DNA of 46,189 nt from an uncultured Pseudomonadales bacterium. Its GTDB lineage: Bacteria; Patescibacteriota; Microgenomatia; UBA1400; PJMF01. The DNA lies in NCBI GenBank assembly GCA_964449995.1, contig CAYVBW010000003.1, positions 1-46,189 on the forward strand, given 5' to 3'. The first letter of the stretch is position 1. Every line of letters begins with the position of its first letter. The notes below the pieces were generated by a model, which did no database searches, was not told the DNA's origin, and worked only from the letters and a program-made list of their open reading frames with translations. Positions 1 to 46,189 of this stretch are shown one piece after another. The position numbers were made by a program, and so were the translations under genes.

Positions 1-1
1 A

Positions 2-367
2 AAAAATGTCAAAGAAAAAATCTTCCCAGGATATATGTTGGTTAACATGATTATGTCAGACGAAGCTTGGTTGGCCGTAAGAACCACTCAAGGCGTAACC
101 GGATTTGTTGGAGCTAGCAGCAAGCCCACTCCAATCGCAACTCATGAAGTGGAAGCCATCTTGAAATACTCTCAACAAGCTACTCCACAATATAAAGCTG
201 AATTTGTTGAAGGCCAAGCTGTTAAAATCACTGATGGACCTTTCACTGAGTTTTTAGGCACTGTTCAAGCCATAGATGAAAGCAAGGGGCAAGTTGAGGT
301 ACTAATCAGTATTTTTGGAAGAGAAACCCCAGTCGAACTCGACTTTTTACAGGTTGAAAAGGTTTAA
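2..367 (+). CDS. nusG: Transcription termination/antitermination factor NusG (5'-partial, begins before the window)
   Basis: The frame is open from base 2 (KNVKEKIFPGYMLV). Motifs VRTTQGVTGFVG, KOW 'GQAVKITDGPF' and 'SIFGRETPVELDF'. Lies upstream of rplK. Confidence 0.97.
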   Translation, partial: KNVKEKIFPGYMLVNMIMSDEAWLAVRTTQGVTGFVGASSKPTPIATHEVEAILKYSQQATPQYKAEFVEGQAVKITDGPFTEFLGTVQAIDESKGQVEVLISIFGRETPVELDFLQVEKV

Positions 368-389
368 AATTTAGTTAAAATAGTCGCCT

Positions 390-812
390 ATGGCAAAAAA
401 AGTAATCAACGTTCTCAAGTTAAACTTACCTGCGGGTGCAGCCACCCCAGCTCCTCCAGTTGGTCCTATTTTAGGTCAAGCTGGCATTAATATGATGGAG
501 TTTATCAAGCAATACAACGAACGCACTGCTGACAAAAAAGGCGAAACCATTCCCGCTGAAATCACCATCTATCAAGACCATTCCTTTACCTTTGAACTAA
601 AGTTGCCACCAGTATCAGCCATGATTTTAAAACTATTAAAAAAAGAAAAAGGCAGCCAAGAACCTAAAACTGATATTATTGCTGAGATTACCATGGATCA
701 GGCAAGAGAAATTGCTGAAAAAAAATTACCTGATCTAAACACTGATGATGTGGACGCTGCTATTAAGACAGTTATGGGCACAGCAAAAAGCATGGGGGTG
801 AAGGTTGTTTGA
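390..812 (+). CDS. rplK: 50S ribosomal protein L11
   Basis: AGAATPAPPVGPILGQ...GTAKSMG motifs; nusG-rplK-rplA synteny. Confidence 0.98.
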   Translation: MAKKVINVLKLNLPAGAATPAPPVGPILGQAGINMMEFIKQYNERTADKKGETIPAEITIYQDHSFTFELKLPPVSAMILKLLKKEKGSQEPKTDIIAEITMDQAREIAEKKLPDLNTDDVDAAIKTVMGTAKSMGVKVV

Positions 813-814
813 TT

Positions 815-876
815 GTGGTATTTAGTATTTGGTATTTGGTATAGCCCAGTGGTGAAACCAAATACTCAGTTTTAAA
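815..876 (+). repeat. Heptamer-array element, copy 1
   Basis: GTGGTATTTAGTATTTGGTATTTGGTATAGCCCAGTGGTGAAACCAAATACTCAGTTTTAAAA, 2 nt after the rplK stop. GTATTTGGT/ACCAAATAC can pair. Confidence 0.9.
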
Positions 877-921
877 AATTTTTGACAAGCTTAACATTAA
901 TCAGCAAACTAGGAATTATCT

Positions 922-1668
922 ATGGGATCAAAAAAAACAGTTAATGTAACATCTAATCCAGATGAAATTAAAGAAGTGGAAGTTGAAAAAAAAACTAAAG
1001 AAACAACTGATAAAGCTAAAGAAAAAACCGATAAGATTCAAAAAAAAGCAAAAGCTCAGCCTGCGAAGAATAAAACAAAAAAAGTCCGCAGTAAAAAATA
1101 TCAAGCAGTACGCTCTAAGATTGATCGTACTAAAACCTATGATCCATTTGCTGCAATCGAGTTAGCTAAAAAACTTTCATATACCAAATTTCCAGGAACT
1201 ATTACAGCCCACCTCACAGTCAAAGAACAAGGGTTAAGTCAAGAAATAACTCTACCCCACTCTACAGGGCAGACCAAAAAAATTGAGATTGCTTCGGAAG
1301 AAGTTATGAAAAAAATAGAAGCAGGAGAAATTAATTTTGATATTTTACTATCAACGCCTCAGTTCATGAGCAAACTCACTAAATACGCTCCAATTTTAGG
1401 ACCAAAAGGTTTAATGCCTAATCCTAAAAACGGAACTTTAACTCCAAACCCAGAACAAAAGAAAAAAGAGCTTGAGGCTGGAGCCACAGTTGTTAAAACT
1501 GAAAAAAAAGCTCCTTTAATGCATGTTGTCATTGGTAAAACTGATATGGATACCAAGCAATTAACTGAAAACCTACAAACCCTAATCACGGCCTTTAAAA
1601 ATAAACTGAGGAAAGTGACTCTATCAGCCACCATGAGCCCGGGGTTAAGGGTGGAGATGGAAGAGTAG
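922..1668 (+). CDS. rplA: 50S ribosomal protein L1 with a Lys-rich N-terminal extension
   Basis: LPHSTG, ILGPKGLMPNPKNGT and SATMSPG motifs. Confidence 0.95.
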   Translation: MGSKKTVNVTSNPDEIKEVEVEKKTKETTDKAKEKTDKIQKKAKAQPAKNKTKKVRSKKYQAVRSKIDRTKTYDPFAAIELAKKLSYTKFPGTITAHLTVKEQGLSQEITLPHSTGQTKKIEIASEEVMKKIEAGEINFDILLSTPQFMSKLTKYAPILGPKGLMPNPKNGTLTPNPEQKKKELEAGATVVKTEKKAPLMHVVIGKTDMDTKQLTENLQTLITAFKNKLRKVTLSATMSPGLRVEMEE

Positions 1669-1704
1669 TGGTAGCGTGGTATTTGGTATAGCCCAGTTGG
1701 TGGG
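1668..1704 (+). repeat. Heptamer-array element, copy 2 (no tail)
   Basis: GTGGTAGCGTGGTATTTGGTATAGCCCAGTTGGTGGG overlapping the rplA TAG. Confidence 0.85.
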
Positions 1705-1725
1705 CCAGATCAAGTCAACTCGAAA

Positions 1726-3564
1726 CTAAACCTCAACAGTCTCCAAAAATTTTTCAACTGTCATTGCCTGCTGTTTATCATCATCCCTGCTGCGCACATT
1801 TATCTCGCCCTTCTCCTCTTCTCTTCCGCCAACAATTAACATATAGGGAATTTTTTCCAACTGAGCATCTCTAATTTTGGCTGACAAAGTAGCGCTACGC
1901 TCATCAACCTCTACCCTCATGTCTACAGCTCGCAATTGCTCAGCCACCTGCCGAGCATATTCAATCTGATCATCAGTAATTGGTAGAATTTTTGCTTGAA
2001 TCGGAGCTAACCACACAGGAAAATTGCCAGCAGTATGCTCTATCAAAACTCCCATAAATCTCTCCAGCGAGCCCAACAAAGCCCGGTGCAGCATAAAAGG
2101 CTGCTTCTTTTCCCCCTCTTGATCGATATAAAACATATTAAACTTCTCAGGCAAGTTAAAATCCACCTGGATGGTGGTAAGTTGCTGCTCTCTGCCTAAA
2201 GCATCCTCAAACATAAAATCAATTTTTGGACCATAAAAAGCCGACTCCCCTTCAATACGCTCATATTCTATTTTCTTTTTAATTAACGCATTTTCTAAGG
2301 CCTGCTCTGCCACTTCCCACATTTCATCATCTCCCATATATTTATCTTTATTTTGTGGATCACGTACTGACAGGCTAATCTTGGGATCCTCAAAACCAAA
2401 TTTAGAGTAAATATCTTTAGTCAAATCTATTAACTCCAAAAGTTCATCAGGTAATTGATCTGGTGTGCAGATGATATGAGCATCATCCTGGGTAAAAGCT
2501 CGCGGGCGCAAAATGCCGTTAATTTCTCCAGATTTTTCATAGCGATAAACAGTGCCCATCTCTGCAATTCTAAACGGCAAGTCTCGATAACTGTGCATCT
2601 GAGAATTGTAAATCTTGACATGCCCCGGACAGTTCATCGGCTTAATCATATATTTTTCATCATCAATTTCTATCGGACTGTACATTGAATCGCGGTAAAA
2701 ATCCCAATGTCCGGAAGTCTTCCATATATCGAGGCGTGCTATATGTGGAGTAGAAACAGGCTTATAGCCACGCTCTAAATAAGTGTCAAAAGCAAAATCC
2801 ATGATAATCTTGCGCAACATCGCTCCATTGGGCAAATACAAAGGTAATCCCTGACCAAACTCTTCATCAAAAATGAAAAGCTTTAGTTGATTGGCAATCT
2901 TGCGATGATCTCTTTTTTTGGCCTCTTCTTTCTGCCATAAAAAGTAATCTAAATCCTCTTGAGTTGGAAAGGCTGTGCCATAGATACGGGTGAGCATCTT
3001 ATTTTTTTCATCCCCATGCCAATAAGCTCCTGCCACTGACAATAACTTAAAAGCTGAAATTTGACTGGTTGACTCTAGGTGAGGACCCTTACATAAATCA
3101 ATAAAACTTTGCAGTTGAGCTGAATCTATTTTTTCTAGATCTTGCTGTAGCAGTTTTTCATCGTGAGCCAGCTGCTTTTCTGTGCCCATTAGATAAAGAC
3201 TGGCAGCTTCTTCCTCCTGTTCTATTTGGTCCAACCAATCTTGTTTATAAGAATTACCCTGAAAAACTTGGCGAGCACTCTTAATTGACAAGTCTAACTG
3301 CTTTAACTTTAAATCTTCTTTGATAATCTTAGCCATTTCCTTTTCAATCTTCTTAAACATTTCCTCGTTTACAAAAAAATCTTCAGGCGTATCAAAATCA
3401 AAATAAAACCCTTCTTGCGTAGCAGGACCCATAGCCATCACAATACGATCTTTGCCATATAAGCGCTGCATAGCCAGAGTTAAAACATGCTCAGTGGTGT
3501 GGCGTAAGGCGAGAAGGTTTTGATCTGATTTTTTTTCTGGTTTGGAAGGAGATTTATTTGACAT
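1726..3564 (-). CDS. thrS: Threonine--tRNA ligase (no N-terminal TGS domain)
   Basis: DLCKGPH, AGAYWHGD, RIYGTAF, RDHRKI, KPMNCPGH, FTQDDAH, FYGPKID and HRALLGSLERF motifs. Confidence 0.98.
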   Translation of the reverse strand: MSNKSPSKPEKKSDQNLLALRHTTEHVLTLAMQRLYGKDRIVMAMGPATQEGFYFDFDTPEDFFVNEEMFKKIEKEMAKIIKEDLKLKQLDLSIKSARQVFQGNSYKQDWLDQIEQEEEAASLYLMGTEKQLAHDEKLLQQDLEKIDSAQLQSFIDLCKGPHLESTSQISAFKLLSVAGAYWHGDEKNKMLTRIYGTAFPTQEDLDYFLWQKEEAKKRDHRKIANQLKLFIFDEEFGQGLPLYLPNGAMLRKIIMDFAFDTYLERGYKPVSTPHIARLDIWKTSGHWDFYRDSMYSPIEIDDEKYMIKPMNCPGHVKIYNSQMHSYRDLPFRIAEMGTVYRYEKSGEINGILRPRAFTQDDAHIICTPDQLPDELLELIDLTKDIYSKFGFEDPKISLSVRDPQNKDKYMGDDEMWEVAEQALENALIKKKIEYERIEGESAFYGPKIDFMFEDALGREQQLTTIQVDFNLPEKFNMFYIDQEGEKKQPFMLHRALLGSLERFMGVLIEHTAGNFPVWLAPIQAKILPITDDQIEYARQVAEQLRAVDMRVEVDERSATLSAKIRDAQLEKIPYMLIVGGREEEKGEINVRSRDDDKQQAMTVEKFLETVEV

Positions 3565-3587
3565 AAATTTTTTTATTAATGCTTGGT

Positions 3588-3596
3588 ATTATAGCA
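3588..3596 (-). promoter_or_regulatory. Putative extended -10 promoter of thrS
   Basis: TGCTATAAT on the minus strand, 23 nt upstream of the ATG. Confidence 0.55.
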
Positions 3597-3703
3597 AACA
3601 AGTAACAAGAGCGAGATAGGAGTAATCTCACTTATTCGTCTTTAATTTTTACTTTTGATAGCTTATGATATATTAAATTTTATTAAAAAATCACATAAAA
3701 ACT

Positions 3704-4480
3704 ATGCCAAGCCCTGAACTCTCAATAACTCCACAAGAAACATCCCCACAGGAACAGTCTATTGATTCTTTAGAACTAGAGCTTAAAAAAACTTTTGAAG
3801 CATTTAGAGATTTAGCTCAATTGTTGAATTCCGATGAATGTTGGCGCTCTTTTTTGGATGAATTAGTTGAAATGAGTCGAGTGTTTAATTTATTGCAAAA
3901 ATATATGTATCTTGAAGCCGGCCCAACAAGAAGTCAAAGCATCACCCAAGAAGAAGTAATCCAGACCATGCTAACTTGGACAGAAGATAGAGCTGACATT
4001 AAAGCCAAAGAAATAGCTTTACAGGAGGAGGATGAGTCAATTGATAACCTAGTTGAGGTTAGAAATAAAATATTTAGAAAAGTTGGTCGTTTCATTAAAG
4101 TTAGAGTCGACGACGAGCGCAAAGAAGTGATTCGTGTAACTAAATTTGAAATAGGCGGAATGGAGAGAGTTAATGAAGTAATGACAACTTTAGGAATTTT
4201 TAAATATGGAGTCACAATTAATGACTATATTGCAGACGAAAGGTACTGGAGCAAAGACATTACCCCTGTGTTAAAAAATAACCAATCTAACTCAAAAATA
4301 GTTCACGCCATTGATGATCATATCTCAGTCGAGTTAAGCCGATACAATAATGCTTGGTCCTTTGCAGTTTACGCTGACGTCGAAACATATCAAAATTTAA
4401 TCAAACTGGCCCTAGCCCAAAAAGAAAATTTTGCTCAATTGCGAAGTCAGCCCTGGTTAGAAGATGAAACTCCTGCTTAA
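3704..4480 (+). CDS. Hypothetical protein (258 aa)
   Basis: Long ORF filling the gap divergent from thrS; no motif recognised. Confidence 0.75.
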   Translation: MPSPELSITPQETSPQEQSIDSLELELKKTFEAFRDLAQLLNSDECWRSFLDELVEMSRVFNLLQKYMYLEAGPTRSQSITQEEVIQTMLTWTEDRADIKAKEIALQEEDESIDNLVEVRNKIFRKVGRFIKVRVDDERKEVIRVTKFEIGGMERVNEVMTTLGIFKYGVTINDYIADERYWSKDITPVLKNNQSNSKIVHAIDDHISVELSRYNNAWSFAVYADVETYQNLIKLALAQKENFAQLRSQPWLEDETPA

Positions 4481-4518
4481 AACGAAAGCTTTAATTGAAA
4501 CCTTGAGCTCAACAAATC

Positions 4519-4547
4519 TTGCATTTCTAATTTCTTTCTCCTATAAT
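4519..4547 (+). promoter_or_regulatory. Putative sigma70 promoter of rplJL
   Basis: TTGCAT-N17-TATAAT directly upstream of the L10 leader. Confidence 0.65.
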
Positions 4548-4559
4548 AAAACGGTCTGT

Positions 4560-4680
4560 TTCCTAAGACAGCGTGGATTTTGGATAACAAGCCAACTGTA
4601 AATATCCAAAATTTAAAAACCGCGCCGAGGAGAAAATTTAAAATCACCTTTGGTGGTTAACCCTTTCCCCTCAGTTTTAG
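4560..4680 (+). promoter_or_regulatory. L10 leader (rplJ autoregulatory RNA)
   Basis: CTAAGACAGCGTGG...TTTAAAAACCGCGCCGAGG matches the L10-leader kink-turn pattern, with an internal 10-bp hairpin ATTTTGGATA/TATCCAAAAT. Upstream of rplJ; boundaries approximate. Confidence 0.75.
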
Positions 4681-4685
4681 AATCA

Positions 4686-4761
4686 TGGTATGTGGTATTT
4701 GGTATTTGGTATGTGGTATGTGGTATAGCCCGGTGGTGAGATGAGGCGACTCAGTTTTTAA
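4686..4761 (+). repeat. Heptamer-array element, copy 3 (in the rplJ 5' leader)
   Basis: About 6 TGGTAT(T/G) units + AGCCCGGTGGTG + ACTCAGTTTTTAA. Confidence 0.9.
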
Positions 4762-4805
4762 CTACTAAAGATTTTTTTAAACATTAAACATTAGAGCATC
4801 AAATT

Positions 4806-5318
4806 ATGCCAAGCAAAAATAACCAACAACAGGTAGAACTAATCAAAGAAAAACTAGGCAAAGCAAAGTCAGTAACAATCATAGATTACTCAGGAACTGA
4901 TGCTGACGATCAAGTCAAGCTAAGGTCAATGATTAAAAAAGCCCAGGGTGAGATGCTGGTTACTAAAAATACTTTAATAAATTTAGCAGTCAGCGATCCA
5001 TCACTTGAGGATTCTTTAACCGGAATGAATGCTTTAGTTTTTTCTTATCAAGATGCTGTTAGTGCTTTAAAAGAAGTGTTTGAGTTTAAAAAGGAAGAGG
5101 AAAAGCTTGAGATTAAGCAAGGCATTATGCTTGAAGACGGGAAGATAAAAATACTAAGCTCTGATGAAGTGGAACAATTAAGCAAGCTGCCAAATAAAGA
5201 AGAGCTTATGGTGATGATGATTCAACGCCTACAAGGACCTGCTTATGGCTTAGTGAATGTACTCAATGCCGGACCCAGAAATCTGGTTTATGCCTTAAAA
5301 GCGATTGCTGATAATTAG
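4806..5318 (+). CDS. rplJ: 50S ribosomal protein L10
   Basis: DYSG, VTKNTL, LSKLPNKEEL motifs; precedes rplL. Confidence 0.97.
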   Translation: MPSKNNQQQVELIKEKLGKAKSVTIIDYSGTDADDQVKLRSMIKKAQGEMLVTKNTLINLAVSDPSLEDSLTGMNALVFSYQDAVSALKEVFEFKKEEEKLEIKQGIMLEDGKIKILSSDEVEQLSKLPNKEELMVMMIQRLQGPAYGLVNVLNAGPRNLVYALKAIADN

Positions 5319-5393
5319 TATTTGGTAGCGTGGTATTTGGTATTTAGTATTTGGTATAACCGAGGGGTAAATCAATATAAATCAGTTTTTAAA
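5316..5393 (+). repeat. Heptamer-array element, copy 4
   Basis: TAGTATTTGGTAGCGTGGTATTTGGTATTTAGTATTTGGTATAACCGAGGGGT...TCAGTTTTTAAA; the first unit is the rplJ TAG. Confidence 0.85.
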
Positions 5394-5459
5394 TTCTAAA
5401 AAGCGAAGCGACATTAAACATTAACAATTAAAAACTATCAATTTTAGGAGGCAAATATT

Positions 5460-5909
5460 ATGGCCGAAGAAAAAAAGACAGAAGCAAAAAAAGAGAAAAA
5501 AGCTTCTAAAAAAGAAAGGTCAACACTTTCAAAAAAGGTACAAACTATTGTTGACTCAGTCAAGGAATTATCCTTGATCGAGGTTTCAGAACTGGTCAAG
5601 GCTCTGGAAGATGAGTTTGGGGTTAGTGCTGCTGCTCCAGCCGTAGCTGCTGCTCCAGTTGCAGGCGCTGCTAACGGAGAAGCTGCTGAAGAAAAAACAG
5701 AGTTTGATGTGGTTTTAAAAGATGGAGGTTCTAACAAAATCCAGGCTATTAAAGCTGTCCGTCAACTTAAGAGCGATCTAGGCTTAAGTGAGGCAAAAAA
5801 GTTTGTTGAAGATGCTCCACAAACTGTTTTAGAGGCCGCTAATAAAGAAGATGCTGAGGCTGCTAAGAAAGTCTTGGAGGATGCGGGCTGTTCTGTTGAA
5901 CTTAAGTAA
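5460..5909 (+). CDS. rplL: 50S ribosomal protein L7/L12
   Basis: [37 protein letters not shown] motifs; AGGAGG SD upstream. Confidence 0.98.
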
Positions 5910-5936
5910 TTCATCATTTAACTAAAACGGCACAAC

Positions 5937-5965
5937 ATAAACCACCCATTCACGGGTGGTTTATT
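5937..5965 (+). terminator. Intrinsic terminator after rplL
   Basis: ATAAACCACCC-ATTCAC-GGGTGGTTTAT, an 11-bp hairpin. Confidence 0.75.
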
Positions 5966-6151
5966 GTAAATTCTTTTTAGTATTAACTACTTCCCTTTTC
6001 TTTTATTAATACAAAACTGCAAGCAGTGCTTTTAAGTCATCTGGTAGGACCACTAGGTCTATCAAAAACCAGTTTTTTTACTAAAGGCGATATATTCTTC
6101 AAAACTATGCTCCAAAAGAGACCAACACTTTTACTAAAAGTGAGAAAAATT

Positions 6152-6290
6152 AAATAAATTCGCAAATTAGTATTAATAATAAATATGAGCTCATTTCTAA
6201 GAGGTTTCACCCCGAGCGCGTTTTGTCTTGTCCTCCCGCTCAGCGGGAGAATCAGGCCTGCTCCCCTGTCCCACTAAGCGGGACTGTGTA
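6152..6290. repeat. Second intergenic repeat family, copy A (palindrome-rich)
   Basis: 6152-6230 is colinear with 46108-46183. It is followed by hairpins CTCCCGC-TCA-GCGGGAG and GTCCCAC-TAA-GCGGGAC. Confidence 0.8.
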
Positions 6291-6398
6291 TTTAATCAGA
6301 ATTTAATTGCTTGTTCTTAACTAAAAAAACTAATTATTCAATGTTTTTTCTAATAATTTTTTTATATCTTTTTTATTCTCCCCCAACTATTGGTTTAC

Positions 6399-6471
6399 TT
6401 ATTCACAAGTTATTAATTTCAAATTATTATAAGACTCTATTTTTTATATTATAGGATAATTTTGTGGATAA
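6399..6471. promoter_or_regulatory. Two DnaA-box-like 9-mers
   Basis: TTATTCACA (6399-6407) and a perfect TGTGGATAA (6463-6471). Confidence 0.45.
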
Positions 6472-6564
6472 CTTTTTACTACTTTTTAAATTTACCATAA
6501 ATTACCCAAAAGTATCTTTTATATTCAACTTATAATTGATTTATCAATCTTTTTTTTATTATCT

Positions 6565-6604
6565 TGACTAAAACAAAAATTGCCTATTGACCTAGTTTTA
6601 GTCA
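6565..6604. promoter_or_regulatory. Candidate operator: 10-bp inverted repeat around a -35-like TTGACC
   Basis: TGACTAAAAC (6565-6574)-N20-GTTTTAGTCA (6595-6604), with TTGACC at 6587-6592. Confidence 0.45.
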
Positions 6605-6759
6605 TTCTGGTAGTTTAAATATAGTGATTGAAAATATTTGACCTACTTTGAAAATTTCAACATAACTTTTCATTAAAACTAAAGCTACTAAAATATAAAA
6701 ACTCATATAAAAAAAACATATTAATATCAACTATCAAACATAATCCAGAAAGGACCAAT

Positions 6760-7059
6760 ATGGCTGATAACAGCGCCTCAATATCTACTAATACTCAGGA
6801 GAGTGGTTACTCTCGGGATGACAGGCGCACTGGTAGAGCTAAAGATGCAGCTAAATTAAATTTAAATAGTCTGCCTGACCTGCTCACTGTGCGAGAAGTA
6901 GCTGATTTGCTACGAGTATCCCCTCTTACTATTAAAAGATGGGGCAAACGTGGTAAATTACCTGCCATTCGAATAAATTCCAGAGGTGATCGACGTTATA
7001 AAAAGGAATCTGTACTGTGGTTATTGGGAATTGATCCCAGCGAAGACGAGAATAACTAG
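6760..7059 (+). CDS. Small MerR-like/excisionase HTH (HTH_17, BldC-like) DNA-binding protein
   Basis: LLTVREVADLLRVSPLTIKRWGKRGKLPAIRINSRGDRRY; AAAGGA SD upstream. Confidence 0.88.
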   Translation: MADNSASISTNTQESGYSRDDRRTGRAKDAAKLNLNSLPDLLTVREVADLLRVSPLTIKRWGKRGKLPAIRINSRGDRRYKKESVLWLLGIDPSEDENN

Positions 7060-7079
7060 TGGCTAATTAAACAGAATTT

Positions 7080-7862
7080 TTAATCTGCTTTTGAAGAAAA
7101 CAACTGGCCTAACACAAGAAAAATAAACTTAAAAAGACGAGTTTGTCTTTTCCATCTCCAAGGTTCTTGAATTAATCTAAAAAGCCACTCTAATCCTATT
7201 CTCCTCATCCAGAAAGGAGCCCGGGATAGCCGACCAAAAATAATATCAAAAGACCCTCCAACAGTCATAACTAATTTTACTTTGGCCCTCTTTAGCAACT
7301 CTTGATTTTTTATCACCCACTCTTCTTGAAAAGGAGCTCCAAAAGCAACAAAAACTATATCTGGTTTACTGGATAATAACAACCGATCCAAGCTCTGCTC
7401 TTCCTGTCTAGAGGGTTGAGCAATTTGCTGATATCCCTGGGTCCAAATAAAGTCATGTTTATCTTGCAGAGGTTTTATTAACTCTTGATAGTCCTCCCCC
7501 CCTATCAGTAACATCTTAAGTTTCTGTTCCTGGCTAATCTGTAATAAATCTTTTACTAAATCCACTCCTGCAATGCGCTGCAAAATTGGTTTTGAGCGAC
7601 CAAAAATTGATAACAGCCTGCTGGACCAAACCAAACTAATGCCGTCGGGAACTAAAACGTCTGCCAGACGTAATTGTCGGCTAAAATTTGGGTTTACAGA
7701 AGCTTGGACCAATTGTTCAGCATTAGGGGTGAAAATCACTAAAAGCTCATTTTTGCTCGATAAATGAATCTTAATTTTTTTTAGCAAATCACTTCTATGA
7801 TTGCTAAACAGGCTAAAACCTAAAATATTTGCAGTCTTATGCATCTTTTTTGATTCTATCAT
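7080..7862 (-). CDS. WecB/TagA/CpsF family glycosyltransferase
   Basis: TPNAEQ, VPDGIS, RIAGVDL, VAFGAPFQEEW, VGGSFD, RAP...GLEWLFRLIQEPWRWKR motifs. Confidence 0.95.
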   Translation of the reverse strand: MIESKKMHKTANILGFSLFSNHRSDLLKKIKIHLSSKNELLVIFTPNAEQLVQASVNPNFSRQLRLADVLVPDGISLVWSSRLLSIFGRSKPILQRIAGVDLVKDLLQISQEQKLKMLLIGGEDYQELIKPLQDKHDFIWTQGYQQIAQPSRQEEQSLDRLLLSSKPDIVFVAFGAPFQEEWVIKNQELLKRAKVKLVMTVGGSFDIIFGRLSRAPFWMRRIGLEWLFRLIQEPWRWKRQTRLFKFIFLVLGQLFSSKAD

Positions 7863-8250
7863 TTTTAAAAATCAGCTTTTTTTTTAAAAAAATAAGTTTT
7901 TTTAATTAACAAATACTTAAAATTAGACCCAAAGCTCTATTTTGTTGTTTTTTTACCAAAATTCAAATTCGTTCTTTTTCTACGACACATCCTATAATTA
8001 AAAATTAACCGAATAATCACCAAAAACTGACTTATAAAAAATTATTTTTTCTTTTTTACTTAAATATCAAGCTTTCCTTTTTGCGCTTTTAGGGTAAATT
8101 TTGTCTTGAGTAAATTGAGTATTCTAGCTTTTTTTATATTTTAAAACAACAAATATTATAGAATAATTACTACATACAATTGTTTTTAGGTTATTTTCTG
8201 TTTATCAAATATCAAATACAAATTCTACACATCGATTATAATGGTTATTT

Positions 8251-9657
8251 ATGACAATTAAAAGCTTACGCGATAAACATTCTAGCCTGGTTTATAAAGA
8301 ATATCACTATCAAATTAACAAAAATCAGTTAGAAATTAGCTTCAAATTTTTGCTGAAGCCAAACATAACATTCGAACCCTTACTGATAATTGAAAATATC
8401 GACCAGGCAAAACTTGAGGCAATTCCAAAACCAATTCTAGAAAACTTAATTTTTCATCTAGGACTAGCAGAATTACCCAGTTACTGGAAATGTGCTTGCC
8501 CAAATACTATCAAAATCGAAGCCGGATCCCTTAACTCTGATCAGATTGCCTGGTGGAAAAGCTTATTCAAACATGGACTAGGAGAATTTTATTACATTAA
8601 TAAAATTGATTTTACTGAAAAAAAATTCCTGGATATCGAAGCTCTCCCTCAAGAAGAGAAGCTGCAAAACATTAATAGTCCACCAGAGTCTCATTTTCAA
8701 AAACCCTACTTACTACCAATCGGTGGAGGCAAAGATTCCGGATTAGCTTTGAGCCTCTTTGATCAACACCAGCTTAATTATGGCTGTATGGTGTTACATC
8801 CAGCCTCTCCTGCTGCTCCAGCATTAATACAAGCCAGTCGCAGCCAAGAAACAATCAATATCCAGCGCACCATTGACCCGATTTTGTTAAAACTGAATGA
8901 CCAAGGCTACTTGAACGGACACACTCCCTTTAGTGCCTATTTAGCCTTCCTTAACACCCTGATCGCCTATATTTTTGGCTATCAGCAAATACTAATAGCC
9001 AATGAAAGCTCTGCTAATCAAGCCAACTTGGAGTATAAAGACTTAAAAATAAATCACCAGTACTCCAAAAGCTTTAACTTTGAACAAAAGTTTCGCTCTT
9101 ATAGCCAAGATTATTTACACACCAGTAAAAAACAGGCTGAGTACCTGTCTTTCTTGAGGCCCTTAAATGAACTACAAATTTCCCAATTATTTAGCCAATA
9201 CAGCAAGTTTTTGCCTATTTTCAAAAGTTGTAATGTTGGGCAGAAGCAAAACCAATGGTGTCATCGCTGTTCGAAATGCCTATTTGTTTACATGATGCTC
9301 TACCCCTTTGTTGATAAAGCTACTCTAACTAACCAGATATTTGATCACGATCTTTATTCTGATGAAGAGCTATTTTCCACCGCCTCTAGCTTAGTGGGGT
9401 TAAGTGATCACAAACCCTTGGAGTGTGTTGGCACAGAGCTGGAAGCAATCGCTGCCTGTTTGTTGGCAATAAAAAAACATGAAAAACAAAGTCAAGAACT
9501 GCCCATCCTGCTTAAAAAAATTCAAAATCAAGTATTGAATAAATTTGACCCAGAAGAAATTAGCGACCTTCCTTACAAAATGCTTTCAGGTTGGGACTAT
9601 AATAATTTCTTAGATCGCAAGCTGGGAAAAATTATTAAATCAGCACTTAAAAACTAA
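8251..9657 (+). CDS. murL: UDP-MurNAc-L-Ala-L-Glu epimerase (MurL family)
   Basis: SYWK, GGGKDS, GYLNGHTPFSA, NHQYSKS, SFLRPL, KSCN..WCHRCSKC, KPLECVG motifs; adjacent to a MurD-type ligase. Confidence 0.85.
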   Translation: MTIKSLRDKHSSLVYKEYHYQINKNQLEISFKFLLKPNITFEPLLIIENIDQAKLEAIPKPILENLIFHLGLAELPSYWKCACPNTIKIEAGSLNSDQIAWWKSLFKHGLGEFYYINKIDFTEKKFLDIEALPQEEKLQNINSPPESHFQKPYLLPIGGGKDSGLALSLFDQHQLNYGCMVLHPASPAAPALIQASRSQETINIQRTIDPILLKLNDQGYLNGHTPFSAYLAFLNTLIAYIFGYQQILIANESSANQANLEYKDLKINHQYSKSFNFEQKFRSYSQDYLHTSKKQAEYLSFLRPLNELQISQLFSQYSKFLPIFKSCNVGQKQNQWCHRCSKCLFVYMMLYPFVDKATLTNQIFDHDLYSDEELFSTASSLVGLSDHKPLECVGTELEAIAACLLAIKKHEKQSQELPILLKKIQNQVLNKFDPEEISDLPYKMLSGWDYNNFLDRKLGKIIKSALKN

Positions 9658-9667
9658 AGTTTTTAAA

Positions 9668-11170
9668 ATGAAAATACCTCAAGAAATTATTGATCGACTT
9701 AATAATAAAAGCATTTGTATCTTAGGGCTTGGTCGAGAAGGATTATCTACTTACCGGTTATTGCGCAAAATTCTACCAGATTTTAACCTGACACTGGCCG
9801 ATGCTAGCCCGCACGAAAAGCTAAGTGATGATATTAAGAAACTAATCTCAACTGATGACAACATCAAGCTAAGCTTAGAAGAAAATTATCTTGAAAACAT
9901 TGAGCAATACGAGATTATTTTCAAAACCCCAGGCATTCCGCTGTCAACTCCACAGATACAACAAGCGCTTAAAACAAACACCCAAATTAGCTCTAATCTT
10001 CAACTATTTTTAGAAATAATTGAGTTATTTAAGCAAGAAAATGATCCATATGATGTCAAGCTTAATAACTACAAATCAGGTTTATTAAAACCAATCACTA
10101 TTGGTGTCACCGGTACCAAAGGTAAAAGCACCACTGCTGCTGTTATACATCAAGTATTGGCCCACAACAACTCTGAATCTATACTGGTGGGAAATATTGG
10201 CCAACCTGCCCTTGATTATATTGATCAAATCACAGCAAAAACCAAAATAGTAATTGAATTATCCTCACACCAATTGGATCAATTAACAATCAGTCCTGAT
10301 ATTGCAATTATCCAAGAAGTTAAGTCTGAACATTTAGACTACTTTCCCGACCAAAAAGCTTATGTTAACTCTAAAAAAAGTATCACTAGGTATCAAAAGG
10401 CTAATCAGTATGTAATATATAATCAAAAATGGAAGCTAACTAGTGAAATTGCTACTCTCTCCCCTGGTAAAAAGCTTTATTTTCAATTAAACCAACCAAC
10501 AAATGAATATAAAAATGATATATTAGTTTATCTTAAATCATATTACTTAACCTATAATGATATTAACAAAGAAATTCCTGTAATCAAAACAGATGACGTC
10601 CCTATTTTAGGAAAACATAATCTATTAAATGTCGCTCCAGCTATCATCGTTGGCAAAATGTTTGGATTAAGTTTCCAGCAAATTGCTGCTGGGATTAAAA
10701 AGTTCAAACCATTACCTCACCGTTTAGAAAAAATTGCCACTAAAAACGGCATTTCTTATATCAATGACTCGATGGCAACCATGCCAGACGCCGCAATTTC
10801 GGCTCTTTCTTGTTTTGATGAACAACCAATCATCTTACTGGCCGGCGGGCATGAGCGACAACAAGACTTTCAACCCTTTGCTGAAAAAATTATTCAATCA
10901 AAAGTTAAAGCCATTGCTCTATTCCCGCCAAACGGACAACGGTTGTGGAATGAAATTATCCAAAAACAACAAAACTTAAAAATTAAAAACAAAATCCAAC
11001 ACAAAATAGTACACTCCATGGAAGAAGCTTTGGAGTTTGCCCAACAGCACGCTCAAGCCGGTGATGTAGTTTTGCTAGCTCCGGGTGCTGCCAGCTTTGG
11101 GGTATTTAAAAACTATGCTGACAGAGGGGAACAATTTCGGGATGCTGTGTCCGGTGTCTGTGGTATTTAG
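9668..11170 (+). CDS. murD: MurD-type ligase, probably MurD2 (L-Glu-adding) given the adjacent murL
   Basis: LGLGREG, KTPGI, GVTGTKGKSTT, GNIG, ELSSHQL, HLDY, LPHRLE, NDSMAT, LLAPGAASFG.FKNYADRG motifs. Confidence 0.92.
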   Translation: MKIPQEIIDRLNNKSICILGLGREGLSTYRLLRKILPDFNLTLADASPHEKLSDDIKKLISTDDNIKLSLEENYLENIEQYEIIFKTPGIPLSTPQIQQALKTNTQISSNLQLFLEIIELFKQENDPYDVKLNNYKSGLLKPITIGVTGTKGKSTTAAVIHQVLAHNNSESILVGNIGQPALDYIDQITAKTKIVIELSSHQLDQLTISPDIAIIQEVKSEHLDYFPDQKAYVNSKKSITRYQKANQYVIYNQKWKLTSEIATLSPGKKLYFQLNQPTNEYKNDILVYLKSYYLTYNDINKEIPVIKTDDVPILGKHNLLNVAPAIIVGKMFGLSFQQIAAGIKKFKPLPHRLEKIATKNGISYINDSMATMPDAAISALSCFDEQPIILLAGGHERQQDFQPFAEKIIQSKVKAIALFPPNGQRLWNEIIQKQQNLKIKNKIQHKIVHSMEEALEFAQQHAQAGDVVLLAPGAASFGVFKNYADRGEQFRDAVSGVCGI

Positions 11171-11187
11171 TATTTGGTATTTGGTAT
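11160..11187 (+). repeat. Heptamer-array element, copy 5 (array only; supplies the murD C-terminus and stop)
   Basis: GTGGTATTTAGTATTTGGTATTTGGTAT; murD ends TGT GGT ATT TAG. Confidence 0.85.
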
Positions 11188-11211
11188 CGGCTGCTGCAAA
11201 CCAGACAATTT

Positions 11212-12222
11212 TTAGATACTTTCCCTGAACTCATCTAAGTGGTCTAAAATTGTCCCTACTCCCCTAATCACACTAGTCTCTGGATCGTCCACTAAACAAA
11301 CAGGCACATCCAGCTTATCAGTTAAAAAAGACTCCAATCCACTAATCTGAGCCAGACCACCTGACAACAATAAACCCTTATCAACAATGTCAACTACCAA
11401 ACTTGGAGGAATATCAGCCAACATCTTTTTGACCAAACCGACATAATGATTACCATACCCAACTATAATCTCCTCAATTTCCTGAACACCTATTGTCAAC
11501 TCTCTTAAAGAACCACTTTTAGTATCTAAACCCGATACCTCTAACTGAGAATCTTCTTTTATTGCGAAATTGCCCAATTGCTGCTGTACATTCTGAGCAA
11601 TTTCAAAACTAATCTTGAGTTGCTTATGATCCTTGAACCAATAAACCAATTCATAACACATGTCATTTCCAGCTTGATTAGAAGCACATGTTTTTACAAT
11701 CTTACTCATTGACAAGCTTGTTGCCTCAACAACACTAGCTCCCATTTGCAAAATAAAGGTACCAGAAGCATCTGCCGTAGGGACTCCAGCTCCAATAGCA
11801 GCTGCTAAAGTTTGGTCAACAATTAAAACTTCACTCGCTCCTAATTCTGTTAAAACATCTACTACTACTTCCCTCATTACTGGGTAGGTATTACTAGGTA
11901 AGGCAACTAGCATGGTGGGACTAAAAAAATAAGTCTCCTGACTGGCTTGACGAAAAAAAACTTTTAACATAGCTCTCAGCAAAGCATCATCAATAATTTT
12001 TGGATATTGAATTGGTTCAAAAACCTTAGTTTGCTCCCCTACTCTTCCCTGCATTGCTTGAGCTGGCTGACCCACAGCCATAACCTTATTATTCTTTTGA
12101 TTGACCGCAATTAAACTTGGTTCGTCTACAACCAGCCCATGATTTTGAATCCAGATCCTGGTTCTGGCGGAACCTAAATCTATCCCTACTCTTCGATTTA
12201 ATCTGTTAAATAATTTGCGCAT
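11212..12222 (-). CDS. Divergent MreB/Mbl-family actin-like protein
   Basis: GIDLGS, DEPSLIA, AAAIGAG, PP.L..DI.DKGLLLSGG, DDPETSVIRG motifs; catalytic motifs are degenerate. Confidence 0.88.
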   Translation of the reverse strand: MRKLFNRLNRRVGIDLGSARTRIWIQNHGLVVDEPSLIAVNQKNNKVMAVGQPAQAMQGRVGEQTKVFEPIQYPKIIDDALLRAMLKVFFRQASQETYFFSPTMLVALPSNTYPVMREVVVDVLTELGASEVLIVDQTLAAAIGAGVPTADASGTFILQMGASVVEATSLSMSKIVKTCASNQAGNDMCYELVYWFKDHKQLKISFEIAQNVQQQLGNFAIKEDSQLEVSGLDTKSGSLRELTIGVQEIEEIIVGYGNHYVGLVKKMLADIPPSLVVDIVDKGLLLSGGLAQISGLESFLTDKLDVPVCLVDDPETSVIRGVGTILDHLDEFRESI

Positions 12223-12223
12223 T

Positions 12224-12346
12224 GTGGTATTTGTATCGTGGTATTTGGTATGTGGTATTTGGTATTTGGTATTTGGTATGGCCGAGTGGTGGATTAAAGC
12301 AGTTAAGTTTTAAATTTTAAATAGCTTCGATACCAAATACCTACCA
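12224..12346 (+). repeat. Heptamer-array element, copy 6, plus a downstream inverted arm
   Basis: About 8 units + GGCCGAGTGGTGG...AGTTTTAAA (to 12314). ATACCAAATACCTACCA at 12330-12346 is complementary to the array. Confidence 0.88.
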
Positions 12347-12365
12347 TCTTTGATATAATTCTACC

Positions 12366-13802
12366 ATGGATTTAAAAAGGAAACTCTCCGGCTCTACCAG
12401 AAGCAAAAACAGAACCAGAAAAGCTAAAACAGCTCAGCAAATTACTAAAAGTCCTGGTATTTTTTCTTATAATGGAGCAGGCGTTGTCTTTACTCTTTTA
12501 TCAGCAGTCATCATCATTGCTGGCTCTTATTTAGCAATCCAATATGCTCGTGGAAATTATCGGTTTGATAGAGATGGAATCTTAGTAGAATCAGGATTAC
12601 TCAGCGCAAACTCCTTTCCTACCGGAGCCCAAGTTTTCATTGACGATGAGCTAACAACAGCTACTGACAACACCTTGTATTTAAAACCAGGAGAATATCA
12701 GATTAAAATTGTTAAAGAAGGATATTCCCCTTGGCAAAAAACTCTGCAAATAGAAAAAGAGCTAGTCGCCCAAACCAATGCCCGACTCTTTCCGATCGCT
12801 CCAACTTTAACTCCGCTCACTTTTACTGGAGCAGAAAATATTCTACCTTCACCTGATGGGAGAAAAATTGTTTATTATACTGCCTCAGCCAGCACACAAG
12901 CTAAAAATGGGCTGTATGTTTTGGAGTTGACTGACAGCTTCATGCCTTTTCAAAGATCGTCAAGACAAATCGCTGAAGATGTGCCACTCTACAACTTAGC
13001 TGAAGCCCTGTTGATTTGGTCTCCTGACAGCACCCAACTAATGGTTCTCTCCGAACTAAAACAAGTATTAATAGAGGTTAATCAAAGGAACAGTTTGCAA
13101 AGTCTGCCAGACATTAGTTTCCGGCGCAGTCAAATTCTTTCTGAATGGGAAGAAGAAATTTATCTTCGAGAAAGACAATATTTGGCAGAATTTCCTGAAG
13201 AAATCTTAACAATAGCCACCGAGTCTGCAAAAAACGTATATATCGCACCTGATAAAAAGAAACTGCTTTACACAGCCACAAACAGTGCCACCTTAGCCGA
13301 GGGTATAGTGCCCCCTCTCCCCTCATCTAGTACTCAACCAGAAAACAGAAATATTAGCTCTGGTAAAATTTATGTTTATGATCAAGAGGAAGACAAAAAT
13401 TTTGAGATCTCAATTACAACTAGTGAAGATGAATCAATAATTAAGGGATTGTTAGCTGATGATGCTCTAGCAAAAGAGCCCAGAAACCTACTCACCCAGC
13501 CAAGCGAGTTCACAAGACTTCAAGCTGAAACAATTTCACAAACTGCTCTTAATTTTAATATTTATTATAGTTCATTACTTATTAATACTCTTCAGTGGTT
13601 GCCAGATTCCAATCATCTAATGTTTGCTAGCAATAGTCATATTAGAATCATTGAGTACGATGGCACTAATAACATAACTATTTATTCAGGCCCCTTTGCT
13701 AAAAATTTTATCTACCCTTGGCCTGACGGCAGTCGACTGATTATTTTAACCTCATTTAGTCCAGATTCTCCTAAAAATCTTTATTCTATTGAGTTAAAGT
13801 AG
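12366..13802 (+). CDS. Membrane-anchored PEGA-domain protein with a probable beta-propeller-like C-terminal region
   Basis: N-terminal TM; SANSFPTGAQVFID...LKPGEYQIKIVKEGYSPW (PEGA); repeated SPDG/WSPDS/WPDG motifs. Confidence 0.85.
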   Translation: MDLKRKLSGSTRSKNRTRKAKTAQQITKSPGIFSYNGAGVVFTLLSAVIIIAGSYLAIQYARGNYRFDRDGILVESGLLSANSFPTGAQVFIDDELTTATDNTLYLKPGEYQIKIVKEGYSPWQKTLQIEKELVAQTNARLFPIAPTLTPLTFTGAENILPSPDGRKIVYYTASASTQAKNGLYVLELTDSFMPFQRSSRQIAEDVPLYNLAEALLIWSPDSTQLMVLSELKQVLIEVNQRNSLQSLPDISFRRSQILSEWEEEIYLRERQYLAEFPEEILTIATESAKNVYIAPDKKKLLYTATNSATLAEGIVPPLPSSSTQPENRNISSGKIYVYDQEEDKNFEISITTSEDESIIKGLLADDALAKEPRNLLTQPSEFTRLQAETISQTALNFNIYYSSLLINTLQWLPDSNHLMFASNSHIRIIEYDGTNNITIYSGPFAKNFIYPWPDGSRLIILTSFSPDSPKNLYSIELK

Positions 13803-13806
13803 TGAC

Positions 13807-13852
13807 TATTTGGTATAGCCCAGTGGTGGGTCAAAACAACTCAGTTTTTAAA
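13807..13852 (+). repeat. Heptamer-array element, copy 7 (short array)
   Basis: TATTTGGTATAGCCCAGTGGTGGGTCAAAACAACTCAGTTTTTAAA, 4 nt after a TAG stop. Confidence 0.88.
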
Positions 13853-13894
13853 TGGGAAACTTGGTAAGAAGTTTAAAAGAAATCTACAAAGACA

Positions 13895-13968
13895 CGGAGT
13901 GTAGCTCAGATGGCTAGAGTGCGCGCTTCGGATGCGCGAGGTCGCAGGTTCAAGTCCTGTCACTCCGA
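13895..13968 (+). tRNA. tRNA-Pro(CGG)
   Basis: Acceptor stem CGGAGTG/CACTCCG; anticodon arm CGCGC-TTCGGAT-GCGCG; T-loop GGTTCAAGTCC; CCA not encoded. Confidence 0.96.
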
Positions 13969-14207
13969 CATAAAATTGAAAAGTTAAAAATTACTATCGA
14001 GTAAACCAACTTTCTTCAAGCTTGATTTTCCCTCTAAATTAGAATAAAATAATATTATAGGATAGTTTGTCTTAACAGACAGATTTTTCTAGTTGATTTC
14101 TGAGTAAAAAATGCCACTAGCGGCATCTTTTTGCTCTTAAATCGTACCTTAACAGCAGCAGGGACTTGATTTTGCAAGAGCTTTTTGTTTCACAAAGGAG
14201 GAAAGAG

Positions 14208-14450
14208 GTGAAGAAGCACAAGGATACTTTTGGAGTAATTGTGATTTGCTTGTTTGTGGCAGCAATAATCTTTAGCTGCCTCGCAGATCCAAAATCCGAA
14301 AAGTACACGGTCCAAGGAGGCGACAGTCACTGGAAAATCGCTCGCGATCATTGTATGGTCTGGAGCGAGTACGAAGAGATGAACTACGGTTCTATCTCTG
14401 ACATACTCCAACCAGGCACAGAAGTTTGGGTGAAGAATCGATGTCGCTAA
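14208..14450 (+). CDS. Small secreted or membrane-anchored LysM-domain protein (about 80 aa)
   Basis: GTG start after AAAGGAGG (the ORF track starts at 14166). Hydrophobic N-terminus, then KYTVQGGDSHWKIA...N...ILQPGTEVWV. Confidence 0.8.
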   Translation: MKKHKDTFGVIVICLFVAAIIFSCLADPKSEKYTVQGGDSHWKIARDHCMVWSEYEEMNYGSISDILQPGTEVWVKNRCR

Positions 14451-14477
14451 AACCGATATCGCTAACCCAAAACTTCA

Positions 14478-14515
14478 GGCCGCGCGGCAATTTTGCCGCG
14501 CGGCCACCCATTTTT
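14478..14515 (+). terminator. GC-rich hairpin, probable terminator
   Basis: GGCCGCGCGGCAA-TT-TTGCCGCGCGGCC, a perfect inverted repeat followed by a T-run. Confidence 0.65.
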
Positions 14516-14614
14516 CCTCTAATCTAACACCTGCTGCTGTTCATCACTCCAACTACACTCTGAATATTCAAACCAACTATCAACTCATCTTGTATAATAA
14601 GCATTAAAAGCTAA

Positions 14615-14686
14615 GCCCTCATAGTTCAACGGATAGAACAAAGGTTTCCTAAACCTTCGATCCAGGTTCGATTCCTGGTGGGGGCA
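14615..14686 (+). tRNA. tRNA-Arg(CCT)
   Basis: Acceptor stem GCCCTCA/TGGGGGC; anticodon arm AAGGT-TTCCTAA-ACCTT; T-loop GGTTCGATTCC; TATAAT at 14593. Confidence 0.96.
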
Positions 14687-14816
14687 CAGTTCTTGTCTTA
14701 TAGCTCAATCTCTTCAACCAAACACAAAGTGTAAGCAGCTATCAATTGCTTATTTAGTTACTCATAAATTTCCAGTTAATTTTAAAAAACAGATAATTGC
14801 TATATAATAAGATATT

Positions 14817-15647
14817 ATGATACAAAAAGAGCGAGAAATAAAACCTCCTGGCCTATCTATCGAAAAAGTTGGTGAAACTAAAATATTAGTTCCAGAATAC
14901 CCCTCTGTTTTTTTTGAAGACGACTGGCAATTGATGCTAGACACCTTTACAAATTTTCTTTTTGAATTAGATTATCAAAGACGAAACCACAAGAAAAAAG
15001 GCCTATCATCCTCTCCAACAAGAACATTTGTGATTGGCCAAAAAATGTATTATTTGGTAGAAGATGTAAATGAAGGCGTAATTGGCGAGGTAAGATGCGC
15101 ACCCATAGTGTCAAAAACAAACACAATGCTGCCCGAACTTAAATATTCTAGAAAGGACCACTCCATTGAATTAGCTGCTGAGTTTGAACCTAGTGACTTA
15201 TTTTCTGGAACATTTAAAAGAGAAGAAATTTATTATCCGGATGAAGGGATCAAAAGTTTTGTTAAAAAAGATTTATCTCGGATAATAGAAGTTCCAAGAT
15301 TGGGCTTAGATCTTCCCATACCAAACGCCAATGACTTTGACCACATTCATTTAGCATATTATTATGATCTTGAGGAAGATGATGAGTTACCGGCAGAAAT
15401 ATCTTTGCATATGAGAAATAAGCCTTTAAAACCCGATTTAGATAATGTAAACGAAGAAGGCGAATTAATTGGCGAAAGTAATTGGCTAGATGACATCTAC
15501 GTTTTTAGAGATATTGAATTAGTAGATGGTCGCATCTTGATTCGATTAGACAATAATACTGAGGTTCCCTCCCTTGTCCAGGAACTAATAAGATTGCTCA
15601 CAAATCGTACTACGGGAAAAGATTTAAGATTCGAAGCTAATGGCTAA
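14817..15647 (+). CDS. Hypothetical acidic protein (276 aa)
   Basis: Long ORF with TATAAT 8 nt upstream; no motif recognised. Confidence 0.75.
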   Translation: MIQKEREIKPPGLSIEKVGETKILVPEYPSVFFEDDWQLMLDTFTNFLFELDYQRRNHKKKGLSSSPTRTFVIGQKMYYLVEDVNEGVIGEVRCAPIVSKTNTMLPELKYSRKDHSIELAAEFEPSDLFSGTFKREEIYYPDEGIKSFVKKDLSRIIEVPRLGLDLPIPNANDFDHIHLAYYYDLEEDDELPAEISLHMRNKPLKPDLDNVNEEGELIGESNWLDDIYVFRDIELVDGRILIRLDNNTEVPSLVQELIRLLTNRTTGKDLRFEANG

Positions 15648-15678
15648 TTAAAGTTAAATTGTAATAATCTAGCTATCC

Positions 15679-16149
15679 TTAATCCCTCTCATGGGCAGCA
15701 TACACCAAATCACCCATAGGCCAATCATAATCAAATAATTCTTCCTTCCCAAAAACAATATGAATTTCATTCTCAGCTGCCTCTTCTTCCGAAGAAGCAT
15801 GAATTAGATTGAGTTGTTGACTCATGCCAAAATCTCCCCTAATAGAACCTGCTTCTGCCTCTCGACCCAAAGTTGTACCAACCAACTTACGAACTACAGA
15901 CACAGCATCAATCCCCTCCCAAACCATAGCCACAATTGGCTGAGAACCCATAAACTCTTTTAATTCTGTAAAAAAATCTTTCTCACGGTGTTCAGCATAC
16001 CAGCGGTTAAGCATGTCCTCGTTCATAACAGTCATTTTCATACCCACCAATTTCAAACCTTTTTTTTCAAAACGGCTAATTATTTCTCCAATAAGGCCTC
16101 GCTGTAGGCCATCTGGTTTGACTAAAACTGCTGTACGTGTTGGTTTCAT
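15679..16149 (-). CDS. ndk: Nucleoside-diphosphate kinase
   Basis: VKPDGLQRGLIGEIISRFEKKG, GSIRGDFG and NLIHAS motifs. Confidence 0.97.
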   Translation of the reverse strand: MKPTRTAVLVKPDGLQRGLIGEIISRFEKKGLKLVGMKMTVMNEDMLNRWYAEHREKDFFTELKEFMGSQPIVAMVWEGIDAVSVVRKLVGTTLGREAEAGSIRGDFGMSQQLNLIHASSEEEAAENEIHIVFGKEELFDYDWPMGDLVYAAHERD

Positions 16150-16223
16150 CTTTAGATTAGTAGTTTATAAAAGTATTACTGCAACCTCTAGTATATCAAA
16201 TACCATGTATAAAATACTAGAGA

Positions 16224-17489
16224 CTAACTACCTATTCTAGCTACCCGCACCTCATTTTTCTGAATAATCTTCCCAGCCAATTGATTTACTTGTTTAACAC
16301 TAACTTTTCTAATGCCTTTAATCATTTCATCAGGTTGCTCGATTCTATTTAACAAAATCCTACTTAAACCATGCTGTTGAGCCACTAATCTAGAATTCTC
16401 CAAACTCAATAAAATTTTTCCAATCAAATACTCTTGAGCTCTTTGTAATTCTTCTGCTGTAACCGGTTCACTGCCACCAGCGATTTTTTCGCATTCATTG
16501 ATGATGAGCTCAATGCCCTCATCAGATCGATCCTTGTTAAGGCCAGCGCTCGTTTCTAAAATTCCGCCATCGTGGTATTGACTTACATCAGTATAAATAT
16601 AATAAGCCAAACTGGATTGCTCCCTCACCACATGGAACAAACGGGAGCTGCGATTACCACCTAAAACTGTTGACAATACTGTCAGAACATAACGCTGTGG
16701 ATCATCTCTCTTTAATGCCGGCCAACCTAAAACCACATGAGTTTGTTCTGTGTCTCGTTTATATTGCATCTGTTTCTTTTTTGAGATCGGATTGTCGGTT
16801 AGAAAATCTGCTCTTTTTTGATCGTGACTGTTCTCTCTCCCCTCTGGTTGACTATCAAAAATCTTTTCAATTTTATTAAAAAAATCTTCTCCGTTTAGGC
16901 AGTCTGCATCTCCTGCTAAAACTAAAACCATATTCTCCAAACCATACCATTCCTGAAGAAAGAGTGTTAATTTTTTAGAATTCAGTGCGGCCACACTTGA
17001 TAAACTACCAGCAATAAAATGCTCCAAACCTGTTCCTTGAAAAACCATCTGTTCGAATTTATCAGAAATAAAATCATCAGGAGAATCATGAATCATTCTA
17101 ATTTCCTCAGCTACAACTTGTTTTTCTTGTTCAATATCTTTTTCTCTTAGTAAAGGATGAAAGATCAACTCTTTTAAAATATTGAGGCAAAAAAATAAGT
17201 GGCTGCTTGCTGCAGTTACATAGTAGCCAGTGCTTTCTTTACTGGTAAAAGCATTAGAAATTGCGCCGATTCCATCTAAAGCAATTGACAAATCCAGGCT
17301 ATTTGGATACTGTTTTGTCCCCTTAAAAATCAAGTGTTCTAACAAGTGAGCAGAACCTTGAAAAGCATCTGTTTCAAACCTAGAGCCAGTGTTAACTAGC
17401 ATCATCGCAGTAACCGACTTTAATGCTGGCATAGGAACTGTGATAAGTTCCAAGCCATTATCTAAAACCTTATTTTTAATGTTAAACAT
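16224..17489 (-). CDS. M16 family zinc peptidase
   Basis: GSRFE...GSAHLLEHLIFKGT (HxxEH), NAFTSKEST, LGGNRSSRLF..VRE motifs. Confidence 0.95.
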   Translation of the reverse strand: MFNIKNKVLDNGLELITVPMPALKSVTAMMLVNTGSRFETDAFQGSAHLLEHLIFKGTKQYPNSLDLSIALDGIGAISNAFTSKESTGYYVTAASSHLFFCLNILKELIFHPLLREKDIEQEKQVVAEEIRMIHDSPDDFISDKFEQMVFQGTGLEHFIAGSLSSVAALNSKKLTLFLQEWYGLENMVLVLAGDADCLNGEDFFNKIEKIFDSQPEGRENSHDQKRADFLTDNPISKKKQMQYKRDTEQTHVVLGWPALKRDDPQRYVLTVLSTVLGGNRSSRLFHVVREQSSLAYYIYTDVSQYHDGGILETSAGLNKDRSDEGIELIINECEKIAGGSEPVTAEELQRAQEYLIGKILLSLENSRLVAQQHGLSRILLNRIEQPDEMIKGIRKVSVKQVNQLAGKIIQKNEVRVARIGS

Positions 17490-18255
17490 AGTTAAATTTT
17501 ACCACACTTGATCATTATATATTTTGATACTATAAAATATATTTTTATTAATAAAGATGGTTAAAATATAGAACTTAACCCGAATAAATTGCATAATATT
17601 ATTACTCAGTTTTTAAAAAAAATTTAATCTTAAAATCGTATTTACCAGATGAAAATCATGTATTCAAAAACGTTAAAAAAATGAAAAAAGTAATCTAAAA
17701 ATCTATAAAAGAACGCTCTTCTCTGGGATTACTTAACAAACAACAACCAAAAAGTAATTCTTTTTTGAATTTTAACTCAAATATTTAATTTAAAAAGTTT
17801 CTAAATGTATTTTCAAATTATTGTTTTTGAACACATTTTTTCTTGAGTAAAATAGAAAAATAAGGCCAAAATTAATAAATAAAAAAATTGGTACTTGCAA
17901 TGTGTTCGATTTAATGTCATATTATTTTTTAAGCCCTTTAACAACCAATGGTTCCTAAATTCACTAATTTTAGTGGACTTAACACTTTCTTCGGTTTTTG
18001 TTCATTTCTGCTATTTTCACCTATTTTTGCAATTAATATTTTTTTGCAAAAATAACAATAACAAAAACCAGCCACTGAATGTGATGGCGATTGTTTTTAA
18101 AAACTCAGTAACAATTACTAAATTTTTATATTTAAAAACGATCCACACTGCCCAATGTCACCCATCACTTCATTACTGGCAAAGCTTTTCTTCATGTTTT
18201 GTCTTAACTTTAATTTATAAACTAATATTTTTATATAGTTTTATATAGTTAAGCA

Positions 18256-19167
18256 TTACTCTAAAAGCCAATAATACTGACCATTGGTAACTAGATGGAG
18301 AAATCCAAGCTCGTCGGTACGCCAAACTTGCGAGAAGTTTTCTTGCAAAGTCTGGATTACCTCAAGAGCAGGGTGGCCAAATTTATTATTTAAGCCACAA
18401 CTGATGACAGAAAATTCGGGTTGTGTAGTTTTTATAAAAAGCTCACTAGTACTGGTTTTAGAGCCATGATGCCCTATTTTTACTCCCTCTACTCTACCTA
18501 TCAAACCTCTATCAATTAGTGCCAATTCATTTTTAATAGTAGCATCTGCCATCAATAAAAGTTCGAATTCAAAATAACGCAATAATAGAACGATAGACCG
18601 CTCATTCAAATCTCCATCATAAGCAAAATCTGCTCGTTTTACATCCGATAACATTGTTTCGGAAAACTCCATTATCCCTGCATTCATTGCATTAATTGGA
18701 CTGTCAAAAGGTGACAAAACTAACAACTCTCCAGCAGGGGAAAAACTAATTTTACGGCCCAAAATACCATTACGAAACATAGCTTGCGATGATTGAGTTG
18801 TTTTTATTGTTAAAAGCAGGTTTTTGAACTCCTCAGTGTCTGCTACATCAGTTAAAATCAAATCTTTGACTTGATAATTCTCTAATACATCTGGCAAGCC
18901 TCCAAAATGGTCAGAGTGCGGATGGGTTATTGCAACCGCTTCTAACTGCTTATCCCAAAACGGCAGATGGTCATTGAGGCAATCTAGTCCTGAATCATTG
19001 TAGCCAGTATCAATCAACATTTGCCAAAATCCATACTTGAGCAAAATCGCATCTCCCTGACCAACATCACAAAATATTATATGAAGATTTTTATCTGGCC
19101 AATCTTGAATAACTCTGACAACTAAACCGAGAGCAACAATCATACAAAAAGTGGTAATTATTTTCAT
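18256..19167 (-). CDS. ComEC/Rec2-type metallo-beta-lactamase domain protein (stand-alone)
   Basis: N-terminal TM; DVGQGDA, THPHSDHFGG, NERSIV, GHHGSKTS, N.FGHP, RTD motifs. Start taken at the first ATG (the track gives 19206). Confidence 0.9.
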   Translation of the reverse strand: MKIITTFCMIVALGLVVRVIQDWPDKNLHIIFCDVGQGDAILLKYGFWQMLIDTGYNDSGLDCLNDHLPFWDKQLEAVAITHPHSDHFGGLPDVLENYQVKDLILTDVADTEEFKNLLLTIKTTQSSQAMFRNGILGRKISFSPAGELLVLSPFDSPINAMNAGIMEFSETMLSDVKRADFAYDGDLNERSIVLLLRYFEFELLLMADATIKNELALIDRGLIGRVEGVKIGHHGSKTSTSELFIKTTQPEFSVISCGLNNKFGHPALEVIQTLQENFSQVWRTDELGFLHLVTNGQYYWLLE

Positions 19168-19235
19168 AAAAAATACTTTTACCAGATATAATTTTTGAAA
19201 AACCAAGTAAAATCCTTATTGCCAGCCCACATCAA

Positions 19236-20354
19236 TTAGCACTTAGCATTAGCAAAAATTTTTATGTTTAAATGATCTATTTTCTGCCGGCTGCGCCTTT
19301 GTTGGATCCACCAACTTAGCATCCCCCAGCCCAAGAACCACAACCAAATCGATATCTGACTAAATTCAGAAATCTTAAGAGTCCCTGTTTCAAATCTAGC
19401 TAAAAAATGACTTAATTCAAGAAAAATTCTCAGAGGAAAAGTTAGAGTTAAACCAATAATCCTGGCGATAAGAGTAATATCAAAAATTTGAACCACAACA
19501 CTTGCCAATGCGCAACAACCAAACCAGATCAATCCCAGAGTGACCAACAATGGCAACAGGCCAGCTAAAAAAGTATTTGTAAAAATTGACAACCAGCCAA
19601 TTTCTCCCCAAGTAGAGCCAATTAAAGGCAGCAATGCTAGTTGAACAGAAAAAAATATAGAAAAATTTTGATAAAAATAACGGACAACAGAACGAATTAA
19701 TGTTTTAAAAGACGACCAAACACCCCAAGTTTCTCTTGCTATATGCCTACCTAAAAAAAGCTTTTTTTCCAGTCCAAAAAATAAGGGATTTAAGATAATA
19801 ATACCAGCCGTAGCTGCCACTGAAAATTGCAAAGATAAAGAGGAAGCTAAGCTAAAATCCAACAACAGAATGATAGCAACTGTAAAAACCAAAGACCAAA
19901 GCGGAGGCAACTGCCTAAATAATAACTTTCTAATTAACAAAGATAATACGCTCATAAACACCGCTCGCTGCATTGAAGGTCCTTGTCCGCTAATCATCCA
20001 GAAGAAACAGGTACCCAATAGCAGTAAAAACGTCTTTAAATAAGCGCTACAGTAGGTAACAGTATTTAAAATTAGTTTAATTGAAGAGATAAAAATAGCT
20101 ACATTAAAACCTGACGCTGACCATATATGTAACATCCCCATAACTTTAAAACTATGATATAAACTGGAGTTAAGAGATTTTTGAGCCCCAAAAACCAGGC
20201 CAAACATTGCTTCTGTTAACTGTGCCCCAATAAATGCTTGGCTTAAGTTAAAGATATTATCTTTAAAAAGCAGAATTTGCGCTTGAAAAAAACTCCACCA
20301 ATCAAAAAACGAATCAAAGACTAATTGTGAAATAAGAAAGAATTGATTAATCAT
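19236..20354 (-). CDS. comEC: ComEC competence membrane domain
   Basis: GMLHIWSASGFNV, PSMQRAVFM, SLSLQFSVAATAGI motifs; multiple TMs; lies between comEA and the MBL gene. Confidence 0.85.
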   Translation of the reverse strand: MINQFFLISQLVFDSFFDWWSFFQAQILLFKDNIFNLSQAFIGAQLTEAMFGLVFGAQKSLNSSLYHSFKVMGMLHIWSASGFNVAIFISSIKLILNTVTYCSAYLKTFLLLLGTCFFWMISGQGPSMQRAVFMSVLSLLIRKLLFRQLPPLWSLVFTVAIILLLDFSLASSLSLQFSVAATAGIIILNPLFFGLEKKLFLGRHIARETWGVWSSFKTLIRSVVRYFYQNFSIFFSVQLALLPLIGSTWGEIGWLSIFTNTFLAGLLPLLVTLGLIWFGCCALASVVVQIFDITLIARIIGLTLTFPLRIFLELSHFLARFETGTLKISEFSQISIWLWFLGWGMLSWWIQQRRSRQKIDHLNIKIFANAKC

Positions 20355-20869
20355 TAAAATTTAACTAATTTTATTGCTGGCAAACACATCTAATCGTTTG
20401 CCAATCAAGCCTTGTTAATAGTGCTTTCTAACTCAAAACTGCTAATGAAAAACCCAAATTTTTAAAAATAATCTGATCTAGAACAGTTTAACTGCAGAAT
20501 TAGCAAGAAATCTTAGAAATATTTGTCAATTTGTTAAAAATATTAACTGAAAACCTTCTGATTTTGGGTTTTTAATATTAATTGTAAAATTTGCAACATT
20601 ATTAATATATCAATTCATTGATTAATAAACTTTAATCAATAAATGCAATAATTATTTGGACTTAAAAATTCTATACCCGAATAGTTAACTTTTGATATAT
20701 TTTATACTCTTTAGATACCCACCCCACCCATTAACACAGCTTATTATTTTCTTTTTGTACAACTTTATTACTCTCAATTTAAAATTCTATCTTTTTTAAA
20801 ATCCTATAGTTAAGTCCTCTATTTTTATAAGCGTCTTTTTTTACTAATTTTCTTTGTTTAATTTACTTA

Positions 20870-21919
20870 TCACAAGCAAACAAATGGTTCTAATTTTTCT
20901 AATGTTGCTTGACCGATACCTTTAACATCTAATAACTCAGTTATGTGTAAATACGGCCGATTTTCTATAATTAAGACTGCTGTCGCTGGACCAATGCCAG
21001 TTAATGTTTGTAGTTCCTCACTACTAGCCAGATTTACAGAGATACAATCAGCTAGCGTTTCAGCCTGTTCTACATCGGCATCAGTATCTTCGTGGTAATA
21101 ATCTAATCCCTGTTGGCCTGCCTCATCAGCTTGGCTGCCTTGTGTTTGTGATGCCCCAGACTGACCGTCATCATTGACACTCCCACCTGAATTAGTTTGA
21201 GAAACCACAGTGCTTGTGTTTAATTGCTGGCTGGCAAGTTGACAATACTCTGCTAGCCATTCTTGAAGCTCTAACTCCTGCTTAAAGGGGATGTAAATCC
21301 TCTGCTCGTCTTTTAGTCGAGAAGCCAAATTAAACTGCCTGACTAAATATTGCTGATCCGCATCTGCAGTTAAACCACCAGCCAGCTCTATTAGATCACC
21401 GATTCTGTGCAAAGAACTAATCTGGTAAACTCCAGGACTTTCAACCGCTCCCACAATTTGCACAATTATTTTTCCAAAAGATTGAGAATTAAAAGCTGAT
21501 AAACTTGATTTAACCCCCTGAAAATCAACTGAATTTGTGCTAGAGTTAACTAAACCCAATTGAGCCTTACCAAACCCCTCTGATTCTTCTTCTAAAGACG
21601 CAAGCTCATCTGCAACCTGGACCAACTCTTCTTCAAACAACTGCCGTTGCTCATCTACTAGATAAACACACTCTGGTATTTGTGTTTCCTCAAGTAAATT
21701 CCATAAAGCCCAGCCAATGGAGCTCATGCCCATTATAAAAAGAGCCACCGAGGCTGTAATACGCCAAATTTGCTTGTGATTCTTGCTACTAATCGGCAGG
21801 GTTAAGTTAGAAAATTTTGGAAGATTTGGCTGTTTTGATATATCATCAGGTGGTGAATGATCGCCCTTGACCCCACCCCGCTTTTTAAATAAATGAATTT
21901 TTGGTAGTTTAAAAGACAT
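20870..21919 (-). CDS. comEA: ComEA family DNA receptor (TM-SLBB-HhH)
   Basis: GAVESPGVY...AGG...NLASRLKDEQRIYIP; ISVNLASSEELQTLTGIGPATA...VKGIG. Confidence 0.92.
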   Translation of the reverse strand: MSFKLPKIHLFKKRGGVKGDHSPPDDISKQPNLPKFSNLTLPISSKNHKQIWRITASVALFIMGMSSIGWALWNLLEETQIPECVYLVDEQRQLFEEELVQVADELASLEEESEGFGKAQLGLVNSSTNSVDFQGVKSSLSAFNSQSFGKIIVQIVGAVESPGVYQISSLHRIGDLIELAGGLTADADQQYLVRQFNLASRLKDEQRIYIPFKQELELQEWLAEYCQLASQQLNTSTVVSQTNSGGSVNDDGQSGASQTQGSQADEAGQQGLDYYHEDTDADVEQAETLADCISVNLASSEELQTLTGIGPATAVLIIENRPYLHITELLDVKGIGQATLEKLEPFVCL

Positions 21920-22076
21920 GAAGCCAGTTTGGCTACCAAGCCTGACAACAAACTTACATTTTTAAAGGAAGTTGTTTAAGAGATAGATTTGAAGAAGATT
22001 GTTTAATAAAAAGATTATTTGAAGATTTAAAAAAATTGTCAAAAAAAACTAAATCTATGCTACTGCTACCAAAAAG

Positions 22077-24731
22077 CTATACTACCAGATTAACAATCTT
22101 ACCCGGTACATAAATTTCTTTTTTAGCTGGAAGCTCGCCACCCTCTTCATTTCTTAGCCACTTTTTAACAGGCTCTAATTGTTTAGCCATTTGCACCACC
22201 TCTTCTTGAGTTAAGTCATCCAACCGTTCACTTTCTATTAATAGTTCTCCTCGCAACTTGCCATTAACTTGAACTGGAATGGTTGTGACATCTGCTAAAG
22301 CCAGCTGTTCATTAAACTCTGGCCAAGACTGCTGGTGCACACTCCAAAAATCATCTAGCGTTTGATCTTGACGAATCAAATTCCATAGCTCTTCAGCTAA
22401 AAATGGTGCCAGAGGAGCTATCAACTTAATCAAATCGTACAAATCCTGACTAGTCAATAAACTGGAACCTAACTCACCCTCCTGCTCTGACCGAATGCTT
22501 TTCCAGTCATTGGAGAACTCCATCAAGGCTGCAATGGCTGTGTTAAATTTATATTCTGATAAATCACTGCCAACTTTTTTAATCACAGCGTGTAATTTTT
22601 GTTCTAGCTGAGGATTACTCTGCTGAGGTTTTTTTAATTGACTAGCTTCAGCTACCAAATCGTACAATTTGTTTAAAAATCTAAAAACTCCCTGTACCGC
22701 CCGATCATCCCAAGGCTTATCAGCTTCCAGAGGACCAATAAACATTTCATAAATTCTAAGAGTATCTGCTCCATAGCGCTCAATAATCTTATCCGGATTA
22801 ATTACGTTGCCCCGGCTTTTACTCATCTTCTTATGATCTGGACCTAAAATCATGCCCTGGTGGCGCATCTTGGCAAATGGCTCGCCATTAGCTAGCTCTA
22901 AATAACCCTGATCCCTTAAAAATTTAGTAAAAAATCTAGAATACAATAAATGCAACACAATATGCTCCGGGCCAATTAAGTAAAAATCAACCGGCATATA
23001 TTGATCTAAGCGCTCCTTATCTGCAAACTTCTCTTGATTACGAGCATCTAAAAATCTTAAATAATACCAAGAGGAGTCTACAAAAGTATCCATGGTATCA
23101 AACTCTGGAATCCATCCTTCCCCGTCCTCAGCCCAACCTTTTTCTTGAATTAAATCCGCAAACTCACGAGCAGCGTATTCTTGAGTTCTTTGCAAAAATT
23201 CCTGAGAAGATTTAAGCGGAGACTCGCCCGTGGGTTTAAAATCAACATCGGTTGGTAGCAACCACGGCAAGTCTTTATCTTTAACTAAATGAGGCTTGCC
23301 ATCTGGATCATAAATAATGGGAATTGGAGCTCCCCAATAGCGCTGGCGGGAAATCAACCAATCTCGCAATCTATAGTTAGTAGTTTTGGTAATTTCTGAA
23401 AAATCCTGAATTAATTTCTGGCTGCCCTCCAAACTAGTTAAACCACTATAATTCTTTCCCCCTGCTTTAGAGGCATCAGAGTTTATCATCACGCCATATT
23501 CAGAGGTGCAGACTTGAGGATGCTGATGATCGAATTCCTGCTCTTTGCCATCTACAACAATCTTATTGCCAACAGGAGCAATAACCGGCCTAATCTCTAA
23601 ATTATGCTTAAGAGCAAACTGCCAATCACGCTCATCATGGGCTGGCACACCCATTACCATACCTGTGCCAACATGCCCCAACACATAATCACCTACAAAA
23701 ATAGGCACTTCCTCTTGATTAACAGGATTAATAGCCGTCAACCCTGTCATAACACCTGTCTTTTCTTTTTCACCAATTTTACGCTCCTCTTCTGTCTTCT
23801 TGAATGCTTCATCTAAATAACTGTTAACCGCAGCCTGATGATCAGTCGGCACATGCTGCATCAACTTTAATTCTTTAAATTTTTCTGGAGAAACAACCAA
23901 AAAAGTCACACCAAAAATAGTATCAATACGAGTAGTAAAACAAGTTAAGTCATGCTGATTTTGTGCCAATTTAAAAGTAACCTCTGCCCCCTCGCTTTTG
24001 CCAATCCAGTTTAGCTGTTGCTGCTTGGTAGCCTGTGGCCAATCAACCTCATCTAATCCAGTAATTAACTCGTCTTTATAAGCAGTTATCTTAAAATACC
24101 ATTGATCTAACTCTTTTTGCACCACCTCACTCTCGCAACGCTCACATAAACCCTCAATCACTTGCTCATTTGCCAACACCGTCTGGCAGGAAGAACACCA
24201 ATTAACCATACCGACATCTTTATAAGCCAGTTTTTTTTGATACAACTGAGCAAACAGCCATTGAGTCCACTGATAATATTGCGGATGACAGGTAGCTATT
24301 TCGCTAGCCCAGTCATAACTAATACCCAATCTTTTTATTTGACGCCGAAAAGTGTTGATCGCATCTTTGGTGGTCTTAGCAGGAGCCACCCCGGTTTGAA
24401 TAGCATAATTTTCAGCTGGCAAACCAAAAGCATCCCAGCCTACTGGAAAAAAAACATCCTTGCCCTGCATTCGATAAAATCTGGCCAAAATATCTAAGGC
24501 TGTTTTCGACTCTACATGACCGACATGTAAACCACTCCCTGAGGGATAGGCAAAGGCAAATAATAAATAAAAAGGATCGAGCGATTCACCCTGAGCTTGT
24601 TTGCCTTGGAACTTATTAATTGAATCTTGAAATAAACCAGACTGTTCCCATTTCTTTTGCCACTTAGGCTCTGATTCCTGGTGATCATAGCTGGCTTGAG
24701 TTGATTGGTGCTGAAACTGTTTATCTAACAT
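22077..24731 (-). CDS. leuS: Leucine--tRNA ligase
   Basis: YPSGSGLHVGH, GWDAFGLPAEN, TTRIDT (CP1), LRDWLISRQRYWG, KMSKS, QVNGKLR motifs. Confidence 0.98.
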   Translation of the reverse strand: MLDKQFQHQSTQASYDHQESEPKWQKKWEQSGLFQDSINKFQGKQAQGESLDPFYLLFAFAYPSGSGLHVGHVESKTALDILARFYRMQGKDVFFPVGWDAFGLPAENYAIQTGVAPAKTTKDAINTFRRQIKRLGISYDWASEIATCHPQYYQWTQWLFAQLYQKKLAYKDVGMVNWCSSCQTVLANEQVIEGLCERCESEVVQKELDQWYFKITAYKDELITGLDEVDWPQATKQQQLNWIGKSEGAEVTFKLAQNQHDLTCFTTRIDTIFGVTFLVVSPEKFKELKLMQHVPTDHQAAVNSYLDEAFKKTEEERKIGEKEKTGVMTGLTAINPVNQEEVPIFVGDYVLGHVGTGMVMGVPAHDERDWQFALKHNLEIRPVIAPVGNKIVVDGKEQEFDHQHPQVCTSEYGVMINSDASKAGGKNYSGLTSLEGSQKLIQDFSEITKTTNYRLRDWLISRQRYWGAPIPIIYDPDGKPHLVKDKDLPWLLPTDVDFKPTGESPLKSSQEFLQRTQEYAAREFADLIQEKGWAEDGEGWIPEFDTMDTFVDSSWYYLRFLDARNQEKFADKERLDQYMPVDFYLIGPEHIVLHLLYSRFFTKFLRDQGYLELANGEPFAKMRHQGMILGPDHKKMSKSRGNVINPDKIIERYGADTLRIYEMFIGPLEADKPWDDRAVQGVFRFLNKLYDLVAEASQLKKPQQSNPQLEQKLHAVIKKVGSDLSEYKFNTAIAALMEFSNDWKSIRSEQEGELGSSLLTSQDLYDLIKLIAPLAPFLAEELWNLIRQDQTLDDFWSVHQQSWPEFNEQLALADVTTIPVQVNGKLRGELLIESERLDDLTQEEVVQMAKQLEPVKKWLRNEEGGELPAKKEIYVPGKIVNLVV

Positions 24732-24754
24732 AGTGGATAGTATATTATAGTATA

Positions 24755-24833
24755 TGGTATTTGGTATGCGGTGTTTGTGGTATTTGGTATTTAGTATTTG
24801 GTATGTGGTATACGAGATACTCAGTTTTTAAAA
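24755..24833 (+). repeat. Heptamer-array element, copy 8 (central core missing)
   Basis: About 8 TGGTAT(T/G)-like units joined to ...ATACTCAGTTTTTAAA, in the divergent leuS intergenic region. Confidence 0.88.
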
Positions 24834-24905
24834 TTACAAGTAGCAATATAATAACTCAAATAACCCAACGCCTACCAGAACTCTGCACCAATCAAAAATA
24901 AAACT

Positions 24906-25697
24906 ATGACTGCCCAAACTAAAAAAACCCTGGCCCAAACCATTGCTCTTGGTACCAGCATTATTTTGGCTTACATTTGGCTGCATATTCCTGCACTGGC
25001 GCAATATTCTCTGCAAGCTTTTGCAGTATGTATTTTACTCTACTTTATTCTCAAAAAACTTAACGATGCTGCTGTGTGGCAGGTTTTGCCAACCACGGCC
25101 GTGGATGAAATGATGCTGGTCACGTTTGCTTTTTTAATCTTAATCGGTGCTACTGGAGGCACCACCTCGGTTTTCTTTTCCTTAATCTTTGTTTATTTAT
25201 TTTTTGTGTCCATGACCATGCTGCGCTGGACCTCGATTATCATTACACTCACCACTACTCTGTTCTTTTATGCCCTAAACCCTAATTTAACACAAAACCT
25301 CAACCTGTCTCATTTGGCAGGCATTCCTTTGGTGATGGTGTTTTTCATGTTTGCCAAACATCAATATGAACAGGTTAAGCAAAAACAAACTGTAATAGAA
25401 ATCGAAAATAACAAGATCAGCAGTTATCAAATTTATCTTGAGGAAAAAGAGCATGAACTTAAAAAATCTGAAGATAACACTTGGGATTGGTTATATTTTT
25501 TTGAGAGTTTTATTTTTGGGTTTATTCAGCCTAAGCTAGAACAAATTATTGAAATGGCAGAGTTTGAACAAAACCTTGATGCTGTAAAAGGACAACTGGC
25601 TCTTATCAGACTAGAATTAGAAAAACTTAAAGTAAAAATCAAGCAACAGCAAGATGACAACTCCAAACCTAATGAAACCACTGACAAAAACAGCTAA
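24906..25697 (+). CDS. Multi-pass membrane protein with a C-terminal coiled coil
   Basis: 5-6 hydrophobic segments, an ATGG..S motif and a charged helical tail. Confidence 0.8.
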   Translation: MTAQTKKTLAQTIALGTSIILAYIWLHIPALAQYSLQAFAVCILLYFILKKLNDAAVWQVLPTTAVDEMMLVTFAFLILIGATGGTTSVFFSLIFVYLFFVSMTMLRWTSIIITLTTTLFFYALNPNLTQNLNLSHLAGIPLVMVFFMFAKHQYEQVKQKQTVIEIENNKISSYQIYLEEKEHELKKSEDNTWDWLYFFESFIFGFIQPKLEQIIEMAEFEQNLDAVKGQLALIRLELEKLKVKIKQQQDDNSKPNETTDKNS

Positions 25698-25702
25698 AAA
25701 CT

Positions 25703-26542
25703 ATGACTCAGTTAATTGATTTTTTGCTCCAAACAATAGATAAAAAAATAATAAACAAAACCCGATTTGTTATTATATTTTTTTGCTTGGCAATATTTGT
25801 TAGCCTCATTGCACTTTTCCGTCCACAGCTGATCAAGGCGGAGCGACTTACTTCTGATTCATACATTATTCAGTTTGCTAACTTTAATATGGGTGCGGGC
25901 AAGTTTGACCCAGGAACGCTTTACAATGTTAGTTATACTCTAGGTCAAACAGCTGCTGGACCCTATGGCAAATTTGGTGAAGGAGAAGAAAGCTACTACT
26001 TTATTGGAGCCGGCTTTCAATATATTTATCAAATTGGAGAGTTTAAATTTACCATTTCTGATATTGATATCGATCTGGGAACTCTTACTCCAGGAGCTCA
26101 TAATACTGGCAATAATACTCTAACTATCAGCACCAGAGGAGCAGGTGGCTACACTATATACACATACGAACAACATCCCCTCACCCACCGTGGCGGATTG
26201 GATTTCATTCCCGATACAGAGTGTGACGTAGGCTACACCTGCGACCCTGAAAATGCTAAACCCTGGTTAATGGAAAATGTAGAGGGTTTTGGTTTTAATG
26301 CTGCTGGTGACAGTGTGGCTGAAGATTTTACTAGTGCCAACCCTGTTTGTATTACCGATACCGAATGTTTTAGACCTTTTGCTGATGTTAGCGGTGGCGG
26401 AGTGATGAAACCAATCATGGGTTCTGATAACATTGCCCGAGCCGAACAAGCCACCATTACTTATAAAGCTGGAATCAGTGGTGCGCAGGCTGCTGGTCAT
26501 TATGAAACCAGCATCATCTTTGTGGCGGTGCCGGGGTATTAG
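25703..26542 (+). CDS. Secreted beta-rich protein with a WxL-like C-terminal domain
   Basis: Signal peptide; C-terminus ITYKAGISGAQAAGHYETSIIFVAVPGY; similar to the C-terminal domain of 27866..29323. Confidence 0.7.
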   Translation: MTQLIDFLLQTIDKKIINKTRFVIIFFCLAIFVSLIALFRPQLIKAERLTSDSYIIQFANFNMGAGKFDPGTLYNVSYTLGQTAAGPYGKFGEGEESYYFIGAGFQYIYQIGEFKFTISDIDIDLGTLTPGAHNTGNNTLTISTRGAGGYTIYTYEQHPLTHRGGLDFIPDTECDVGYTCDPENAKPWLMENVEGFGFNAAGDSVAEDFTSANPVCITDTECFRPFADVSGGGVMKPIMGSDNIARAEQATITYKAGISGAQAAGHYETSIIFVAVPGY

Positions 26543-26548
26543 GGTACC

Positions 26549-26618
26549 GTGGTATTTGGTATTTGGTATTTGGTATTTGGTATGGCCCGGTGGTGATACC
26601 AAGTGCTCAATTTTAAAA
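26549..26618 (+). repeat. Heptamer-array element, copy 9
   Basis: 5 TGGTATT units + GGCCCGGTGGTGATACCAAGTGCTCAATTTTAAAA. Confidence 0.9.
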
Positions 26619-26631
26619 GTGAATAACAAAC

Positions 26632-27651
26632 ATGTCTAATATAAAAAGAATCATCAAGATAAGCCTTATCTTAGCACTGCTGGTTTTCATAAGCAGTTTG
26701 TTGAATACAGTTAGAGCCCAAACTATAGATGCTCCTAATGAGGATTTTTCTATCTCGGTACATCCTCCTGTGTCATACGTTTATGTTAAGCCTTCAGAAA
26801 AACTGCGTCATACTTTAATAGTCAAAAACACAGGCCGAAGACCGCTAAGCATCTCCACAAATGTCACAGACTTTAAACCTGACGGCAAAACTGGACAACC
26901 AGTGATTCAGCCAGGAAGAATTTTTAATAAAGAAGCCAATCCTGACTTATCTTTTGGAGAACCTTTCACTCTTCAGCCAGGACGCAGTCACAGCGTGAAT
27001 CTGCAGTTTGATGTCGCCGAAGTGGTGCAAGAAAAAGAATATCCTCTGGCTATTCTAATCAATGCCCACAGTCTAAGCCCAAAATCTAGTGATCAAGATG
27101 GAAGAATCCAAAACGCCACTAAAGCGCAAGTTGCCGGAACCGTAGTTAGTAACTTAATCGTTTATATTGGTCACGACGAAGACAACCAAGGAAAAATAGA
27201 AATTGCACAATTGAACCTACCCCTCCTGATTGATAGTTTTAGCGGAATTAGTTTTGATATTTTGGCACAAAACTCCGGCTCTACTGCTACCCTGATTCAA
27301 GGAAAGGCCGTAATTGAAAATATTTTTCAACAAACTATAAGTGAGTATATTTTTTACCCTGATTTTGTGCTAGCTGAGTCAACTCGCATGGTAAGAGGGG
27401 TTGAGTTTTCGCCTGACCTCCTCGATAATGACGGCTTATTAGATCCAAAAAAAGTGGATAATCTTTTTACTCGATTTGTTTACAAACCACCAATTTTAAT
27501 TGGTGTTTACAATGTTCATTTAGAACTTTCTGGCTTGCAACAAACTGAAACTGTTATTGCGCTACCTTTTTCAATCATAGCCGCTGTTGGTGTAGGGTTT
27601 TTGCTATACTGGAGTCATAAACAAGTTTTAAAAGCAACGAAGAACAACTGA
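26632..27651 (+). CDS. Secreted two-Ig-domain protein with a C-terminal TM (DUF916/DUF3324-like)
   Basis: Signal peptide; ISVHPP...V.NTG...DF...FTLQPG...V...Y pattern; second domain N.G; C-terminal hydrophobic anchor with a basic tail. Confidence 0.65.
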   Translation: MSNIKRIIKISLILALLVFISSLLNTVRAQTIDAPNEDFSISVHPPVSYVYVKPSEKLRHTLIVKNTGRRPLSISTNVTDFKPDGKTGQPVIQPGRIFNKEANPDLSFGEPFTLQPGRSHSVNLQFDVAEVVQEKEYPLAILINAHSLSPKSSDQDGRIQNATKAQVAGTVVSNLIVYIGHDEDNQGKIEIAQLNLPLLIDSFSGISFDILAQNSGSTATLIQGKAVIENIFQQTISEYIFYPDFVLAESTRMVRGVEFSPDLLDNDGLLDPKKVDNLFTRFVYKPPILIGVYNVHLELSGLQQTETVIALPFSIIAAVGVGFLLYWSHKQVLKATKNN

Positions 27652-27720
27652 TTGTTTATTTTTGTTTAAGCTAAAAAAGCTAAAACTTTAACAAACTTTT
27701 TCAAAAGTTAAATAAGGGGG

Positions 27721-27750
27721 TTGACCTAAATCTTTACTAAGTTTTAAAAT
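27721..27750 (+). promoter_or_regulatory. Putative promoter of 27866
   Basis: TTGACC-N18-TAAAAT. Confidence 0.4.
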
Positions 27751-27865
27751 CAACTCAGTATTGCTTTTAAGCAAATATCTTATTATGCTAGATACTAGAG
27801 TTAAAATTTAGAAAAAATAACTTATCCAATTACTAATATTACTAACATTTATTAAAATTTTCCCT

Positions 27866-29323
27866 ATGACAAAAGTCCGCCCGGCCTATTTAAGGCTACT
27901 AATTTTTTCATTAATTGCTTTAGGACTGGTTTTACTTGGCCGGAACCAAAGTACCCAGGCAGGTAACTTAAGAGAAGTGTCTGTGGTCATGAGTAATTCT
28001 AGATTTTCATTTTTAGGTAAAACCACTGCCGTAGACGGTACTGTAGTTGATATTGCTATCGCAGATGGGCTTGATAATTATATCGTGCCAGGTACTACAG
28101 ATGAAACCGATGTCTTGGTGGTGGGAGATACTCTAAATTTTGGCATCCCTGCAACACCAGTTGAATATGACATTCTGGAAGTGGTTGATGGCAACACCAT
28201 TATAGTAGATGATGCTGCCGTGAGTCATCCCGATACCTTTTTCCTAGCTGAAACTAGTCAACTAACAGCCAATTTTAAAACCAGAGTGGCGGTAGACGAT
28301 GGAGCTTTTGAGGTTTTAGTGCCGGCAGCAGCTGCCAACTCTAGTGATGGATATCCAAATCAGGGTTTCTTTGACTACGGAACTGCTGCTCCCACTGTAA
28401 CCTGTGAAGCTGATACCCACACCATTACTACTCCTGGCTCATCTTCTGCAGGACAAACCGGAGCTGGTTACCCCTCAGGGACATGGCATGTTTACCGCTG
28501 CGTTTACACTGGTGCTGGGGATAATGACGATGAAATTACCATTACTATTAGCAATATCATTAACCCCTCACCTAAAGGAGATCACACCACCGGCGTTGCT
28601 GACACCTATGACATTTATGTAAGACATCTTGACAGTGGCGATGAAGAAGTTGATGTCACTAGAATAAAAATTGGAGTAATTGAGGCAGTTAGAGTTAGCG
28701 CAACCGTAGTCCCCTCTTTGACCTTTATTATTGAAGGTAATACTGACTTAAGCACACTCAGATGTGGCGTAGCTCCAAGTGTAGCAACTGATGCAAACAG
28801 CGTAGCGTTTGGAGACCTAATCGTTGGTACATTTATTAACGCAGTCCAGCGCTTGGAGGTAAGAACCAATGCCTCAGAAGGAGCAGTGGTAACTGCTTTA
28901 TCCTATGATCAGCTAGGAAGAAACGGAGGGGCTTGTGCTGGTAAATTAACACCTGTTTACTCCATTGGAACTGGCGAATTTGAATGTATTTGGGATGCTA
29001 ATGTAGCTACCATGAGTCATGAAAACGCTGTTGATTGGGATGATAATAGCGACACTGGTTTTGGCTATTCAATTGATGATTACAACTCTAACACCACCCC
29101 AGCCTTTGAATATGATACTGGAGGAGATGATTTTAGAGCAAAACACTTTGCCGACTATGACCGAGGAGGAGCTGGTACCCAAGAACCTCAGCCACTATTT
29201 AATTCCGGTGAACCAACCAATGACGATGACATTTATCTGTGTTATCGCATCAATGCTGATGCCCTGACTGCTGCTGGAGAATACCATACATATATCACCT
29301 ACACAGCTACTGCCACCTTTTAA
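27866..29323 (+). CDS. Large secreted acidic beta-rich protein with a WxL-like C-terminal domain
   Basis: Signal peptide; ends YRINADALTAAGEYHTYITYTATATF; six Cys; T/D/G-rich. Confidence 0.72.
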   Translation: MTKVRPAYLRLLIFSLIALGLVLLGRNQSTQAGNLREVSVVMSNSRFSFLGKTTAVDGTVVDIAIADGLDNYIVPGTTDETDVLVVGDTLNFGIPATPVEYDILEVVDGNTIIVDDAAVSHPDTFFLAETSQLTANFKTRVAVDDGAFEVLVPAAAANSSDGYPNQGFFDYGTAAPTVTCEADTHTITTPGSSSAGQTGAGYPSGTWHVYRCVYTGAGDNDDEITITISNIINPSPKGDHTTGVADTYDIYVRHLDSGDEEVDVTRIKIGVIEAVRVSATVVPSLTFIIEGNTDLSTLRCGVAPSVATDANSVAFGDLIVGTFINAVQRLEVRTNASEGAVVTALSYDQLGRNGGACAGKLTPVYSIGTGEFECIWDANVATMSHENAVDWDDNSDTGFGYSIDDYNSNTTPAFEYDTGGDDFRAKHFADYDRGGAGTQEPQPLFNSGEPTNDDDIYLCYRINADALTAAGEYHTYITYTATATF

Positions 29324-29361
29324 ACCAAAAACAACAAACTAAAAAACAACATAACCTGTCC

Positions 29362-30393
29362 ATGAAAAAATACTCCTTGCTTCTCTGCCTAACATTAGTA
29401 ATTGGTTTGCTAGCAGCAACTAATCATTTTGTAAATTCTTTGCAAGCTCAAATTGGCAACCCCACTCCTGATCGCCAGGTGCTGGTCACTATGCCCCCTA
29501 GAACAGGTGAAGATGGTCAGATTAGAATTGAGCCAGGAGAAAAATATCAAACCAATATTAGAGTACGCAATGTTTCAGAACGAACTCTTACCCTAAGATC
29601 TTTTGCCCAAGATTTTATTGTCAGAGAGGATGGCGAAACTCCAATCCCAGTGCAAGACACTGTCACTAACCGCTGGAGCTTAGCCAATTGGATGGTGGTT
29701 GCCCCCAACCTACACACTTTGGCACCAAAGGAAACAGCAGAAATGAGTATTTTAATTGAAGTGCCAGAAAACGCTATGCCGGGAGGAAAATACGCCATGG
29801 TGGTTCACGAGCCAACTGATGGTACAGATCTAAGCGACGTCCAAGGTGCTATAGCTGCTATCAGCCAGCGGGTTGGAACTTTATTTTATGTAATTGTAGA
29901 AGGACCAATTAACGAAGAAGCTTACATCCGTAATTTTAAGTTTAAAAAATTTCAAGAATTTGGTCCTGTGCCCTATTCTTTCACAGTCCGCAATCAATCA
30001 GATGTTCATATTCGTCCCAGAATGAATATTGACATCTTTAATATGCTGGGCAAAAAATCAGACTCCATTACTGTAGACTCTAAAAACATTTTTCCACTTA
30101 ATAGTCGAGACTTTGCTGGTAAATGGGATAAAATTTGGGGCTTTGGCCTTTATACAGCCAAACTTACCGCCAGCTACGGAGAAAGCGGTCAAGTTACTGT
30201 GGCCACGGCTAATTTCTGGATTGTTCCAGTAAGAATTATCCTATCCATACTCTTTGGTGGCCTGCTAATTGCAGCCATTGTCATGGCAACCAAGCGCTAC
30301 AGCGAAAAGAAATATCAGCTAGAGCAAGAAAAAGTCAAAGAGTTGCAAAAAAAGCTTGACCAGTATGAAGAAGAGGGTAAAGAAAAGAAATAA
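29362..30393 (+). CDS. Secreted DUF916/DUF3324-like protein with a C-terminal TM and coiled tail
   Basis: PGEK...VRN...QDF...SLANW...LAPKE...IEVPENAMPGGKYA; N.SDVH..P...G.YTAKL...YG; TM then a charged tail. Confidence 0.75.
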   Translation: MKKYSLLLCLTLVIGLLAATNHFVNSLQAQIGNPTPDRQVLVTMPPRTGEDGQIRIEPGEKYQTNIRVRNVSERTLTLRSFAQDFIVREDGETPIPVQDTVTNRWSLANWMVVAPNLHTLAPKETAEMSILIEVPENAMPGGKYAMVVHEPTDGTDLSDVQGAIAAISQRVGTLFYVIVEGPINEEAYIRNFKFKKFQEFGPVPYSFTVRNQSDVHIRPRMNIDIFNMLGKKSDSITVDSKNIFPLNSRDFAGKWDKIWGFGLYTAKLTASYGESGQVTVATANFWIVPVRIILSILFGGLLIAAIVMATKRYSEKKYQLEQEKVKELQKKLDQYEEEGKEKK

Positions 30394-30418
30394 GTTAAAA
30401 CAATCTAGCAAGTAATTT

Positions 30419-30449
30419 AAAGGGTAATGGTTCAGTCATTACCCTTTTT
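30419..30449 (+). terminator. Intrinsic terminator
   Basis: AAAGGGTAATG-GTTCAGT-CATTACCCTTTTT. Confidence 0.8.
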
Positions 30450-30460
30450 GGTACCGGATC

Positions 30461-30516
30461 GTGGTATTTAGTATTTGGTATAGCCCGGTGGTGATGCCAA
30501 GTACTCAGTTTTAAAA
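30461..30516 (+). repeat. Heptamer-array element, copy 10
   Basis: GTGGTATTTAGTATTTGGTATAGCCCGGTGGTGATGCCAAGTACTCAGTTTTAAAA. Confidence 0.9.
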
Positions 30517-30529
30517 GTGAGTAACAACT

Positions 30530-32578
30530 ATGTCTAATATAAAAAGAATCATCAGGGTAAGTTTTTTCTTAGCACTGCTGGTTATCACAGGCAGTTTGTT
30601 GAATACAGCTAGAGCCCAAAGCTCTGAAGCCTACCCTACTCCCCCTCCCAGTGAAAAAGAAGTCTTTCTTAGCGCTGTTATGCCTGATATCGTGCCTCCA
30701 ACAGCCCCAATTCTTATTGCTCCTGAGGACAATGAGCTGGTGAGCACTAATCGCCCCCAGTTTGTGTGGTTGGAGTCAACTGACAATGTGGCCATGTCTC
30801 ATTATAAACTCACTATTGATGGAGAGCTTATTTTGGACAACTTAGCCACCCCAGGTACTTATGAGCTGTACAACCTATCTTACAACTCCAGTCTGGGATA
30901 CTATTATTTAGATATTAAGTTTGACCTAGACCAAGGCCAGCATACTTGGAAAATTACAGCGGTTGATGCCGTGGACTTAACCAATGACTCTGTCACATGG
31001 AGTTTTACTGTAGACTCTATTCCGCCTCATTTTATCTTAACCCAAATTGGTGATGTTGAGGTCTCTATCTCTGCCCAAGATCAGTCTACAATTCCCGAAG
31101 AGCCAATAGAAATCTCTGTCAACGAACCAATGCTAGAAGCTTATGGAGAGGCTAACAGCACGGTACAGCTGACAGCTATTATTCCAGGACAAGATGATTA
31201 TTATTCTGAAACATTAATTGATGGCAGAGGCAACTGGAACCACCGACTACCTATTCTACCAAGAGATACTGTCATTACTCTTAACTTTGTTATTATCGAT
31301 TTAGCTCGCCATATTAGAGTTTTAGAAGGTGTTAAAATCATTATTCCTATCGATGTGATCACTATCCCCTTACCCACAGCAGTAACCACTGTTGAGCCTT
31401 CACCCACCCCTCATCCAGATATAATAGAACCTGAACCACCCAAACCACCCGTTGAGATTCCCTATAGACCTCCTAAAGAAATTGTTTATGAGATTATCCG
31501 CTGGTTAACTCCCACTCCTATTTGGCGTATTGCTAGTAGAGATCCTTTTCAAACCTGGCTGCAGTTTGTTGGTCCTTGGTTGGTTTTAATCATAGTGGGT
31601 TGGCCCGCAGCTCTTGCCACTCTACTTCTAGCCAGAAAGTTTGGCCTACTGATCTCCGGCAAACACTTAATCAAAATTTGGCAGGCTTTGGGCGTTATTC
31701 CCTATGAAGATAGAGAGGGATGGGTCTTTGACAGTAGATTTACTCAATGGTTGGAAAAAGAGTCCAAAAAAATATGGTTGGCTGAAACAAATTTAATCAA
31801 TCTTGGAATTCCTTTTGCCCAAATCATTGCTATTAGTCAACCCTCAGACCCAAGCTTTCCACCTTTTTATCAAACAGTATTAACAGACCAACAGGGCTTG
31901 TATTTGCCACTAAAGCTACCCCTAAATAAATACCGCCTATCAGTACAAGCTCAGGATTACCGCTACCCCACCTTACAACAAAGACCTGAGGACATAGAAT
32001 TGATAGATTTTTATAAAGCTGAAGAACAAGAGGTTAAAATAGACCAGACTAGTTTATCGCTGCAAATACCGGTTGATACAGTTGATACTACAGAGAGCTA
32101 TACTAGAGGGAAAACTAGCTGGCTTAGAAAAATACAGTTGTGGTTGGCTAAAATTATTGTATTTAACAACCCAATTGTATTGGTCAACATTATTTTAGCC
32201 AGTGCAGTGATCTTATTCTGGCCCAGTGTAGTTAATCTCGCAGCCCTGACTCTATACTTAATTCTGGGACTGTATTATCTGTTTAAACAGCCCTTGTTTG
32301 GCAATATTCGGGGTCTAGTGATTGATAAAGATGGCAATTATGTACAAAACGCCATGATAAGGCTTATTAAACAAGATGGATCTAAGCAAACCTTTACAGC
32401 ACTAACCAATAGTCAAGGAGAGTTCTGCTACTACTTTAAGAGTGGTCGCTTCAGACTAACAGCCAGCAAGCCCCAATATAAGCAAGTTGTTGATGCTGAA
32501 ACTAAAGATGAGGTTCAGGTTGACGGGTGGTGGCATCAAAAACGGCTGGTGGTGGTATCTGGTATCCATGGTATTTAG
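30530..32578 (+). CDS. Surface/membrane protein: Ig-like domains, Pro-rich linker, TMs and carboxypeptidase-regulatory-like domains
   Basis: Signal peptide; PTAPILIAP...PQFVW..STDN...G.HTWKITAVD; PSPTP..PEPPKPP; GLVIDKDGNYVQNAMI...TNSQGEF...LTASKPQY. Confidence 0.78.
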   Translation: MSNIKRIIRVSFFLALLVITGSLLNTARAQSSEAYPTPPPSEKEVFLSAVMPDIVPPTAPILIAPEDNELVSTNRPQFVWLESTDNVAMSHYKLTIDGELILDNLATPGTYELYNLSYNSSLGYYYLDIKFDLDQGQHTWKITAVDAVDLTNDSVTWSFTVDSIPPHFILTQIGDVEVSISAQDQSTIPEEPIEISVNEPMLEAYGEANSTVQLTAIIPGQDDYYSETLIDGRGNWNHRLPILPRDTVITLNFVIIDLARHIRVLEGVKIIIPIDVITIPLPTAVTTVEPSPTPHPDIIEPEPPKPPVEIPYRPPKEIVYEIIRWLTPTPIWRIASRDPFQTWLQFVGPWLVLIIVGWPAALATLLLARKFGLLISGKHLIKIWQALGVIPYEDREGWVFDSRFTQWLEKESKKIWLAETNLINLGIPFAQIIAISQPSDPSFPPFYQTVLTDQQGLYLPLKLPLNKYRLSVQAQDYRYPTLQQRPEDIELIDFYKAEEQEVKIDQTSLSLQIPVDTVDTTESYTRGKTSWLRKIQLWLAKIIVFNNPIVLVNIILASAVILFWPSVVNLAALTLYLILGLYYLFKQPLFGNIRGLVIDKDGNYVQNAMIRLIKQDGSKQTFTALTNSQGEFCYYFKSGRFRLTASKPQYKQVVDAETKDEVQVDGWWHQKRLVVVSGIHGI

Positions 32579-32644
32579 TGTTTGGTATCCGTGGTATTTG
32601 GTATTTGGTGTTTGGTGTTTGGTATGGCCCGGTGGTGGGTCAAA
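32552..32644 (+). repeat. Heptamer-array element, copy 11 (encodes the last residues and stop of 30530..32578)
   Basis: About 10 degenerate units + GGCCCGGTGGTGGGTCAAA; the CDS ends GTA TCT GGT ATC CAT GGT ATT TAG. Confidence 0.88.
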
Positions 32645-33198
32645 GCGGAGTGGTAAAAAACGCTCCACAAACTGTACCCTACGAACCGCTCCCAAACTTA
32701 CACTAACCCAGCTAATCAACTCAGCAGCAAATCTACCCTCTCCTCCAAATCATATCTCCAACCCACTGCCCTACTTTTTTGTCTTTTCCCGCTAGTTGGA
32801 ACAAGATACCCGAGGATTTAACCAAAAATCAATCACAACTTAAGGATCCTATAACAAAGTAGTTTTTTCATTCTATAACTGCCAATTCAAAATTTTCTTA
32901 AACCTGCCCTGTTTTGTACATTTTGCAGCCTGATTCGCTAAATCTTTGCCATTTTTTTAATATTATAAGGATGCAATAATAAGTAAGCTTATTCTTGCAT
33001 AATTGCCGATTTATTATTGCAACCTCTGGAGTGGTAATTACCGCAAATTGACCATTGTGCTTATAAAGTGATCAATATGATATTTAATATCAAGTGAATT
33101 ACTTGAGGTAAAGTACACCCGAAAACGATTTTTACTGACTTTACATCAGAAATAGAATTTTGAATTCGGGAATTGTAATGCGAAGCGTGTTTTAAAAA

Positions 33199-33942
33199 TC
33201 AGCTAAAATGATTTTTAAGCTTATTTAGCAGCGATAAGCCATTCTCTACTTGAGAAAAATAGTAAGAAATTAATCCATGATCAATTTCCAAATGCCTAAT
33301 TAAACGATCATAAACCGAATAAATACTCTTTTTTTGCTGATTGCTCAATCTTTTAGATTTAGATTTTTTGGTTAGCATATTTTCTAATTGACTGCCAATA
33401 TCAGAGTAAGCTTTGATTAATGATCTCAACTCAGTTTTTTGTCCTATAATTTTTAACTGATCACCGAACTCCAAATTGTCATATTTAACAATTATGACAC
33501 AGCCACGATAGGCTTTCTCTAATAAATCCAGCAGCTTGTCAGTTAACTTTCCAGCGTGCAAATAAACTCCTCTCTCTAAAGCAAAGCAATACTCTTTTAA
33601 TAAAACAGTACGCAAGTATCGAAAGTTTCTGTCGATTGCTGGAGGCTTTAAAAACACAATCATGCACCAATCACCCTGCCATGGTTCAGTCTGTTGGTTT
33701 AAAACCGGAAAATCAGCCTCTAACTGACTCTTGCCATGAGTACTAATAGTTAAGTGCAAATCTTCTGTTAAGCGGTCGCTGAATAATAAATCGCTTCTCT
33801 CTAAATGCCTAATTAATGACAGACGCCCCTCCTCAGTAATCTCAGGAATAATGATAGGAACCTGCTCATAGGCAACTCTGCGACGCTGCTGTTGCCCGAT
33901 CGGGTAAAGCCACATTAACAGTTTTTTGCTAGTAAATTTCAT
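33199..33942 (-). CDS. PaaX-like transcriptional regulator (wHTH + Cas2-like central domain)
   Basis: IRHLERSDLL...ISTHGK, then PWQGDWCMIVF...LRTVL...FALERGVYL. Confidence 0.7.
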   Translation of the reverse strand: MKFTSKKLLMWLYPIGQQQRRRVAYEQVPIIIPEITEEGRLSLIRHLERSDLLFSDRLTEDLHLTISTHGKSQLEADFPVLNQQTEPWQGDWCMIVFLKPPAIDRNFRYLRTVLLKEYCFALERGVYLHAGKLTDKLLDLLEKAYRGCVIIVKYDNLEFGDQLKIIGQKTELRSLIKAYSDIGSQLENMLTKKSKSKRLSNQQKKSIYSVYDRLIRHLEIDHGLISYYFSQVENGLSLLNKLKNHFS

Positions 33943-34117
33943 TTCAGTAGACAGTTCTTAAATACTAATAGTGACAAATATTTTAATGTTTGGTTTTTGA
34001 CTTGATGAATCTAAGTTTAAATAATGATCAACGATAATTGTCCAATCTTTACAAAACAAACCTTAGTTGCAAATTACTCAAAAATATAACTATATCTTTT
34101 TACACAATCTAAAAAAG

Positions 34118-34495
34118 TTTTCCACATAATTGCCTACCCGAATCTAACAACTTACAATTTTTAAAACAAATTTTTTTACTTTTTATTAATTATTAAATCT
34201 TTTTTACCCCTTTATCCAGAGTTAAAGATAATAAATTTTACTTATTCAACTCTATCCACAAAACCTACTCGCAAATTCATCTTCACATAATACACATATT
34301 TTACTGTATTTTGCAAGTAGTAAAACTGTGGAAAACTTTGGTAAATCTTCTTGTTTTTTAACCCAAGTACTATATATTAACTTTGCCCGCAATATAGTTT
34401 GATAGCATTTGATAGTTTATTCCAGCTTATCTTTGTACAACTTGCTGAAAAACGGTTTTTTTTGCATTTTCAGTTTTCCTCAAAAACAATCCACA
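34118..34495. promoter_or_regulatory. Cluster of DnaA-box-like 9-mers
   Basis: TTTTCCACA 34118, TTATCCAGA 34212, CTATCCACA 34252, TGTGGAAAA 34327, CAATCCACA 34487. Confidence 0.45.
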
Positions 34496-34631
34496 GCTTC
34501 TCTGTCAGCCATTTTCTGCCTGAAAACCAGAGGTTGAATTTAGCTTGACATTTTTCTAAACTTTAGTCATTACTTAAACGTCTAATGAATCTGGAGTTAG
34601 ACAAAAAACAAAAAAGGACCAATAAAACACT

Positions 34632-37600
34632 GTGACTGCCCAACAAAGATACATCTCCAGCGTTTTAACAGCTTTTTCAACATTTTTGGAAAACTTAGAC
34701 CCAAAAAAGCTTACCAATGACAGCGATAGGTCTAAAAAAGACCTAAAAATCGAGTCTCAAAAGCTTTTAATCAAGTTTTTAAACTGGAAAAAACAGTTTA
34801 CAAGCTGGAGCCCAGAGGAAATAGAACAATTTGTTGCAGACAACAAGCTCGAAACAAAAAACGAACCAGCAGCTGTTACTATTTTGACCCAGTTTGTTAA
34901 TGACTATCCTCCGCTCCAGACAAACATGTTCCTCCAGGAATTCTTGTTAGCACTTCAAAAAGAAAACTGCTCGCAATCTACCATAAAAAATTATCGCAGT
35001 GACATCAGCCAATTCATTCAATCTTCAGCAGCAAAAACTATTGACTCATTGCTAACAAAAACCAAACTAGATGCTTTTTCTCTAGAGCAAAAGCAAAAAG
35101 GCCTTAAAAGCTCCACTATTAAACGCAAATTCAGCAGTGTTATTCAATTTGGGCTGTGGCTAAAAAATGAAGGATTGCTGAGTGACCCTCCCCAGTGGCT
35201 AGAAGTAGGGTATGTTTATGAGCTTGAAGAAAAAAAGGGAGAAAAAAACCAGAAAGAAGAACAGGAAAAAATAGTAGCAGTCGCAAGGGTTAAGAAAAAA
35301 ATTCAGCCTGAAGAAGCAACTCAATTAGCAAAAAAAGCACCATCAAAACAAAAAGCCATTCCAGCTAAAGCCATCACGGTTCAACCTGGTAAGCGCAACT
35401 TATTAAATCTAAAAGATAAAAAAACGAAATCAGGCCAAGAAGTCATCAGTACCACCAACACTAACTCAACAAAACCCTCTGCCCTGCGCAATCAAGAAAA
35501 AAGAGCTCAGGTAAAAAGCGGTCTCAGCCAACTGTCAACTAAAATCTCAGACGACATAAAAGAAAAATTTAATCAAACATTTAACCAAGCCAAACAAACC
35601 GCCAGCCAAGCAAAACAAGCCACAGCTCTTAATATTCTGCCTTACATCAACTTAGCAATCATCATCCTATTTTTTCTGGGGCTGGGCTCGCTGGGATACA
35701 AGCAACTTATCACTAATGCTCCTTTTCAGTATGCTTTTCCCAGCACGCCTACCCCGCCAGGACGCACCTTGTCATTTCAAGGCCGGCTAACCGACCCGGG
35801 CCAAAATCCTATCACGCAAGATAGCGATATGGTCTTTATTTTGTATGATGCCCTGACTGCTGGCACAACCCTATGGACTTCCAACACCTGCACCATTGAA
35901 CCTGACCAAGATGGAATCTTTACTGTTGGTTTGGGCGATACTACGGAATGTGGGCCAGCCATACCTGATGGCGTCTTTACTGAAAATCCCAATGTGTGGT
36001 TAGAGGTGGCGGTTGAAGGAGAAACCCTTGCCCCACGCCAGCCAATTCGTACAGTAGCCTATGCAATTAACGCCGAAACCTTGCAGGGTTATCCCCTAGC
36101 AGCCGACACTGGAGCTACCAATAATACCGTTTTGGCAATGAACAGCTCAGGAGAAGTATTATTGGGCGAAACTAACCCAAAAATTGAAGCCACTGGCACT
36201 AGCCTCACCCTAGAAGCCAAAAGCTTACTACTCAACGCCACCGGTGGAACGGCGGACATTCAACTAACTGCCACCAACGAAATTAGTTTAATTAGCTCAA
36301 CAGGTTTGGTTAATTTAAACAATTTGCTATATGTAGAGGACTCTACCGGCGGTATTGGTATCGGCACTACTGAACCGGGAACTGCCAAGTTGGCAGTAAT
36401 GGGCGGAAATATGGGGATAGGTACTACCACTCCATCAGAGAAACTACATGTAGAAGGTGGAGGTATAAGACTAGGTAGTACTTCAGATGCTAATAATGTT
36501 TTGGATACTGCAGCTGCTTCTGGAGCTCCATCAGGAAACTTATATTGGGGTAATAGACAACTAGTAGATAGTGCTAATATTGGTAACTTTGGAGTAGCTA
36601 GTGTTACCAACAGTGATGGTACTTTAACTATCTCTCCTACTACTGGAGATGTCATAGCTTCTCTTAATTTAGCTAATGCTAATACTTGGACAGGAGCACA
36701 AACTTTTAATGATTTGACAATTGCAGATACTAATGTGTCTTTAACTGGAGCTTCTACCAACTTTGCTTCTACTGGCAATATCTCTTTTAATACTAATCAG
36801 TTGTTTATTAACCAAAGTAGTGGAAATGTGGGGGTGGGGACAACAGGGCCAAATTTTAAACTAGACATAACTGTTTCTGGTGACGGTGATGGGGTAAACA
36901 TTAAAAACCCCACAAGCGATGGGACTATAGAGTCTGCGGGATTCCAATTAAAAAATAATCAGGGCGGTGATGGCTCTTTCTTTAAGTTGTATTCCGAAAA
37001 TACTGGGGTCTCTGCTTTAAATAGCCTTTTATATATAAAAAATTCAGTTGGGAGCATTAGTTTTCTTGCAAATACAGGAAGTAGTATTGGTTTTGGTATT
37101 GGGAATACGGCTGCTAATGCAGATGATTTAGTAATAGCAAGTACCGGCAACGTCGGAATTGGGACGACGGAACCTAAAGTAAAATTAGAAATCGCAGGAG
37201 ATACAGGATTTACCTGGTTTGATTCTGACTCAAGAGCTAAAGCTAATGCAACCACAGGAGGTTCTTTTGCTGTGTTTACTCCATCAGTATTTGGAGTTGA
37301 TGGAACACATAATTCTGGTCTAGCAATAGATGGTTCCTATTCGTCATTAACATCCACTATAAATATAAAAGCTTTTGGCGTTTATACAGGCAGCTATCGC
37401 TCAAATCTAGCTTTTCATACAACCAACGGTACCTCAATAAACGAAGCAATGAGAATTAACCATCTCGGCAACGTCGGCATCTCCACCACTACTCCAGGAG
37501 AAATTCTAGATGTAGTGGGTAATGTTCAGTTTAGTGGTGCTCTTATGCCCTCAGGTAATGCAGGAGTTAGTAGTTATGTCTTAACCTCTGCTGGTACTGG

Positions 37601-40600
37601 TAGTGCTCCTACTTGGACAGATCCATCTACTTTGGGTACTAACTATTGGCAGAGAAATAGTAATACACTCTCTCCTGCTACTATTACTGATGCTATTAGT
37701 GTTGGCAGTACCACTCCCTCTAGTGCTCTCTTTTATGTACCAGGTACTACTAATAATGATGCTTACTTTAATCTAGGTACTGGTAATGTAGGGATAGGTA
37801 CCACTACTCCTGGCTCTGCTCTCTCTGTTGTGGGTGCTATCAGAAGCAGTAGCCTGTCAGCAGGAGGAATAGTTAAAGCAGCTGCTACTACTGGAGAGTT
37901 AGAAATAGCAACAGCCGGTACTGATTATGAAGTACCACTTACATTTGAAAGTGGTTTAACTAGAAGTGCCAATACAGTCAGACTAGGTGGAGCTCTCACC
38001 CAAGCTACTGATATCCCTCTTTCAGGTCATGATCTTACCTTTTCAGGAGCTAGCGGTAACATCGGGATTGGTACTACCACTCCTGCCAACAGACTTTCTA
38101 TTACTGGAGATGCTGATATTACTGGCAACCTTGGCATCGGCACCACCACTCCAGGATATAAACTAGACATTGCAGGTACTGGTACTCTCTTTAGAATAGC
38201 CTCAGGTGGTACTGACCTTTTTACTGTTACTGATTCACTTATTACTTCCAACCTACCTCATACTTTTACCTCCAGCGGGGATGTGAGTATGGCCTACAAC
38301 CTCTACTTTACTAATCAGTTGTCTAGCAAGATTGAAAGCTATGGTCCTTTTAGTATTATTGCTGGAGAGCCACATGAATCTAATAACCTTACTCTAAAAA
38401 CTTTTAATGCTGGTAGATTGCTAGTAGAGAGTTCCAATTTCTGGGTGGATTATAACAATGTTGGGATAGGTACTACCACTCCATCAGAGAAACTACATGT
38501 AGAGGCGGGAGGTATAAGACTAGGTAGTACTTCAGATGCTAATAATGTTTTGGATACTGCAGCTGCTTCTGGAGCTCCATCAGGAAACTTATATTGGGGT
38601 AATAGACAACTAGTAGATAGTGCTAATATTGGTAACTTTGGAGTAGCTAGTGTTACCAACAGTGATGGTACTTTAACTATCTCTCCTACTACTGGAGATG
38701 TCATAGCTTCTCTTAATTTAGCTAATGCTAATACTTGGACAGGAGCACAAACTTTTAATGATTTGACAATTGCAGATACTAATGTGTCTTTAACTGGAGC
38801 TTCTACCAACTTTGCTTCTACTGGCAATATCTCTTTTAATACTAATCAGTTGTTTATTAATCAAAGTAGTGGAAATGTGGGGATTGGGACGACGAGTCCA
38901 GAACGAAAATTAGAAATTACTGGAGGATCATCTGACGGCATTAAAATCAGTGGCTCATCAGTAATGGAAACTTACTTTACTGCCGAAAGATGGACATTAA
39001 GAAATATATACACTGGAGCAGGATGGGCAAGACCACTGATGCAATTTGAAGATGCAGCTGCTTCTTCATATTTCCAAATTGGAGGATACGGTAGCGGTCA
39101 ATCATTTTACTATGGTTATATAGGGAATGCTTATAATGATGCAGTACTTAAATGGAAAACCGATGGAAGTTTTGGGGTCAACCTTAGTAGTACTACTCAT
39201 CCCAGCCATCCATTTCAGGTAGGAGCAAATAGCTTAGTTGTTAACTCTTCAAATAACGTCGGCATCGGCCTCACCAACCCCAGCAGAGAACTTCAAGTCA
39301 ATGGTGGTATCAGAGCCAGTGACTACTATTCTTCTGATAACACTGCTGGTGCTACTTCTACTGTTTCAGGACTGGTATTTAAAAATGGACTTTATACTTC
39401 AGGAAGCATTAGTGGAGTTGATGATTATGACCACTGGAAGATTGCTGCTGATGGCACTGCTGGCACTGAAGAAGTTGGTTCTGGCGACACAGTCACTATT
39501 ACTGGTCATACTGCCATCACTGCCACTAGAGCAACCAGGAATATTAGCATATCAGTTACTGATGGTTCTATTACTAATACACAACTTGAGTACAATACTG
39601 GCCAACACTTAACCACTACCAGCTCACCCACCTTTTCTAAACTCACTTTATCCAGTACTGACAATAATACTATTGATCTATCTGGCAATACTGCCGGGAT
39701 TACTTTCTCTAATGCTTTAGGTGGTACAAACCAAATTATCACAGCTGGCAATTCTCATCTTGCTTTAATGCCACATGGAACAGGGAATGTGGGAGTGGGG
39801 ACAACGAGTCCAGGCACAGACCTTGATGTAGTTGGTACTGGTCGCTTCTCATCTACTTTAACTGCGTCTAACGGACTTACTTTAACCACAGGTGCTCTAA
39901 ATCTCACTTCAACCTCAGGAGCATTATCGCTGTCAGGACTATCTGCTTCCTCCATCTCAACCGGAGCCAACAACTTAACTATTACTGCCGGCAACTTTAA
40001 CACTACCTCAACTGGTATTAACTCAACTGCTATTGGTGCCACTACTCGCTCAACCGGTGCTTTTACTACCCTTGCAGCCAACTCCACAGTGACTTTTTCT
40101 GATATTAGTGGTGCAACAGAAACAGATGCCCTTATGATTAACAGTTCTGGGGTGTTGAGTAAGCGAACCTTAAGCGCTGTCGCTTTTGATGGCTTTACTG
40201 AAGTTGATCCCACTTGGGAAGGAGATGCTAACCTCACCAGCGATATTGGCAGAACCGGCAACGTCGGAATTGGCACTACCACTCCCAACGCGAAACTAGA
40301 GATTAGTGGTGACATCCGTTTGAGAGGTGATCTATGGTTTAGAGATGCTCATCGATATTTAGGTACTCAAACTAATCATAATCTTTACTTTAGAACTAAC
40401 AACGCCAATAGAATGACTATCTTAAGTGGGGGGGATGTGGGGATAGGAATAACAACTCCATCAGAAAAACTACAAGTATCAGGTAATATCTGGACCCACG
40501 ATAGTTGGATTGGAGGACAGACACTTTATGTAGGATCGGGAATGGCAGCTTCCGGACAAAATGGCCCCCAAGATAAATTCTATGGCAATGCAGAACTTAA

Positions 40601-43600
40601 TTTTAGCACAAGCACAGGTAAAAAAATCAACTTTCTTGATGGCTGGAACAAAGATATTTATGTCACCACTTCACTACTTAGAATTAGAAATCATGAATCC
40701 GGGGCAAGTAATCAATATATAGAGATACTCTCAGACACTGGGTCAAATGCTCGTATTGATTTAGGTAGTTTCAATGACGATGGTGATGTAATCACGCCAC
40801 AATTATCTGTAAGAACTGGCACAGGCAATGTGGGTATTAGCACCACTAATCCTATTTCTATCCTTGATATAACCCAAAGCGGAAACACATCTCAAGTTCA
40901 TATAGGAGCAGCTAATACAGGCATGTTCCTTTCAAGTGGACTGGATTCTCAATTTACTATAACTGGTGGGGCAAAAAGACTTTCTAATGGCGACTGGGAG
41001 GCAAGAGCTACTACCGCTTCACATATTGGCTCCTTCGATGGAAATATTTCATTCGTTAAAGCAACTGGATTAACTGTAGGCAATACTTTTTCTTGGGATG
41101 AAACTATGAGGATCCACCATAGTGGTAATGTTGGTATTGGCACTACTAATCCTCGCTCAATATTAAACATTAAAGGGGGAGGGCTTGGTATTGGTTCTGG
41201 CGATGCTATTAGCACTACTGATGGAGCAAGAAGAAGCATTCAAATCGCCTCAGATACCTCATACGGAGGAACGTATGACGACCATTCAGGATATTTAATG
41301 TATTCAACAATGCCTGGTGGGTGGGGAACAGCGCAGCTTCACTTTGCTAGATCCACCAACTGGGGAACCTACGACTCATCTCCAACTCTTAGTTTATCTG
41401 GGCAAAACGTCGGGATTGGAACTACTGATCCATTTACTAATCTTCATGTAGACGGGGGTACTTATATTGATGGTGATCTAGGCTTGGGTAAAAACCAACA
41501 TCATGCCTTGGGCAAAAACCCAAGTATGGTGCCCAACTGGAGTTTTGAAGTTCAAAATACTCCAGGTAGCTATCCAGATGGATGGGAATCGTGGGGAGGT
41601 ACTGGCTCATATTCAGCTTACAGATCTGCTACTTGGAGAAGGCATGGAGACTATAGCTTTGCATTACAGGCAAATAACTCTAGTAGCCATGTAAATGCTA
41701 GATCTGCATGTATTCCTGTCACGGGTAGCACCACATACCAACATGCCTTAAGCATCAGGTCTTCAGCTAGCACCAATAAGGGTCTAGTCTGGAGGATGAC
41801 GGAATTTAAAGATGCCAGGTGTACTTCTGGATCTTACATTAGAGATAGAGAGTTAATAGCTTTTGATGCTGGCGTTAGTACCAGCTGGACACAGCACACC
41901 AACACAAGTTCCTCAACTCACTCAAATACCAGAGGAGTAAAAATTCACATTCATAATTACTTCCCCAATGTAGCAGCTACCTTTTATATTGATAGGATTG
42001 TGATGAGAGAATCAGCCTATAATAATACCGACCTAGCAGAAATGGTTCCAGCAGCAAATGAAAATATTACTCAAGCAGATATTGTAACTATTGATAAAGA
42101 AACAGGAAAAGTTAAACTAGCTACAAAACCCCATGACCCTAGCCTTTTTGGCATAGTGTCTACTGAACCCGCAATCGTTCTTCATAGCGAAAATGAAGAT
42201 ATGCCTAAAGCTACCGTTGCTCTAGCAGGACGTGTGCCAGTTAAGGTTTCAACTAGTAACGGTCAAATTAGTTCAGGTGATCCCATTACCTCTTCTAATC
42301 TTCCAGGAATTGGAACTAAGGCTACTCAAGCGGGAACCATTATTGGGAATGCCATGGAAAGCACCCAGGAATGGAATGAGGATGTTTGTCCGCCCGTTTC
42401 ATCTCTTGGAGATATAGAATGGCCAAGGGATGATGGCCTTAATCCAGAAAAACCATGTTTTAGGCTACCAGATGGAACCTATGTTGGAAAAGTAGTAGTT
42501 TTCGTCAATACCTCCTGGAGTGACTCTCAAGTATATTTAACAGATACTGGTGGTATTAGAATTATTGGTGAAGTAAAAGATGGAATTGAAAGATATCAAT
42601 TACAAGATGAGGATGGCAAAATTATTCACAGAGTTGGGGCTTTTAGCGAAGCTGCGATTGCCAGATTAAGAGCTGGTTTAGTTGAAACCAGTAAAGTGGT
42701 TGCTGAAAACGCTGATGTAGCCAAAGCTAACATTAACAACCTCACAGCCCAAACTTTTCAATCCACTTCAGGCACCATCAATAAGCTCACTACCAACACC
42801 CTAAAATCAGCCAAAGCCACCATTGAAGAGCTCACTACCCAGCGAGTAAAAATTGGCAACTTCTTCCTAACAGAAAAAGATGGCAAACTCCAAATTCAAG
42901 ATAAAGATCAACAAACTGTAGCCACCATTGATCAAGACGGCAACACTCAACTCACTGGTAATTTAACTGCTCAAGGAACAATAAGTAGTCCTGAATCCTC
43001 CACTACTTCAAGCACCACCAGTACCAAACTGGCAGAGCTCATTGCTGATGAAATTCAGGCTGGAAAGATCACAGTTGATAACTTAACCACCGAAGGGTTA
43101 ACTGCCACCGGCAGTTCTAAACTAGCCCAGCTAATGGCAGAAAATGTTGAGCTTGAAACTTTGTTGGCTCAAGAAGTTCAAACCTCCAGCCTGCAAGCCG
43201 AAGCAATTCAAACCACAGACTTAACTGCTACCGGCAGCAGTAGGCTGGCTCAACTAATGTCCGATGATGTTGAAACTGAAGATTTAACTGCACAAAATGC
43301 ACAAATTGCACAAGCTGATATTTCTAATGCGGATATCAACACTGCTCGTATTAATGAACTAGAAATAAGCCAAGAGCTAAGAGCCCAAGCTTCTCGCTTT
43401 GAACAACTTGAATCCAAGCTGGCTGACTTTGAAAGAATCCAAGCTGACACAGCCCACATCATCAGCGGTCACATCGACCAAGCCACCTTTAATCAAGCAG
43501 ACTTTGGCAGCGCTACCTTTGACACTGCTACTATCAGCGGTACTTTATATGCAGATGTTATTGCCGGCTTTGAGGAAAAAGTGGCCCAAGCTTTCCGCCA

Positions 43601-44594
43601 ACCTAGTTTATTGGGTAATTTATTGGGCAACTCTGCCTCAGTAAACGGCAACGAAGTGGTGGCCATTGTTGATAGCGCCGGCTATGAAGCTACTGGCAGC
43701 AGCGACTTGCGCAAAACTGTAGCAGAATTAAACTTATCTGACGACGATGTGGTTATTGCTCCAGCTGCAGCTTATATTAATCAATATTTAGAAGTTAACG
43801 GCACGGCTTACGTTAACGACAGCCTAGCAGTCAACAATTACATTGTGACTGGCGATGGGTTAAAAATGGCTGCTAACGTAGGCATGGCCTCTATTGATTA
43901 TGTTAGTAAAACCGATCCTAGCTCCTCTACTTTATACATCCAGCCTTCAGGTATGGGTAGAATCAACTTAATGGCAGGAGTGATGTCAATCGATGCCACT
44001 GGTCAAGTTACTATAGTCGGAGATATGAGAATTATCGGAGATGCCAGTGTTGATGGCAATTTATCTGCCAACACCCTACTCACCAACTTGATTGAAGCTA
44101 ACGATTACGACCAGCCCACTCAAATCAAGCTAGGTGCTTACACTGACGAATACGGTAATGTGATTTACGGAGAGGTAGCCGGCGATGCGACTGAGTCTGC
44201 CCAGATCAAACACTCTCGACTGGAAATTATTGATGAAAGTGGCTCCCCTGTTGCTACTATCAGCGCTACTGGTCGAGCCGAGTTTGCAGACGGATTAGGC
44301 ATCGGGCAGGAAGACTTATCTGAAAGCGACACCACAGAAACGATCACTGACAAAACTTCAGGTCGCGCTCAGCTAAAATCAGGAGAAACCCATATCGTAA
44401 TCCGCTCTAGCAAAATCACCCGCAACAGCCAGATCTTTGTCACGCCTTTGGGATCAACAAATAATCAGGTACTTTATATAAAATCTCAAGTGGCGAATGA
44501 TCCAACAACTCAGGATGTGGAAGGATTGTTTGTGGTAGGTTTTGACAGACCAGCAATTTCAGATGTCATGTTTAACTGGTGGATTGTCAATTAG
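34632..44594 (+). CDS. Giant 3320-aa protein: integrase SAM-like core-binding domain, TM, tail-fibre-like GNVGIGTT-repeat shaft, CBM-like domain, peptidase G2-like domain and beta/coiled stalk
   Basis: Uninterrupted ORF (GTG 34632; alternative ATG 34926). SQSTIKNYRSDISQF...KSSTIKRKFSSVIQF..W; TM at aa ~335-356; FQGRL domain; 17 GxxGIGTTxP-type motifs; DLAE...GIVSTEP...VALAGRVPVKV; ends FNWWIVN. Confidence 0.88.
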   Translation: MTAQQRYISSVLTAFSTFLENLDPKKLTNDSDRSKKDLKIESQKLLIKFLNWKKQFTSWSPEEIEQFVADNKLETKNEPAAVTILTQFVNDYPPLQTNMFLQEFLLALQKENCSQSTIKNYRSDISQFIQSSAAKTIDSLLTKTKLDAFSLEQKQKGLKSSTIKRKFSSVIQFGLWLKNEGLLSDPPQWLEVGYVYELEEKKGEKNQKEEQEKIVAVARVKKKIQPEEATQLAKKAPSKQKAIPAKAITVQPGKRNLLNLKDKKTKSGQEVISTTNTNSTKPSALRNQEKRAQVKSGLSQLSTKISDDIKEKFNQTFNQAKQTASQAKQATALNILPYINLAIIILFFLGLGSLGYKQLITNAPFQYAFPSTPTPPGRTLSFQGRLTDPGQNPITQDSDMVFILYDALTAGTTLWTSNTCTIEPDQDGIFTVGLGDTTECGPAIPDGVFTENPNVWLEVAVEGETLAPRQPIRTVAYAINAETLQGYPLAADTGATNNTVLAMNSSGEVLLGETNPKIEATGTSLTLEAKSLLLNATGGTADIQLTATNEISLISSTGLVNLNNLLYVEDSTGGIGIGTTEPGTAKLAVMGGNMGIGTTTPSEKLHVEGGGIRLGSTSDANNVLDTAAASGAPSGNLYWGNRQLVDSANIGNFGVASVTNSDGTLTISPTTGDVIASLNLANANTWTGAQTFNDLTIADTNVSLTGASTNFASTGNISFNTNQLFINQSSGNVGVGTTGPNFKLDITVSGDGDGVNIKNPTSDGTIESAGFQLKNNQGGDGSFFKLYSENTGVSALNSLLYIKNSVGSISFLANTGSSIGFGIGNTAANADDLVIASTGNVGIGTTEPKVKLEIAGDTGFTWFDSDSRAKANATTGGSFAVFTPSVFGVDGTHNSGLAIDGSYSSLTSTINIKAFGVYTGSYRSNLAFHTTNGTSINEAMRINHLGNVGISTTTPGEILDVVGNVQFSGALMPSGNAGVSSYVLTSAGTGSAPTWTDPSTLGTNYWQRNSNTLSPATITDAISVGSTTPSSALFYVPGTTNNDAYFNLGTGNVGIGTTTPGSALSVVGAIRSSSLSAGGIVKAAATTGELEIATAGTDYEVPLTFESGLTRSANTVRLGGALTQATDIPLSGHDLTFSGASGNIGIGTTTPANRLSITGDADITGNLGIGTTTPGYKLDIAGTGTLFRIASGGTDLFTVTDSLITSNLPHTFTSSGDVSMAYNLYFTNQLSSKIESYGPFSIIAGEPHESNNLTLKTFNAGRLLVESSNFWVDYNNVGIGTTTPSEKLHVEAGGIRLGSTSDANNVLDTAAASGAPSGNLYWGNRQLVDSANIGNFGVASVTNSDGTLTISPTTGDVIASLNLANANTWTGAQTFNDLTIADTNVSLTGASTNFASTGNISFNTNQLFINQSSGNVGIGTTSPERKLEITGGSSDGIKISGSSVMETYFTAERWTLRNIYTGAGWARPLMQFEDAAASSYFQIGGYGSGQSFYYGYIGNAYNDAVLKWKTDGSFGVNLSSTTHPSHPFQVGANSLVVNSSNNVGIGLTNPSRELQVNGGIRASDYYSSDNTAGATSTVSGLVFKNGLYTSGSISGVDDYDHWKIAADGTAGTEEVGSGDTVTITGHTAITATRATRNISISVTDGSITNTQLEYNTGQHLTTTSSPTFSKLTLSSTDNNTIDLSGNTAGITFSNALGGTNQIITAGNSHLALMPHGTGNVGVGTTSPGTDLDVVGTGRFSSTLTASNGLTLTTGALNLTSTSGALSLSGLSASSISTGANNLTITAGNFNTTSTGINSTAIGATTRSTGAFTTLAANSTVTFSDISGATETDALMINSSGVLSKRTLSAVAFDGFTEVDPTWEGDANLTSDIGRTGNVGIGTTTPNAKLEISGDIRLRGDLWFRDAHRYLGTQTNHNLYFRTNNANRMTILSGGDVGIGITTPSEKLQVSGNIWTHDSWIGGQTLYVGSGMAASGQNGPQDKFYGNAELNFSTSTGKKINFLDGWNKDIYVTTSLLRIRNHESGASNQYIEILSDTGSNARIDLGSFNDDGDVITPQLSVRTGTGNVGISTTNPISILDITQSGNTSQVHIGAANTGMFLSSGLDSQFTITGGAKRLSNGDWEARATTASHIGSFDGNISFVKATGLTVGNTFSWDETMRIHHSGNVGIGTTNPRSILNIKGGGLGIGSGDAISTTDGARRSIQIASDTSYGGTYDDHSGYLMYSTMPGGWGTAQLHFARSTNWGTYDSSPTLSLSGQNVGIGTTDPFTNLHVDGGTYIDGDLGLGKNQHHALGKNPSMVPNWSFEVQNTPGSYPDGWESWGGTGSYSAYRSATWRRHGDYSFALQANNSSSHVNARSACIPVTGSTTYQHALSIRSSASTNKGLVWRMTEFKDARCTSGSYIRDRELIAFDAGVSTSWTQHTNTSSSTHSNTRGVKIHIHNYFPNVAATFYIDRIVMRESAYNNTDLAEMVPAANENITQADIVTIDKETGKVKLATKPHDPSLFGIVSTEPAIVLHSENEDMPKATVALAGRVPVKVSTSNGQISSGDPITSSNLPGIGTKATQAGTIIGNAMESTQEWNEDVCPPVSSLGDIEWPRDDGLNPEKPCFRLPDGTYVGKVVVFVNTSWSDSQVYLTDTGGIRIIGEVKDGIERYQLQDEDGKIIHRVGAFSEAAIARLRAGLVETSKVVAENADVAKANINNLTAQTFQSTSGTINKLTTNTLKSAKATIEELTTQRVKIGNFFLTEKDGKLQIQDKDQQTVATIDQDGNTQLTGNLTAQGTISSPESSTTSSTTSTKLAELIADEIQAGKITVDNLTTEGLTATGSSKLAQLMAENVELETLLAQEVQTSSLQAEAIQTTDLTATGSSRLAQLMSDDVETEDLTAQNAQIAQADISNADINTARINELEISQELRAQASRFEQLESKLADFERIQADTAHIISGHIDQATFNQADFGSATFDTATISGTLYADVIAGFEEKVAQAFRQPSLLGNLLGNSASVNGNEVVAIVDSAGYEATGSSDLRKTVAELNLSDDDVVIAPAAAYINQYLEVNGTAYVNDSLAVNNYIVTGDGLKMAANVGMASIDYVSKTDPSSSTLYIQPSGMGRINLMAGVMSIDATGQVTIVGDMRIIGDASVDGNLSANTLLTNLIEANDYDQPTQIKLGAYTDEYGNVIYGEVAGDATESAQIKHSRLEIIDESGSPVATISATGRAEFADGLGIGQEDLSESDTTETITDKTSGRAQLKSGETHIVIRSSKITRNSQIFVTPLGSTNNQVLYIKSQVANDPTTQDVEGLFVVGFDRPAISDVMFNWWIVN
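36414..36833 (+). repeat. 420-bp intragenic direct repeat, copy 1
   Basis: Matches 38463-38882 with about 4 visible mismatches; offset 2049 nt (in frame). Confidence 0.95.
38463..38882 (+). repeat. 420-bp intragenic direct repeat, copy 2
   Basis: See copy 1. Both ends fall in GIGTT-type motifs. Confidence 0.95.
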
Positions 44595-44621
44595 TGGTAT
44601 TTGGTATCTGGTATTTGGCAT
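44594..44621 (+). repeat. Heptamer-array element, copy 12 (array only)
   Basis: GTGGTATTTGGTATCTGGTATTTGGCAT overlapping the giant gene TAG. Confidence 0.85.
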
Positions 44622-44662
44622 GTTTTTATGGGCTTGTTAGTAATTTCAAGCTCTATGGTAGA

Positions 44663-44713
44663 TTTCACCACCGGGCTATACCAAATAACAGATACCAAAT
44701 ACCACAGTACCAC
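44663..44713 (-). repeat. Heptamer-array element, copy 13 (minus strand)
   Basis: Reverse complement GTGGTACTGTGGTATTTGGTATCTGTTATTTGGTATAGCCCGGTGGTGAAA, 3 nt after the Phd gene stop. Confidence 0.9.
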
Positions 44714-44716
44714 CCC

Positions 44717-45232
44717 TTATCGGTCCATCAGCAGCTTAATCCTCTTGCGGATCACCTCAACTCTTTCATCCTGCTGACTAACCTCGTCTTCTGATTTCTC
44801 TGCAGATTGCTTTTTTGACAAATCTGACAATTTTTGCAAAGCCTGTAAAACTGATTCTGGCTGATACTGTTCAAGATTATCAACCGCTGGTTGCTTCTTG
44901 GCTGGAGTTGATGCTTCTTTAGTCGGTTGGGTTGAAGCTTCAGCTGGAGCTGTTTCTGCTTTATCAGACTTAACTGGAGCTGAAGTTTCAACTTGTTCTG
45001 GACTAGCTTCAGCTATTGTTTTTTTAACTTCCTGCTCAGCCTGAACAAATTCCTGTTCTTGTCTAGAATCTTGTACTGTTTGCTTGCCCTCAACAGTGAC
45101 AGGCACCAGTTTAGCCACTACTTCTCCGTAGCGTTCAATTAAAAACTCTTGGTGTTGATACTCTACCTTACTAATTAAGTCTGAAAAATTGTTGCGTGCC
45201 TCAGAGGCGGGAATGGTTTGAGCTTGTGCCAT
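44717..45232 (-). CDS. Phd/YefM-domain protein with a long low-complexity C-terminal extension
   Basis: TIPASEARNNFSDLISKV...FLIERYGEVVAKLVP, then about 125 aa rich in A/E/Q/P/K/S. Confidence 0.85.
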   Translation of the reverse strand: MAQAQTIPASEARNNFSDLISKVEYQHQEFLIERYGEVVAKLVPVTVEGKQTVQDSRQEQEFVQAEQEVKKTIAEASPEQVETSAPVKSDKAETAPAEASTQPTKEASTPAKKQPAVDNLEQYQPESVLQALQKLSDLSKKQSAEKSEDEVSQQDERVEVIRKRIKLLMDR

Positions 45233-45303
45233 AGTTTGAAATAATAGTTGTTATTAATCTCAAACTACGACAACTCGTACAAAATGTCAAATAGAAAAAT
45301 CAG

Positions 45304-45690
45304 CTAACTATGTTTCATTCTCTCGTCAAAAGTTAAAATCTTTTGTTGATACACTTGATTCCAACTTAATAAATAACTATCAACAAAGTGAAAACCTTGC
45401 TGATAGAATGGCCACAAGTTTTGTAAAACCAATCTTTGATTTACCCGTAACCAACGTTGCCCCAGCAATACCTGAAATTTTTGAGCTATCTCGTCTCTAT
45501 CAACTTTATAAAATGACTCTAAAACAAAACAACACTCTGCTATGACCAAAGGCACAATAAATAAATTAATCCTGCCCTTTTGAGCCAAGCGAAACCATTT
45601 TTTTGCCTGGTTAAATTGTTGAGGTTGGTCTTTGACTAAAAACCTCAATATTATATTTGTATCTACAATTGTTTGAGAAGGCTGATTCAT
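45304..45690 (-). CDS. PIN-domain (VapC-like) toxin
   Basis: IVDTNIILRFL, VIAE..FVL, HFVDSYL, ILTFD motifs. Confidence 0.93.
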   Translation of the reverse strand: MNQPSQTIVDTNIILRFLVKDQPQQFNQAKKWFRLAQKGRINLFIVPLVIAECCFVLESFYKVDRDEIAQKFQVLLGQRWLRVNQRLVLQNLWPFYQQGFHFVDSYLLSWNQVYQQKILTFDERMKHS

Positions 45691-45717
45691 TCTCTTAATA
45701 ATTAACTAATGAAGGTT

Positions 45718-45960
45718 TTATGGTTTTGACCAATCTTTACTAAATGTCTTTCTGGCTTGCCTCAGCTCTTTGTCGGTCAAGCTTATGTCGCTTTTTAAAC
45801 TGCCTGCCAAATCATCAAACGACAACTGCGGCTTAATAATAATCGAGTTATCTTTCTTTTTAATAACAGCTTTAACCGCACCAGTAATACCAAAAGCCTG
45901 GCGTATTTCTTGAGGAATAGTAATTTGTCCTTGACTGGTGATTGACACAACTTTTTGCAT
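45718..45960 (-). CDS. AbrB/MazE/SpoVT-family antitoxin
   Basis: SITSQGQITIPQEIRQAFGI...IIIKP...LAGSL. Start taken at MQKVV (the track gives 45981). Confidence 0.92.
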   Translation of the reverse strand: MQKVVSITSQGQITIPQEIRQAFGITGAVKAVIKKKDNSIIIKPQLSFDDLAGSLKSDISLTDKELRQARKTFSKDWSKP

Positions 45961-46107
45961 AATAAAGTTATTAACTGACAATTAGCTGAATGCTTGCTAG
46001 TTATTTCTCTTATTTGTTTAATAAGTCACTACCAACAATAAATTTCAAACTACAATAATGATAACAAAAAAAATAATGAAGTCTAGAATTACATTATAAT
46101 TAACTCA

Positions 46108-46189
46108 AAATAAATTCGCAAATTAATACAGTAATAGATATGAGCTCATTTCTGAGGGGTTTCACCCCTCAGCGTTTTGTCTTGCTTTG
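46108..46189. repeat. Second intergenic repeat family, copy B (runs to the window end)
   Basis: AAATAAATTCGCAAATTA...ATATGAGCTCATTTCT...GGTTTCACCCC...GCGTTTTGTCTTG is shared with 6152-6230; hairpin CTGAGGGG-TTTCA-CCCCTCAG. Confidence 0.8.

Follow-up and report, generated by a model that had tools for sequence, protein, structure and literature searches.

A clustered, lineage-restricted family of intergenic TGGTATT arrays with a conserved core in a 0.8-Mb Microgenomatia genome

The combined results of this analysis demonstrate that the short tandem repeats scattered through the spacers of this DNA belong to one intergenic family, whose unit consists, in order, of a (TGGTATT)n array of variable length, the core TGGTATRGCCCRGTGGTG, a hairpin part and a T-run. 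The copies occur in one population and a near strain of it, are strongly clustered in the genome, keep one orientation within a region and are absent from 40 relatives; the sister species carries a related single hairpin at one of the sites, and other heptamer arrays are common in the order. The explanation that we favour, tentatively and as a reading somewhat short of probable, is a young, lineage-restricted, non-autonomous repeat family that would have arisen from a terminator-like hairpin through a lineage-wide habit of duplicating 7 bases in tandem.

Genome and window

The window is the whole contig C3 (46,189 nucleotides) of a draft genome of 804,871 bases in 39 contigs, which are given C-numbers below. 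The genome has 36% G+C, is 95.4% complete and 0.26% contaminated, and has a coding fraction of about 90% by a rough ORF call; no 16S gene was found in the assembly. By Pfam, the window encodes NusG, L11, L1, ThrRS, L10, L7/L12, a Mur ligase, MreB and NDK, as well as ComEC, ComEA, LeuRS, a 3320-aa protein and toxin-antitoxin genes. Judged by its gene content and small size, the genome resembles those of the candidate phyla radiation. The population is present in 19 public runs, all of them sludge DNA. We compared the genome with those of 40 relatives (G-numbers): 3 congeners, a further 21 from the family and 16 from the order, G002 being the sister species.

Copies in the window

An earlier note on this DNA had listed 13 copies of the repeat. 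All of them exist, but four depart from the pattern, the core being degenerate at 5316, different or missing at 11160 and 44594, and deleted at 24755. A minus-strand stretch that the note had added as a degenerate copy is an unrelated hairpin and is included here as a non-member.

815..878, plus strand: copy in the L11-L1 spacer, with 3.9 heptamers, core at 837-854, 1.5 inverted heptamers and a T-run; −14.7 kcal/mol
1668..1725, plus strand: copy after the L1 stop codon that takes up the whole spacer to the stop codon of the convergent ThrRS gene; no T-run
4686..4761, plus strand: copy upstream of L10, with 5.9 heptamers, core at 4721-4738 and tail
5316..5393, plus strand: copy between L10 and L7/L12 whose first unit forms the L10 stop codon TAG; core degenerate, tail present, profile E 2.2e-5
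11160..11211, plus strand: array-only relative with a different core (CGGCTGCTGCAAACCAG) and the Mur ligase stop codon inside the array
12224..12342, plus strand: copy in the divergent spacer between MreB (minus) and a PEGA gene (plus); core at 12274-12291, short inverted array at 12328-12342
13807..13852, plus strand: minimal copy of 1.5 heptamers, with the PEGA gene stop codon before it and tRNA-Pro after it; core at 13811-13828, tail
16190..16223, minus strand: non-member hairpin after an M16 peptidase gene, a separate 9-bp palindrome without an nhmmer match
24755..24833, plus strand: copy in a divergent spacer at the start of LeuRS (minus), with 8.6 heptamers; core deleted, tail kept, E 0.0029
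26549..26618, plus strand: copy with an 11-bp stem of array and inverted array (2 G-U pairs) that ends at the T-run; −20.3 kcal/mol
30461..30516, plus strand: copy paralogous to that at 26549
32552..32668, plus strand: copy with the upstream gene's stop codon in the array (ORF end 32578); core at 32620-32637, followed by a second hairpin
44594..44618, plus strand: array only, running from the stop codon of the 3320-aa gene and facing the minus copy; without this core
44643..44713, minus strand: the sole minus copy of the window, after the stop codon of a Phd-like gene; core at 44666-44683

The flank downstream of the copy at 26549 and the beginning of the gene after it recur at 30461, indicating that the two copies arose by segmental duplication. 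The copy at 1668 has a 1-base insertion in its core and a GCCCA/TGGGC stem, and a variant similar to that at 11160 lies at C9:29431. The copy at 4686 follows directly 3' of a weak stretch resembling an L10 leader (Rfam L10_leader, 4544-4689; sub-threshold at 25.5 bits, E 3.5).

Anatomy of the repeat

The core, TGGTATRGCCCRGTGGTG, is 17-18 bases long. With up to two mismatches it has 8 matches in the window (837, 4721, 12274, 13811, 26578, 30476 and 32620 on the plus strand; 44666-44683 on the minus strand), compared with none in 100 dinucleotide-preserving shuffles. Tandem Repeats Finder placed period-7 arrays at 816, 4686, 5318, 11161, 12225, 24750, 26550, 32569, 44595 and 44678, these ten TGGTATT arrays holding 3.4 to 8.6 units each. 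When 28 distinct copies were aligned, of which 20 came from this genome and 8 from near strains, columns 1-30, which cover array and core, were 90-100% conserved, and the next 14 or so columns were variable. The stronger conservation of the core relative to its 3' neighbour could reflect function instead of homogenisation. Of the consensus proposed earlier, the tail ACTCAGTTTTTAA is conserved in part only: the form (C)TCAGTTTTTAA is present in about half of the aligned copies, at a constant distance of 10-11 bases from the core.

A short inverted array of 1.5 units closes between about 10 of the 28 aligned copies and roughly half of them, and is missing from the others. Longer inverted arrays are found at 12224-12342, 44594-44713, C1:9704-9847 and C1:97434-97563. 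Modules have also multiplied individually, with the tail present three times in tandem on C36 and a core-like motif three times in the near strain.

No Rfam family was found on any copy, whether at gathering score or at E ≤ 5 for the window, or at E ≤ 1 for L052 and L053. The core resembles a tRNA D-arm, for which the pattern is TRGCNNAGTGG; an origin from a tRNA was rejected, as neither ARAGORN nor Rfam places a tRNA on a copy and the position of A14 in tRNAs is G in most of the copies. Integron attC sites, DNA-uptake sequences, Chi and parS were dropped on account of copy number, clustering and the flanking housekeeping genes.

Distribution in the genome

A profile built from 20 copies was searched against the contigs of the genome and returned 27 copies at E < 0.01, of which 11 were on C3, 9 on C16, 2 each on C20, C36 and C1, and 1 on C23. 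The core alone occurs at least 20 times. The conservation of the core beyond the window, which the earlier note had posed as a check, is therefore confirmed. One further copy is located inside a 100-N gap of C20, which was filled with a metagenome contig.

The distribution is markedly uneven. C3, C16, C20 and C36 make up 84,021 of the 804,871 bases (10.4%) and contain 24 of the 27 profile matches, and 23 of the 25 copies in a curated list (binomial p = 7e-21), while about 700 kb of the genome is free of copies. C36, C20 and C3 join end to end through overlaps of 55 and 30 bases, and the C20-C3 junction is bridged by metagenome contigs. We rejected a chimeric bin, in which the copy-bearing contigs would come from another organism, as there were no duplicate markers and no compositional separation. 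As 13 of the window's marker genes occur only once each in the bin, and as the copy-bearing contigs do not stand apart from the rest of the genome in tetranucleotide composition, the clustering is not a binning artefact. Subfamilies extend across regions (the copy at 4723 resembles C16:15604, and those at 13813 and 32622 resemble C16:4854), indicating that the spread was not merely duplication next door.

Gene borders and orientation

Among 26 curated copies, 14 lie directly 3' of a same-strand stop codon, 10 adjoin the start codon of a gene on the opposite strand and the other 2 fall in neither class; most of the 10 start-codon copies are antisense to both flanking genes. Measured on the strand of the element, a coding-sequence border lies 0-17 nt upstream of the array in most copies, the exceptions being those at 4686 (205 nt), 30461 (68 nt) and 24755 (23 nt). 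Simple random insertion fails to account for such close spacing, which speaks against the reading that we favour. Stop codons lie inside the array in three cases, and the junction CCACC-ATG is found three times.

The earlier note had proposed that copies next to a stop codon follow the strand of that gene. This is true of most copies in the window but not of those at 12224 and 24755, which adjoin the start codons of the minus-strand genes for MreB (2 nt from the array start) and LeuRS, nor of C16. On that contig all 9 copies are on the minus strand, and 8 of them are antisense to both neighbours, the plus-strand genes there encoding, by Pfam, TopA, a nucleotidyltransferase, a glycosyltransferase, dUTPase, Tmk, RecR and CysRS. 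On C3, 10 copies are plus and 1 is minus. Orientation is thus uniform by region (C36-C20-C3, hereafter Region I, one way and C16 the other) and not by neighbouring gene.

Relatives, strains and enzymes

A 25-mer searched with up to two mismatches gave 16 matches in this genome and none in the 40 relatives. Scans of public genomes and metagenomes found the element only in this population (99-100% identity) and in a near strain (90-97%). Two of the near-strain contigs sit in a bin labelled Micrarchaeota. Within the population, four metagenomes yielded 9 orthologous sites, all 9 with identical arrays, and neither empty/filled polymorphism nor a length variant was seen; strains differ from one another in the number of units and in the variable stretch, and the TopA site exists in two variable-stretch types. 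The core 9-mer GCCCRGTGG is enriched in relatives and was considered as a trace of the core there; this was rejected, as its matches, like those of an 11-mer, fall in coding DNA.

In G002 the L11-L1 spacer has a single hairpin that aligns with the copy at 815, with the same apical GCCCAGTGG, an AU-rich stem and no array; this hairpin is absent from G001 and G003. Among the spacers that hold copies here, the one between the dUTPase and Tmk genes measures 93 nt here and about 20 nt in G002, and that between Tmk and RecR 111 nt compared with about 12 nt. Of the comparison of orthologous loci recommended earlier, the shorter spacers were therefore obtained, but no empty site within the population. 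Judged from these alignments, the copy at 815..878 likely marks the progenitor site and the G002 hairpin likely represents the progenitor type, which would place the birth of the family after the split from G002. Alternatively, the G002 hairpin may be the last relic of an older family.

A second line of evidence is the abundance of other heptamers in the order. When the doubled unit was searched for loosely, arrays of TTTGGGA, TTTGGAA, TTTTGGT, AATTGGT and TTTGGCA came up in the order, and stretches of 12-20 kb from G029, G040, G039 and G027 contain 3 to 18 period-7 arrays each, of many different units; G029 has 6 to 18 per stretch and the other three have fewer. Several arrays of G029 lie in frame within an 861-aa Wzy_C/TPR gene. 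In the present genome, period 7 is the commonest tandem period (40 of 124 loci), 27 of those 40 loci being the TGGTATT unit, and a 3-unit array lies in frame in TopA, where three relatives of the same genus are 4-5 residues shorter. Tandem duplication in steps of 7 bases is thus a habit common to the order, and the analogy drawn earlier to the heptamer repeats of cyanobacteria (STRR) proved apt.

Signs of a dedicated mobility enzyme were not found. The Y1/RAYT transposase family PF01797 gave no match at E ≤ 1 in the genome (95.4% complete), family searches targeted at reverse transcriptases and TnpB gave no match in it, and no target-site duplication could be recognised at the junctions of the copies. 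The RAYT, TnpA(Y1) or reverse transcriptase gene suggested earlier is accordingly missing from the genome as searched. Two tyrosine recombinases are present, both on C4, and are probably XerC and XerD. The lack of Y1, reverse transcriptase, TnpB, target-site duplication and empty/filled polymorphism counts against the reading that we favour. The earlier idea of a non-autonomous mobile unit nevertheless remains the best one, in view of a species-specific, multi-copy and clustered element whose spacers are short in relatives, even though no transposase of the searched kinds accompanies it.

Hairpins and transcription

In many copies the variable stretch is the reverse complement of 1.5 heptamers (ATACCAARTRC), which yields an 11-bp stem that encloses the core as a loop and ends at the T-run; in other copies it pairs with GCCC or GGTG of the core. 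Since the variable stretch pairs with either array or core, individual folds give each copy a hairpin of its own with different partners and no common structure, and RNAalifold on the 28 copies returned 3 trivial pairs and none that covary. The copies that most resemble terminators (26549, 30461, 815 and C20:12341) have an 11-14-bp stem with TTTT directly after it or 3 nt on. Unlike those of intrinsic terminators, the loops of the family are large, at 12-16 nt, and its stems AU-rich.

These folds raise the possibility that the repeat is a functional RNA, namely an intrinsic terminator or attenuator, possibly under the control of a protein that, by recognising the 7-nt periodic array, would leave the 5' arm of the hairpin either free or masked; HutP and TRAP are analogues for a protein reading a periodic array. 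We regard this as unlikely, although several observations are in keeping with it. In addition to the 14 copies placed after a stop codon, a run of at least four T lies 14-50 nt from the core start in 21 of the 26 curated copies, array-type stems retain G-U pairs for which the opposite strand would have C-A (26580, 30478 and C20:12341), and G001 has a canonical terminator after L1, at the site of a copy here. The sense strand also folds better than the antisense strand in all 30 unique copies (mean −13.5 vs −7.6 kcal/mol); this is weak evidence, since a sense strand rich in G and U would be favoured in folding for that reason alone. However, only 8 of the 26 curated copies pass a strict test for a hairpin followed by a T-run (dG ≤ −8, gap ≤ 3), with no difference between copies after stop codons (5 of 14) and copies at start codons (3 of 10). 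The latter 10 lie at the start of an opposite-strand gene, and 7 antisense copies on C16 are between co-directional plus-strand genes whose transcripts they would be unable to end. A consensus scan flagged no copy, and the element is absent from the 40 relatives. The proposal of a signal at the 3' ends of genes thus finds no support as a general role, given both the copies at start codons and the lack of a consensus RNA structure.

Orientation and the replication strand

The dnaA gene, at C1:59.7-60.2 kb, coincides exactly with the point at which GC skew changes sign, and GC3 skew cleanly splits leading from lagging genes on all large contigs. On this basis, 24 of the 27 profile matches have the G-rich strand of the element as the lagging strand, the exceptions being 44681, C23 and C1:97450. 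The near strain has C16 linked to C1 near position 2941, at a distance of about 57 kb from dnaA.

Such a bias would be expected of a chromosomal signal acting at the DNA level, in which iteron-like heptamers and the core form a polar protein-binding site on one strand near the origin. The conservation of primary sequence without conserved structure and the constant spacing of 10-11 nt between core and tail are consistent with this, yet we consider the reading rather improbable. Counted by region, the lagging-strand rule becomes about 4 vs 2, with few independent regions: Region I, C16, C1:83 kb and C9 fit, and C23 and C1:97-101 kb do not. Moreover, the C16-C1 junction of the near strain means that Region I and C16 may share one replichore, so that the uniform strand may mirror a single region. 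The G-rich heptamer arrays of relatives show a bias of the same sign that is only weak (54 vs 34 in G029; 11 vs 8 for the TTTGGNN type), and the element is species-specific, varies widely in copy length and leaves about 700 kb of the genome without copies. The small number of independent regions behind the strand rule counts against the reading that we favour as well.

Start codons

Read on the antisense strand, (AAUACCA)n arrays end 0-16 nt before the starts of MreB, TopA, Tmk, RecR, a DUF134 gene, a glycosyltransferase and others. This arrangement suggested a leader that would replace the Shine-Dalgarno sequence upstream of AUG, comparable to the TAACTGA repeats of Beggiatoaceae, which are found immediately ahead of start codons, overlapping the place where a ribosome-binding site would be expected (PMC4679880). 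The three CCACC-ATG junctions and the A-rich, Shine-Dalgarno-poor leaders at the same genes in relatives agree with it. We nevertheless find such a role highly doubtful, as only 10 of the 26 copies are so arranged, the other 16 placing the G/U-rich strand after stops or elsewhere, and as core and tail are left unexplained. None of the readings as terminator, chromosomal signal or translation leader covers the whole anatomy, each accounting for one part and failing elsewhere. Plain microsatellite slippage with a chance resemblance of the flanks would suit the prevalence of period 7 in this genome and of heptamer arrays in relatives, but it can be dismissed with near certainty and is refuted by the recurrence of the core beside arrays, 8 times in the window (0 in 100 shuffles) and at least 20 times in the genome, and by the share of one unit in the period-7 loci (27 of 40).

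Discussion

The reading that we favour would unfold in three steps. The family probably began as the terminator-like hairpin of the L11-L1 spacer, and the 5' arm of this hairpin would have grown into a heptamer array through the habit of 7-base tandem duplication common to the order. The resulting unit consists of (TGGTATT)n, the core TGGTATRGCCCRGTGGTG, about 10 rapidly diverging bases that fold back onto array or core, and a T-run. Copies of it, in a single orientation, occupy about 30 spacers of one origin-proximal region of about 100-150 kb, a pattern that points to strand-specific copying without an element-encoded enzyme. Candidates for such copying would be an enzyme acting in trans and a process at the replication fork that involves single strands or template switching. 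Effects on the host may be incidental: in sense orientation the unit would supply a terminator-like hairpin and a U-run, and in antisense orientation an A/C-rich, G-poor leader that the Shine-Dalgarno-poor start sites of this lineage would tolerate. A more far-reaching version of this account, which we think quite improbable, holds that transposase-independent, replication-coupled copying in 7-base steps seeds arrays at coding borders or in frame throughout the order and has, in this species, taken up the L11-L1 terminator hairpin and propagated it in a strand-specific manner, so that the sense strand of every copy would be lagging and the copies would serve as polar stops for transcription running head-on to the forks.

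Several known systems resemble the family in part. STRR are short tandem heptamers dispersed in the non-coding DNA of heterocystous cyanobacteria, with several unit types per lineage. The present arrays are likewise head-to-tail, variable in number and dispersed in non-coding DNA, and those of G029 and G040 look STRR-like; on the other hand, phylum and units differ, and STRR are not known to have a fixed 17-base core and tail. Small non-coding intergenic elements such as Correia/NEMIS, RUP and pneumococcal BOX are able to act as terminators, and BOX has one module in variable tandem number. Unlike MITEs, our family has no visible target-site duplication and no known parent insertion sequence, its inverted part is 1.5 units long or missing, its orientation is uniform and its clustering strict. 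IS200/IS605-type single-strand elements (PATE) are marked by a strand bias relative to replication together with a Y1 transposase or TnpB; our family has a strand bias (24 of 27 lagging), and neither enzyme was found. A hairpin followed by a T-run is typical of intrinsic (Rho-independent) terminators, in contrast to which many copies are antisense to their neighbours and a primary-sequence core that terminators do not need is conserved.

The closest printed analogue that we found is the TAACTGA heptamer direct repeat of marine Beggiatoaceae, cyanobacteria and Bacteroidetes (MacGregor 2015, PMC4679880). Both are tandem heptamers in spacers, including those of ribosomal-protein operons, and sometimes inside ORFs, both lie flush with start codons that lack a Shine-Dalgarno sequence, and neither has a known transposase (PMC4679880). 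The TAACTGA repeats differ in their unit, in being mostly forward before starts and in the absence of a conserved core, hairpin and T-run (PMC4679880); orientation in our family is, in addition, set by region and not by gene. The REP/BIME elements and their RAYT transposases (PMC2817692, PMC3116915) are a further comparison. REP elements are similarly extragenic, hairpin-forming, multi-copy, species-specific and often placed after genes, but they have no tandem heptamer module, number in the hundreds compared with about 27 copies, and have a shared palindrome and a Y1/RAYT transposase that were not found here. With MITEs (PMC3184786) and BOX the family shares its small, intergenic and non-coding nature, and the inverted array in about half of the copies may be compared to terminal inverted repeats, the other copies lacking one. 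The doubled TGGTATT unit, in either orientation, had no match in the literature searched, and literature searches on repeats of Patescibacteria or the candidate phyla radiation brought up no account of such elements.

The prevailing view is that genomes of the 0.8-Mb class discard selfish and repetitive DNA. In this case about 30 spacers of a tiny genome, including those of ribosomal-protein and nucleotide-metabolism operons, have been filled by a repeat for which no transposase of the searched kinds was found, which raises the question of how DNA is copied in minimal cells, a strand-specific, enzyme-poor mechanism being one possibility. The recurrence of the 7-base step in unrelated phyla (cyanobacteria, Beggiatoaceae and now this group) and the translation of genes whose start codon adjoins an array are further questions raised by the family. 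In practical terms, the arrays could serve as strain markers. They also break assemblies, as exemplified by the copy within the N-gap of C20; in assemblies of 4 metagenomes, contigs likewise break at arrays.

Copies of the element in intergenic spacers

The copies of the heptamer element visible in the assembly do not account for all those in the genome, because a full copy is concealed within a scaffold gap of contig C20, which belongs to the same draft genome; any tally of repeats taken from this assembly is thus a minimum.

C20 (L012), 4665-4764: full copy of the element, masked by a 100-N gap and recognized from a metagenome contig (L069)

Two copies within the window share their downstream flank as well as the first codons of the genes that follow (26632 and 30530); with these flanks, the stretches span 26549-26700 and 30461-30600. 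This pair is a segmental duplication in which the repeat was carried along.

Comparison of window positions 812-922 with the corresponding stretches of three relatives (L017-L019) revealed that an L1 leader-like sequence (TTCCAGCGTCT…GATGCG.TA.GAGAAC), conserved ahead of L1 in G001, G002, and G003, is absent from this genome, where the heptamer repeat occupies its place. Separately, the NusG-L11 spacer of the sister species G002 (L017) carries a 33-base sequence (GGCGTTCGAGACTCAGCATCCACCAGTTACT…) in tandem duplicate.

Heptamer arrays in coding sequences and in relatives

Heptamer arrays also occur within genes.

C16 (L011), 669-696: in-frame three-unit array in topA, oriented as the other copies on this contig

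Relative to three members of the same genus, the topA array amounts to an insertion of 4-5 residues. At least 6 arrays lie within an 861-aa Wzy_C/TPR gene of the relative G029 (L178, 9611-12196), with the reading frame open throughout, and are translated as low-complexity loops such as WDLGFGI repeats. Period-7 tandem arrays with diverse units are very numerous in relatives of the same order, at 3-18 per 12-20 kb stretch (L176-L184 from G029, L185-L187 from G040, L188 from G039, and L189 from G027). This abundance resembles the STRR habit of cyanobacteria, and no description of such a habit in this bacterial group was found in the literature searched.

Other repeats, a long ORF, and gene strand

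Two further repeats lie at contig ends, and the window also holds a very long ORF.

Window 6150-6290 and 46145-46189; ends of C9, C17, C26, and C39: second repeat family (…GAGCTCATTTCT.AG.GGTTTCACCCC…)
Ends of C1, C16, and C17; start of C33: third repeat (GGGGGTTCTAGGGGGATTCCCCCTAGTGGAGC…)
Window 34632-44594: 3320-aa ORF, in which Pfam recognizes nothing but a phage-integrase SAM-like domain near the N-terminus (residues 100-181)

The second family breaks contigs, and its depth in sludge metagenomes is ~60x that of the genome (2433 at position 6182 versus ~38); it is therefore common to many organisms. A sequence similar to the third repeat is present in the L1-ThrRS spacer of G001 (L019).

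By third-position GC skew, most genes of the window (1-46189), C20, and C36 lie on the lagging strand. The lagging-strand genes of this C3-C20-C36 region include the L11-L1-L10-L7/L12 genes, an unusual placement for ribosomal-protein genes.
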